Numbered from the stretch's first letter, positions 1 to 52,754 are shown. The stretch: 52,754 bases of DNA from Alphaproteobacteria bacterium (GCA_050175015.1 JBFXJJ010000007.1:74513-127266); one strand, 5' to 3'. Notes: generated from the sequence alone by a model not told the origin. Translations and numbers: made by a program.

Positions 1-269
1 CATTTGCGTGAGTTATCAACAGAAGTTTGCTCTAAAACAACTTCAGGACGGGATAAAACAAAATGTTCTTTGAGTTTTTCTCTTAAATCTTTAGGCAGAA
101 GAGACATCTCATCAAAACTCTTAATTCCCCGATTGTATAAAAGGTGCCAAATCTGCTTGGTTCGAAAGCTTTTTTCACCGAGTTTATCAACAGCCTTTTG
201 AAGGTCATTTTTATTCAAACCCACAATATTTTGAGGTTTTTGAAAGTTATCCACACCAGTTGTAGACAT
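1..269 (-). CDS. rlmN: 23S rRNA/tRNA C2-methyltransferase RlmN, 5' part (runs off the window)
   Basis: Not in the ORF track. Manual translation from ATG at 269 gives MSTTGVDNFQKPQNIVGLNKNDLQKAVDKLGEKAFRTKQIWHLLYNRGIKSFDEMSLLPKDLREKLKEHFVLSRPEVVLEQTSVDNSRKW, the typical RlmN N-terminus (GEK.FR..QI, F..MS.L.K.LR, S.D..RKW). Confidence 0.9.
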   Translation of the reverse strand, partial: MSTTGVDNFQKPQNIVGLNKNDLQKAVDKLGEKSFRTKQIWHLLYNRGIKSFDEMSLLPKDLREKLKEHFVLSRPEVVLEQTSVDNSRK

Positions 270-426
270 TTTTTTGCTATCTTCGTATATCATATATTGA
301 TTATAAGTTAATGTGATTATATAGTAATTAAAGTTTTATCTAAAAAAGATATTAAACAAAAGTTTAATTTTTAGATAGGCATATTTTTTGAAGATGTTTT
401 GCTGGAATTCAAAAGGAAACGGCGAT

Positions 427-1578
427 ATGGCAGTTATTAGAAATATTTTATTTTCCATTTTAGCAGTTACAGTTATAGCTGCTTGCGCTTATCGATGGGA
501 TATCAAAGGTGTGAGGAGTATGGAAGCAAAAGGAACAGCTTTTGACTATGCTCTAAAAGAGAACTTCACAGACTTTGCAGAGGTTGAATCAACACGCGGA
601 GATTGGGACGAGACCGAAAGATATCTTATTAGAGCCAGAGCTGCTGCAGAAGGTATGACTGTAGATCCTTATTATTTCTATTTGAGACCAATCCCATACC
701 AAGTGATTGATGAAGTAAAAACGGCTTATGCACATCTTGTTAACGCTTTAGATTCTGGCGCTAAAATATCAAACCCAGAAGTAGCGGCTGAAGCTCAAAT
801 CAGTTATGAATGCTGGATTGAAGCTTTAGGTGAGAACTTGTTCATGGATAGAATGGAAGCTTGCAAAGGGCGCTACGAAACAGCTATGAGCATTCTTGAG
901 GGAAGAGAAATGAATCTTTCTAGAGACACCGCTGAATTTGTTAAGGCTCGTAAGGACGCCGAGCTTGCTGGAGCTCAGGAAAATGCTTTCGCAAATGGTG
1001 CTTTTGGTGATGCAACTAATCCTCTTTATGTGGTTTATTTCGGCTTTAACAAAACTAATGTTGAACCAAAATTCAAAAAGGTTATTTCTGAGGCCAGTGA
1101 TGCATATAAGAAACTCAGTCCTGAACTCGTTTTGGTCAGCGGACACGCTGATACTGTTGGTTCAGACAAGGTTAATATGATTGTTTCTAGAAATAGAGCA
1201 AACAATGTTTCTAAAGCTTTAAATGAAGCAGGTGTTCCTAAGAAAAAGATGGACGTTAGAGCTTTTGGAGAAAAACAATTAGCTGTTCAGACTGGTGATA
1301 ATGTAAGAGAACCTAGAAACCGCAGGGTTGAGATTGAGCTTACTGGTATTAAGCCTGAAGTTGATAATGTAGAAAAAGTTGATACGGTAGGGAATTTAGA
1401 AGAAACTCCTGTCTTAGTTTTGGAACCTATAGTTCAGATGTCATCGACGGTAACTGAAGAGCAGCCAGTGGTAGAGGTTTCCATTTCTGCCGCAAATGCT
1501 CCAGCCCCAGCTCCAACCGATGTTCCAAGCACAGCAAATATGCAGATACCATCTCCAGATGAGATGATGGCTAAATAA
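427..1578 (+). CDS. OmpA-family peptidoglycan-binding lipoprotein
   Basis: Lipobox-like VIAAC after a hydrophobic stretch; OmpA_C motifs VYFGFNK, GHADTVGS, NMIVSRNRA, NRRVEI; Pro/Ala-rich tail. Start moved to ATG 427, with AAGGA upstream. Confidence 0.88.
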   Translation: MAVIRNILFSILAVTVIAACAYRWDIKGVRSMEAKGTAFDYALKENFTDFAEVESTRGDWDETERYLIRARAAAEGMTVDPYYFYLRPIPYQVIDEVKTAYAHLVNALDSGAKISNPEVAAEAQISYECWIEALGENLFMDRMEACKGRYETAMSILEGREMNLSRDTAEFVKARKDAELAGAQENAFANGAFGDATNPLYVVYFGFNKTNVEPKFKKVISEASDAYKKLSPELVLVSGHADTVGSDKVNMIVSRNRANNVSKALNEAGVPKKKMDVRAFGEKQLAVQTGDNVREPRNRRVEIELTGIKPEVDNVEKVDTVGNLEETPVLVLEPIVQMSSTVTEEQPVVEVSISAANAPAPAPTDVPSTANMQIPSPDEMMAK

Positions 1579-1935
1579 GCTGTATTGCTTCTAAATAAAA
1601 ATTCTTAAAGCCCTTTTTTTGTTTTTCATATCACGTTTGGTTATTTTATGAAAAGAATCTAACGCTTGTTTTAAGTGACTTTATACGGCAACTAAATGAA
1701 CTTTTCTTATATAAAAGATACTTCTAAATTGAGTTTTTATCTTTATGTCTTCATTAGGAGTAAGGTAAAAAAACAAAAATTTTGGTGAGGTTTAGATTGA
1801 TAATCAGAACCGCCATTGCTTTTAAAAAAGATGGAAACGCTTCGGATAATCAGGGTTATGCAGTTTAAGTCAAAGTCTTTATCTTGTTCTTTTCAATGAG
1901 ACAGTAAAAGAAAGAAGCTATTTTTAGTTTTAAAT

Positions 1936-1972
1936 AAAAAAAGGCATATTTAACAAAAGATATGCCTTTTTT
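1936..1972. terminator. Bidirectional intrinsic terminator
   Basis: AAAAAAGGCATAT...ATATGCCTTTTTT inverted repeat between convergent genes. Confidence 0.75.
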
Positions 1973-1993
1973 GGTTTTTTAAAAGATGTAAAG

Positions 1994-2512
1994 CTATTTG
2001 ACATTACAAGCTTTATTAATGGTTTCTAAGGCATTAGAAAATCCCATAAGGGAATAAGTGTCAATAGTTTCAGTTCCTCTTGATGAGGTTCCTTTAACGA
2101 CCATACGTACACCTTTTTCCATTGCATTTATAATGCTGTTGTCAATGGAAGCATTTTTTGCCCAAGCGATATCATCGTAAGCAAACAGAGAAAAACGATT
2201 GCTGCCAATTCTGATTTCGGCTTGAGATTTTTCTTTATACTTATAACCAGCAACAATGCTTACAACATTAAAGCTTTGATCGCTTGGTCTGTGAGTGACA
2301 ATAGCAAAGATGTCATCACGTCTAGTATAATTCCCCTCATCTTTTTGAGGTGTGCTAGCAATATAGCAAACTTTCTTACCATCTTCGACAAGAGTATATG
2401 CCGTCCAATCGTCATAAGTCCCTATGACTTCAATGTTATTAGCCATAGTAGGCTTAACCGATAGCCCAATAATAATGAGAGCTAAATAAAATGTTTTGTT
2501 AAAAAACTTCAT
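1994..2512 (-). CDS. Invasion-associated locus B (IalB)-family exported protein
   Basis: Signal peptide, then G.YDDW.AY...KVCY, VTHRP, G.SSRGT.T.DTYSL.GF and a terminal Cys. Start at ATG 2512 with AAGGA upstream. Confidence 0.8.
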   Translation of the reverse strand: MKFFNKTFYLALIIIGLSVKPTMANNIEVIGTYDDWTAYTLVEDGKKVCYIASTPQKDEGNYTRRDDIFAIVTHRPSDQSFNVVSIVAGYKYKEKSQAEIRIGSNRFSLFAYDDIAWAKNASIDNSIINAMEKGVRMVVKGTSSRGTETIDTYSLMGFSNALETINKACNVK

Positions 2513-2584
2513 AAAATGTTCCTTTTCCCAGATTATTTGCCATTTTGTAAGCATAAAAGTATTAGTTATAAATGTTAAGTGTTT

Positions 2585-3139
2585 TTATTTCTTTATTTCT
2601 TCATCAAATGTATTTAGCTCGTCATAAGGTGTTTGACAGCGCCATTTAGCCATTCCATTTTGATCAAAGCCGCCTTCTCTAACGGGGCGCTGTGGAAAAT
2701 TCCCCATTGAAATTAGACGATCGTACATAACAATAACAGCTGCCATACCAACATTAAGACAGAAGCTGGTAGGAATTTTTATCGTGTAGTCGCATTTTTT
2801 AAGAATTTCAGGACTAAGAGAACCTTTTTCTGGTCCTAAAATATATGCGGCTGTTTTGGGGTGCCTAAAACTTGGAAGATCGATTGCATCATCGATCAAT
2901 TCCACTCCCACAAGAGCACAGCCTTTAGGAAGAAGCATAGAACCTACATCGGGAAATTCGTAGAAAGGCAAATGGCTCATCGTTTTTGAAGTATCGGATT
3001 GCGAGACGGTTCTTTTTTCATAATTGTGCCCAATGGTAAACATAAAACTCGCTCCAAAGGCATTAGATGACCTAAAGATGCTTCCAACATTAAAAGGTTT
3101 TGAAATACCTTCAACCCCAACTCCAAAATAACCACGCAT
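2585..3139 (-). CDS. SpoU/TrmH-family RNA methyltransferase
   Basis: NVGSIFRS, YILGPEKGSL and CLNVGMAAVIVMYDR SPOUT motifs. Confidence 0.9.
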   Translation of the reverse strand: MRGYFGVGVEGISKPFNVGSIFRSSNAFGASFMFTIGHNYEKRTVSQSDTSKTMSHLPFYEFPDVGSMLLPKGCALVGVELIDDAIDLPSFRHPKTAAYILGPEKGSLSPEILKKCDYTIKIPTSFCLNVGMAAVIVMYDRLISMGNFPQRPVREGGFDQNGMAKWRCQTPYDELNTFDEEIKK

Positions 3140-3264
3140 TTTTCACCAAATATTTATAATTGTTAAACTAATATGACTTTTTTGATTATAAAAAACAAAG
3201 ACTTTAACTTATATAACTTTTTTTGATAACATAAAAAAAGAATCTTATAACGGAGTTATAATTT

Positions 3265-3753
3265 ATGTCTAAGATTACTATGGCTTCCTTAATTAATGAT
3301 ATGAAATTTAATCCACAGTCCCATCTTCACTTCTTAGAGGAGAGAGGTCTTGCTTTTGAAAATAAAGAATGGTGGTATTTAACATTATCTGGCGGTTTGG
3401 TTACAATTCTTGGGAGTCTTGCCGATATGCTGCAGAAATGGATGCAGGGATATGTCTTTTTAGCCCCGCTTTTAGGACTTATTGTTACGCTTACAGCTTG
3501 GTATGTTCAGCTTAATTATAAGAAAGAATACCTTGCAAATAATATGTTAAAGGAAGAATTTTTAGAAATTTTTAATAATCATATTGAAATGAATGATGAT
3601 AACCACCCATTTAATTATAGTAAAAGAGGAGAGATGTTCCGCCGTAAAATTAGATATAAGCAGGCGCTAACGCATTGTATGGGAAAACTGTCACTGTTTT
3701 CGATAATTGTTTTGTTTTGCATTATGATGCTGGCCAATGAGATTAGGCTATGA
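3265..3753 (+). CDS. Hypothetical membrane protein (about 3 TM segments)
   Basis: 162-aa ORF with GGAG upstream and hydrophobic segments; overlaps the next gene by ATGA. Confidence 0.65.
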   Translation: MSKITMASLINDMKFNPQSHLHFLEERGLAFENKEWWYLTLSGGLVTILGSLADMLQKWMQGYVFLAPLLGLIVTLTAWYVQLNYKKEYLANNMLKEEFLEIFNNHIEMNDDNHPFNYSKRGEMFRRKIRYKQALTHCMGKLSLFSIIVLFCIMMLANEIRL

Positions 3754-4019
3754 GAAGGTTTTTACTCTATATCTTGCCTCTAATTTTACCGAGTTTAATT
3801 TATTTTGGCTGGAAGCATTTAAAGCAGTTGTCTGGAAGAAAAGATGAAAAAACAGCTCTTTCTGACGTTCCTTGGGCTATTCTAATAATTATAGGCGCAA
3901 TTTTAGCCATCGTTTTTTTAGGTTTTTTTACAATGGGAGAGAAAGCTCCAACTTCAGCTAAATATGAACCTCCTAGATATGAAGATGGAAAATTAATTCC
4001 TGCAAAGATGAAATATTGA
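3750..4019 (+). CDS. Small two-TM membrane protein (DUF6111-like)
   Basis: LPLILP..IY, PW..L, and C-terminal Y.PP...DGKLIP pattern typical of this alphaproteobacterial family. Confidence 0.7.
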   Translation: MRRFLLYILPLILPSLIYFGWKHLKQLSGRKDEKTALSDVPWAILIIIGAILAIVFLGFFTMGEKAPTSAKYEPPRYEDGKLIPAKMKY

Positions 4020-4020
4020 G

Positions 4021-5328
4021 ATGAAACAAGCACTAAAAATAAAACTTTCAACATTTATGCAAGATCCTGCGATAGAGAATATCTTTACGATAATGGGAGA
4101 TCGAGGTGGAGATATTAAATTTGTGGGTGGCTGTGTTCGTGATGCTATCTTAGAAAGAAAAACGCAAGATATTGACTTGGCAACAGATCTTAGACCAGAA
4201 GATGTCGTTGCTATTTTAGAAGAAAATAATGTTCCATATATTAAAGATAAAGGCATAGAGTATGGAACCGTTACCGCGCTTATCAGCAATATTTATTTTC
4301 CTGATATTAAAAAAGTTGAAATTTCTAGCTTGCGTAAAGATGTTGAAACTTATGGAAGACAGGCAAAAGTAGAATATAGCCGGCATTTTCAAGAAGATGC
4401 TATGCGTAGAGATTTTACCATTAATTCGCTTTATGCCGATTTTGATGGTACGCTTTATGATTATTTTAATGGCTATGAAGATTTATTAGAACATAAATTG
4501 ATTTTCATTGGTGATCCTGATGAAAGAATAAAAGAAGATTATTTAAGAATCTTAAGATATTTTAGGTTTTACGCAACAATCGATAATATGATGTTGGATC
4601 AGTATGCCCTAGCTGCTTGCGTTAATAATGCTGATAACCTCTATCAGTTATCGCCTGAGCGAATAGCTAAAGAATTCTTTATGATTTTAGATTCTAAAAA
4701 TCCTTCTAAAGTTTTAAGCTTAATGAAAAAAGGCAGTATCTTAAAAGAGATTATTACGGGTGTGACTAATTTTGATACTTTAGATTATCTAGTCGACCTT
4801 GAAAATAAATCCAAAACGATTTTGCCTAACGTTACCTCGGGTTTAGTTAGAAGGCTTGCATCAATAACAAAGCCATCTAAAGAAATAGCTGGGAAAAATG
4901 CAGAAAAATTAAGGTTGTCAAAGGCACAGACAAAAAGGCTGATAGACTTATCAGATCCGCCTTTTGAAGTTTTTAATGAAATTGAAAAGGCCCAAGCCAG
5001 AAGAATTCTGCATAATTATGGTTCAGAATTATTTCAAGATGTTGTTCTTTTGAGATGGTCTCAAGAAATTAGTAAATCTGGAAGTATGGATACTTCAACG
5101 ACAGAAAAATGGTATGATCTTCTTGATATGGCATCAGAATGGCGTCCTTTGGAGTTTGGAGTTAAGGGTTCAGATGTTATTAACCGAGGAATCCCCAAAG
5201 GCAAATATGTTGGTGAAATTTTGTTCGAGCTGGAAAATTGGTGGCAGGATAGAGATTTTCGCCCTGAAAAAGAAGAAATTCTGCAGGAATTAGATAACCT
5301 AGTTTTGAAATATCAAAAAAACCTATGA
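4021..5328 (+). CDS. cca: CCA tRNA nucleotidyltransferase
   Basis: VGGCVRD, DIDLAT, DAMRRDFTINSL, EDYLRILRYFRF, SPERI motifs. Confidence 0.92.
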   Translation: MKQALKIKLSTFMQDPAIENIFTIMGDRGGDIKFVGGCVRDAILERKTQDIDLATDLRPEDVVAILEENNVPYIKDKGIEYGTVTALISNIYFPDIKKVEISSLRKDVETYGRQAKVEYSRHFQEDAMRRDFTINSLYADFDGTLYDYFNGYEDLLEHKLIFIGDPDERIKEDYLRILRYFRFYATIDNMMLDQYALAACVNNADNLYQLSPERIAKEFFMILDSKNPSKVLSLMKKGSILKEIITGVTNFDTLDYLVDLENKSKTILPNVTSGLVRRLASITKPSKEIAGKNAEKLRLSKAQTKRLIDLSDPPFEVFNEIEKAQARRILHNYGSELFQDVVLLRWSQEISKSGSMDTSTTEKWYDLLDMASEWRPLEFGVKGSDVINRGIPKGKYVGEILFELENWWQDRDFRPEKEEILQELDNLVLKYQKNL

Positions 5329-5811
5329 TTTTCTTATTTTTATGATGGTTCTCAAATTAGAAGAAAAAATCATAGCTTCCATAATGCTGGGACCAAGTGA
5401 GCCAACATATATATTATGGAATAGCCAAGATAACGTACAAAATAACAAAGATGTTCTCAATTTTAGATTATCTAACTTAAAAAAAGCATATGTGCCAAGT
5501 ACGCTTGCAAAAATTGGCAGGATATCAATGGGTCTTTGATATTTATAGATGCCTGATACAAGATATAAAATAACAAACAAAATCCAGAGCTTGTTAAATT
5601 TAGAATTTAAAGATAAGTAGTTTCTAATAATTGTTACAATAGACATTACGGCTCCAGTATTTGCATTAAGCAGAATAAAGTGGGGAACCAAAAAAACACT
5701 TTGAACAATCAGCAATATTTTGAGTTTTTTTTCATCACGGTTAAGAAAACCGCTGACACCGAAAAACAGAGCAAAAAAGCCAAGAATTTGGGCAACAACA
5801 ATGTTTGACAT
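5323..5811 (-). CDS. YgjV-family inner membrane protein
   Basis: AQILG, HFILL.A.TGA, RNYL, WLFHNIYVGS.G...E pattern; TAATG coupling to ychF. Confidence 0.8.
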   Translation of the reverse strand: MSNIVVAQILGFFALFFGVSGFLNRDEKKLKILLIVQSVFLVPHFILLNANTGAVMSIVTIIRNYLSLNSKFNKLWILFVILYLVSGIYKYQRPIDILPIFASVLGTYAFFKLDNLKLRTSLLFCTLSWLFHNIYVGSLGPSIMEAMIFSSNLRTIIKIRKS

Positions 5812-6920
5812 TAGACATTAAACAAGAAGTTTACAATATCGCCGTCTTTGACTTCATAGGTTTTCCCTTCTGAACGCATTTTTCCAGCTTCTTTTGCTCC
5901 TTGCTCTCCATGGTATTGTATATAATCATCAAAAGAAATTGTTTCAGAGCGGATAAAACCCTTTTCAAAATCGGTATGAATGACGCCTGCAGCCTGAGGA
6001 GCTAACGAGCTTTTGCGTAGCGTCCAAGCTCTTACTTCCTTAGGACCTGCAGTAAAGAAAGTTATTAAGTCTAATAGTTCATAACCCTTTTTTACGACTT
6101 TGGCTAAACCTGTTTCCTCTAAACCTAAGGTTTCCAAAAATTCCTTCTGCTCATTTTTATCAGTTAAGACCGCAACTTCGGCTTCAATCGCTGCTGAAAT
6201 GACAACTGCAGAGTTGCCTTGTTTTGCTGCCATTTCAAAAACTTTTTTTGAAAAATCGTTGCCCGTTGCTGCCGCATTTTCATCAACATTACAGGCATAA
6301 AGCACAGGTTTTGCGGTTAATAATTGCAGCATATTAAAAATTTTGAGGTCTTCTTTGTTTTCTTTGGAAGGTTTGGCAATTCTTGCGGGCTTTCCTTCTC
6401 TTAGAGCCGCAAGGACTGGTTCCATAACGCTAAATTGTTTTTTAGCTTCTTTATCTCCAGATTTGGCTTTTTTATCGATAGGGACAATTCTTTTTTCCAT
6501 ACTTTCTAAGTCAGCTATCATAAGTTCAGTTTCAACTGTTTCGGCATCTCTAACCGGGTCAATCGAGCCTTCAACGTGTGTGATATCAGAATTTTCAAAG
6601 CATCTTAGAACATGGACAATGGCATTAACTTCTCGAATATTAGCTAAAAATTTATTGCCCAAACCTTCACCTTTAGATGCACCTCTTACTAAACCAGCAA
6701 TATCAACAAATTCGATATTGGTTGGTACAATCTTTAAAGGATTAACAATACCTGCAAGTTGATCTAAGCGGTTATCGGGAACAGCAATTATACCTACGTT
6801 TGGTTCAATCGTACAAAAAGGATAGTTGGCAGCTTGCGCATTAACTGTTGCCGTTAAGGCATTAAAAAGAGTTGATTTGCCAACATTAGGAAGACCGACA
6901 ATACCACAATTAAAACCCAT
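5811..6920 (-). CDS. ychF: Redox-regulated ATPase YchF
   Basis: GIVGLPNVGKSTLFN, ANYPFCTIEPN, DIAGLV, AAGVIHTDFEKGFI, FLFNV end. Confidence 0.98.
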   Translation of the reverse strand: MGFNCGIVGLPNVGKSTLFNALTATVNAQAANYPFCTIEPNVGIIAVPDNRLDQLAGIVNPLKIVPTNIEFVDIAGLVRGASKGEGLGNKFLANIREVNAIVHVLRCFENSDITHVEGSIDPVRDAETVETELMIADLESMEKRIVPIDKKAKSGDKEAKKQFSVMEPVLAALREGKPARIAKPSKENKEDLKIFNMLQLLTAKPVLYACNVDENAAATGNDFSKKVFEMAAKQGNSAVVISAAIEAEVAVLTDKNEQKEFLETLGLEETGLAKVVKKGYELLDLITFFTAGPKEVRAWTLRKSSLAPQAAGVIHTDFEKGFIRSETISFDDYIQYHGEQGAKEAGKMRSEGKTYEVKDGDIVNFLFNV

Positions 6921-6924
6921 TTTT

Positions 6925-7659
6925 TTATTCCATTTCTTTATCGTTGTTCTTTGAAATTGCTGCTAAAGCTTTAGCAAAAGCATTTTTCATAATAGATGTT
7001 TCTTCAACGGCTTCTTTTTTTATTTGTTCTTTTGTTGAAAGTTCTTTTTTGCTTTGAGATAAATTTTTATCATCTTTTTTATTTTTAGGCTGCTTTTTTA
7101 CAACAAGTTTGTTCATAAAATTATTGGCACCTTGTTCTAATAAGACGCTAAAATTCTCAGCTATGTTTTCTGTCGTTTGTTTAATTATTTCTAGGTCATC
7201 ACCGCTAAAATTCCCAAGGACATAGTCAACAACCATACCTGAGTATTCTGGACGGCCAATTCCAATTCTAATCCGTGTATAGTTTTGATTTCCAAGGCAG
7301 GCATCAATACTTTTGAGACCATTATGTCCCCCATGTCCGCCTCCTGTTTTAACTTTAATTTTTCCTAATTCCAAATCCAAATCATCATGGATAATAATAA
7401 TATGGCTGCAATCTATTTTGTAAAATTGTGAGGTTTTAGCAACGGCTTTGCCAGAAAGATTCATATAAGTCTGAGGCTTAATTAAAATAACTTGATTATC
7501 ATCAATATTGCCCTGAGTTATTTTGGCATCAAATTTGTTTTTATAGGCTAAAAAATTATGACGGCGAACAATTGCGTCCGCCGCCATAAATCCTACATTG
7601 TGGCGGTTGAGAGCATACCCTTCATTTTCAGGATTGCCAAGTCCAGCCACAAGAAACAT
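6925..7659 (-). CDS. pth: Peptidyl-tRNA hydrolase
   Basis: AGLGNP, NRHNVGF, KPQTYMNLSG, HDDLDL, GGHNGLKSI; rplY-pth-ychF synteny. Confidence 0.97.
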   Translation of the reverse strand: MFLVAGLGNPENEGYALNRHNVGFMAADAIVRRHNFLAYKNKFDAKITQGNIDDNQVILIKPQTYMNLSGKAVAKTSQFYKIDCSHIIIIHDDLDLELGKIKVKTGGGHGGHNGLKSIDACLGNQNYTRIRIGIGRPEYSGMVVDYVLGNFSGDDLEIIKQTTENIAENFSVLLEQGANNFMNKLVVKKQPKNKKDDKNLSQSKKELSTKEQIKKEAVEETSIMKNAFAKALAAISKNNDKEME

Positions 7660-7668
7660 AACAGAGAA

Positions 7669-8310
7669 TTACTCCTTAGCTTCACTTGCAGCTTCAGCTG
7701 CTTCACCTTCAGTCGCAGCAGCATCTTCGTCATCTTTAACAACAGTAGGAGCTGCAATCGTTGCGATTGTAAAGTCTCTATCATCAACAACAGGTCTAAC
7801 ACCTTTAGGAAGATCGATGTCACTGATTTTAACAGCATCACCGATTTGAAGACCAGCTAAATCAACAACAAAATGTTCAGGAATATCATCTGGTTTACAA
7901 TGAATTTCGATTGTACGGCGTACAATATTAAGAACACCACCAAGTTTAATACCTGCACAGGTTTCTTCATTTAAGAAGCTTACGTGTACGTCAACAGTGA
8001 TTTCGGAATCTCTGGAAATTCTTAAGAAATCGACATGAAGAGGACGATCAGTAACAGGGTGTTTTTGAATATCTTGGCAAAGAGCACGATATTTGTCTTT
8101 TCCAACATGGAGCTCAAACTGACGGGTCCAAAGACCAGTTGTGTTCATCTCTTTTTCCATATCACGAGGGGAAATAGAAATCAAAACAGGGTTTTTTTTA
8201 TCGCCATAAATAACGCCTGGGATCATTCCTGCACGACGTGTAGCTCTGGCGGCCCCCTTACCAACCTTTTCACGTTTTTCAACGTTAAGAGAAGTTAATT
8301 TTGTTGACAT
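7669..8310 (-). CDS. rplY: 50S ribosomal protein L25 / Ctc
   Basis: GKGAARATRRAGMIPGVIYG, QKHPVTDRPLHVDF, GIKLGGVL. Confidence 0.97.
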   Translation of the reverse strand: MSTKLTSLNVEKREKVGKGAARATRRAGMIPGVIYGDKKNPVLISISPRDMEKEMNTTGLWTRQFELHVGKDKYRALCQDIQKHPVTDRPLHVDFLRISRDSEITVDVHVSFLNEETCAGIKLGGVLNIVRRTIEIHCKPDDIPEHFVVDLAGLQIGDAVKISDIDLPKGVRPVVDDRDFTIATIAAPTVVKDDEDAAATEGEAAEAASEAKE

Positions 8311-8343
8311 TTTTATAAATCCTTTAAAAAAATAAAATCAATA

Positions 8344-8375
8344 GTTATGTCGACCTCCAAGGGTGTCTTCATAAC
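8344..8375 (-). promoter_or_regulatory. Structured 5' leader hairpin of rplY (candidate autoregulatory element)
   Basis: Minus strand GTTATG-AA-GAC-A-CC-CTT-GG-AG-GTC-GA-CATAAC: a stem with purine-rich internal loops and no U-tract, 34 nt before the start. Confidence 0.5.
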
Positions 8376-8473
8376 ATGCTAAAAAAGCATTACAGATATT
8401 TACCGTTAAGTTCAGCAAAAAGCAAGCAGATACTTTACTTTTCTTAAGTTTATTTTACGCAAAACTTGAAAAC

Positions 8474-9406
8474 TTAATCGAACAAACTTGAGACCGATCG
8501 GTTTTCTGTAATACGCAAGATTGACTCCCCGATTAATGGTGCAATGGTTATTGGCCTAATATTATGAGCATTTTTAACGCTTTCTGTTATTTTAATGCTG
8601 TCAGTAATAACCAAAGAAGATAGCGGTGAGTTTACAACTCTTTCTATAGCGCTTCCAGAAAGAACACCGTGAGTTACATAAGCCGAAGCTCCTTTTGCTC
8701 CTTTGTCGATTAAGGCCTTGGCCGCATTGCAAAGAGTTCCTGCTGAATCTACAATGTCATCAACTAGGATGCATTGCTGATCTTTAACGTTTCCGATGAT
8801 ATTCATAACCTCAGATACGCCAGCTCTTTCACGTCTTTTATCAATAATAGCCAAATCTAACCCCAATCTTTTAGCAATACTTCTTGCTCTTACGACTCCG
8901 CCGATGTCAGGAGAAACGATAACCGTATTATTTTTATCAAAGTTACGTTCAATATCTCTGACTAAGACAGGTGCGGCAAAAAGATTGTCAACAGGGACAT
9001 CAAAAAACCCTTGAATCTGCGCTGCGTGCAAATCAAGGGTTAAAACTCTGTCAGCTCCTGCGGTAGAAATTAAATTTGCAACCAGCTTAGCTGTTATTGG
9101 CGTTCTAGGTCCTGTCTTGCGATCTTGTCTTGCATAGCCAAAATAAGGCAAAACTGCGGTAATACGTTTGGCTGAGCCCCGTCTTAAGGCATCAATGCAA
9201 ATAAGAAGTTCCATAAGGTTATCATTTGCAGGATAAGAAGTTGATTGAATGATAAAAACATCTTCACCACGAACATTTTCATGAATTTCAGCAAAAATCT
9301 CATTATCAGAGAATCTACGGAAATCAGCTTTTGTTAGTTTGGTATCAAGATATTTAGCAACTTCTTCTGCAAAAGGGATATTGCTTGTTCCCGAAAGGAT
9401 TTTCAT
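8474..9406 (-). CDS. prs: Ribose-phosphate pyrophosphokinase
   Basis: [43 protein letters not shown] 9406 preferred because GGGAG lies upstream. Confidence 0.98.
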
Positions 9407-9711
9407 TTTTTTGCTCCCTTCCAATTAGCTCAAAATAAATCCTGTTGGCAAATTAGCAACCATATCTATACCTGTAAAGCTTGAATAGCTTTTGTGGATA
9501 AAATTATTAGGAAAATGAAGCTCAAAGCTATAGAAACACTTGAATATCAATGGTGTTTGTTTTTTATATGTACTATTATTTTTATAATATTTAATTGTAG
9601 ATTTTTTATCTAAACTTTTTAGATTCGGTGCTTTTTGGATATAAAAAAATCAAAAAAGAGATAAAAATAAAGAATAACAAGGTTTTTTATTGGACAATAT
9701 CTAAAAACTTG

Positions 9712-9739
9712 TTGACAAAAATATAAAATTTGTTATTCT
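9712..9739 (+). promoter_or_regulatory. sigma70-type promoter
   Basis: TTGACA-N16-TATTCT with an extended TG, upstream of 9786. Confidence 0.6.
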
Positions 9740-9785
9740 TAAAATTATAGTTAAGGAATTTAATGAAGCCTATAGGAGCAAAACA

Positions 9786-10094
9786 ATGATAACAGAAAAA
9801 TTTGAAGCATTTCAAACGAAGGGTGATCTTAAGGCTTTTTTATGTGGAATTGATAGCGCCGCTAAAGGTTATGATCGAGATGCCGTATTGGCAGAAGTCG
9901 CCGCTTCTAAAATAGCTGAAGCCGCAGGTGTTGTTCTGGCAGCAAAAGGCGGAGTTAAGGCTGTATTAGCGGAGACATTAACTTTAGGTGCAAATACCGT
10001 TATAAATATTGACAACAGCAACAAGCAACCAGACAAGAAAGCTGCTGGCAATATTATGGATATAATAAAAAAAACAAGAGCTCCCTCACGCTAA
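9786..10094 (+). CDS. Small Ala-rich hypothetical protein with basic C-terminal tail
   Basis: AGGAG RBS, own promoter and terminator; ends NIMDIIKKTRAPSR. Confidence 0.75.
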   Translation: MITEKFEAFQTKGDLKAFLCGIDSAAKGYDRDAVLAEVAASKIAEAAGVVLAAKGGVKAVLAETLTLGANTVINIDNSNKQPDKKAAGNIMDIIKKTRAPSR

Positions 10095-10116
10095 ATTGAA
10101 ATTAAACATTTTAACT

Positions 10117-10149
10117 AAAAGGCTTATTCTAAAAGAGTAAGCCTTTTTT
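10117..10149. terminator. Bidirectional intrinsic terminator
   Basis: AAAAGGCTTATTCT-AAA-AGAGTAAGCCTTTTTT. Confidence 0.8.
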
Positions 10150-10152
10150 GTA

Positions 10153-11118
10153 TTATAAGCATATTTTAGTTACGACCTTTGCTGCAGCATCGCAGTAAGG
10201 TAAAACAATATCCAAATTTTTCTTAGGTTTATTTGTATTTTGATATTCAAGAGCTTTTTCTACTAAGTTTTTAAATAAGGCATTGGCAATATTACCAAGA
10301 CCAGATTCTGAATGACTTTGAATTATTAAAATATTTTTATATTCTGCGGCCTCAACAAATCCCATATTGAGTGTTCCATCTTTTTTTACACTATAGGCAC
10401 ACGGAGTTAATTGCGGGGCAATGGTATCAGAACCAACAGCTTGATGATGAGAACTATAGCACCCAACTTGCTCTAACCCGATAATCTTTGCTAATTTGGA
10501 GCCCTTAATAATTCTTATATCGTGTGATGATGGGACAGGGTGAGAACCGCATTTTTCTCCTCTGTTAAGTTTTTCTTGCCAGATAACAACATCTTCAGCT
10601 TTCATATCACTTTTGCCAGCTAAGGTGTGAACATCATCATCTGGAAAAATATCAGGAAGATGCTGGATAAGAGTTCCTCTCTCTCCTAGTTTTTCTTCTG
10701 AGTGTTCTTCCTGCCATATTTTGCCTAGGATAACGTTTACGACTTGCATTCCTCTGCAAAAAGCAAGGAGAGGTTTTCCCGTTTTTACAGCGTTGCGTAC
10801 AAAACAATTCTCTAATGCAAAGCGTTCTTTTTCATTATCTTCTTCAATTATTGTTTTGGGGTGTTTTTCCTTGCCGTAAACCTTTGGATCAATATCTCCT
10901 CCTCCAGGAAGAGCGTATCCATCAATATTTAAAGCAATTTGGGTAACGTCAGCATCTCTTGGAACAAGAACAGGAATGCCGCCATTAACGGCAATATAGT
11001 AACAAATAAGCTGAACTTTGGCATAGCGTTCATTTTCATTTTCACTAGAAAGTATGTTGTCATATAAAGCGATTAAAGGTTTTTTTTGACATTCTTGTTC
11101 TAGTTCTTTGATGTTCAT
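10153..11118 (-). CDS. Peptidase C26 / gamma-glutamyl-gamma-aminobutyrate hydrolase-like glutamine amidotransferase
   Basis: GGIPVLVP, LPGGGDIDP..YG, AFCRGMQ (nucleophile Cys), SSHHQAV, QSHSE (His/Glu). Confidence 0.85.
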   Translation of the reverse strand: MNIKELEQECQKKPLIALYDNILSSENENERYAKVQLICYYIAVNGGIPVLVPRDADVTQIALNIDGYALPGGGDIDPKVYGKEKHPKTIIEEDNEKERFALENCFVRNAVKTGKPLLAFCRGMQVVNVILGKIWQEEHSEEKLGERGTLIQHLPDIFPDDDVHTLAGKSDMKAEDVVIWQEKLNRGEKCGSHPVPSSHDIRIIKGSKLAKIIGLEQVGCYSSHHQAVGSDTIAPQLTPCAYSVKKDGTLNMGFVEAAEYKNILIIQSHSESGLGNIANALFKNLVEKALEYQNTNKPKKNLDIVLPYCDAAAKVVTKICL

Positions 11119-11121
11119 TTT

Positions 11122-12063
11122 TTAGTTTGCTCCCCTAAGCTCACCTTTAATTAAAGCAGCTAAAACCGCAGATGAAGTATGCATTCTGTTTTCAGCTTGA
11201 TCAAAAACAACAGATTGTTTGCTGTCAATTACATCGGCTGTAACTTCTTCCTCTCTGTGAGCAGGCAGACAATGCATAAAAACGGCATCATCTTTGGCTT
11301 TCTTCATAAGATTAGAAGTTATTTGATAAGGCATAAAAGCTTTAAATTTGGTGTCTTTTTCTTCTGGGGAATCACCCATTGATAACCAGACATCGCCGTA
11401 AACGGCATCGGCATTTTTTAAAGCCTCTTCGCAGTCGTGGGTTACAACAATTTGACTTCCAGTTTTTTTAGCAATTTCTTTGGCTCTTGCAACTACTTCA
11501 GCGTTAGGTTCGTAGCCTTCAGGGGTCGCAACAGAAAAATCAGTGCCACATAAGGCACAAGCTTCTAATAAGCTGCTAACAACGTTGTTGCCGTCACCGA
11601 TATAAGCTAGCTTGCTAGTTTCAAGATTTTTGCGTACTTCGTATAAAGTCATTAAATCTGCAATGCTTTGGCAAGGGTGATGACCATCTGTCAAAGCATT
11701 AATCACAGGGATTGTTGCTGTTTTAGCTATAGCTTCAACATCTGAATCTTTATAGGTTCTGATAACAAAAGCCTTAGCATAACGGCTGATTACATTTGCC
11801 GTATCTTCTATTGTTTCGCCGCGGCCTAATTGTAATTCATTGCCATTGGTTGTAACGGGTATTCCGCCAAGACCAGCGATTGCAGCTGAAAAAGAAAGGC
11901 GTGTTCTCGTTGATGGTTTGTTAAAATACATAACAACAGTTTTGTTGGTTAATAAATCTTTGTCTTTTAATGGATTTTTTTTGAATTCAAGAGATAATTC
12001 GATAAGGTGGAGAAAATCTCCTGAAGTTAAGTCTGATGTTTTTGTTAGGTCTTTTAAAGGCAT
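11122..12063 (-). CDS. argF: Ornithine carbamoyltransferase
   Basis: KPSTRT, HPCQ, GDGNNV, DVWLSMG, MHCLPAHR, DQAENR. ATG 12063 with GGAG RBS. Confidence 0.93.
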   Translation of the reverse strand: MPLKDLTKTSDLTSGDFLHLIELSLEFKKNPLKDKDLLTNKTVVMYFNKPSTRTRLSFSAAIAGLGGIPVTTNGNELQLGRGETIEDTANVISRYAKAFVIRTYKDSDVEAIAKTATIPVINALTDGHHPCQSIADLMTLYEVRKNLETSKLAYIGDGNNVVSSLLEACALCGTDFSVATPEGYEPNAEVVARAKEIAKKTGSQIVVTHDCEEALKNADAVYGDVWLSMGDSPEEKDTKFKAFMPYQITSNLMKKAKDDAVFMHCLPAHREEEVTADVIDSKQSVVFDQAENRMHTSSAVLAALIKGELRGAN

Positions 12064-12107
12064 ATAATTCTCCAAAAATAGAAGTGATTTTTTTAATCAT
12101 ATCGTAT

Positions 12108-12144
12108 AAAAAAACCGTTACAAGCAAAATGTAACGGTTTTTTT
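12108..12144 (-). terminator. Intrinsic terminator after pepN
   Basis: AAAAAAACCGTTACA-AGCAAAA-TGTAACGGTTTTTTT. Confidence 0.8.
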
Positions 12145-12162
12145 GTTTTGGGTTTTGCGCTA

Positions 12163-14940
12163 CTATCTTGTTTTTTCTTTAATTATTTGTGAAAGATTAG
12201 GCGCGCAGTTTTTTTTCTGCTCTTTTATTGCTTTGATTTTAGCTTTTGCTTCCTGCTGTTTAATTTCAACAGTTTTAGCTTTTTCAGTTTTGTTTTCATC
12301 GCCAAGAGTTTTGCTCACGATTTCATAAAGATTGCGTGAAATAGAAGGCTTTGCAGCAATATCATGCAAAGTGTTTTTCATCAAATCCTGACGTTCAGAG
12401 TCAAATTTGCGCCAATTTCCAAAAACAGATGCCATTTTAGCTGCGACGTGAGGATTGATGTCATCAAGTTTTTTAATTTGCTCGGCAACAAAATTATATC
12501 CTGAACCGTCTTTAGCGTGGAAAAGAGCGGCATTATTAGCAAAACCACCGACTAAAGATCTAAATTTATTAGGATTTTTAATATCAAAAGCGGGGTGTTC
12601 GGTTAAATCTTTTACCTTATCCAGAGTGTCTGGGCGGTCAGAGGTTGATTGTGCTGAAAGCCACTTGTTTACAGCCAAAGTTTCATTTTTATAACGATTA
12701 TAAAAATCACTAACAGCCTTTTCTCCGTTTTCTCCCTGCTGGTTTGCCATAATTCTTAAGCCGACTTCACGGTCATTCATATTATTGGCATCGCTATAAT
12801 GTCTTGCCATTAAGTCTTTGATTTTATCGTCATTATCAATCTGAGATAAATAGGACAAGGTAGCATTGCGCAAGGATCTTCTGCCTGAAGATGAGGCATC
12901 AGGAATATATTCGTCTTTAGAGCTTTCATTATTATAAACTTGAAGCAAATCTTCTTTTAATCCTGAGGCAATAGCTTTGCTAAAAGTTTTCCTTGCCAAA
13001 TGAATAGCGTCAGGATCAATGGTCTTGAACTGTTCGGCTATATAATCTTCACTTGGCAAAGTAATAGCTTTGGCAATAAAAGCCTTATCTAAGCTGTCAT
13101 CTTTGAGATAACCACGGAGGGTTTCAATATATTTATTATCAACCTTTGGTGTTTCGCCATTTTGAATTTCTTTAACCATAGAGATTAGTTGCTTAGTTGA
13201 ATATTGATAACCCGCTTCCCAGCGATTAAACAAATCGGTGTCGTGAGCCATTAAGGTGCGGTATTCCTCGGCGCTATAATCAACGTCGAGCTTTACTGGT
13301 GCCGTAAACCCACGGTTAATGGAAAGAATGGGAGCTTCATTGACATCGGTGAATTTAAAAACCTGTTCACCGTTTTCTAATCTTAGAATGCAAGATGTTC
13401 CAAGCTCATCTTTTCCGCCGTCAAGTTTCAAAGGAAGCTCTTGACCATTTTGATTAAGCAGTCCAACTTCTAAAGGAATCAAGAAAGGCTGGTTATCTTT
13501 ATTGCCAGATTTTTGAGAAACCTTGAGTTCATAGGTCTTAGTTTTAGGGTCGTATTTGCCTTCAGCTTTTACTTCAGGGGTTCCTGATTGATGATACCAA
13601 GTCATCATCTGCTTTAAATCCACATTAGGATTGGCATCAGCAATAGCTTTAACAAACTCATCACAGGTAACAGCTTGACCATCGTGTCTTGCAAAATAAA
13701 GATCCATACCTTTTCTAAAGCCGTCTTTGCCTGTAAGTCTTTCCATCATACGGATAACTTCAGCCCCTTTTTTATAGACGGTTGAGGTGTAGAAATTATT
13801 GATTGAAACATAAGAATCAGGACGGATAGAATGTGATAAAGGGCTGGCATCTTCAGGAAACTGAGCTGCTCTCAAGTTCATAACATCATTAATTCTTTGA
13901 ACAGGGCGAACTCTCATATCAGAAGAGAACTCTTGATCTCGGTATGACGTCAAACCCTCTTTAAGAGTAAGGTTGAACCAATCTTTCAGGCAGACACGGT
14001 TTCCCGTCCAGTTATGAAAATATTCGTGAGCCACAACTCGTTCAATATTGGCATAGTCAGCATCATTTGCCGACTGCGGATCTGCTAACACCGCACGATC
14101 GTTAAAAATATTAAGCCCCTTGTTTTCCATTGCGCCAAAGTTAAAATCAGAAACGGCAACAATGTTAAAGACATCTAAATCATATTCACGACCAAAGGCT
14201 TTTTCGTCCCAAGCCATAGCTTTTTTTAGAGATTCCAAAGCAAATTTGGTTTGATGTTCTTTGCCGTGTTCAACGTGGATAGCAAGCTTAATTTCTCTGC
14301 CAGACTTCGTTGTAAAAGTGTCTTCAACTCTAGCTAAATCGCCCCCAACTAAAGCATAGAGATGAGCAGGTTTTGGCCAAGGATCTTCCCATACGGCAAA
14401 AAGACGTCCATCGTCTAATTCTCCACGTTCTTTGGGATTGCCGTTAGCCAGCAAAATAGGAAACTTATCTTTATCGCCCCTAATGGTCGTTTTAAAAGTT
14501 GTCATAATATCAGGACGATCGGGATAATATGTTATTCTTCTAAAACCTTCAGGTTCGTTTTGGGTTGTAAAAACGTTATTAGAAACATAAAGCCCTTCCA
14601 ATCTGGTGTTGGCTTTAGGATTAATGGCGTTTTGGATTTTAAGTTCAAAATTGGCAGGAGGATTTAAAATGGTAATTCCTCCTTCTTTTTTTACAAAGTC
14701 TTTTGCTTCAAGAGGTTTGCCGTTAATTGCAATATTAAGAAGCTCCATATCTTCGCCCAAAAGCTCAAAAGGTACAGCCTTGCCTTCAGCGTCAACCATA
14801 CGTTCAACTTTCATCGTTGAAGTAACAACCGTTCTTTCGGGATCTAAATCAAATTCCAATTCTACGCCGTTTAAAGTGTAGTCTGGCTCTTTGTAATCCT
14901 TACGGTATTTCGTTTGTGGTTTATTTAAAGCTTCAGCCAT
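12163..14940 (-). CDS. pepN: Aminopeptidase N (M1) with a C-terminal extension
   Basis: EPEGFRRITY, GAMENKGLN, HEYFHNWTGNRV, LKEGLT, NNFYTSTVYKKGAE, NPNKFRSL. Confidence 0.97.
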   Translation of the reverse strand: MAEALNKPQTKYRKDYKEPDYTLNGVELEFDLDPERTVVTSTMKVERMVDAEGKAVPFELLGEDMELLNIAINGKPLEAKDFVKKEGGITILNPPANFELKIQNAINPKANTRLEGLYVSNNVFTTQNEPEGFRRITYYPDRPDIMTTFKTTIRGDKDKFPILLANGNPKERGELDDGRLFAVWEDPWPKPAHLYALVGGDLARVEDTFTTKSGREIKLAIHVEHGKEHQTKFALESLKKAMAWDEKAFGREYDLDVFNIVAVSDFNFGAMENKGLNIFNDRAVLADPQSANDADYANIERVVAHEYFHNWTGNRVCLKDWFNLTLKEGLTSYRDQEFSSDMRVRPVQRINDVMNLRAAQFPEDASPLSHSIRPDSYVSINNFYTSTVYKKGAEVIRMMERLTGKDGFRKGMDLYFARHDGQAVTCDEFVKAIADANPNVDLKQMMTWYHQSGTPEVKAEGKYDPKTKTYELKVSQKSGNKDNQPFLIPLEVGLLNQNGQELPLKLDGGKDELGTSCILRLENGEQVFKFTDVNEAPILSINRGFTAPVKLDVDYSAEEYRTLMAHDTDLFNRWEAGYQYSTKQLISMVKEIQNGETPKVDNKYIETLRGYLKDDSLDKAFIAKAITLPSEDYIAEQFKTIDPDAIHLARKTFSKAIASGLKEDLLQVYNNESSKDEYIPDASSSGRRSLRNATLSYLSQIDNDDKIKDLMARHYSDANNMNDREVGLRIMANQQGENGEKAVSDFYNRYKNETLAVNKWLSAQSTSDRPDTLDKVKDLTEHPAFDIKNPNKFRSLVGGFANNAALFHAKDGSGYNFVAEQIKKLDDINPHVAAKMASVFGNWRKFDSERQDLMKNTLHDIAAKPSISRNLYEIVSKTLGDENKTEKAKTVEIKQQEAKAKIKAIKEQKKNCAPNLSQIIKEKTR

Positions 14941-14979
14941 CTCATAAATCCTCGTTTCATATGGTAAAATTTAAGGTAA

Positions 14980-15007
14980 ATTGTAGAAAAAATATCAATT
15001 TTGTCAA
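14980..15007 (-). promoter_or_regulatory. sigma70-type promoter of pepN
   Basis: Minus strand TTGACA-N16-TACAAT. Confidence 0.6.
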
Positions 15008-15092
15008 TAATTATTAATCTATTGTAGGATAACTGCTTAATCTGCTATACATATTTTAAGATTAAAAAAGAAGGTTAATAACGGTTTATCTT

Positions 15093-15599
15093 ATGAACAA
15101 ATTTTCATTAATAATAGAATCATTTTTAAAAAGAACGTTTAGGGTTGAAAAGGAAATAGAGCCGTTTTTCTGGGAAAAGAAGACGCTTTCAGAAATGACT
15201 AATGCCGAATGGGAAATGCTTTGTGATGGCTGCGGCAAATGCTGTCTTTATAAGATTGATAATGAAGATGGAACAAAAACGCTTTTTACCGACATAGCCT
15301 GCCGTCTTCTTGATACGGAAAGATGTTCTTGTAAATTATATAAATATCGTCAGGAAGTTGTTTCTGATTGTCTTAAAATAACTATGGAAGACTTGGCAAA
15401 AAATCCTAGATGGGTTCCTAAGACTTGTGCCTATTATCTTTTATATACAGGGCAGAAATTAAAGGACTGGCACCCTCTGATAAGCGGGAATAAAGAAAGC
15501 GTTCACGAGGCAAAGGTTTCGACTAGAGGACGTGTAATTTCAGAAAATGACACTGATGATGCTCTTGAAGACCATATTGTAGATTGGGACGATATTTGA
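15093..15599 (+). CDS. YcgN-family (UPF0260) cysteine-cluster protein
   Basis: FWEKKTL.EM...EWE.LCDGCGKCC, ACRLLD, P.TCAY, WHPLISG. Confidence 0.92.
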   Translation: MNKFSLIIESFLKRTFRVEKEIEPFFWEKKTLSEMTNAEWEMLCDGCGKCCLYKIDNEDGTKTLFTDIACRLLDTERCSCKLYKYRQEVVSDCLKITMEDLAKNPRWVPKTCAYYLLYTGQKLKDWHPLISGNKESVHEAKVSTRGRVISENDTDDALEDHIVDWDDI

Positions 15600-16291
15600 C
15601 TAAAAAACAAGTGCTTATTAAAGACTCAGATATTGTGGTTGAAATAAAAAAATCACCACGAGCCAAAAGATTGAGTTTAAAATTAAATATTGCTAAAAAA
15701 AACTTTGTTTTGGTTATTCCTACAAAGGTCGCAGAGGAAAGAGCTTTTGATTTTTTGCGGCGTAATAAAGAATGGCTTCATAAGAGATACGAGGAAGTTG
15801 AAGATATCAAAACATTTAGCGATGGTATGACTTTTGATTTTTTAGAGAAAAAATATGTTATCTGCCATAAACCTGAAGCAAGAAGAGGAATATGGCTTGA
15901 AGAAAATAGTCTTATGGTTTCGGGAAATGCAGAAGAACTTGGAATTAGAGTTGAACGTTTTTTAAAAAAAGAAGCTCTAAAGTTCTTCACTGCAAAATCT
16001 TATGCTATAGCTGCCAAATTGAGAGTCAACGTTTCATCGGTGAGAATGAAAGATACGGTTTCAAGATGGGGCAGCTGCTCTTCTAAAAATAATCTTAATT
16101 TTAATTGGCGGCTTGGTTTTGCTCCGTTGTTTGTCTGCGACTATGTGGTTGCTCACGAAGTTGTCCACCTGCTTGTCAGAAATCATAGTAAAGAATTTTG
16201 GGACGAGGTTCGCAGCATTTGTCCTTATTTAAAAACCGCAAGATTTTGGTTAAAACAAAATGGTAAAAAGCTTTTTTGTTATCAAACTTGA
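15584..16291 (+). CDS. YgjP/DUF45-family zinc metallopeptidase-like protein
   Basis: SRWGSCS, LNFNWRL, DYVVAHEVVHL...NHSKEFW. Confidence 0.9.
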   Translation: MGRYLTKKQVLIKDSDIVVEIKKSPRAKRLSLKLNIAKKNFVLVIPTKVAEERAFDFLRRNKEWLHKRYEEVEDIKTFSDGMTFDFLEKKYVICHKPEARRGIWLEENSLMVSGNAEELGIRVERFLKKEALKFFTAKSYAIAAKLRVNVSSVRMKDTVSRWGSCSSKNNLNFNWRLGFAPLFVCDYVVAHEVVHLLVRNHSKEFWDEVRSICPYLKTARFWLKQNGKKLFCYQT

Positions 16292-16331
16292 GCTTGTTGT
16301 TTACAGGCGCTAACAACAGCGTTTGTTATAG

Positions 16332-18170
16332 CTAATCACTTATAACCTTATCCATAATTTCTTTAAATATCTGTGCTGGCAGATTGCCTCCTGTAACATT
16401 TTTCATAGGACTGTCATCAACATTTCCAACCCATACCCCGCAGATATAATCGCTCGCATAGCCGATAAACCACGCATCACGGTTGTTTTGAGTAGTCCCT
16501 GTTTTGCCTCTGGCTGCAGCATTTTTTAATTTAGCTCTTTTTCCTGTTCCTTTTTCAACGGCTTTTTTTAGCATCAAGTCAAGGTCATCAATTTCTATTT
16601 TTGGAACAACTCTTTTAGGAGCGTTATATTTGTGTTTAAAAAGATTAAACCCTTCACGGCTGTAAACCTCATTTATGCCATAAGGTTCAACCTTTAAACC
16701 GTCGTTGGCAAAAACGCTGTAAGCTTTAGTCATATCCCATAAATTAGTTCCGTTTGCACCTAGTGCCAGAGCCGGAACATTTAAAATCGGCGTTGTTATT
16801 CCTAGCTTTTGAGCATTTTTTATCACCTTATCCCGCCCTATTTTTTCAGATAAAATTACGGGAATAGTGTTGATTGATTTTACTAAAGCTTCGGTAAGGC
16901 TTACTTTGCCATAATGTTCATTACTGTAGTTATTAGGGCTCCAGCCATCGATAGTTATCGCTTCATCGGTTAGAATAGAGCTTGGAGAAAAACCATTTTC
17001 TAAGGCGGTTAGATAAACAAAAGGCTTAAAAGTCGAACCTGGCTGTCTTAAACTTTGGGTCGCTAAATTGAATTGGCTTTTACTATAGTTTATTCCTCCC
17101 ACCATCGTTATAACTTCTCCCTTTTTGTTGAGAATTATAACAGCGCCATCTGAGACATTTTTGGTTCCTTTGTTATCGGCAATTATGCGTTCCAATGTTT
17201 CTTCGGCAATACTTTGAATCTCTGGGTTAAGGGTTGTAAAAACATTAATATCTTCAGTGGTATCGATATGATTTTCTTCCATTTCTACATTATAAATCCA
17301 ATCGGCAAAATGTCTGGCTCCTGCCACTCGATAAGGATTTATAATTTCTGACTTGTTTTGAATAGCTGTTTCGGCTTCATTCTTGGTAATAAAACCAACA
17401 TTGACCATATTAGCTAAAACCTGAGTTGCCCTGTCTTCTGCCTTGTCTAACGAATAAACAGGGTTATATCTGGAAGGGGCTTTTAAAAGTCCTGCTAAAA
17501 CCGCAGATTGGAATAACGACGCATCACGAACACTATTGTTAAAATAACGCTGGGAGGCGGCTTCCATACCATAAACCCCAGCACCCAAATAAACGCGATT
17601 AAGATAGATATTTAAAATTTGCTCTTTAGAAAAATTTTTTTCAAGCCACAAAGAAATTAGAAGTTCTTTTGCTTTCCTTTTAAACGTTTTTTCGTTGCTT
17701 AAAAAAAGATTTTTTGCAACCTGCTGGGTTATTGTACTGCCGCCTTGTCTAAATGAAAGATGTCTGATGTTGGAGAGCATAGCCCTAGCTATACCTAAGG
17801 GGTCAATTCCAAAATGGGAGAAAAATTTTCGGTCTTCGGTGGCAATAATTGCTTGGATAAGATAAGGCGAGACATCTTTTACCGTAATGGTATCTCCATA
17901 GATTTGACCATAAGTTGTTATGGTATCACCATTAGCCGCAATAATGTTGATGGCAGGCTTTCTTGTGGAGTTAATAGCATCTTCAATGTCGGGCATATTT
18001 TGGGCGTTCCAAAAAACTAAGCCCGTTGTCATCATAAAAATGACAAAAATAAATAAGAAAAACCATAAAAAAACCTGTTTTAGCAAATTAGACGAAGATT
18101 TTTTCTCCTTGCTCTGCTTGCGGGTTTTCTTAGTCTTTGGAGTCTTTTTAGAGTTTTTATTGTTTTTCAT
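16332..18170 (-). CDS. Class A penicillin-binding protein (PBP1A family)
   Basis: N-terminal TM; transglycosylase EDRKFFSHFG, GGSTITQQ, RKAKE; transpeptidase STFK, SIN, KTG. Confidence 0.95.
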   Translation of the reverse strand: MKNNKNSKKTPKTKKTRKQSKEKKSSSNLLKQVFLWFFLFIFVIFMMTTGLVFWNAQNMPDIEDAINSTRKPAINIIAANGDTITTYGQIYGDTITVKDVSPYLIQAIIATEDRKFFSHFGIDPLGIARAMLSNIRHLSFRQGGSTITQQVAKNLFLSNEKTFKRKAKELLISLWLEKNFSKEQILNIYLNRVYLGAGVYGMEAASQRYFNNSVRDASLFQSAVLAGLLKAPSRYNPVYSLDKAEDRATQVLANMVNVGFITKNEAETAIQNKSEIINPYRVAGARHFADWIYNVEMEENHIDTTEDINVFTTLNPEIQSIAEETLERIIADNKGTKNVSDGAVIILNKKGEVITMVGGINYSKSQFNLATQSLRQPGSTFKPFVYLTALENGFSPSSILTDEAITIDGWSPNNYSNEHYGKVSLTEALVKSINTIPVILSEKIGRDKVIKNAQKLGITTPILNVPALALGANGTNLWDMTKAYSVFANDGLKVEPYGINEVYSREGFNLFKHKYNAPKRVVPKIEIDDLDLMLKKAVEKGTGKRAKLKNAAARGKTGTTQNNRDAWFIGYASDYICGVWVGNVDDSPMKNVTGGNLPAQIFKEIMDKVISD

Positions 18171-18280
18171 TATAAAAAATTATTTGCAATACAATATGTT
18201 GTAGGGTTATAAAAATATCTTATTGTATTTGACGAGGGTAAAAATACAGTTAATTTATTAATTTTAGCAAAAGATTTTAA

Positions 18281-18487
18281 ATGCAAATGAACCGCTATAT
18301 ATCGATAAATTTTGAAGAACCTCTAGTTAGACGTCTTGAAAATATTGCGACTAAAACAGGAATGAGCTTAGATGTTTGTGCTTTACAGGCAATATATGAA
18401 TATATTGAAAACTGGGAAGATTTTTATAATTCTGAAATGCTTAATCCTGAAGAAGATGAAGAACGCTTCTTTTTAACGGCCATTTGA
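18281..18487 (+). CDS. Small ribbon-helix-helix (CopG-like) DNA-binding protein
   Basis: ISINF...L..RLE.IA..TG.S......AI.EYIE pattern; TTGACG-N16-TAATTT at 18229-18256. Confidence 0.65.
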   Translation: MQMNRYISINFEEPLVRRLENIATKTGMSLDVCALQAIYEYIENWEDFYNSEMLNPEEDEERFFLTAI

Positions 18488-18898
18488 TTTTTGCAAAATT
18501 TTTGCAGTATCTATGCTTTTAATGTTGTTATTACTGCTAACTCTCCTAATAATTTCACGAGCTCTTTTTGATGGTAGTTTGGTCAGAAAACCTCCGCCTT
18601 TGCCGTTTTTATATGGAGGGGTGCGTCCAACAGAAAGATATTGCTCTGCTGTAGGATCTAATATTTCGCCCCCTTTATTTTGAAGCCACCAGTGTGTAAC
18701 GCCTAAATCATCTTTGCCTCGGCAAGGCGTATAGCCAGAGTTTGATCCACCTAAAAGGTGATACAAAGCTTCTGATGCGGCATAACAATGACCCGCCATT
18801 GGATTGGTTTCAATATAAGATGCTCTAAATTCTGGCTTTAACAAATCAGGGGTTAAAACCTTTTTGATTTGAGATATTAGTAAAGCTTCTCTTTTCAT
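18473..18898 (-). CDS. Hypothetical protein with a putative Cys-His-Asp (papain/transglutaminase-like, YunG-like) triad
   Basis: NPMAGHCYAASEAL, THWW, ILDPTAEQY; ends ILQKSNGR. Confidence 0.65.
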   Translation of the reverse strand: MKREALLISQIKKVLTPDLLKPEFRASYIETNPMAGHCYAASEALYHLLGGSNSGYTPCRGKDDLGVTHWWLQNKGGEILDPTAEQYLSVGRTPPYKNGKGGGFLTKLPSKRAREIIRRVSSNNNIKSIDTAKILQKSNGR

Positions 18899-18936
18899 AA
18901 TATAAATATGACCTAATAAAAAACGTGTATGTTTTT

Positions 18937-18964
18937 ATTATAGCGTTTTTTGCTCGCAGCTCAA
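18937..18964 (-). promoter_or_regulatory. sigma70-type promoter for 18473..18898
   Basis: Minus strand TTGAGC-N16-TATAAT, overlapping the MFS stop codon. Confidence 0.5.
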
Positions 18965-20181
18965 GCCGCTTTTGCTTCTGAATCCTCAACAGGTTTTGAA
19001 GGTTTTTCATAATAGAAGAAAAGACCGATGCCAGTTAAAATCGCACCAAAAGCAGAAAGAGCTAAAGAATATCTTAAATTGATGCCCAAAAAGGCCATAG
19101 CCGCACAGCATATTAGAGCAAGAACGCTTCCTATATCCCACCCAGCTTCAGCATAAAATTGAAAATATAAAGGATTAGATGTTGTTTTAGATACATTATA
19201 TACCGCAGTCATACCCGCAGGAGTGAAGAAACAAAAAGATATACTGTAGAGAATATCAAAAGCAATAACTGTGGTATAATCATAAGCAAATAAAGCTCTT
19301 CCTAAGTTGGTTATAATAATTAAGGCGATAGAAATACGGTAAATGCTTTTGCCTTTGCCCTTGTCAATAAAACGTCCGAGAACAAAGCTCATTACAGCCA
19401 TAAAAAATCCCAGCAATGAAAGCAGCCAGCCATAAATTTGAAAATTTTCACCAAAGAGTTTAAATAAAATTATCGGCCACGCTGTAACCGTTTGCATAAA
19501 ACCCCAAACAATAAAGATTTTCATACCAAATTTACTGACACCTTTTTTTTCTTTTCTGGTAAGCTTTTTCATTTTAACATCTGGCAGTAAAAACAAAGGA
19601 ATAGACGCAAGAAAAGTTAAAAAAGATGTAATGCCGAAAGCAACTTTAGGTCCGTATATGGTAAGAAGACTGCCAGATAAAAGCGGGCCAACAATAGTTG
19701 CTATTTTAGAAAGACCTTCTCTTATGCCAAGCGCTGTTCCTCTTTCTTCAATTCTGCCCGAGTTGGCAAAGAAAGTGTGATATGACAGCCAATAAAGACA
19801 ATCGGCTACAGTATTAATGCCAATGTAGATATAAAGCCATTGGTTAAGCCCCGTAACAGGTATAATTGCAAGAGGAGGCAGGCACAAAACCATGCTTCCT
19901 ATGATTAATGTTTTTTTACAGCCAATTTTATTAATCAAGATTAATGATAACGGTCTGAATAAAAATCTAAAAACGAAGATTCCTGCAGACGTTAGGAAAA
20001 CAAAAGGCAGCGGTACTCCTGCTTTGTATAAGAAAACCATAGAGAACATACAAAGCATCTGCCATGCCATATACAAAAAGGCATAGTGAGTATTTAATAG
20101 ATTGACCGATTTATCAGAAGAACAAAACAAGGCAAAATTAATGTTAAAACGTCTTTTGGTTTTACCTGAGGAAAAAAACAT
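18961..20181 (-). CDS. MFS transporter
   Basis: About 12 hydrophobic segments; NKIGCKK and GRFIDKGKGK loop motifs. Confidence 0.85.
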   Translation of the reverse strand: MFFSSGKTKRRFNINFALFCSSDKSVNLLNTHYAFLYMAWQMLCMFSMVFLYKAGVPLPFVFLTSAGIFVFRFLFRPLSLILINKIGCKKTLIIGSMVLCLPPLAIIPVTGLNQWLYIYIGINTVADCLYWLSYHTFFANSGRIEERGTALGIREGLSKIATIVGPLLSGSLLTIYGPKVAFGITSFLTFLASIPLFLLPDVKMKKLTRKEKKGVSKFGMKIFIVWGFMQTVTAWPIILFKLFGENFQIYGWLLSLLGFFMAVMSFVLGRFIDKGKGKSIYRISIALIIITNLGRALFAYDYTTVIAFDILYSISFCFFTPAGMTAVYNVSKTTSNPLYFQFYAEAGWDIGSVLALICCAAMAFLGINLRYSLALSAFGAILTGIGLFFYYEKPSKPVEDSEAKAA

Positions 20182-20266
20182 AGCAAATACCTCGCTTACT
20201 TAAGTTAGGCATCTTTTAAACACATTTTTTTGAAATGTCGATATATAAATATAAAAAAGCTAAATA

Positions 20267-21289
20267 TTATTCAATTTCAGCTAATTCATCGGAGTATTTG
20301 TTGATATGCTTATTAATTCCAGGATTTATATCATTGATAATAAAGTCGGCAATTCTTTGAGGGTTGCTAGACTCTGGGCTAGGAAATTGATTTGCCCATT
20401 CGTTCATTTTAACTGTCAGGCTGCATAAAGAACCGCCAATTACTACGTGGCTGCTTTCAACTAGTTTTCTAGCCTCAAGAAAATTTTCAGGTGTGGTATC
20501 TTCCCAAACAGAGTTAACGAGTTTTTCAAATAGTTCAAAACGACGCTCAAGTTTAGCTTCAATATCAAGCAAAATTTTTTCGATGTTCTCACAGGTTTTA
20601 GCAAAATTTGCATCTTGTTTAAATTGTCTGCTCTTAGTTGTATCTCTCATGGCATGGATAAATGTTTTGAGGTGTTTTCGAACAGTGTCAAAACACTTCT
20701 CAAAATAAGAAACAGACAGGAATAAATCAGCATAACTTTCTAGAAAGCCCGGAATTTCATCAATTGAAATATTAAGTTTTGATGCCATAAGATTCAATTT
20801 TTTACGAACTTTTTTAGTATCAGGGTTACGGAGAATATTGACTAAGTCTTCATAATCTTTGATTTCACCTTGATCGTCGCCATAAATACTTAAAATAAGA
20901 GGTCTGGTAAATTTGCTTACATAAGAGGCTAATTCTTTGGCCTTTTTATCAGAAAGTTTGAGGGCATCAAATTCATTAATAGGAATAGCAAGCTGACGGA
21001 ACAGAATACGCAAGGAATAAACGTCATAACCAGGAAGGGTTTTAAGTTTGTTTAGCAAAACACTGTCAGAAGCATTGCATTTGCAAACAGTTTGAACCTG
21101 ATCAATTGGAACTTGTCCGCTGCCAGTTTTGTTATCAGAAAACAGTTCAATACAAGTTTCAAGTTTATTATTTTTAAGCAACCTAGCTTTTCTTAAGCTA
21201 GCAGTATCAAAAGGAATAATACTTAAGGGCAGGATATATAAAGAATCCATATCGACTTCATCATATTCCAAGTTGCTTTTGTTTGCCAT
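20267..21289 (-). CDS. Conserved hypothetical protein, cytoplasmic and helical
   Basis: Long ORF with no recognisable motif; first ATG at 21289. Confidence 0.7.
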   Translation of the reverse strand: MANKSNLEYDEVDMDSLYILPLSIIPFDTASLRKARLLKNNKLETCIELFSDNKTGSGQVPIDQVQTVCKCNASDSVLLNKLKTLPGYDVYSLRILFRQLAIPINEFDALKLSDKKAKELASYVSKFTRPLILSIYGDDQGEIKDYEDLVNILRNPDTKKVRKKLNLMASKLNISIDEIPGFLESYADLFLSVSYFEKCFDTVRKHLKTFIHAMRDTTKSRQFKQDANFAKTCENIEKILLDIEAKLERRFELFEKLVNSVWEDTTPENFLEARKLVESSHVVIGGSLCSLTVKMNEWANQFPSPESSNPQRIADFIINDINPGINKHINKYSDELAEIE

Positions 21290-21389
21290 ACGTATTTCTC
21301 TTTGCAAGTATTATGTTTCGTGCATAATATAATTATAAAAATTTATTTTAAACCTATAAACTTTTATAGTAATCAGAGAATAAAAGCAA

Positions 21390-22667
21390 TTATTTTTGAA
21401 CAGAGTTTAGCATTTTGGCAAAGTTTACAAGATCTATTTTAGATGTTTGACTTGCTTTTGATGTAAAACCTTGGTTTCCATTTGTTTCAGAAATTTCTCC
21501 AAAAGCAGAACTTCTCGAATGACCTTCTTTGTATGCGCTATTCGTATCATAATCAGATCTTGTATCTAAATTTTGATAACTCGTATCGCCCTTATTGTCA
21601 GTTCTTTTTTCAAAGTCGTTGAAGTACTCATGCAAGAAGCTTTTAGTGGAAGTAGAAAGATCGACAAAGTGGCTGCTCGCAATAATTTCAGGATCTTTGG
21701 TGAAATAACTTTTGCCATTTTCATTGAGGCAGGTTTGTCTAACAACCTCAGATGCTGTTATTTCGTCTCGATGAGCTTCATCTATGCCTATTGTCATCTC
21801 TTTATTTTTGTTTGCAACGCTGATGCTTTGTTTTTGCTTCCCATGCTGGTTTTTCAAAAGAGTTTGTAGCTCTTCTGCTGTTTCAGGAGCTAAGGCTTCT
21901 TCTCTGCGGCATATTTGATTAATAATTTCTTGGGCAGTTATTTCATCACTGTAAGTATCTTTTGATTCTATCCCGCTTTCTTGGTGTTCTTTCATTACGT
22001 TAACTGTATAACCTTGTTCATATAAGGTCTTAATTTTATTGTTATCATACCAGCCTAAAAAAGCTTGAGTTCTTGCTTCGCCGTTTGTTAATGCTTTTTC
22101 ATCATTAGAAACAGCATCTGCAAATCTATTGGCAATTTCTGGAGACACACTGGCAAAAGCTCTAAACGGCGCCATATCACCATTGTCCCAAATTTCCCAT
22201 AAAGCTTGAGCTGCAGTAGCTTGAGCATCAGCTTCGGTTGCACGATATTTCATAAGCTCAGACTTGATACTATAATTACGTGGTCTCGTTGTATCTTCAG
22301 AATCTAATTCTCCACGCTCAAATTGACCAGCGTGGCGAGCCTCGTGGATTAATACTCCTGCCAATTTATCGTTGGAAGTAAAAGGGTCTAACACAATTAA
22401 TTTTTTGCTTTTTGAGGTTCCGCCATTGGAGCCAAAGGCAAATTCCATATTTAATCTGTAGCCAGCTTTAGATGCAATCTCTAAAGTTTCCTTGCCAGTT
22501 TTGCTGGTGGCAATGATATTGATTATATCACAAAGTTTAGCAATTTCCTTAGGATTATCGGTAAGAAATTCAAAAGCTGGTGTAATATTCTGCTTAAAAG
22601 AACTTTCATTAGAACCAGATTCTTGGCTTAAGGCTTTTTTCAAACTTGGACTATTTTTATTGGTCAT
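21390..22667 (-). CDS. Putative zinc metallopeptidase (DUF6782-like)
   Basis: SKTGKETL, LIHEARHAGQ (22332-22346) and downstream RATEADAQA; low-complexity C-terminus; no signal peptide. Confidence 0.7.
   Translation of the reverse strand: MTNKNSPSLKKALSQESGSNESSFKQNITPAFEFLTDNPKEIAKLCDIINIIATSKTGKETLEIASKAGYRLNMEFAFGSNGGTSKSKKLIVLDPFTSNDKLAGVLIHEARHAGQFERGELDSEDTTRPRNYSIKSELMKYRATEADAQATAAQALWEIWDNGDMAPFRAFASVSPEIANRFADAVSNDEKALTNGEARTQAFLGWYDNNKIKTLYEQGYTVNVMKEHQESGIESKDTYSDEITAQEIINQICRREEALAPETAEELQTLLKNQHGKQKQSISVANKNKEMTIGIDEAHRDEITASEVVRQTCLNENGKSYFTKDPEIIASSHFVDLSTSTKSFLHEYFNDFEKRTDNKGDTSYQNLDTRSDYDTNSAYKEGHSRSSAFGEISETNGNQGFTSKASQTSKIDLVNFAKMLNSVQK
21729..21947 (-). repeat. Diverged intragenic duplication with a 180-nt period
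   Basis: DEITAQEIINQIC (21909-21947) and DEITASEVVRQTC (21729-21767). Confidence 0.6.
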
Positions 22668-22741
22668 AACATTGCTACCGATTTACAGTTGAACTTATTT
22701 TTCAAACTTTGCCAAAAAAAGCCTTGTTTGTCAAATTTTAT

Positions 22742-23632
22742 TTAAAAAATAATTTTTAAAGTTTTTTCCTTAGTGTCTAAAAAAGCATTAATTCCCATAG
22801 GCAAAACATAACGGTTATCATGGTGTGAGTATGGGAAATCAATTAAAACAGGTTTTTTTATATCTTTTAGATTGTCGCTAATAACTTCTTTAATTGTACC
22901 GTCGTTTTTGTCTTTAGCGATGCAGTTTTTAAATTTGCCAATAATAAGAGCCGATATTTTTGAAAAACTATCAGCAAGTTTTAACTGGTTAAGCATTCTA
23001 TCGATTCTATACGGTTCTTCCCCGACGTCCTCAATTATCAGAATTTTATTTTTTAAATCAGGGAAGAAAGGTGTTCCCATAAGAGAAACGATCATAGATA
23101 AACAGCCGCAGGCGATTTGCCCTTCGGCTTTGCCTTCAATAATTGTTTGTCCTCCAGTTACGGAGTAATCTTCTAAGTGCAGAGCTTTGAAGAGAGAATT
23201 CTCCGTGTTTTTTGCTAAAACATCGGTTTTAAAATCTGCAATTAATGTCAGCCCAGAAATACTTGGGACACTTGTTTTGGTATATATCGCCCATTGCAAG
23301 GCAGTGTTGTCGCTAAAACCTATAACTGGTTTGGGATTATTTTTAATAACCTTATAATCTAAGAGATTGAGAAGCCTTGGACTTCCGTATCCTCCACGAA
23401 CACAGAAAATAGCATCAATGGAGGCGTCTTCAAAGAACGTCATAATATCAAGAGCTCTTGCGTCATCGCTTCCAGCAAGAAAACGATCTTTCATAAAAAT
23501 GCTTTGTCCAAAAACGGGATCAAAGCCATATTTCTTAAACCAATTTAATGCGTGGTTTAAATCTTTTTTTTCAAAAGGACTAGATGGGGCAATTAAGCCT
23601 ATTTTGCTGCCATTTTTCAACTTTTTCCACAT
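22742..23632 (-). CDS. ldcA: LD-carboxypeptidase (S66)
   Basis: IAPSS, RGGYG, GFSDNT (Ser), IEDVGE (Glu), YSHH (His). Confidence 0.92.
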   Translation of the reverse strand: MWKKLKNGSKIGLIAPSSPFEKKDLNHALNWFKKYGFDPVFGQSIFMKDRFLAGSDDARALDIMTFFEDASIDAIFCVRGGYGSPRLLNLLDYKVIKNNPKPVIGFSDNTALQWAIYTKTSVPSISGLTLIADFKTDVLAKNTENSLFKALHLEDYSVTGGQTIIEGKAEGQIACGCLSMIVSLMGTPFFPDLKNKILIIEDVGEEPYRIDRMLNQLKLADSFSKISALIIGKFKNCIAKDKNDGTIKEVISDNLKDIKKPVLIDFPYSHHDNRYVLPMGINAFLDTKEKTLKIIF

Positions 23633-24999
23633 AGGTCTGACCTTTTAGTAAGTGCTTGGAAAATTTCTTTAGCAAGATCTGATAAAGTGTTATCTCTTGC
23701 TCCCATAACCACAACAACATCACCATCAACAACGGTTTCTATTATAAAATTTTTTGCTTCCAGACGGCTTTCAAAAAAGTATGCTTCTTTTCCCTGCCTA
23801 TTTATTTCATCTGTTATGAGCTTAGATGAAATTGATTTATCTACAGTCCCACCAGCATAATATATTTCTGGAACAACTATTATATCACCTTCTTCAAAAT
23901 ATTTTGCAAAAACTTTTGCGATGTCTCTTCCAAATAGCTTGGTCGGTGCAAAGCCGTGCATTTGAAAAAAGATTTTAACATTTGTTCCCATTTTTTTAAG
24001 AGCGGCCATACTAGCGTTTATTTTGTCAGGGTTGTGAGCAAAATCATCAATAACAGTTATATTTTTAAATTTGCCAATAACTTCTAAACGTCTTTTAATT
24101 CCGCAGAAAGATGAGGCCGCTTTAGCTGCTTGTTTCGCATCAGCTCCGAGCAGAATACTTGCGGCGATTGCTGCTAGAGTATTAGAGATGTTGTGAATCC
24201 CTGGTATATTCAGAATAACCTTTTCGCCAAAAACTTCAAAGCTTGAACCAAAGCTGTTTAGGATAATGTTTGATGCTAAAATATCCGCCTCAGGATTTTT
24301 TACGGAGTAGGACAAAAACTTTTTAGCATATTGTTTTAAGGCAAAGGTTTTTTCACAGTCCATATTCAGCACAGCTCCGATAGATGCCCGTTTAACGAAA
24401 TCTGCAAACAAGACGTTTAGTTCATCAAGCGATTTATGGTCTAAAGATATGTTGGTTATTACGGCAATTTGAGGGTTATAAAGAGCTATAGAGCCATCAC
24501 TCTCATCGGCCTCAATAACCATTTTTCCTGTTCCTAAAACGGCATTGCCGATGCCTTCTTGGCTGCCATTAATTATGCCGCCGTTAATAACAAAAGGGTC
24601 TAGTCCCGTTTTTTGCAGAATATGTCCGCAAATGCCTGTGACTGTTGTTTTGCCGCTTGTGCCGCCGATGGCAATTCCTGCATTTTTGTTAAAAACATCA
24701 GCTAAAAGTTCGGCTCTTTTGATTATTTTTAACTTAATATCAAGAGCTTTTTTTACATCAGGAATGCTAGGTTCGACAGCAGATGAAATAACTAAGGCAT
24801 CAAAAGAATTATTTATGCCTGAACCATCTTGTGGTTTGATTATAATTCCAATTTTTTCGAGTTTTTGTTTCAGCTCTAGATTTTGTTTGTTATCAAAAGA
24901 ACGATCAGAACCTGCAACCTCAAAACCTTGAAGCCTAAGAGCAGAAGCCAAAGCGCTCATTCCGCTTCCGCCAATACCGCAGAAAAAATATTTCATCAT
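23617..24999 (-). CDS. MurC/Mpl-like Mur ligase, probably peptidoglycan recycling
   Basis: GIGGSGMS, GTSGKTT, EADESDGS, DDFAHNP, MGARD; overlaps ldcA. Confidence 0.88.
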   Translation of the reverse strand: MMKYFFCGIGGSGMSALASALRLQGFEVAGSDRSFDNKQNLELKQKLEKIGIIIKPQDGSGINNSFDALVISSAVEPSIPDVKKALDIKLKIIKRAELLADVFNKNAGIAIGGTSGKTTVTGICGHILQKTGLDPFVINGGIINGSQEGIGNAVLGTGKMVIEADESDGSIALYNPQIAVITNISLDHKSLDELNVLFADFVKRASIGAVLNMDCEKTFALKQYAKKFLSYSVKNPEADILASNIILNSFGSSFEVFGEKVILNIPGIHNISNTLAAIAASILLGADAKQAAKAASSFCGIKRRLEVIGKFKNITVIDDFAHNPDKINASMAALKKMGTNVKIFFQMHGFAPTKLFGRDIAKVFAKYFEEGDIIVVPEIYYAGGTVDKSISSKLITDEINRQGKEAYFFESRLEAKNFIIETVVDGDVVVVMGARDNTLSDLAKEIFQALTKRSDLCGKS

Positions 25000-25094
25000 T
25001 TGTTACATCAATAAATTTAAAGAGAAGTTGTATAAAATTATAGAATTAAAGAACATAAAAACGCTAAAAAAGCAATAAAGAACTTTTGCAAAAT

Positions 25095-25127
25095 AAAAAG
25101 GCAGAGCTTTATTGCCCTGCCTTTTTT
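25095..25127 (-). terminator. Intrinsic terminator of the xdhD operon
   Basis: AAAAAGGCAGAGC...GCCCTGCCTTTTTT. Confidence 0.75.
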
Positions 25128-25152
25128 GTAGTTTTGAAAGTTTTAGAAAACA

Positions 25153-28014
25153 CTAAATTTTACCTAAAGCTTTTAAAACATTTTCAGGTGAAAAAGGCCA
25201 TTTCCTGAGCCATATCCCAACAGCATCGTGAATAGCAATAGCAATGGCTGGTGCCGCTCCGTTAGTTGCAATTTCTGAAATAGATTTTCCCCCGAAAGGA
25301 CCATAAGGATCATCGGTATAAATCAATTTTGCGCCAAAAACTTCAGGCATTTCGTAAATAGTTGGCGGACCATAATCCAAGAGATTAGCATTAAGGCATT
25401 TGCCATTTTCATCATAAATCATTTCTTCATAGATAGAATGACCGATAGATTTTAACGCTGCACCATACATTTGTCCTAAAGCAATTTCAGGATTAATCGG
25501 TGTCCCACAGTCTTGAAGAACAAAGAATTTATCAATTTTAACATATCCCGTTTTGGTATTGACTGAGACTTGAGCAAAATGGGCGCCGTAAGGAATGGCG
25601 TGGTCTTCTGTAGTGAAAGACGCATATCCCATAAGTTGTCCGCAGCCGTGTCCCGTGTGAGTATGCCAAGCAAGTTCTTTATAAGTCATCGATTTGGCTT
25701 CGCACTTAATGATATTAGGATATTCCAATTCAACTTCTTCAACTGGTACTTCGAAAATTTTAGCCGCAGTTTCCAGCATTTTGCGTCTTAAATCTTCCGC
25801 AGCTTTCTTAGAAGCATTGCCCGAGAAATAAGTTCCCGAAGAAGCGTAAGCTCCCGTATCGAAAGGCGTGTTATCCGTATCTCCTGAGAGAATAGAAACA
25901 TCTTCCATATTGGTTCTTAAAACCTCGGCAGCAACTTTTACGGAAACGGTATCAAGTCCTGTTCCAATATCAGCTCCTCCAGAATGCAGCATAAAAGTTC
26001 CATCGGCTAAAAGAGAAATATCGGCACAAGAATGGTCTAGCCCAGGTAAGCCAGATCCTTGCTGGATAATAGCCATACCTTTGCCAATTTTGATATCAGG
26101 GTCAGAAGAAGTTTCTTTTTTGCCCCAGTCAATCATTTTCATACCTTCGTTTATAGAACCATCAAGTCCGCAGCTTTTAACAAGGGCAGGGGTTCCTTCT
26201 CGACCTTCACCAAGGCATCTTAGAATTTCAAGCCATACGCCTTCTCGGACTCGATTTTTTTCGATAAGCTCAATTTGGTCTACTCCCATTTGCTCTGCAA
26301 GTTCTGCAACTGCCATTTGCAGTCCAAAAGAACCTTTAGGGGCGCCATATCCTTGATAGGCTCCAGTTGGAGCTAAGTTGGTATAATAGACTTTAATATC
26401 AAAGTAGAAATTATCACATAAAAACAGAGGCAAAGATTTAGAAGCAGCATTCATTGAAACGGTTAGAGAATGGTTGCCAAAAGCAGTAGTGTTGGATTCT
26501 ACGTCCATTTGGATAGCGGTAAATTTGCCATCTTTTTTGGCACCTATTTTTACTCGCACTCTCATAGGTTTTCTTGTGCTGCAAGCAATAAATTCTTCTT
26601 CTCTAGTATACTTGTGAAACACAGGTTTGCCCGTTTTCCAAGTTATAAAAGCCGCTACTTCTTCCAGCAGAATGTCTTGTTTGGATCCATAGCCGCCGCC
26701 AACACGTTCTTTGACAACTCTTACTTTGTTTTCATTAATACCTAAAATAGTAGATACAATACGCCTTAAGTGCCATGGAACCTGAGTTGCGGCATGGATT
26801 ATTAATCTGTCCCCTTCCATTCTGGTATATACAACGTGATGTTCAGGAGGTGTACATTGAATCTGAGTTGTTTCGTAGGTTTTATCAATGATATAATCCG
26901 CTTCCGCAAAACCTTTTTCAACATCTCCGATGCCGCCTTTTACTGATGCCGCAAGGTTCTTATGAGGATCGGCTCCAATCGGAAATTGATAAATAATTTT
27001 GCCATCTCTAGGATCAGCTTTAGAGTTATCAAGATTTTCTGGAGCTCCTACTTTATATTCAATAAAGCCTTTGTGAATGATAGGAGCGTCAGGAGCTTTC
27101 GCTTCATCAATCGTTAAAACAGGCTTCAATACTTCATATTCAACTTTGATTTTTTTCAAAGCTTCATTGACTATTTCTTCGTTTTCACCAGCAACGCCTG
27201 CAACCCTGTCTCCTATATGACATAATTTCTGAGAGAACATACGTTTGTCATAAGGTGATGGTTCTGGGAAACCTTGTCCCGCTGAAGTATAAAAAGCTTC
27301 AGGGCAGTTTTTATAAGTAACAACAAAAGAAACTCCATGCATTTTTTCTGCTTCAGAAGTATCAATGCTCTTGATATAAGCGTGAGCGTAAGGACTGCGG
27401 AGAATTTTTAAAATTAAAGCTCCATCATCAACCATATCTTCAACATAGGCTTTTTGCCCAGTTACAAGCTTTTTGCCGTCAACCTTGCTTCGAGCTTTAC
27501 CGACGTGAGTTAAGTCCTCTCTAAATTCTGGAGCAACTATTTTGGCTTCAGGATTGGTTATACGTTTTTGTGCCAGACGTACCGCATCAAAAAAAGGTTT
27601 ATAACCGCAGTCACGGATAAATAATGGAGACAAAGCATCTTTTATTTCATCATCACTGGGGTTAGGGGTTCTCTCTAAAAGGCTAGCAATCATAAGAGCT
27701 GCGGCAGGAGAGTTATAACCGTCTTGAACAACGCCAGCATCAATCATTGCTGATAAAATAGGAGAGAGTTCTCTCATATTAATTAAAGATTCAACAGTTT
27801 TAACATCGCAGCCATCAATTTGAGATGCGACTAAAAGCCCAGCATTAACAGTTTTGCCATTAAGAATAATAGTGTCGGAACCGGCAAAACCTTGGTGGTC
27901 ATCACTATCTCTGACAGAGATAATTCCAATTCTTTGCATAAGTTCTTGAACATTTTCTCCAGGTTCGGTGTAAATAGTTTTAGGAACACCATTTAAGGTA
28001 ATTTTGATTTTCAT
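25153..28014 (-). CDS. xdhD: XdhD/YgfN-type molybdopterin oxidoreductase (fused Fe-S-like and Mo-binding domains)
   Basis: LRSPYAHA, GQGFPEPSPYD, TQVPW, VGGGYGSKQD, YQGYGAPKG, DIGTG, YASSGT, GPFGGKSISE. The N-terminus SVRDSDD..GFAGSD is as I recall for E. coli XdhD. Confidence 0.9.
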   Translation of the reverse strand: MKIKITLNGVPKTIYTEPGENVQELMQRIGIISVRDSDDHQGFAGSDTIILNGKTVNAGLLVASQIDGCDVKTVESLINMRELSPILSAMIDAGVVQDGYNSPAAALMIASLLERTPNPSDDEIKDALSPLFIRDCGYKPFFDAVRLAQKRITNPEAKIVAPEFREDLTHVGKARSKVDGKKLVTGQKAYVEDMVDDGALILKILRSPYAHAYIKSIDTSEAEKMHGVSFVVTYKNCPEAFYTSAGQGFPEPSPYDKRMFSQKLCHIGDRVAGVAGENEEIVNEALKKIKVEYEVLKPVLTIDEAKAPDAPIIHKGFIEYKVGAPENLDNSKADPRDGKIIYQFPIGADPHKNLAASVKGGIGDVEKGFAEADYIIDKTYETTQIQCTPPEHHVVYTRMEGDRLIIHAATQVPWHLRRIVSTILGINENKVRVVKERVGGGYGSKQDILLEEVAAFITWKTGKPVFHKYTREEEFIACSTRKPMRVRVKIGAKKDGKFTAIQMDVESNTTAFGNHSLTVSMNAASKSLPLFLCDNFYFDIKVYYTNLAPTGAYQGYGAPKGSFGLQMAVAELAEQMGVDQIELIEKNRVREGVWLEILRCLGEGREGTPALVKSCGLDGSINEGMKMIDWGKKETSSDPDIKIGKGMAIIQQGSGLPGLDHSCADISLLADGTFMLHSGGADIGTGLDTVSVKVAAEVLRTNMEDVSILSGDTDNTPFDTGAYASSGTYFSGNASKKAAEDLRRKMLETAAKIFEVPVEEVELEYPNIIKCEAKSMTYKELAWHTHTGHGCGQLMGYASFTTEDHAIPYGAHFAQVSVNTKTGYVKIDKFFVLQDCGTPINPEIALGQMYGAALKSIGHSIYEEMIYDENGKCLNANLLDYGPPTIYEMPEVFGAKLIYTDDPYGPFGGKSISEIATNGAAPAIAIAIHDAVGIWLRKWPFSPENVLKALGKI

Positions 28015-28829
28015 ACTTTTGCCCCCTCAAATGCAATAGTCAAGCAGTTCGCTGCAAGAACACCCGCCATATATTTTCTAAAATCAGCTCCTCCTCTAAA
28101 GTCTCCTTTAGGAGAAACCGCCGCAGAAATCATTTTTTCAAGCTCATCTCGAGAAGGCATCTGCACATCATCAAGTTTCTGAAAAAGGTCGGTTAAAAGG
28201 ACAGGTTTGCTAGCAACACCGCCAATAGCAATTAAAGGTTTGGCTAAAGAGTGGTCATTGTTATGACCTTTACGGCAAGATGCTGCGGCAACAATTACGG
28301 GAACAGTGCGTGCGGTTCGAGTGTATTTTAAAATCTTGGCATCTTTTTCTGGAGCCAGAGGAATTTTGATAGTTAAAATAAGATTCTTAATATCAGCTTC
28401 TAAATAATCATATAAAGGAATATCTTTTATTCCTTCATCATCTATGGTTTCTAGCACAGTATCAAGCACAAGAAGAGCAGGGGTTAAACTAAACCATGGG
28501 CTACCAGAACCAATGCTTCCTCCAAGAGTTGCTGCGTTTCTAATATTGCGGCTGCCAACGTGGCTAGCCGCTTCTTTTAGTACATCAGGAACATCTTTTC
28601 TATCGATTAAATCCTGAATAGTAACACTAGACCCTATAAACAAGGTATCGTTATTAATTTCAAATTTTGATAAGTTAAGATTAGACAACGAAATAACAAC
28701 TTCAGGATTAAGTTTTGAGTAAGACGAGTTAATCCAAGTTCCTCCGCCGATATAAAGCGAATCTTGATATTGTTTTTTTAAAGATACGGCTTCTTGAGGG
28801 GAGGTTGGTTTTAGAAAATCTTTAATCAT
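28011..28829 (-). CDS. ygfM: YgfM-like FAD-binding subunit of a molybdopterin oxidoreductase
   Basis: P.S..EA, YIGGGT, IRNAATLGG, DFRGGADFRKY; ATGA coupling to xdhD. Confidence 0.82.
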   Translation of the reverse strand: MIKDFLKPTSPQEAVSLKKQYQDSLYIGGGTWINSSYSKLNPEVVISLSNLNLSKFEINNDTLFIGSSVTIQDLIDRKDVPDVLKEAASHVGSRNIRNAATLGGSIGSGSPWFSLTPALLVLDTVLETIDDEGIKDIPLYDYLEADIKNLILTIKIPLAPEKDAKILKYTRTARTVPVIVAAASCRKGHNNDHSLAKPLIAIGGVASKPVLLTDLFQKLDDVQMPSRDELEKMISAAVSPKGDFRGGADFRKYMAGVLAANCLTIAFEGAKV

Positions 28830-28838
28830 AATAAACCT

Positions 28839-30194
28839 TTAAGACATTAGTTTTTTAGAAATACGGTTAGCATTCTTCACAATTTCTTCTTCGTCAAAGC
28901 CTACTAAACTGCCTTTATCAACGACAACCTTACCATTAACAATCGTGTATTCTGTTTGGTGATTATAGCCGCAGAATAACAAAGCTGCCGCAGGGTCAGA
29001 TAATGATCCTGCAAAGTCAAGACGGTTAACGTTAAATAATGCAATATCCGCAGCATAGCCTTCTTCCAACTTGCCGATGCCTTTGAAATTAAGGAGTCCA
29101 GCACCATTTTCAGTTGCCATTTTGTAAACGTCAGCAGCCGTTATCGCATCAGAGCCATATTTTACTCTTTGTAATAAGAGGGCTAGCCTCATTTCTCCAA
29201 GATAATCAGAACTGTCATTTGAAGCAGAGCCATCAACAGCAAGAGCAACATTAACACCCATTTTGAGCATTTCGTGAACTCGGCATATGCCTGAACCTAA
29301 ACGCATATTAGATGCAGGGCAGTGTGCAATATATGTCCCTGTTTTTTTCAAAATATCAAGCTCTTCATCATTAAAATGAATCCCATGAGCATAAGAAACA
29401 TCTTCTCCAAGAAAACCGCATTCTTCCATAAGTTTAAGCGGACGTACTCCGTGTTTTTCTAAGCAATAATCATTCTCATCAAAAGTTTCTGCTACGTGGG
29501 TATGAATGTTAACTTTATGTTTTCTTGCGAGTTTCGCGGTTTCTTTCATAAGTTCAGGAGTGACAGAAAAAGGACTGCAAGGAGCAAGTACAATTTTTCT
29601 CATAGCCATAGGAGATGGGTCGTGGAATTTATTAATAACTCTTTCGCAATCTTCAAGAATCTCATCTTCTGTTTGTACACAAGAATCAGGAGGAAGCCCC
29701 CCATCTTTTTTGCTGCAAGACATTGAGCCTCTGGTTGGAGAAAATCTAAGCCCAAGTTTTTCAGCGGCATCAAACTGAATAGACATAATGTCTCCCGCAA
29801 AACCAGAAGGATAAAGGTAGTGGTGATCGGTCGATGTCGTACAGCCTGTTTTTAAGAGTTCCGCCATTGCAAGCAGTGAAGAATAATGAACAGCTTCGTT
29901 ATCAATGTTTTTCCATATTTCATAAAGGTATACAAGCCAGTCAAAAAGTTTAGCATCTTGCACCGCAGGTAGGTTTCGGGTAAGTGTTTGATAAAAATGA
30001 TGATGAGTGTTAACAAAACCAGCGGTTGCAACTAAGGTAGAACAATCAATAACCCTTGCATCTTTTGAGGCTGTTTCTGCAATGTTTTTTCCGATTTTTT
30101 TTATTAAATTATTTTCAACTAAAATATCAACACCCGATAAATTTTCTTTTCCATATGGGGTGACAACACAAAGACAGTTTTTAAGAACAAGCAT
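28839..30194 (-). CDS. 8-oxoguanine deaminase-family amidohydrolase
   Basis: NTHHHFYQTLTR, DHHY, PCSPFSV, HTHVAET, HCPASNMRLGSG, VDGSASND. Confidence 0.88.
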   Translation of the reverse strand: MLVLKNCLCVVTPYGKENLSGVDILVENNLIKKIGKNIAETASKDARVIDCSTLVATAGFVNTHHHFYQTLTRNLPAVQDAKLFDWLVYLYEIWKNIDNEAVHYSSLLAMAELLKTGCTTSTDHHYLYPSGFAGDIMSIQFDAAEKLGLRFSPTRGSMSCSKKDGGLPPDSCVQTEDEILEDCERVINKFHDPSPMAMRKIVLAPCSPFSVTPELMKETAKLARKHKVNIHTHVAETFDENDYCLEKHGVRPLKLMEECGFLGEDVSYAHGIHFNDEELDILKKTGTYIAHCPASNMRLGSGICRVHEMLKMGVNVALAVDGSASNDSSDYLGEMRLALLLQRVKYGSDAITAADVYKMATENGAGLLNFKGIGKLEEGYAADIALFNVNRLDFAGSLSDPAAALLFCGYNHQTEYTIVNGKVVVDKGSLVGFDEEEIVKNANRISKKLMS

Positions 30195-30318
30195 AAAATA
30201 CTTCCTAATTATAATTATTGTTTAAATAAAAGTAGCCCTAAAATATTAAAAGGTTTTTATAATAATTCAAGTATTACGTATTTCTAAAATGTTTTTAACA
30301 AAAAATATCCAAAAAACA

Positions 30319-30346
30319 TTGACTGTTTCCGCAAAAAAGGTAAAAA
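30319..30346 (+). promoter_or_regulatory. Candidate sigma70 promoter of paralog 1
   Basis: TTGACT-N16-TAAAAA; the -10 is weak. Confidence 0.4.
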
Positions 30347-30392
30347 CTAATAGAGTTAAATATCAATTACATAAAATTAAAAAGGTAAGGAT

Positions 30393-32618
30393 ATGGCCGA
30401 AGAAAAATTAGATAATGAAATAAAACAGGCTTTAGAGGCTTTTTTTGATAGTCAGGTTAGCATTTATGAAGCGGGGGAAGGCTCTGATAGACCTAAAGAA
30501 TTTTTAGACAGACCTTTTGTTGATCTTCTTCCTGCCAGCAAAACCTATTTTGTTGAATCCTTAAAGCAAGATCTTAAAGGCGATGGTTCTTATGCTTTAA
30601 CGGTGAACGAACCATTCAAAAATGGTTCTTTAGATACTAAAGCAAGTAAGACTTTTCAAGCGATTGAAGAGCGTTTTAATAAGGTTAAGCCTGATCAAAA
30701 ATTGTTTGTAATTGATGCCGATAGTATTCGTTCCCGCTATGCTATGGACGAATCTTTTGACCGTAGTCTAGGTAAGAGCATTATCGAATATGTTAAAGAG
30801 AAAAAACTAAAATATGGCGTAGAAAACAATTTCCCTGCTGCTAAAGAAAATGTAGAACATTTAATTGATTCAGCGTTTAAAGCAACAAGCGCATTTTCAA
30901 GAACACAGCCAGCTAATGTTACAGAAGAAAATCTAAAAGGTGATTTTTGTGTAAGTTTAGTTGTGGTTCAGAATCCTGATGATTTGCAGAAAAAATGGAT
31001 GGTTCAGGTGCCAGGTGTTCCTGAAAGAATGGAGAGAGATGGTTTAACACACGATAATCTCTGCCGTTTTACAATTTATCATGAATTTGGGCATGCTCTT
31101 GATGATTTAAGCAATAGAGGTAAGGTTCCTTATTTAATAGAAGCCAATCCAGAAAAAATTATGACTCGTTACCGCAAAGAATGTTTTGCTGATGCTCACG
31201 CTGTGTTGCAGATGGCAAGAGATGATAAGCATACTAGATCTGGGGAGCTTTTAGCTGATATTAGAATTTCTAATGTCTCTCGCAGGGTTCTGGACCTGCA
31301 AGGCAAAAAAGGCAAAGATGCTGTTAAGCCTGACATTGAAAAAAAATTAGAAAAAATGCAAAAAGCCCAAGTTATAGATGAAAACGAAAGCAAATCATCT
31401 AAAGCCATTAGGAAGCTTGAAGAATATGACGAAAAGTACAGCGACATCTCAAAAATAGGCGACCATATGGCATATTACACAACTCCAGTTGTTGATGCTG
31501 CGGTTGAATTTGCCAAAAAAGGACTTGCAGATGGCTCGCTTTTGAAGATGAGCGATGAGGAAGTTTTAAAAGCCTGCCGCCAGCTTGTTAATGATAATAC
31601 ACTTTCAAATGATCGTATGAGTGAACTTAGATTAGATATTTTTAAAGGAAATTTTGAAAATCCAGATATTAAGACTATTCAGGCTCGTTCACTTATTGCT
31701 GATAATAATATGCCAATTCCTCGTGAAAATATTTTGAGTGAAGCTGAGCAAACTAAAGAAAAAATGAAAGCATCAAACGATAGAAAACTTAAAGCAATGC
31801 TTGGAATTCCTGTCGAAAAACCAGCTTCGGCGCCGGTTAATCCAACAGATCTTCTGAAAAAGATATCTGATGAACAGAGTTTAAAGAATTGGAGTGCTGG
31901 CATTATTGATCGTATTGAAGAAAGCGGTTATACCAAAGAAGGCATTATTAAAATTACTAAAGAAGAGAAAGATGAAATTAGACAATATCATGGTAGAACA
32001 CCAGATACATTAAGAGAAGCTAAGCTTAAGTTTCTTAATGATGCCCTGCTTGCTCACCCAGATGTTTATATTGCAAAATCAAAAACAAGAGTAACTGTAA
32101 GAAACAGTATAGAATCTGTCAAAACAGTTGGTTCTTCAGAAAACAGAGAAAACACCGTTTCTGAATTCTTAAAATTGAAAGTAGCCGCAGCTAATTACGC
32201 ATCAGATTCAGTTGAAAACGCTATGAAAACAGATTTGTCAAGCTTAAGCCCGGAAGAGTTTTTAAAAGCAAAGAATAGAGAAGTTGTTAACTATAATAAA
32301 ACGTTGATAGCCGAAAAAACCTCGCAGGAAGTAGCATTTGCTATTTGCCGTAATAAAGAGGAATTTGATTTTCTAAGAAAAACAAGTCCTAGCACAGCAG
32401 AGTTGGTGCAGAACGCAGCTAAAAAAAGACACCCAAGCTGGATGGAAGATTATCATATGGCTTTTGCATCAAATGATAAGTCTCAGTTATCAACAACGTT
32501 GAAAAAAATAGCCGCGTATGGTCAAGGGGTTGTTGATATCAATAAAAAGCTTGAGCTCAAAGAGCAGAATCATGCGATGGCTATTGCTTTAAGAAGATTA
32601 AACGATGGTCGTTCTTAA
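30393..32618 (+). CDS. Uncharacterised HExxH zinc-metalloprotease-like protein, paralog 1 (741 aa)
   Basis: HEFGH at 31080-31094, then RKECFAD; shares collinear blocks with 36158 and 38909. Confidence 0.8.
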   Translation: MAEEKLDNEIKQALEAFFDSQVSIYEAGEGSDRPKEFLDRPFVDLLPASKTYFVESLKQDLKGDGSYALTVNEPFKNGSLDTKASKTFQAIEERFNKVKPDQKLFVIDADSIRSRYAMDESFDRSLGKSIIEYVKEKKLKYGVENNFPAAKENVEHLIDSAFKATSAFSRTQPANVTEENLKGDFCVSLVVVQNPDDLQKKWMVQVPGVPERMERDGLTHDNLCRFTIYHEFGHALDDLSNRGKVPYLIEANPEKIMTRYRKECFADAHAVLQMARDDKHTRSGELLADIRISNVSRRVLDLQGKKGKDAVKPDIEKKLEKMQKAQVIDENESKSSKAIRKLEEYDEKYSDISKIGDHMAYYTTPVVDAAVEFAKKGLADGSLLKMSDEEVLKACRQLVNDNTLSNDRMSELRLDIFKGNFENPDIKTIQARSLIADNNMPIPRENILSEAEQTKEKMKASNDRKLKAMLGIPVEKPASAPVNPTDLLKKISDEQSLKNWSAGIIDRIEESGYTKEGIIKITKEEKDEIRQYHGRTPDTLREAKLKFLNDALLAHPDVYIAKSKTRVTVRNSIESVKTVGSSENRENTVSEFLKLKVAAANYASDSVENAMKTDLSSLSPEEFLKAKNREVVNYNKTLIAEKTSQEVAFAICRNKEEFDFLRKTSPSTAELVQNAAKKRHPSWMEDYHMAFASNDKSQLSTTLKKIAAYGQGVVDINKKLELKEQNHAMAIALRRLNDGRS

Positions 32619-32648
32619 AAATAATTAGTTAGACATATTTTTGATAAT

Positions 32649-32683
32649 AAAAAACGCTCAGCCAAAAAACTGAGCGTTTTTTT
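32649..32683. terminator. Intrinsic terminator (bidirectional)
   Basis: AAAAAACGCTCAG-CCAAAAAA-CTGAGCGTTTTTTT. Confidence 0.8.
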
Positions 32684-32844
32684 GTTCAGAATCTATGATT
32701 TATGCATCATTTTAAAAAAATCCTTAACAATCCTAAAACTTTATTTAGATAAAAATTTTACTTTTGCTTTTACTAAAAGACAAGTTGAAGGTAGACGCTT
32801 GCCGCAAGACAAAATAAAAGCGTATAATTGAGTTAACATTGCTC

Positions 32845-35655
32845 TTAGTGAGCTTCTTCCCAGTTATTTGCAATTCCAGCATCAACAATTAACGGCACGG
32901 ATAGATTCACAATATCAGCCATAATGCCCTTGATTTTTTGAGCAAGATTGTCGGCATTTTCTTTCGGAGTTTCAAAAATTAATTCATCGTGTACCTGAAG
33001 CAGCATTTTGGCATTCATTGCTTCCTTCGTTATTTCTTTCTCAATTTTTATCATTGCCATTTTGATGATATCTGCTGCGCCGCCTTGGATTGGAGCGTTG
33101 ATAGCAGCTCTTTCTGCGAAACCTCTGATATTGCCATTTTTGTGATTTATACCGTCGATATAACATTTTCGCCCGAAAGGAGTTAAAACGAAGCCATTTT
33201 TACGGGCAAAAATTTTAGTTTCTTCCATATATTGATTAATTTCAGGAAACTTAGCAAAGTATGAATCGATGTATTCTTTTGCTTCGCCTCTTGAAATACC
33301 AAGTTGAGCGGCTAAACCAAAAGGTGATATGCCGTAAATTATACCAAAGTTAATGGCTTTAGCCTTGCGCCGTATAAGACTGTCCATACCTTCAATAGGG
33401 ATCCCAAAAACTTCAGAAGCAGTGGCAGCGTGAATGTCAACACCATTTTCAAAGGCTCGTTTCATCGCTGGAATATTAGCAACGTGAGCCACAAGGCGAA
33501 GTTCAACTTGAGAATAGTCGGCTGCAACTAAGCTGTAGTTTGATGGAGCAATAAAGGCTTGACGGATTTTTCTTCCTTCTTCATTACGAGCGGGTATGTT
33601 TTGCAGATTAGGATTACTTGATGAGAGACGTCCTGTTGAGGTTATCGTTTGAGCAAAGCTTGTGTGAACTCTTTTGGTTTGAGGGTTTATTTGGTTAACT
33701 AGAGCGTCGGTATAGGTGTTTTTTAACTTAGAAAATTGACGCCATTTCAGGATATACTCTGCTATTTTATGCCCTTCATCTCTTAGATTTTCAAGTGTTT
33801 CAGCGTCAGTTGACCATGAACCTGTTGCCGTCTTTTTGCCCGTATTAATTCCCATTTTTTCAAATAGAATTTCGCCAAGCTGTTTTGGCGACCCTATGTT
33901 AAATTCGGTTTCAGAAAGATTAAAAATCTCGGCTTCAAAATCTTTGATATATTTTTCAAATTCAAATTTAGCTTCATTTAGTTTAGTTGAGTCAACTAAT
34001 ATCCCCCGCTGTTCCATAGCACATAAAACATTAATTAGAGGACGCTCTATTGTTTCATAAAGAGTTACCATTTTTTCTTCAAGCAGGCGTTTTTTAAAAA
34101 AGTGCCAGAGTTTTAATGTTACATCAGCATCTTCTGCGGCATATTGAGCGGCTTCATTTAATTCAACTTCAGCAAAGTTTTTTATTCCCTTTTTCTTATC
34201 GCAGACATCTTTGAATAGAATCGTTTGATGGTTAAGGTGAATTTTTGCCAATTCGTCCATACCGTGACCATTTTTGCTGCCGTCAAGGACATAAGACATA
34301 ACCATTGTGTCATCAATCGGCGATAAAGCTAAGTTTCCTTGATAGGCTTTAACAAAAACGTGGTAGTCAAATTTAATGTTGTGCCCAATTTTTAAAAGAC
34401 CTTTATCTTCTAACAAAGGCTTAAGTTCGCTCAAGACATCTTTAAGAGGTATTTGCGGCAGAAGTTCGGTTGGTTCTGCCGTATCAAAAAAATCAAATGA
34501 GCTTTGGGCTTTTTTGGCAATATGACCAACTGGGATATAAAAAGCTTCGTTTTCCTCAAAGGCCAAAGATATTCCAACAAGGTGAGCTGAATGAGGATCA
34601 AGGCTGTCGGTTTCGGTATCAATAGCAAAGTATCCTTTTTTCTCAGCCTCTTTTAAGGTGCTTTTTAAGCTTGGTAAATCTTGTATTAATTTGTAAACAG
34701 GTGGTTTTTTGGAAGTATTATCAACTTTGATGCTGTTGTTTTCGGAATAAAGAAGCGGTTCTGATATTGTTTTGTTTTCTCGGTTGTTATTAAATTTTTT
34801 AAGCCAGCTTTCAGCTTTGGTTTTGAGGCTTCTAAATTCGTGTATTTCAATGAAATTCAAAACATCATCAAGCAAAGGAGCTTTCGTTAGAAAATCATCA
34901 ATTTTGATGTCATCTAAAGGAACATTAGGGCATAAAGTTACAAGCTTTTTAGAGATTAAAGCTAAATCTTTGTGTTCTATTAAAAGCTCTCTTCTTTTGT
35001 TTTGTTTTATTTTAGCCGCATTATCTAAAAGGTTTTCTAAAGTATCATATTCATTAATTAAAAGAGCCGCAGTTTTAACGCCGATGCCAGGAACACCTGG
35101 AATGTTGTCTGATGTATCTCCTGCAAGGGCTTGGACATCAATCACTTTTTCTGGAACAACCCCAAATTTATCGACAACTTCAGGAATATTGATAAATTTA
35201 TTTTTAATCGGGTCATAAAGTTTGATTTGATCGTTAACAAGCTGCATTAAATCCTTATCCGCAGAAATAACCGTAACTTCCATATTTTCTGCGGCGGCTT
35301 TATTTGCCAGCGTTGCAATCAAATCATCGGCTTCAAAGCCCTCTTTCTCAAGCATAGGAAGACCAAAAGCACCCACAGCATCACGAAGCAGAGGAAACTG
35401 AGGAATAAGTTCTTCAGGGGTTTCTTTACGATTGGCTTTGTAGTCAGCATAGATGTCATTTCTAAAATTTTTGCGGGCAGCATCAAAAACTACAACCGCA
35501 TATTCCGCCTGCATTTCAGAGACGAGACGCATCAACATATTGGTGAAGCCGTATACTGCGTTTACAGGTGTTCCATCTGAACGAGTCATTGGAGGAAGGG
35601 CATAAAATGCTCTGAAAATATATCCAGAACCATCAATTAAAAAAAGCCGTTTCAT
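32845..35655 (-). CDS. polA: DNA polymerase I
   Basis: LIDGSGYIFRAF (5'-3' exo), IDTET (3'-5' exo), TGRLSSSNPNLQNIP, DYSQVELR, RRKAKAINFGIIYG, LQVHDEL. Confidence 0.99.
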   Translation of the reverse strand: MKRLFLIDGSGYIFRAFYALPPMTRSDGTPVNAVYGFTNMLMRLVSEMQAEYAVVVFDAARKNFRNDIYADYKANRKETPEELIPQFPLLRDAVGAFGLPMLEKEGFEADDLIATLANKAAAENMEVTVISADKDLMQLVNDQIKLYDPIKNKFINIPEVVDKFGVVPEKVIDVQALAGDTSDNIPGVPGIGVKTAALLINEYDTLENLLDNAAKIKQNKRRELLIEHKDLALISKKLVTLCPNVPLDDIKIDDFLTKAPLLDDVLNFIEIHEFRSLKTKAESWLKKFNNNRENKTISEPLLYSENNSIKVDNTSKKPPVYKLIQDLPSLKSTLKEAEKKGYFAIDTETDSLDPHSAHLVGISLAFEENEAFYIPVGHIAKKAQSSFDFFDTAEPTELLPQIPLKDVLSELKPLLEDKGLLKIGHNIKFDYHVFVKAYQGNLALSPIDDTMVMSYVLDGSKNGHGMDELAKIHLNHQTILFKDVCDKKKGIKNFAEVELNEAAQYAAEDADVTLKLWHFFKKRLLEEKMVTLYETIERPLINVLCAMEQRGILVDSTKLNEAKFEFEKYIKDFEAEIFNLSETEFNIGSPKQLGEILFEKMGINTGKKTATGSWSTDAETLENLRDEGHKIAEYILKWRQFSKLKNTYTDALVNQINPQTKRVHTSFAQTITSTGRLSSSNPNLQNIPARNEEGRKIRQAFIAPSNYSLVAADYSQVELRLVAHVANIPAMKRAFENGVDIHAATASEVFGIPIEGMDSLIRRKAKAINFGIIYGISPFGLAAQLGISRGEAKEYIDSYFAKFPEINQYMEETKIFARKNGFVLTPFGRKCYIDGINHKNGNIRGFAERAAINAPIQGGAADIIKMAMIKIEKEITKEAMNAKMLLQVHDELIFETPKENADNLAQKIKGIMADIVNLSVPLIVDAGIANNWEEAH

Positions 35656-35836
35656 AAAATAATCCTAAAAACAGTTGTAATTTCAAAAAAACATAGTAAT
35701 TAAATAACATGATTTTATCTATTTTTATTTTATTGTATTTTTTTTGTTGAAAAAATAGACTAAAAAATGTATTTAATAAAAATGAGACAAATTTTTTTAT
35801 CTCTCTCTATGACTTTTTATGAAGGAGGCTATCAAA

Positions 35837-36112
35837 ATGGCATTAAAAGTTACAGCAGATTTTATGGAAAATGAAAAAGGCGAGATCTTGCTCGCAATTC
35901 CTGCTAGTGAAGGTGAACCTCTCGAGCCGACTCTTTCATTCAATGAAGATGCTTCCGTTGCCGAATTAAAACGCAGTAAAGGGCAAATGATTGAAATTCC
36001 TAACATTCACCCAGATATTAGAAGCAAACTTCTAAAAACAACAAAAATTCTAGTTACTGAAGTCGGTAACAATAAAATTAATAACGGATATTATGTTACG
36101 GTTACGAAATAA
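35837..36112 (+). CDS. Small partner protein A (91 aa), paralog of 38599..38889
   Basis: AAGGAGG RBS at 35822-35828 before ATG 35837; shared VTAD..EN..G..LLA, NIHPD.R.KL, KILVTEVG, NGY. Confidence 0.85.
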   Translation: MALKVTADFMENEKGEILLAIPASEGEPLEPTLSFNEDASVAELKRSKGQMIEIPNIHPDIRSKLLKTTKILVTEVGNNKINNGYYVTVTK

Positions 36113-36157
36113 ACTTTTTTGAGATGTAGTAAAAAAAATATAAGGTGAAAAATAAAA

Positions 36158-38443
36158 ATGGCTGAAATACAATTACCAAATGAAATAACAAAAGCATTAC
36201 AGGATTTTTTTCAGAATAAGGACATAACAGTTTATGAAGCAGGTTTAGAAGAAGATCGTCCTTCTAGAATTCAAGACCGTCCTTTCTTCGACGTCGTTCC
36301 TGAATCTGAGACAACATGGTTGGCAAATAAAGAAGGTGCTAAAACAGCTGGAAGTTATAAGTTAGCTTTAGGAGCTGAACAGGAACCAAATACCAATACT
36401 CTTGATACCGAAAGCCATAAATTCATTCAAGATGTAGAAAAACGTTTTCGTGATCTGCAGCCAAATGCAAAACTTTTCATTATCGATCCCGATGTTGTTA
36501 TGGGACGCTATGCTATGGATACCTCAAGAGATCGTAGCATTGGTAAATCAATGGTTGAATTTCTGCATGATAAATTAACAGAGAATAATATTACGGAACA
36601 TAAGGCAGAGCCTGGTGATGAAAGTGTTTTTGTTCCCGCATCTATTACAGGAAATTCACCATTTAGTATGCCTCTTCCAACAGGAGTTACAGAGGAAAAC
36701 CTTGCTGGTACTGGAAAAATATGTGTTGTTGTTGCTTCTAATCCAGACAAGATTATGCACGATTTATGGACTAGAGTTCCTGGCTCAGAGGAACGTATGG
36801 CTGAATTAGGAATAGATTTTGATTCAACAAGACGTATGGTTCTTTACCATGAGTTGGGTCACTCTATGGATATTTGGTCAGATAAAGGTGTTGGTAATCC
36901 TATTACAAATAATAATATTGTAGACCAGACGTTAAGACGTCATAGAACAGAATGCTTAGCCGATACGTTTGCAACCCTTCAGGTTGCTAGAGATTTTAAA
37001 TCTACAGCAACTCCAGAATTGATGGCAGACTTAAGAGCTTGCTTTGCTTATGAAGGTTTTAAAGAGGATTCTCCAGAACACCGCGCTAAAATGAAAATGT
37101 TTAGTATTCTGGGTGACGAACGGAAAAAACATGAAAAAACCAAAAAACTAGAAAAGAAAATGGGAATAGCTGAAGTTCCAACAAAAGCAACTAAAGATGT
37201 TTTGAAACTTGAAGAAACAGCTAAAGATTTTGAAGTATTAAAATCTATTGGAATGACGTTGGCTTATAATGTAACTCCAATTACTGATGTTGCGATTAAA
37301 GTTGCAAAAGAAGGTTTAAAAGACGGTTCTTTATTGAAAATGACAGATAAAGAAGTTCTTGAACTTGCGGAAAAGATTGTTGAAGAAAATGCTTTTGATA
37401 AAAACCGTTTGAATCAAGCTGCCATGGATATCTTAACAGGAAATAAAGAAAATCCAGATCTTAAAGCTATTGAAAATCGTTATCAGCAAGCTTTGTCAAA
37501 TATGCCTCTTCCTGCTAGTGAAATGGCGAAACGTTTAGAAGAAAAACAGAAAAAACAAGAAGAAGCTATTACCAAACAACTTAGAAAACAACTTCACTTA
37601 AAGGTTGAAGATGAGATAAAACCAAAGGGTAATCCGGAAGAAGTCGCATCTCTACTAAGATGGGTTGACAATGTTTACGATAATATCGAGAGAAAAGGCG
37701 GCAATCTTTCGGCTATTGTTTCTTCTGTTTCTGAAGAAAAAGATAAACTCAGAGTTGGAAAAAGTGCCGATAAGCTATATGATAAAAAACTTGCGATTTT
37801 AGATGTTATGTTTATTAATCAAGCTCCAGAAGTCGAACTTGGAATCAAGGCAAGTGCGGCTGTTGCAAAATCTATTGAAGCTTTAGATGTTAAAATTGAT
37901 GGCTTGGATGGTGTATCTGGGGTAAGTTTGATTAATGCTTTTATCCAATATGAAATGGGCAATGCTAAAAAATGTGTTGAAAACATTGCCGCTAAACAAG
38001 AAGTTGATTATGCATCAATGGATATTGTTGAACTGAATAAGGTTCAAGCCAAAGAAAATCAAGAGTATGTAGGACTTCTTTCTGGTGAGAAAATTTCTCA
38101 GGCTTTAGCTGTTAAAATTCGTACAGACAAGGAAGCTTGGAAAGTTGTGAGTGGTTCTGAGAAAATGAGAGATTTGGTTACCAAAAAAGCATTGGGACGT
38201 CCTAGTGATTGGCTTGCAAGTTACCACATTTCTTTAATCGAGAGAAGCCGGGATCGTCAAGAAGATGTACTGTCAAACATAGGGGTAAGCAATATGAACT
38301 ATGCTAGTGCTGTTAAAGAAATTAATAAGAAAGCCTCACAAATGAATGGTGTGGATAAAACTGAAATTGTTTCAGTCAAGCCTCAGAAAACGGCACCATC
38401 AATGCCAAACGTTTTAATGGCATCTAAGTTAAGTCAAAGATAA
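36158..38443 (+). CDS. Uncharacterised HExxH zinc-metalloprotease-like protein, paralog 2 (761 aa)
   Basis: HELGH at 36848-36862, then RTECLAD. Confidence 0.8.
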   Translation: MAEIQLPNEITKALQDFFQNKDITVYEAGLEEDRPSRIQDRPFFDVVPESETTWLANKEGAKTAGSYKLALGAEQEPNTNTLDTESHKFIQDVEKRFRDLQPNAKLFIIDPDVVMGRYAMDTSRDRSIGKSMVEFLHDKLTENNITEHKAEPGDESVFVPASITGNSPFSMPLPTGVTEENLAGTGKICVVVASNPDKIMHDLWTRVPGSEERMAELGIDFDSTRRMVLYHELGHSMDIWSDKGVGNPITNNNIVDQTLRRHRTECLADTFATLQVARDFKSTATPELMADLRACFAYEGFKEDSPEHRAKMKMFSILGDERKKHEKTKKLEKKMGIAEVPTKATKDVLKLEETAKDFEVLKSIGMTLAYNVTPITDVAIKVAKEGLKDGSLLKMTDKEVLELAEKIVEENAFDKNRLNQAAMDILTGNKENPDLKAIENRYQQALSNMPLPASEMAKRLEEKQKKQEEAITKQLRKQLHLKVEDEIKPKGNPEEVASLLRWVDNVYDNIERKGGNLSAIVSSVSEEKDKLRVGKSADKLYDKKLAILDVMFINQAPEVELGIKASAAVAKSIEALDVKIDGLDGVSGVSLINAFIQYEMGNAKKCVENIAAKQEVDYASMDIVELNKVQAKENQEYVGLLSGEKISQALAVKIRTDKEAWKVVSGSEKMRDLVTKKALGRPSDWLASYHISLIERSRDRQEDVLSNIGVSNMNYASAVKEINKKASQMNGVDKTEIVSVKPQKTAPSMPNVLMASKLSQR

Positions 38444-38471
38444 CACAATTTGTTTATAATTTGATTTTTTT

Positions 38472-38502
38472 AAGGAGTGCTTAGTAATAGGCACTCCTTT
38501 TT
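38472..38502 (+). terminator. Intrinsic terminator
   Basis: AAGGAGTGCTTA-GTAA-TAGGCACTCCTTTTT. Confidence 0.85.
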
Positions 38503-38543
38503 ATAATTTTTTTGACAATTATTTTATTTTTGTCCGAAAATTA

Positions 38544-38571
38544 TTGACTTGATTTTTTTTTGAAGTAAACT
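38544..38571 (+). promoter_or_regulatory. sigma70-type promoter of the partner B / paralog 3 unit
   Basis: TTGACT-N16-TAAACT. Confidence 0.55.
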
Positions 38572-38598
38572 TATTAAATAATATAAGAAAGTTATTTT

Positions 38599-38889
38599 AT
38601 GGATAGTAAAATTTTGGAAATAAGAGTTACCGCAGATATTTTAGAAAATGGCAGAGGTGATTTGCTGCTGGCTTTTCACGCAGTTGAGGGCAAGCCAGAA
38701 GCACCATCTTTTACAATAAACGAAGGAACTGGGGTTTTATCTCGAAATGCTACGCAGAATGTTGTTATTGGTAATATTCACCCCGACGTAAGGCAGAAAT
38801 TATCAAATGCTAACAAAATTTTGGTAACAGAGGTTGGTTCGCAAGGGATTGTTAATGGTTATTTTGCGAATGTAAGGGCAATGAATTAA
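38599..38889 (+). CDS. Small partner protein B (96 aa), paralog of 35837..36112
   Basis: About 42 identities over 91 aa with partner A by manual alignment; ends 19 nt before paralog 3. Confidence 0.85.
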   Translation: MDSKILEIRVTADILENGRGDLLLAFHAVEGKPEAPSFTINEGTGVLSRNATQNVVIGNIHPDVRQKLSNANKILVTEVGSQGIVNGYFANVRAMN

Positions 38890-38908
38890 AAAATAAGGAG
38901 AATTCAAG

Positions 38909-41251
38909 ATGGCGGAAAGTGAAATGAGCAAAGAAGTTATGACTGCTCTAGAAGACTATTTTAACAGCCCTATTCAAGTTTATGAATGTGGTAGCGAGCA
39001 AAATCGCCCTGAGCGAATTCAGGATAGACCATTTCTAAAAACACTACCAGATGGCCATACGGTATATGTCCAAAAAACATCTGCAACCAAATCTGTTGGT
39101 TCTTTTGCGCTTTCTTTAGACAAACCGATTATTGGCGGCTCAATTGCTGCTGAAACCGAAAACAGTAAATTCTTGCAGGAAATGCAGGAGCGTTTTAGAA
39201 ATGCTAAAGAAGATGTTAATTTAATTATTATTGATCCCGATGTTATTCGTGGTCGTTATGCAATGGATGAAAATCCCCGCCGTACATTATTCCAAAGTTT
39301 TTATGAATATTTACATGGGAATATGGAACAGGACGGAGTATCTAAAGCAATGCCTCTTTCTAAAGAAGATTATGGTGTGCTTATGGAATCCGCAATATTG
39401 GGCAACAGTCCGCTATCTCTTGGGGTGCCAATTAAAGGTTTGGGACAATATGCTATTGTTATATCAAGTCAGCCTGATATGCCAATGCATGATATGTTTA
39501 CCTCAATTCCTGGTTCAGAAATTCGTATGGAACATCTTAAAATTGGCAAAGAGCATGTCCGTGATATGATTCTGCTTCATGAGTTAGGTCATGCATTGGA
39601 TACGCTTAATAAGCAAGAAGATGGCGACACTATTGCTGATGATATTTTAAAACGTCATAGAACAGAATGTGTTGCCGACGTTCATGCAACTTTGCAGACA
39701 GCTAAGAAGTATGGCAGTACAGATGTTGGCAAGCTAGTTAGTGATATTCGTATTGATAACACTGTTCAAGGTATTGCCTATATTCAAAGGCAGCTTTCTG
39801 GAGGTATGGGGCTTGAAGGTGATGTCGAAGGTCTTAAAGGAGCTTCAAGACTTACCTTAAAGACAGTTGATAATGTTTTACGTGAAGATTTTGAAAAACA
39901 AAAATACTTTGCTTCTCCTGAACTAAAAGCTTTTGTTGAAGCAAAAGGTGCAGAGAAAAAGAAAGCTAGCGGCAGCAAAAAAGTTAGTGCTCCTAAGCAG
40001 CCTTCTGCTCAAGACGTACTTGAGAATATTGAACAGAGTGCTCAGCTTCTTAACGTTGCAGAGGTTCTTGGTTCAATTTCATCTTATACCACAAGCTTTT
40101 GTGCCGATGCTGCTGTTAAAATTGCTGACAAAAAATTAAAAGACGGCAGTTTAGCAAAAATGACAGATAAGGAAATTCACAAGCTTGCAGAAGAAATTGT
40201 TGCTAAAGAAGCCTTTGACAAAGCTCAAATTACGGGCTTGGTAATGGGTATGATAACAGGGGAAGAAACTCCTGAATTTATTAAAATCGTTGATCGTTAC
40301 CAAGAAGCAACAACTCGTTTTCCTGAGGACAAGAAAAAACAGGCTGAAGCTCAAATGGCAGCTATGGGTTTCCCTGTTCCAAAGCCAAAGCTCACCCCAG
40401 AAGAAACTGTAAGTTTCAAGAATTGGTGGGAACGTGAAATGGCAGAAAAAATTGAAGCCAAGGGTTCAACGAGAGAAGCCTTGCTAGGTGTTGTCGAAGC
40501 TGAAAAAGATGAGGCTCGTAAAGCTGATACTCTTTACAACCAATATAAAATTGCGGTTATGAATCAGTTGTTTATGGAAAACCCTGATAGAATGACAGAT
40601 AAAGCTAAAACTTTCGGAACAGTTAGAGATACTTTGAAAAATATTGAAGCTCCAGTTGTTGAAGAAAAAGGTTTAAAAGCTGTAGCTGCTTTTGTTGAAA
40701 CGGAGATGAAAGCTTTAGATACAGGTTTGAAAGCTGTAGAATTAGCTGAAGGCAGGAATATTGCTTCAATGTCTCCAGAAGTGTTTGCAAAGACTGTTTC
40801 TAAAGAAAGCAGAAATCTTAAGAAGCTTTATGAAGAGCAGAAAAAACTCCAAGCATTGGCTTTTGCTATTCGTAAGGATCCAGAAGCTTGGGAAGCTGTA
40901 AGCAAGACTCCTCTGTTAGCACAGAAAATTGAGGAACAAGCTAAACAAAAGCATCCTGTTTGGGTTGAAGGCGTTCACCTTAATTTAGGACAGAATACTG
41001 CTCAGGATTTAAAAAATTCAAAAGATGGAATAACGCTTGATAAAAAAGTTTTAGCATCATGTGTTTTACAATCTGAGGCGGTTTCAGGCGTGGTTGCGAA
41101 AACAACACTTAAGAAATTAGAAAATGAATTACCTCAACAGCAAGGTTCTTCTTCTGGTCTTAAGAGTGAAAGTAGTCGTAAAAAGCGCGAATATACTGAA
41201 TCAGAAGGAATAAGATGGAATCTTTTGAACAAAACAGGACGTTCTAAATAG
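38909..41251 (+). CDS. Uncharacterised HExxH zinc-metalloprotease-like protein, paralog 3 (780 aa)
   Basis: AAGGAG RBS; HELGH at 39578-39592, then RTECVAD. Confidence 0.8.
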   Translation: MAESEMSKEVMTALEDYFNSPIQVYECGSEQNRPERIQDRPFLKTLPDGHTVYVQKTSATKSVGSFALSLDKPIIGGSIAAETENSKFLQEMQERFRNAKEDVNLIIIDPDVIRGRYAMDENPRRTLFQSFYEYLHGNMEQDGVSKAMPLSKEDYGVLMESAILGNSPLSLGVPIKGLGQYAIVISSQPDMPMHDMFTSIPGSEIRMEHLKIGKEHVRDMILLHELGHALDTLNKQEDGDTIADDILKRHRTECVADVHATLQTAKKYGSTDVGKLVSDIRIDNTVQGIAYIQRQLSGGMGLEGDVEGLKGASRLTLKTVDNVLREDFEKQKYFASPELKAFVEAKGAEKKKASGSKKVSAPKQPSAQDVLENIEQSAQLLNVAEVLGSISSYTTSFCADAAVKIADKKLKDGSLAKMTDKEIHKLAEEIVAKEAFDKAQITGLVMGMITGEETPEFIKIVDRYQEATTRFPEDKKKQAEAQMAAMGFPVPKPKLTPEETVSFKNWWEREMAEKIEAKGSTREALLGVVEAEKDEARKADTLYNQYKIAVMNQLFMENPDRMTDKAKTFGTVRDTLKNIEAPVVEEKGLKAVAAFVETEMKALDTGLKAVELAEGRNIASMSPEVFAKTVSKESRNLKKLYEEQKKLQALAFAIRKDPEAWEAVSKTPLLAQKIEEQAKQKHPVWVEGVHLNLGQNTAQDLKNSKDGITLDKKVLASCVLQSEAVSGVVAKTTLKKLENELPQQQGSSSGLKSESSRKKREYTESEGIRWNLLNKTGRSK

Positions 41252-41270
41252 TAATATTTAGGAAATATGT

Positions 41271-41303
41271 AAAACCGCTGTTTAGCAATAGACAGCGGTT
41301 TTT
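41271..41303 (+). terminator. Intrinsic terminator
   Basis: AAAACCGCTGTTTA-GCAA-TAGACAGCGGTTTTT. Confidence 0.85.
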
Positions 41304-41541
41304 GTTTTTAATGATTGGTTTAAAAAAGTTGTAATTAAAATACGTTTTCCAAGATTATATAACTAAATCAAAATATCCTTATTGTGAATTTCTAAAAAAA
41401 CAAAAACAGATAATCATTTTGTTTGAAGTTTCGTTATAAAAACTGCCTTTGTGACTATGTAACTACAAATGTATTTGACGAAAGCTGATTTGTTTCGTAT
41501 TAGTTATATAAGTTAATTATTTTTTAAGCTAACGGTGTAAT

Positions 41542-42186
41542 ATGGAAGCAAAAGTAGCAATTCAAAACAGCCATAAAACAGCTTATGTTGTCCCTTGTTC
41601 AAACACATTTCGCAATGATGTTTTAGAGCTGGCTAAAAAGAAAAAAGTTAATGCTGGAGATTTAGCTCGTTCTATTTTTCTAATCTTTTCTAAAGAGGAA
41701 ATTGAAGCTTTTCCTGACACCGCAGAGCCTGATATCTACGAGAGAGAAGAAGTTGTCTTAAAAAGCGGTACAGCTAAAGGACAGAGTTTTAAGAGGAAAC
41801 CTCGTTTGCAGGTAAGAATGCCTCAGGGACTTTCAGCATCATTTATAAGAAAATCATTATTAATGGCGCTCGCGCTTGAAAAAAAAGAATTATCGTTAGA
41901 GCTTGACCAAAAGCAGACACCTAAAAAGAATGACTTAAAACAGGAAATAGATCGTTTAAAAACGGTTATTTCTCATCTAGCGTTTGAACCACTTAGAGAT
42001 GGGGTTAGAAGCAAAGATGAAGCTTTATTTGTCTTAGGCTTTCCTCCGCACTCTAATCCAGATTTAACGCTGGCTAAAGTGAAGTTTAGAATCTTGGCAT
42101 CTATTTTTCACCCAGATAGCATTTTTGGAAGCCACGATCGTATGAGTAATATTAATTCAGCTATGGATTTTTTCAGAAATAGATAA
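41542..42186 (+). CDS. Protein with a C-terminal J (DnaJ-like) domain
   Basis: ALFVLGF...KFRILASIFHPD...M..INSA (HPD motif); N-terminal domain unrecognised. Confidence 0.75.
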   Translation: MEAKVAIQNSHKTAYVVPCSNTFRNDVLELAKKKKVNAGDLARSIFLIFSKEEIEAFPDTAEPDIYEREEVVLKSGTAKGQSFKRKPRLQVRMPQGLSASFIRKSLLMALALEKKELSLELDQKQTPKKNDLKQEIDRLKTVISHLAFEPLRDGVRSKDEALFVLGFPPHSNPDLTLAKVKFRILASIFHPDSIFGSHDRMSNINSAMDFFRNR

Positions 42187-42334
42187 CTTTGAAAGTCATT
42201 ACTATGTTTGATGTTAAAGCTTTAAAGAATAATTAAACGTGCGAAATAATTAAAAATATAGCTGTTAAATAAAATAAATGCTTTCAAATATTGATGGATT
42301 TTTTGGTTGTGATTAGTCATAGTTTAGGGTTAAT

Positions 42335-42373
42335 AAAAAATGCGCAATAGACTTCAAGTCCGCGCATTTTTTT
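42335..42373. terminator. Bidirectional intrinsic terminator
   Basis: AAAAAATGCGC...GACTTCAAGTC...GCGCATTTTTTT. Confidence 0.7.
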
Positions 42374-42492
42374 GTAAATATAAAAACAAGATAACTAAAA
42401 AGTTGAGAATGGTTATCTAAAAAACAATTGATACACCAATTTTTTGCTCACAATCAAAATATTTATGCTTAGCTATAATTAGTATTTAAGAA

Positions 42493-43776
42493 CTAAGCTA
42501 ATTTTTCTAAAAAAGCATTAATATTTTTGTTAAGGCTGTCAGCGTTATGAGTAAGTTTGCCCGCAGCTCTTGTTATATCTTCTGCGCCGCTTTTAGTTTC
42601 AATAGATGTTTCTTTGACAATAGAGATAGCATCAGAAACCATACGAGCACTATCGGCTGCTTCCGTAACGTTTCTAGCAATCTCGTGAGTTACAGCGTTT
42701 TGTTCTTCAACAGCACTAGCAACAGCCGACGATGCTTCTTCAATATCTGCAACGATAGCGCTTATATCTTCTATGGCTTTGGAAGCATTGTCTGAAACTT
42801 CCTGCATTTCAGCAATTTGAATAGAGATTTCCTGAGTTGCTTTTGATGTTTGATTTGCAAGATTCTTTACTTCGTTAGCAACAACCGAAAATCCTTTTCC
42901 TGCTTCTCCTGCTCTTGCCGCTTCTATGGTTGCATTAAGTGCCAGCAAGTTAGTTTGAGATGAAATCTTGTTAATAAGCTCCAAAACAGCATAAATTTTA
43001 TTAGTTGCCACACTTAAATTTTGAACAGTTTGACTTGTAGCTGCGGCTCTTTCTGCGGCTTGTTTAGCGACAGATGAAGATCTGGAAACCTGTTCAGTTA
43101 TTTCTTGAATAGATGCTGAAAATTCTTCAATGGCTCCAGCTACAGCTTGAACATTAATAGATGCTTGCTCTGCGGCATTAGCAACAGAAACCGATTGTTT
43201 GTTAGTGTCAGAAGCTTGGGCGTTTAAGGCAATAGAACTTGCTTCAAGCTCGGTAGCCGCCGTGGAAACAGCTTCGGCTATAGGTCTAACGTGATTATTG
43301 GCAAAATTGATAAATTCTTCGTCACGTTTTGCCATCAAATCCAGAGAAGAGTTAATGGTTTTGGCAAATGAAGCAAAGTTGCCCCTGAGACCAGAAGTCA
43401 AAATATGGCGAAAATATTTTCTTTGATTAGCATATTCCATAGCCGTATTTGCTTCTTTTGCAAAAGCTTCGGTTAAATCCATAATGCGGTTAACAGCTAT
43501 AGCCAAATTTTTTAAATTGCCAGTGTCTTTAATATCAGTAATTCTGATGTTAATGTCTCCTTTTGCTGCTTTTTCTAAAATATTAGCGTATCTTTCTATT
43601 TCGTTATAGGAAGTATCAAAGGTGTTAGCTGCTATGATAAAAACAAAGGCGATGCCAGCTAAAATAGGGGTTGTCCAAAAAGGAAGAAAAAAAACAGAAA
43701 CACCACAACCAAGGCAAGCTGTTGCTGCAATTATACAACACACTCTTTTATTAAATACTAAAGATAAATTCTTCAT
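42493..43776 (-). CDS. Methyl-accepting chemotaxis protein (CetA-like)
   Basis: N-terminal TM hairpin, HAMP-like region, [34 protein letters not shown]. Confidence 0.95.
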
Positions 43777-44269
43777 AAGAAAGCCCCTTGTCTGAAATTA
43801 TTTTCATCAATGCTGCATAGCTTGTGTTCATACCCTCTTTGATATTGGAATATTTTTTTTCAATATTTAAGAGTTCACGATAAAGCGGAATTATAATTGA
43901 ATTTAGAGTATCTCTTTTAGGTACTCTTCGGTTTGAATGATAGCCTATAATTTTATTGTTATTGTCAAAACAAGGAGTTATATGGGCAAAAACCCAATAG
44001 TTATCACCATTTTTGGCTCTGTTATTTACATAAGCAAACAGTTCTTTGCCGCTTTGAACGGTATCCCATAATAATTTGTAGATACAGCGAGGCATTTCAG
44101 GGTGTCTAATAATATTGTGAGGTTGATATAAAATTTCAGATTCTTCATATCCTGAAATCTTTAAAAAAATATCATTAGCATACGTAATTATGCCTTTAGT
44201 ATCCGTTTTACTTACAATGATCTCATCTTCATCAAAGGTACGTTCTTTACCAGTCAGGCTTTTTTCCAT
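43751..44269 (-). CDS. Stand-alone Aer-type PAS protein (CetB-like)
   Basis: [53 protein letters not shown]. Confidence 0.92.
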
Positions 44270-44304
44270 AATAAGTTTAATCTCAAAAAAGGTTAAAAGA
44301 TAAA

Positions 44305-44328
44305 TAGGGGCTTTTGGAAAAGCCCCTA
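44305..44328 (-). terminator. Hairpin / terminator after the BI-1 gene
   Basis: TAGGGGCTTTT-GG-AAAAGCCCCTA perfect inverted repeat. Confidence 0.7.
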
Positions 44329-44337
44329 GTGTTTTTT

Positions 44338-45078
44338 TTATTTGCGATTGCCGAAGAAGCGAAGCAAATATAAGAACATATTGATAAAGTCCATATAAAG
44401 CTCTAGAGCTCCAGAAATGGATTTTCTTGTACTCATATCATAGTTATCTCCGCTGTAGTAAATTCTTCTAATTTTTTGAGTATCATAAGCGGTTAAACCG
44501 ACAAAAATCAAGACACCTAAAACTGATACTGCAAAATCAAGTCCTGAGCTTCTCATAAAAATATTAACAATGCTGGCTAAAATTATGCCCCAAAGCCCCA
44601 TATATAAGAAGGACCCTAGACCAGTTAAATCTTTTTTGGTTGTATAACCTAAAAGACTCATTCCCGCAAAAGTTCCAGATGTTATTAAGAATACTCTAGC
44701 AACACTTGCTCCCGTATAAAGCGCAAGAACAGGAGCAATTGAAAGTCCCATTAGTGCAGAAAAAGCAAAGAAAGCAATTTGAACTTTTTGTAGGCTGGAA
44801 TTTCTTATAGCGTAGCTTAAATAAAAGACACAGGCAAAAGGAGCAATTAAGGCAGCAATGCCTAAGAAGCTTAAGCCATACCCGCCGTTTGCTGTTTGGG
44901 TATAGAACATCGATATTGCATTTGTTTCTATTATAAGATAAGAAACAAAAGCCGTTATTAAAAGACCGGTTGTCATATAGTTATAGACCCCCAGCATATA
45001 TTTTCTAAGACCTTCATCGATAGCTTGCCCTACAGAGGCATCGCTTCTTACAAAATCTTGGTAGCGATCATTAGACAT
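44338..45078 (-). CDS. Bax inhibitor-1/YccA-family membrane protein
   Basis: IDEGLRKYMLGVYNYM, GYTTKKDL, TAYDTQKI, GALELYMDFINMF. Confidence 0.95.
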   Translation of the reverse strand: MSNDRYQDFVRSDASVGQAIDEGLRKYMLGVYNYMTTGLLITAFVSYLIIETNAISMFYTQTANGGYGLSFLGIAALIAPFACVFYLSYAIRNSSLQKVQIAFFAFSALMGLSIAPVLALYTGASVARVFLITSGTFAGMSLLGYTTKKDLTGLGSFLYMGLWGIILASIVNIFMRSSGLDFAVSVLGVLIFVGLTAYDTQKIRRIYYSGDNYDMSTRKSISGALELYMDFINMFLYLLRFFGNRK

Positions 45079-45186
45079 GGTTTTCTCCTAACAATGTTTT
45101 TAATAATACTAAAATAAGATTTGCCCATTTAAAAATCAAGTTAAATGGGCAAATATTCTTATTGTGTAATATATTTCGGAACAAAA

Positions 45187-45813
45187 TTAACGGCTATTGC
45201 CTTTTGCTTTAATTGTTGCGGCATAACGAGCTTGCGCATCAGCTTCTTTTTTGCGTTCAGCTGCAATCTCCTGACGGACTTTAATAGCTGCCTTTTTATA
45301 GGATTCATAGGATTCTTCATAATATTTTTCAGGATCTAAAGGCATACGACCTCTAGATAAATCCTTATCAATTTTTGCTCCAACAAGCTCTAAATCCTGC
45401 AGAGTTGCATTTTGATTAGAATCACAGGTTTTAATATTAGTAAAATCAGCATTTTTTACGTGGCAGAAAAAGAAGTAGCTTGATTCCATTTTGGCGCCGC
45501 AGAACTTAGCTGATTCCAAATCGGTTCCATAGAAAGCCGCATTACGAGTATCAGCATTAGTAAAATTAGCGTTTTTCAGTTTAGCGCCCTGTAATTGTGC
45601 TCCTTGAACATCTGCACCTTCAAAATCAGCGCCATCAAACTTGCCGCCTCTTAATTTAAGACCGCTAAGATCTTGATTTCTTAAATCTGCTCCAGATAAA
45701 TCTTTTCCTTTTTCTACAGCTTCTTGAATCATTTGTCCGAAGTTGCGAGCATATGTTGAGTAAAGGACTACACCTTCTTTGTTTTTGACCTCATAAACGT
45801 CAGGCTTATTCAT
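45187..45813 (-). CDS. Pentapeptide-repeat protein with basic C-terminal tail
   Basis: A(D/N)(L/F)xx repeats (ADLRN, ADFEG, AKLKN, ANFTN); AGGAG RBS before ATG 45813; ends IKAKGNSR. Confidence 0.88.
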   Translation of the reverse strand: MNKPDVYEVKNKEGVVLYSTYARNFGQMIQEAVEKGKDLSGADLRNQDLSGLKLRGGKFDGADFEGADVQGAQLQGAKLKNANFTNADTRNAAFYGTDLESAKFCGAKMESSYFFFCHVKNADFTNIKTCDSNQNATLQDLELVGAKIDKDLSRGRMPLDPEKYYEESYESYKKAAIKVRQEIAAERKKEADAQARYAATIKAKGNSR

Positions 45814-45946
45814 AACCAAAATCTCCTAAAAAAAGATAGAAACAAACTAAAACATAAAAGCTATTATTTTTAATTTTCAATTTACACTTCATTTGATTTA
45901 TTTGCTAGGTTTTTTATAAAAACAAACAATAAAAAATACAAAAAAC

Positions 45947-45986
45947 AAAAAGGAGTGAGGATAAAAAATCCTCTTCTCCTTTTTTT
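45947..45986 (-). terminator. Intrinsic terminator after the EF-hand gene
   Basis: AAAAAGGAGTGAGGAT...ATCCTCTTCTCCTTTTTTT. Confidence 0.75.
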
Positions 45987-46007
45987 GTCTTTATTTATTA
46001 CTTAGTA

Positions 46008-46793
46008 TTAAGCAACAGCTGCAGTGTTGAAGTATTCTGAAGCCGCTGAACTATAGGACTTTATAGCTTGGCTTAAGCCTGATGTGTTAGAATTGTCTTC
46101 TCCGTATTGTTCTTTAAGCATATCAACAAACAGAGCGATTTCAGAAGCTGAAATGTTTCCATCTTGATTCGTATCCATTTGATCAAAGTATGAAGCAAGA
46201 ATGTCGTCATCACTTTCTTCTGTTTCAGAGGTTTCCTCATCTTCTTCTGGTGGTGGCGGAGGAGGGGGGGCTCCTGCTTGTTTATTTTCTTCCATAGCAC
46301 TTAAATGGGCTTCATTTTCTGCTTGGGAGATAACGCCATCACCATCGGTATCAACCTCACTTAAAAGGGTTGATGCCTGTTCTGCGCTTAAACCAAAAGC
46401 TTCGGCAAGTTCATCACTTGATATTGATCCGTCACCATCGGCATCTAATTTACTAAAAATATCGTCAGCAGATATTCCGTCACCAGAATCATCAGTTTCT
46501 TGAACTTGAAGTAATGCTGCTTGGGTTTCTTCTGCTATTCTTGTTTGAAAGGCAGAATCTTCCTCTTGAGTAATTATGCCGTCACCATTAGCATCAATTT
46601 CATTGAACATCTCTTGGGTTTTGCTGGCATCTTGTACGTCATTAGGAAAACTCTGACCTAAAATGGCAAATTCCTGAAAGGTTACCCCTTCATCTTGATT
46701 GGTATCGGCTTGTTTAAAAAGAGAGCTGGCCTTACTTGTGCTGTAGCTCTGCTGAGTAAACAAACTGCTTAACCCTAAACTACTTATACTCAT
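46008..46793 (-). CDS. Acidic EF-hand Ca2+-binding protein with poly-Pro linker
   Basis: Five DxxxDxxxxxxE-type loops (DTNQDEG, DANGDGI, DADGDGS, DTDGDGV, DTNQDGN) and a PPPPPPP tract. Start MSISSL at 46793, with AAGGA upstream. Confidence 0.88.
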   Translation of the reverse strand: MSISSLGLSSLFTQQSYSTSKASSLFKQADTNQDEGVTFQEFAILGQSFPNDVQDASKTQEMFNEIDANGDGIITQEEDSAFQTRIAEETQAALLQVQETDDSGDGISADDIFSKLDADGDGSISSDELAEAFGLSAEQASTLLSEVDTDGDGVISQAENEAHLSAMEENKQAGAPPPPPPPEEDEETSETEESDDDILASYFDQMDTNQDGNISASEIALFVDMLKEQYGEDNSNTSGLSQAIKSYSSAASEYFNTAAVA

Positions 46794-46854
46794 ATCTAAA
46801 ATCCTTGAATATGTCGGTTGTTTGCATTCTGCAATTTTTTCTTGTCGTATAAGA

Positions 46855-46870
46855 TGCAAAAATCGTGCCT
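46855..46870 (-). promoter_or_regulatory. sigma54 (-24/-12) promoter of the EF-hand gene
   Basis: Minus strand AGGCACG-ATTT-TTGCA (GG-N10-GC). Confidence 0.7.
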
Positions 46871-46876
46871 AAAAAG

Positions 46877-46892
46877 TGGCATAAATGTTGCT
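46877..46892 (+). promoter_or_regulatory. Second, divergent sigma54-like site
   Basis: TGGCATA-AATG-TTGCT (GG-N10-GC). Confidence 0.55.
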
Positions 46893-47027
46893 AAAGTGGG
46901 TTATTTAAAATTTATTCGTTTTATACCTAAAAATTTTTAGTGTCTTTTTGCTTATTTATTCTTAAAATAATGTTAATTTATAAAGAGTTACTAAAATTAT
47001 GCGTCTTATTGTCTTGAGGATATGTAA

Positions 47028-47705
47028 ATGAATCTTTTGATTGTAAAAATTAAAAAATTAATGTTTAAGATTGTTTTTTTATTGGCTAGTGTGACGGCAA
47101 ATTTGTCCTTTGCCGGGGAAAATTTGCCGATTAAGGTTGCCGCTTTTGGTGATAGTCTTACTTCAGGTTATGGTTTGAGGGCTGAGAATTCATTCCCATA
47201 TGTTTTAGAGCAAGAATTAAAAGCTGATGGTTATAATGTAATTGTTGCAAATAAAGGAGTGTCCGGCGAAACGACTCAAGATGGGTTGGCAAGATTAAGC
47301 AGCATAATTGCCGAGAAACCAGACGTTGTAATTTTAGAATTTGGGGCTAATGATGTTCTAAGAGGCTATTCAACAGAAATAATTTATGAAAATTTGGCCG
47401 AAATCATACTTTCATTACAATCGGAAGGAATCACTGTTATTTTGACTGGAATTTATGCGCCTCCGAAACTTTCAGCAAGATATGCTCAAGACATAAAAGA
47501 ACTTTATCAAACGCTTTCATCTAAGTACCAAATTAAGCTCTATCCTTTCTTTTTAGATGGAATCGTAACCGACCTTATGGGGGTGGCTAATCCCGATTTG
47601 ATTTTGCGAGATGGTTTGCATCCTAATGAGGAAGGAATAAAAATTATTGCCAATAATATTAAGCCTTTGGTAAAAGAAATATTAGATAAATTTATTAAAG
47701 ATTAG
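47028..47705 (+). CDS. SGNH/GDSL arylesterase (TesA-like)
   Basis: FGDSLTSGYG, GVSGETT, EFGAND, DGLHPN; signal-like N-terminus. Confidence 0.93.
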   Translation: MNLLIVKIKKLMFKIVFLLASVTANLSFAGENLPIKVAAFGDSLTSGYGLRAENSFPYVLEQELKADGYNVIVANKGVSGETTQDGLARLSSIIAEKPDVVILEFGANDVLRGYSTEIIYENLAEIILSLQSEGITVILTGIYAPPKLSARYAQDIKELYQTLSSKYQIKLYPFFLDGIVTDLMGVANPDLILRDGLHPNEEGIKIIANNIKPLVKEILDKFIKD

Positions 47706-47714
47706 GAAAAAAAT

Positions 47715-48272
47715 ATGCTTCGTCTTTTTGTTGGATTTAAGGTTCCAGAAAATGTCTCAGAACAGCTGGAAAATTTAAAGGGAGGAATTCCTAGAGCCAG
47801 GTGGATTCCAAAAGAGAATTATCATTTAACTTTAAGTTTTATTGGTGAAGTTGATGAGGTTACCGCAGAAGAAGCCGATAATGCGCTGCGTGGCATAAGC
47901 TTTCCCTCTTTTGATTTGTCCCTATGCCAGATAGGGTATTTTACAAAAAACAAAGATGAGGTTAGAACTCTCTGGACAGGAGTTGATAATTATCATGTTT
48001 TGGACAGGCTGCACGAAAAAATTGACGTTGCTCTGCAAAATCGCAGAATAGATATTTCTAAAACAAGATTTCACGCTCATTGTACACTTGCTAAAATGCA
48101 AGGAACTTCAATTGATGAGGCTCAAAAATATGTTGCAATGCATAACTTGTTTAGGTCTAAGCCCTTTTATGTAGATAAGTTCTATCTTTTTGAGAGCATT
48201 AGGGGTTCAAGTGGTTCTCATTATAAAATTCTTGCAGAATATGAACTTTATCAAAAAATAGAGCAGTTATAA
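47715..48272 (+). CDS. thpR: RNA 2',3'-cyclic phosphodiesterase
   Basis: MLRLFV; two HxT motifs (YHLTL, AHCTL). Confidence 0.9.
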   Translation: MLRLFVGFKVPENVSEQLENLKGGIPRARWIPKENYHLTLSFIGEVDEVTAEEADNALRGISFPSFDLSLCQIGYFTKNKDEVRTLWTGVDNYHVLDRLHEKIDVALQNRRIDISKTRFHAHCTLAKMQGTSIDEAQKYVAMHNLFRSKPFYVDKFYLFESIRGSSGSHYKILAEYELYQKIEQL

Positions 48273-48275
48273 AAG

Positions 48276-49154
48276 CTAATCGACATATTTAGAAACCGTT
48301 TTATCGACTAAGAAGGCATAGCTTACGCCAAAAAGTCGAGTATGGACTAGTAGAGGATAAAGATTGTAGATTTCTCTTCTCATATCAAAACCGTCTCTAA
48401 TAGGCCTTATTTCTTTGTAACGATTGAAAAAAGCATCACCAAAGCTGCTCCATACCGTTGCAAAACAAAACTCAATATCGGGGTCGGCGAAATATAGAGC
48501 AGGGTCAATAAATGCTACAACATTGCCGTTGCGATATAAAACGTTTCCAGTCCAAATGTCTCCGTGAATCAGAGATGGTTTTTCAGGGGTATCAATTAAA
48601 TTGTTGATTTTGGTTGCAAGCAGTTCCACTTTGCGCATGACAGAAATGGGAAGACTTCCATTTTCGAAAGCAACTTTTGCCATATAAAGCAAGCGTTGAT
48701 TAATAAAAAAGTCCAGCCAGTTTTTTTGCCAATCATTAGGCTGTAAAAGCCCTCCAACCAAGGTATCTTTTTCAAAGCCATATTTATCTGATGTAATGTT
48801 GTGAAGATTGGCTAAATGTTCGGCGCAGCTTTCCTCAACAAGCTTAGAGGTAGTTCCGCTTACCTCAATATATTCAACAACCAGCAAATTTTCATCGCAG
48901 TAAAAAACTTTAGTTGTTGGAAGACTCGTTTTTTCAGCTAAGTAATTGAGCATAAAGCCTTCGATTTCAAATCCATTATCTTCTTTTGGTTTAGCTATTT
49001 TAGCTACAGCCTGTCTGCCATCGTCCAAAACAATGCGTTTAACGTCTGCGACACAGCCGCCGCCTAAAGATGTTGCTGAAGCAATGCTCGCACCCATAGC
49101 TTTTTCTATTTTAGCGGTAACATCAAAATCTAAAGTGTTTTTGGTAACTCTCAT
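48276..49154 (-). CDS. Fructosamine kinase-family protein
   Basis: LGGGCV, LANLH, PSLIHGDIWTGN, FIDPA, YNLYPLLVH. Confidence 0.92.
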   Translation of the reverse strand: MRVTKNTLDFDVTAKIEKAMGASIASATSLGGGCVADVKRIVLDDGRQAVAKIAKPKEDNGFEIEGFMLNYLAEKTSLPTTKVFYCDENLLVVEYIEVSGTTSKLVEESCAEHLANLHNITSDKYGFEKDTLVGGLLQPNDWQKNWLDFFINQRLLYMAKVAFENGSLPISVMRKVELLATKINNLIDTPEKPSLIHGDIWTGNVLYRNGNVVAFIDPALYFADPDIEFCFATVWSSFGDAFFNRYKEIRPIRDGFDMRREIYNLYPLLVHTRLFGVSYAFLVDKTVSKYVD

Positions 49155-49645
49155 TTTAAATACTCACTGCATATATGGTTAAGTAGCTGTTCAGATCCGA
49201 GATTTATCAAATCAAAAACCTTAGCAAAGCCTTCTATGCCGCCGTAATAAGGGTCTGGAATGTCTTTGTTCTTAACATCTTTAACAAAATCTAAAAGCAA
49301 ATTAAGTTTAGCTCTTTGGTGTTCTTCTGTTTTAGGACGCAGCCCATAAATAGTATGTTGATGGGTATGTTCCATAGATATAATTATATCAAAATTTTTA
49401 AAATCGTCTTTATTAATTTTGCGGGCGAAGATATTTGACATATCGATTTTTCTGCTTCTAGCAAAATTTACAGCTCTAGAATCAGGAGGTTCACCTTCGT
49501 GATAGCCTGCAACCCCTGCAGAATCTGCAATGATATTTGCTTCTAAGCCTTTTTGTTTTACAAGGGTTCTAAAAACAGCTTCTGCCGTTGGAGAACGGCA
49601 AATATTTCCTGTGCATACAAATAAAACTTTTATAATATTATTCAT
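49151..49645 (-). CDS. Low-molecular-weight protein-tyrosine phosphatase
   Basis: VCTGNICRS, DSAG, IPDPYY. Confidence 0.95.
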   Translation of the reverse strand: MNNIIKVLFVCTGNICRSPTAEAVFRTLVKQKGLEANIIADSAGVAGYHEGEPPDSRAVNFARSRKIDMSNIFARKINKDDFKNFDIIISMEHTHQHTIYGLRPKTEEHQRAKLNLLLDFVKDVKNKDIPDPYYGGIEGFAKVFDLINLGSEQLLNHICSEYLK

Positions 49646-49870
49646 TCTTCACCTCAAAACGGCTATTTATCATTCAGATATTAGGTTAAAAAAAAGAGAT
49701 AAACAAGATTTGATAACTTTTTAAATTCAGATTTTTAGATTTGTTTTCTTCTCGATTTATATCCTTTATTTTTAGTTTTAATAAAACGTTTTGCTAAATT
49801 TATTTAATCAAGTTAAACTTTAAAAAGCCAGAACGGTTTTTCAGGAAAAAATTAATTTTAAGGTTAACTG

Positions 49871-52126
49871 ATGTTTTTAACTTACATTAAAATTCAGCTA
49901 GATGAACTATTAACAGAACATAGTTCGCTTATGGTTTTAACTTTTGTGGTTTTTGTTTGGTTAATTGCCGATATTTTAAGATATAAAAGAATAGATAAAG
50001 TGGCAAAAAGAATAACAAAAAGGCAAAAAACCTTTAACGATATTCTCAATATTTTAAATAAACCATTTGATGAATGTGATGCAATAGAAACAATTGCAAC
50101 CCTTATTAAAGAAGATTATGGCTTTGAATCTGTTGGAGTCAGGTTAAAACAAGGAGATGATTATAGATATTATACATTTAAAGGTTTTGACCAAGACTTT
50201 ATCAACAAAGAAGATTCTTTAAATTTTTGTTCGGAAACCCCAGAAGAATGCCCTAGCTGTCTTTGCGGTATGGTTATTAATCGAAATGAAATTATTCCAT
50301 TTTTTACCAAAAATCACTCTCTTGTTATTAATAATTTAGAACAAGAATTGCAAGGCTATGAAAACATTATTCCTAAATATCGAGGCGTGTGCCATAAAAG
50401 CGGTTATAAATCAATGGCGTTAGTCCCAATTATGGTTGATGGTCAAGTTAAGGGTATTTTACAAATTAATGATAGAAAAGAAGGCAAAATAACTCCTGAA
50501 GTCATCACTCTTTTAGAAGAAATTTCTGCTAGTTTAGGAATAGCTATCGGTCGCAAGATAGCTGAAGAAGAGCTTAAAAAAGCAAAAGAAATTGCGGAAA
50601 AAGCTAATGATGCTAAATCAGATTTTTTAGCTAATATGAGCCATGAAATAAGAACACCAATGAATGCTGTTTTAGGATTGACGCAGCTGCTTCAACTTAC
50701 AAACTTAGATAGCAGGCAAAAAGATTATGCTAACAAAATTTTAGTTTCAGGGCAGTCTTTATTATATTTAATTAATGATATTCTAGATTTTTCTAAAATC
50801 GAGGCTGGAAGCTTAGAGCTTACCAAAAAAGCCTTTAATTTAGATGATTCCTTGAAAAACTTAGCGACAATTTTAGCGGTAAATGCTCAGAAAAAAGATT
50901 TGGAAGTTTTATTTGATATTGATCACAATCTTCCCATAAACTTAATTGGAGATAACCAGAGGTTAGAGCAGGTTTTGATTAATCTTTCTGGCAATGCTTT
51001 AAAGTTTACTCCGAAAGGGCACGTTTTAATTACGGCGAAGCAAAAAGCTGTGGACAAGAACAAAATAACCATTTCTTTTGGGGTAGAAGACACAGGAATA
51101 GGTATTAGTTCTAACAATCTTGAGAGAATCTTTAAACCATTTGAGCAAGAAAATGTCTTAACAGGTCAGCAGTTTGGTGGCACAGGCTTAGGATTAGCTA
51201 TAAGCCAGAGAATAGTTAATCTTATGGGCGGCAAAATCAGTGTTGCGAGTAAACTAGGAAAAGGCAGCACCTTTAGTTTTGATGTTGAATTTGAACTTGC
51301 TCCAAACGGTGGAAGCCTTTTATTGGGAGATGCTCCTAAAAACCTAAAAATTTTGGTAGTTGATGATAATTATATTGCCTGTGAAATTCTGCAAAAAACC
51401 ATAGCTTCTTTTGGTTGGGAGGCGACGGTTTGTTCTAGTGGTTTTGAAGCGATAGAATTATACAAAGACAAATTACGTAAGCATAAATTTGATATCATTT
51501 TAATGGATATTAAAATGCCTCACATCAATGGTATAGATACGGCTAAAAAAATTAGGGAACTTACTAAGGAAGATTCACCCAAAATTATAATGATTACATT
51601 TGCAGAAAATATGAATGTTAAAGAGGAAGCTATTTTTGATGAAAAATTGCAGAAACCAGCAACGGTTTCAATGATATTTGATACTATAGTTGGGTGTTAT
51701 AAAAAAGATTCTATGCCAAAGGCGGTGGCTAATAACTTTCTAACTAGCTGCAATAAGCTATCAGGAATCAAAATTCTTCTTGCTGAGGATAATGAGATTA
51801 ATTTGGAAGTTGCGAAAGATTTATTAGAGGAAAATGGAGCTGTTGTTGATGCGGCAATGAATGGGGTTGAAGCCTTAGAAAAGATAGATTCTAGCTTTAA
51901 TTTGGTTTTGATGGATATTCATATGCCTCAAATGGACGGCTATGAAGCTACTAAAAAAATTAGAGAACAACCAGAATTTGCTAATCTTCCTATTATTGCA
52001 ATGACAGCAAATGCTATGGATAGTGATAAGAAAAAGTGCTTAGATTGTGGTATGAATGACTATCTCATAAAACCGATTGATGTTCAAAAAATGCTTGAAG
52101 TAATTTTTAGGTGGGGAAAAAAATAA
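49871..52126 (+). CDS. Hybrid sensor histidine kinase (TM-GAF-HisKA-HATPase-REC-REC)
   Basis: [30 protein letters not shown], two receiver domains (MDIKMP, MDIHMP); GAF contains CPSCLC. Confidence 0.95.
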
Positions 52127-52153
52127 TCATTAAAAAGATTGATTTTTAACCGA

Positions 52154-52182
52154 TAGACGATTATTTCAAGAAATGTTATAAT
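52154..52182 (+). promoter_or_regulatory. sigma70-type promoter
   Basis: TAGACG-N17-TATAAT with an extended TG. Confidence 0.55.
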
Positions 52183-52225
52183 TAAGAGTAAAAAATAAAA
52201 TTTTTAATAGTTTTTATGGGAGATA

Positions 52226-52501
52226 ATGATTATGAACAAGTCTCTAGTTTTATTTATGTCTTTGGCTGTTTTGACATTAACAGGCTGTGCAAGTAAGAAA
52301 GAGCCAGCTCCGGAGGCTTTTGTACAGTTGGTTTTGGCTAACTCATCTGGGGTTTCTTATGAATATAATCATTTGGTATCATTACAGACGATTAGTGAAA
52401 AAGCTACCTCCCATTGTTCTAGTGAAGGCAAAAAGCCAATATTGCAAGGGACATCAATTCTACAAAACGGTAATCAGGTAGCATCGTTTGTCTGCCAATA
52501 A
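52226..52501 (+). CDS. Small lipoprotein
   Basis: Lipobox LTGC; two more Cys (HC...F.C) that could form a disulfide; GGAG RBS. Confidence 0.8.
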   Translation: MIMNKSLVLFMSLAVLTLTGCASKKEPAPEAFVQLVLANSSGVSYEYNHLVSLQTISEKATSHCSSEGKKPILQGTSILQNGNQVASFVCQ

Positions 52502-52628
52502 AAGTTTAAGTAGCCACAAATAAAAAAGTTTTGATTTTAGTCTTACAAAAGCAAAAGTTGTTTATTAATACTTAGCCGTAAGGCAAAACAAGAGCAAACA
52601 ACTAGTCGCAAAAGGCACTAAACACCGC

Positions 52629-52685
52629 AAAAAAAGCGAGAGATTTCTTAAAGATTTAGGTCATTTAAGGAATCTCTCGTTTTTT
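52629..52685 (+). terminator. Long terminator-like hairpin, possibly bidirectional
   Basis: GCGAGAGATTTCTTAAA-GATTTAGGTCA-TTTAAGGAATCTCTCGT followed by a T-run and preceded by an A-run. Confidence 0.75.
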
Positions 52686-52688
52686 AAA

Positions 52689-52754
52689 TCAGGGTTTGTT
52701 CTTGCAAAGTTTTTTTAAATTTCTATTTATCACCTCCTTATCTTTAATTAGTGT
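52689..52754 (-). CDS. Possible 3' end of a gene entering from beyond the window
   Basis: Open frame ...TLIKDKEVINRNLKKLCKNKP* ending just before the hairpin; too short to identify. Confidence 0.3.
   Translation of the reverse strand, partial: TLIKDKEVINRNLKKLCKNKP

Follow-up and report, generated by a model that had tools for sequence, protein, structure and literature searches.

A modular C-terminal tail on unrelated soluble proteins, mostly zinc peptidases, looks like an address tag in uncultured bacteria

Why should eight proteins from several unrelated families, all encoded in one 52.7-kb stretch of alphaproteobacterial DNA (the whole of the DNA analysed here, hereafter the window), end in the same kind of short basic tail? 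The original prediction read these ends as a secretion signal of the type IV kind, and the eight C-terminal peptides on which it was built are indeed present at the respective genes. The carriers comprise an ORFan of 102 aa without a Pfam or NCBIfam family (9786..10094, plus strand; tail NIMDIIKKTRAPSR, the last 14 codons at 10050-10091), aminopeptidase N (PepN, M1 by Pfam; 925 aa; 12163..14940, minus strand; NLSQIIKEKTR), a YunG-family protein (141 aa; 18473..18898, minus strand; TAKILQKSNGR at nt 18476-18517), a DUF6782 putative zinc metallopeptidase (425 aa; 21390..22667, minus strand; variant tail VNFAKMLNSVQK), three HExxH paralogues on the plus strand, namely, paralogue 1 (741 aa; 30393..32618; AIALRRLNDGRS), paralogue 2 (761 aa; 36158..38443; NVLMASKLSQR) and paralogue 3 (780 aa; 38909..41251; WNLLNKTGRSK, with two residues after the Arg), and a pentapeptide-repeat protein recognised by Pfam (208 aa from the ATG at 45813; 45187..45819, minus strand; AATIKAKGNSR). 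Peptidase assignments extend to five of the eight (PepN, DUF6782 and the three HExxH paralogues) rather than to the six originally counted, the 18473 and 45187 products being a YunG-family and a pentapeptide-repeat protein, respectively. In line with the original prediction, a crude hydropathy test detected no Sec-like N-terminus and no transmembrane segment in any of the eight: the maximum KD(10) within the first 45 aa is at most 1.43, versus at least 2.54 for nine signal/TM-like window proteins, and no 19-residue segment above KD 1.55 was found. The housekeeping neighbours ychF, prs, argF, polA and rplY lack the tail, as had been stated. A further ORFan downstream of the HExxH cluster (214 aa; 41542..42186, plus strand; no Pfam or NCBIfam family) has a borderline tail, AMDFFRNR, and was left out of the carrier count.

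The DUF6782 protein matches its Pfam family (PF20573) with an E-value of 2.1e-45 and a score of 155.3 bits (cutoff 27), the match stopping at residue 255 of 425, far short of the tail. In the family alignment (A4), H108 of the HExxH motif is invariant and E109 and H112 are at least 90% conserved; the AF2 model of the window protein displays a weak likeness, to zincins only. Among 149 non-self representatives, each at most 50% identical to the others, 103 end in Arg and 16 in Arg plus one residue, whereas a terminal Arg occurs in 10 of 90 generic controls. Ends of the form K/R-R-G-R are frequent in the family; QK forms the last two residues both of the window copy and of P0231, the relative closest to it. 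Only one of 119 tail-bearing representatives has a Sec-like N-terminus or a TM segment. The tail on DUF6782 is unreported in the literature searched, which yielded no paper on the family.

A position matrix (PSSM) was trained solely on the 119 non-window DUF6782 tails, with the 99th and 99.9th percentile cut-offs set on 50,500 internal positions. Seven of the 45 window C-termini reach the 99th percentile, and six of these belong to the predicted carriers: 18473 (12.6, the window maximum, exceeding all internal positions), 36158 (7.6), 38909 (6.5, two trailing residues allowed), 9786 (6.4, reached by 0.05% of internal positions), 45187 (6.1) and 30393 (2.7). The remaining one, the YgjV membrane protein at 5323, barely passes (2.3). 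By score, the other two of the original eight, the window copies of PepN (−0.1) and DUF6782 (−1.4, the QK end), fall below the cut-off; the ORFan at 41542 scores 1.2, a value reached by 1.7% of internal positions. Five of 45 C-termini attain the 99.9th percentile, and two of these belong to small proteins, 18473 and 9786, that lie outside the DUF6782, PepN and HExxH families. By comparison, spurious stop-to-stop frames of the same DNA pass the two cut-offs in 27/696 (3.9%) and 7/696 (1.0%) cases (binomial p = 9e-5 for 5/45 at the 99.9th percentile), and generic C-termini in 2/87 and 1/87. The same DUF6782-only matrix recognises 26 of 27 distinct extended PepN tails, 8 of 10 tails of the ~780-aa HExxH family and the end of P0139, a relative of the pentapeptide carrier. 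It picks no canonical PepN end (0/58). The likeness of the tails is neither chance nor an AT-rich artefact, and the claim that unrelated proteins have a tail in common is borne out against both backgrounds.

The window PepN contains all four PepN Pfam domains. The M1 domains end at residue 879, and the protein continues beyond them for another 46 aa (880-925, about nt 12166-12303). Extensions of at least 25 aa are present in 43 of the 119 homologues listed, of which 41 end in R and two in RS, compared with none of the 76 canonical PepNs in the same list ending in R. The linkers preceding the terminal R or RS measure 40-110 aa, and 26 of the 43 extended proteins end in ER, with Glu at position −2. 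PepN, a housekeeping enzyme, appears to have gained the tail; its long retention in a clade spanning 41-52% identity looks like stable cell biology, unlike a fast-turning effector set.

The ~780-aa HExxH proteins constitute a new family. Its members, about 30% identical, retain the tail behind a segment that changes in both length and sequence. Of 10 distinct tails from outside the window, nine have R as the last or last but one residue, and the GC content of the source DNA is 35-39% in the window and 51% in a related locus (L001). Besides the three HExxH genes, the window contains one DUF6782 gene, and one MAG accession series contains one HExxH gene, three DUF6782 genes and extended-PepN fragments. 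Comparison of the HExxH family with DUF6782 by hhalign gives a probability of 2% (E 0.024), only the HExxH and a downstream E-x-x-A-D-A being aligned, and an atlas feature score of 0.81 is a lead only; for paralogue 2, no PDB fold was matched at E <= 0.001. Two small plus-strand ORFs, 48% identical to each other, precede paralogues 2 (97 aa; 35819..36112) and 3 (96 aa; 38599..38889), and the former has no family in Pfam or NCBIfam and no PDB relative. Complex prediction for the 35819 product and the first ~65 residues of the HExxH protein gave 0.75, versus 0.00 for the best of three controls. Among solved complexes, 116/157 attain the mark of 0.75, as do 2/215 mismatched pairs (a rough calibration, since the alignments were self-made); at least 86% of contacts recur between runs, with partner pLDDT of at least 80. 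The modelling supports, rather than shows, binding of the small adjacent protein to this conserved N-terminal segment, a predicted pairing which resembles that of secretion chaperones.

The 18473 product matches Pfam YunG at E 4.4e-4, under the family cutoff, and scores 0.97 to YunG clusters in the atlas; its phage homologues align to residues 1-119 only, and its relatives are fused to DNA-repair domains or encoded beside a phage DNA polymerase gene. The sole ortholog-like match of the pentapeptide-repeat carrier, P0139 (54% identity), ends in IASIAKGKSR and has a PSSM score of 11.1.

The conserved block comprises the last 14 residues and is anchored strictly at the C-terminus: a variable linker is followed by a hydrophobic patch at −7 to −11, K/R at −3 to −6, G/S/E at −2 and the terminal Arg. 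Net charge over the last 20 residues is at least +3 in 139 of 164 tails (100/119 DUF6782, 25/28 PepN, 9/9 HExxH and 5/8 window), and in 97 of the 164 there are more Lys than Arg residues. Only at the last position does Arg prevail. In both AF2 models the tail is disordered or of low confidence, with pLDDT below 50 at aa 383-413 and 420-425 of the window DUF6782 (DSSP assigns a helix to 413-424) and at aa 739-761 of HExxH paralogue 2 (pLDDT 71), which suggests that it does not dock on its own protein. Because the terminal Arg codons differ among carriers (CGC, AGA, CGT) and no common 3′ DNA motif was found at the carrier genes, the signal is one at the protein level. In the window as a whole, Arg makes up 3.9% of residues and Lys 8.5%; basic-residue ends also occur on the window proteins 5323, 28839, 44338 and 49871, which had not been claimed as carriers.

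The tail motif exists, is under selection and conserved, is common to several families and is modular. Since relatives of four carrier families in other uncultured bacteria bear it too, it looks like a real protein-targeting label. The cross-recognition by the matrix, the shared motif and the Sec-less nature of the carriers together suggest, at the level of sequence, a modular C-terminal address tag on unrelated soluble proteins, mostly zinc peptidases, of which we found no earlier description in the literature searched.

How might such a tag operate? We infer a scheme in which the disordered linker of variable length, the hydrophobic patch of 4-5 residues, the Lys/Arg block, a small or acidic residue and the terminal Arg with its free carboxylate would be read in trans by a dedicated receptor. 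The tag would send cytosolic proteins lacking signal peptides, chiefly zinc peptidases (PepN, DUF6782, HExxH), to a Sec-independent destination, most likely export or translocation out of the cytoplasm, and the leading named candidate for the reader would be the VirD4-type coupling protein of a type IV secretion system (T4SS). To this combined reading (receptor, export and T4SS as the leading named machine) we tentatively assign a probability of about 0.4. T4SS signals generally have a positively charged C-terminus that also contains hydrophobic residues (PMC11098119, PMC4546372), and in Rickettsia, RvhD4 is bound by the C-terminal tails of two proteins, RalF and RARP-2 (PMC4546372, PMC11077975). 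In these two properties the T4SS-type signal originally proposed agrees with the tails. Other observations speak against it. As noted from the outset, Pfam detects no T4SS gene in the 52.7-kb window, nor VirD4 or another secretion-machine gene, and none was seen in the 22-kb L001, judged by its listed ORFs and their termini. The consensus R-x7-R-x-R-x-R, reportedly derived for Agrobacterium T4SS substrates by Vergunst and colleagues in 2005, occurs in 0 of 164 tails, and Lys commonly exceeds Arg. To our knowledge, T4SS signals are loosely conserved and none is anchored to one terminal residue, so that a strictly C-terminus-anchored Arg is atypical of them. Furthermore, the YunG-family carrier is no obvious effector, the named carriers all come from uncultured MAGs without known host-cell association, and the predatory or parasitic lifestyle once envisaged finds no support here.

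A tag for docking or for a compartment would account for the almost invariant final Arg, and for the deeply conserved tail of PepN, no less well than an effector signal. The tail could tether the peptidases and a few other enzymes to a shell or to a protease/unfoldase complex within the cytoplasm, concentrating peptide breakdown, a possibility that we regard as somewhat unlikely overall. Motifs anchored at the C-terminus include PTS1 (-SKL), HbYX and SspB XB, and such strict anchoring is typical of docking; five of the eight carriers being peptidases and the old, stable tag of a housekeeping PepN point in the same direction. However, no shell protein (Linocin_M18/HK97-like) or candidate scaffold is found in the window, the encapsulin core motif is present in 1 of 164 tails, and the pentapeptide and YunG carriers are ill-suited to a proteolysis hub; we know of no comparable tag that marks peptidase cargo or docks peptidases. 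Encapsulin targeting peptides nonetheless have the same build, with basic residues meeting an acidic patch (PMC7925596).

A degron, in which the basic C-terminus would serve as the site of an AAA+ protease or adaptor and limit potentially harmful peptidases, is improbable. In its favour, the tail is a short, disordered segment at the C-terminus, Flynn and colleagues reportedly described basic ClpX recognition motifs at C-termini in 2003, and peptidase cargo could require tight control; but the ssrA-like non-polar final pair is found in 0 of 164 tails, the 40-110-aa linker added to PepN would be unneeded and conservation on 119 of 149 divergent DUF6782 representatives would be unusual. A slightly smaller chance still attaches to an electrostatic anchor in direct contact with nucleic acid or with the surface of the inner membrane, like MinD/FtsA helices or AT-hook-like K/R-G-R ends. 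The hydrophobic patch next to a basic block, the charge of at least +3 in most tails (139/164), the many K/R-R-G-R ends of DUF6782 and the short helix drawn by AF2 at the end of the window DUF6782 are compatible with it, whereas the frequent Glu at −2 speaks against it, and lipid or DNA binding needs no invariant last residue. An amphipathic membrane-targeting helix of the MinD/FtsA type was rejected: with a helical hydrophobic moment of 0.242, the 119 tails examined do not exceed internal 12-mers (0.288) or shuffled tails (0.300). Finally, that the tail has no function, being Lys-rich AT-rich coding plus the usual basic bacterial C-termini chosen by eye, has hardly any probability left. In its favour, the motif spans few residues, 3.9% of spurious frames reach the 99th percentile, unclaimed window proteins have basic ends and the scores of the window PepN and DUF6782 copies are low. 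Against it, Arg rather than Lys defines the motif, the 51%-GC relative retains the tail, PepN tails contrast with canonical ends (26/27 versus 0/58) and DUF6782 representatives with generic controls in terminal R (103/149 versus 10/90), and no common DNA motif exists. This explanation is refuted for the family-level pattern and could still hold for the window PepN, the window DUF6782 and 41542.

Returning to the putative export tag, how does it compare with known systems? A sortase/exosortase-type signal (LPXTG, PEP-CTERM) was rejected, the eight carriers having neither a hydrophobic N-terminus nor a C-terminal TM helix, and NCBIfam C-terminal sorting models gave no match on the seven carriers other than PepN. 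PTS1 and SspB XB are likewise short, portable motifs fixed to a free carboxylate behind a flexible linker, but their sequences and organisms differ. Dot/Icm (type IVB) signals carry an acidic E-block upstream of the end; such a block (at least three D/E within −8..−20) occurs in five of 164 tails, the tails here being basic. Alike in the two cases are the C-terminal position, the disorder and a hydrophobic residue near the end, as reported for Legionella RalF (PMC4546372). Family-1 encapsulin targeting peptides share the flexible linker, a short hydrophobic-plus-basic motif at or near the C-terminus, reading in trans and unrelated cargo enzymes, and have GSL or hydrophobic-Gly-hydrophobic as their conserved core (PMC7925596). 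That core (GSL/[LIV]G[LIV]) is practically missing here, known encapsulin cargo consists of iron or redox enzymes rather than peptidases, linkers here extend up to 110 aa, and no encapsulin shell gene (HK97-fold, Linocin_M18) has a Pfam match in the window. VirB/VirD4 signals lie within the last ~20-50 residues, a range that takes in the 14-residue block. They differ in that the tails here are Lys-dominated except at the last position, with a nearly invariant terminal Arg, and the BID domain of Bartonella Beps is absent from the Pfam matches of all window proteins. Nevertheless, the signals of Agrobacterium VirF, VirE2 and VirE3, Bartonella Beps and Rickettsia RalF and RARP-2 resemble the tails in being extremely C-terminal, unstructured and net positive with some hydrophobic residues, and their substrates, too, are Sec-less, belong to unrelated families and occur in Alphaproteobacteria (PMC11098119, PMC4546372, PMC11077975, PMC4653730).

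The eight proteins bearing the C-terminal tail, in which a linker is followed by a hydrophobic patch, a Lys/Arg block, a small or acidic residue and a final Arg, are encoded among 45 plausible genes (GC 34%–39%) of alphaproteobacterial-looking content, including IalB, rplY-pth-ychF, prs, argF, pepN, polA, an MCP + PAS protein and a xanthine-dehydrogenase-like operon. Those relatives of the window proteins that have names come without exception from uncultured organisms ('MAG: Alphaproteobacteria bacterium', 'Acetobacter sp. CAG:977', a contig labelled 'uncultured Rhodospirillaceae'). The tail is carried by a 102-aa ORFan starting at 9786, with neither a Pfam nor an NCBIfam family; the M1 aminopeptidase PepN (12163-14940, minus strand; 925 aa), whose Pfam domains stop at aa 879; a YunG-family protein (18473-18898, minus strand; Pfam below cutoff, Atlas score 0.97); a DUF6782 putative metallopeptidase (21390-22667, minus strand); three HExxH paralogues of 741, 761 and 780 aa (30393-32618, 36158-38443 and 38909-41251, all on the plus strand), which share an invariant HExGH..D motif and show 32%–34% identity to the first; and a pentapeptide-repeat protein (45187-45819, minus strand). 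All eight C-termini quoted in the original prediction are present in the window sequence, and the proposed lack of Sec signals agrees with a crude hydropathy test, which detected a hydrophobic N-terminus or transmembrane segment in none of the eight carriers versus nine other window proteins; peptidase evidence was obtained for five of the eight rather than the claimed six. Pfam yielded no match for the three HExxH paralogues, two small ORFs associated with them, 9786 or the ORFan 41542, the 12 proteins scanned against NCBIfam had no match up to any family cutoff, and the C-terminal sorting models of NCBIfam matched none of the carriers scanned, a set that did not include PepN. A foreign origin of the tail-bearing genes found no sign in base composition, which is the same as that of their neighbours (mean GC 0.379 vs 0.365; GC3 0.265 vs 0.280). 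Proteins of phiCbK-like Caulobacter phages match aa 1-119 of the YunG-family protein at 52%–56% identity, and one of these homologues, in phage CcrRogue (L002), adjoins the DNA polymerase I gene. Elsewhere in the window, 46008-46859 (minus strand) encodes a very acidic 283-aa protein (pI 4.1) that contains several EF-hands and shows a weak dockerin-like match, an unusual combination for the bacterial cytoplasm, and a 346-aa ORF without family (20267-21307, minus strand) lies between the DUF6782 and MFS transporter genes on the same strand, its sole match being a weak NCBIfam hit to the chlamydial CT392 family (E 0.04).

Outside the window, the tail recurs in several of these families. PepN has 342 homologues at E <= 0.001, of which the best 120, query included, were listed, giving 119 for comparison. 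The canonical end, at or near ..YEI(A/V)SKSL, is found in 76 of these 119, none of the 76 having a terminal Arg; the 43 closest listed homologues (41%–52% identity) carry C-terminal extensions of 25 to ~110 aa that end in R (41/43) or RS (2/43), and all are unnamed or labelled 'MAG: Alphaproteobacteria bacterium'. Judged from these sequences, the linker and tail on a housekeeping PepN are a clade-specific gain. Most of the extended PepNs (P0019-P0065) also contain an internal motif, roughly F-x-K-x-x-x-V/L-K-x-F/Y-x-S-G; the window PepN (extension 12166-12303) and P0026 have a shorter extension lacking this motif. The DUF6782 representative search returned 303 matches at E <= 0.001, and among the 149 non-self representatives of the best 150 listed, fragments included, R is the last residue in 103 and the penultimate one in 16, K is last in 7, and the other 23 end differently, the commonest last pairs being GR (37), SR (29) and ER (10). 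By comparison, 10 of 90 generic controls (non-orthologous pentapeptide proteins) have a terminal R (Fisher p = 1e-19). The window DUF6782 protein and its closest relative share a variant end, ..QK. A further motif, [LIVMF]-P-[LIVMTS]-[RK], occurs at a median distance of 35 residues from the C-terminus in 42 of the 119 tail-bearing DUF6782 representatives (P0231-P0379); it may mark a site of processing or constitute another conserved element. The only ortholog-like match of the window pentapeptide protein (P0139, 54% identity) ends in ..IASIAKGKSR, compared with ..ATIKAKGNSR in the window.

With the 761-aa HExxH protein as query, 17 matches were obtained, query included; after exclusion of P0002, a truncated protein of 662 aa, and P0010, whose end is aberrant, the remaining matches, together with the homologue from L001, a 22-kb locus, provide 10 different tails from outside the window. 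In nine, R is the last or the penultimate residue (for instance, ..VVLNAKKQRS, ..MLLSAQKQR, ..RNMKAKTR and ..GLKEGGR), P0004 (..KDGKTV) being the sole non-conforming case. L001 was the one distant locus recovered by scanning genome contigs with the HExxH alignment (30% identity, 51% GC). Because nine of the ten tails conform, including a locus of such different composition, the tail is retained at ~30% identity and across base compositions; the 60-100 residues upstream of it align poorly and vary in length. Searches of plasmids and phages with tblastn gave no match for DUF6782 or the 761-aa protein.

The position profile of 156 distinct non-window tails comprises R at −1, G (.36), S (.22) or E (.11) at −2, K (.33) or R (.15) at −3, positions rich in K/R/A from −4 to −6, and L/A/I/V from −7 to −11. 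Early regular-expression tests, in which the patterns were enriched versus internal positions, were replaced by a cross-family scoring matrix because the patterns had been made by eye. As a safeguard against circularity, the matrix was retrained on the 119 DUF6782 tails alone, with 0-2 trailing residues allowed and thresholds set from 50,500 internal positions. These 14 columns separate carriers from non-carriers: at the 99th percentile or above, distinct tails of extended PepNs were recovered in 26/27 cases versus 0/58 for canonical PepNs (23/27 and 0/58 at the 99.9th), with corresponding counts at the two marks of 8/10 and 7/10 for non-window HExxH tails, 2/87 and 1/87 for generic C-termini, and 7/45 and 5/45 for window proteins. 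The latter rank as 18473 (12.6, exceeding all internal positions), 36158 (7.6), 38909 (6.5), 9786 (6.4), 45187 (6.1), 30393 (2.7) and 5323 (2.3), a YgjV membrane protein that was not among the predicted carriers and probably represents a false hit; scores are weak for the window copies of PepN (−0.1) and DUF6782 (−1.4). In the same DNA, 27/696 and 7/696 spurious stop-to-stop frames reached the two marks (~1% for the latter), against which 5/45 has p = 9e-5, or p = 9e-4 with paralogues counted once. Both 18473 and 9786 lie outside the DUF6782, PepN and HExxH families, which makes these two top scorers independent of the training data. In keeping with the original prediction, the window tails are thus enriched over background, exceeding both the spurious-frame and the generic C-terminus nulls. 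Lys is twice as common as Arg in the window proteome, yet it is Arg that defines the tail, and the terminal Arg codons differ among carriers; the 3' ends have no DNA motif in common, and a shared DNA element was therefore rejected. The tail is not an artefact.

A 214-aa ORFan directly after the HExxH cluster (41542-42186, plus strand) has a borderline tail (..AMDFFRNR, score 1.2) and may be a further carrier. Peptidyl-tRNA hydrolase (6925-7659, minus strand) extends ~59 aa past its Pfam domain, which stops at aa 185 of 244, and terminates in ..AKALAAISKNNDKEME, which pairs the motif's hydrophobic and basic portions with an acidic end (score 1.3).

In the AF2 models of the DUF6782 protein (pLDDT 82) and the 761-aa HExxH protein (pLDDT 71), both linker and tail fall below pLDDT 50 and are undocked on the protein's own body. 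Neither model had a PDB fold match at E <= 0.001: DUF6782 resembles only zincins, and weakly (selecase, Wss1, LasB, M1 and ArdC), and the best match of the HExxH model is DPP III (E 0.15). In both families an E-x-x-A-D-A motif follows HExxH, ~26-34 residues downstream in the window copies, and the catalytic cores may share a distant relationship; the hhalign comparison of the two family alignments (A3 and A4) gave no significant match for a single superfamily (probability 2%). Paralogous ~96-aa ORFs without known family (35819-36112 and 38599-38889, both on the plus strand; 48% mutual identity) immediately precede two of the three HExxH genes (36158-38443 and 38909-41251). Co-folding of the 35819 product with the 761-aa protein scored 0.75, compared with 0.00 for the best of three controls; the score mark is reached by 116/157 solved complexes and 2/215 mismatched pairs, counts that are only rough, own alignments having been used. 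The runs agreed in at least 86% of contacts, with a partner pLDDT of at least 80, and placed the interface at residues 5-66 of the 761-aa protein, a segment conserved in the HExxH family and of low confidence in the monomer model. This supports the predicted binding of the small protein to the N-terminus of the 761-aa protein, an arrangement that, as modelled, is reminiscent of a dedicated adaptor or chaperone. The small ORF has no copy upstream of the first paralogue or in L001, and comparison with PDB sequences gave nothing meaningful (best match cytochrome b5, E 0.004, 44 residues). The tail families are multi-copy: the window holds three HExxH genes and one DUF6782 gene, and the accession series MCK5295247 to MCK5297252, apparently one MAG judging from the numbering, includes one HExxH protein, three DUF6782 proteins and fragments of two extended-PepN clusters. 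We count the multi-copy families and the small predicted partner ORF as supporting an 'effector-like' set.

As to what reads the tail, several C-terminal signals of T4SS substrates are pertinent: in R. typhi, the C-terminal sequence of RalF is reported to be required for RvhD4 binding (excerpts from PMC4546372), RARP-2 has such a C-terminal tail (excerpts from PMC11077975), and the C-terminal signal of VirF is arginine-rich (excerpts from PMC4653730). The T4SS interpretation in the original prediction fits general signal descriptions; counting against it, the Pfam annotation of the window and the ORF list and termini of L001 include no candidate reader gene, the Agrobacterium consensus is matched by 0/164 tails, an E-block-like cluster occurs in 5/164, and T4SS signals are not known to have a near-invariant terminal residue. 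Encapsulin targeting peptides, described as a 10-20-residue flexible linker, hydrophobic residues and Lys/Arg near the C-terminus (excerpts from PMC7925596), are equally similar in architecture, yet 1/164 tails contain the GSL core of these peptides and no shell gene lies nearby in the window. These comparisons, for and against, set the weight of each reading. An export signal, with T4SS as the first candidate, is our leading interpretation (probability roughly 0.4). Somewhat less probable is a tag for docking or encapsulation inside the cell, favoured by the encapsulin-like architecture and disfavoured by the rarity of the core and the missing shell gene. A degron would be quite improbable. 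Direct membrane or nucleic-acid binding is the least probable of these four: 139/164 tails have a net charge of at least +3 over the last 20 residues, but an amphipathic helix is ruled out by a hydrophobic moment (0.242) not above those of internal 12-mers (0.288) and shuffled tails (0.300).

In the searched literature, which left subscription papers and bioRxiv supplements aside, 'DUF6782' and 'PF20573' appeared in no paper found, and searches on PepN C-terminal extensions or arginine, Rs-D84/RF32/CAG-977 secretion, cargo motifs and VirD4 turned up no account of the motif. We tentatively consider, at slightly lower odds than export, that the tail is the address label of an undescribed targeting system, in which a receptor would grip the Arg carboxylate and deliver its cargo to a new destination. 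The cargo would be zinc peptidases of the PepN, DUF6782 and ~780-aa HExxH families plus a few other proteins, the destination could be a non-T4SS secretion route or a peptidase-filled compartment or complex, and the host would be a widespread lineage of uncultured Alphaproteobacteria, judged from record titles. We regard the tail as a portable C-terminal sorting signal, a kind of signal already known, and see a real chance that it has a new reader. A housekeeping aminopeptidase appears to be re-addressed across an entire clade, and the tail is the first functional handle on DUF6782 and the new ~780-aa HExxH family. The matrix would make possible a complete cargo list for every genome of the uncultured lineage, from which the reader could be found by phyletic profiling or peptide-receptor modelling. 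Portable C-terminal tags define whole cargo sets in other systems, such as T4SS effectors, encapsulin cargo and PTS1 proteins. With a T4SS as its reader, the tail would be an unusually well-defined signal of that type; with any other reader, it would point to a new targeting system.
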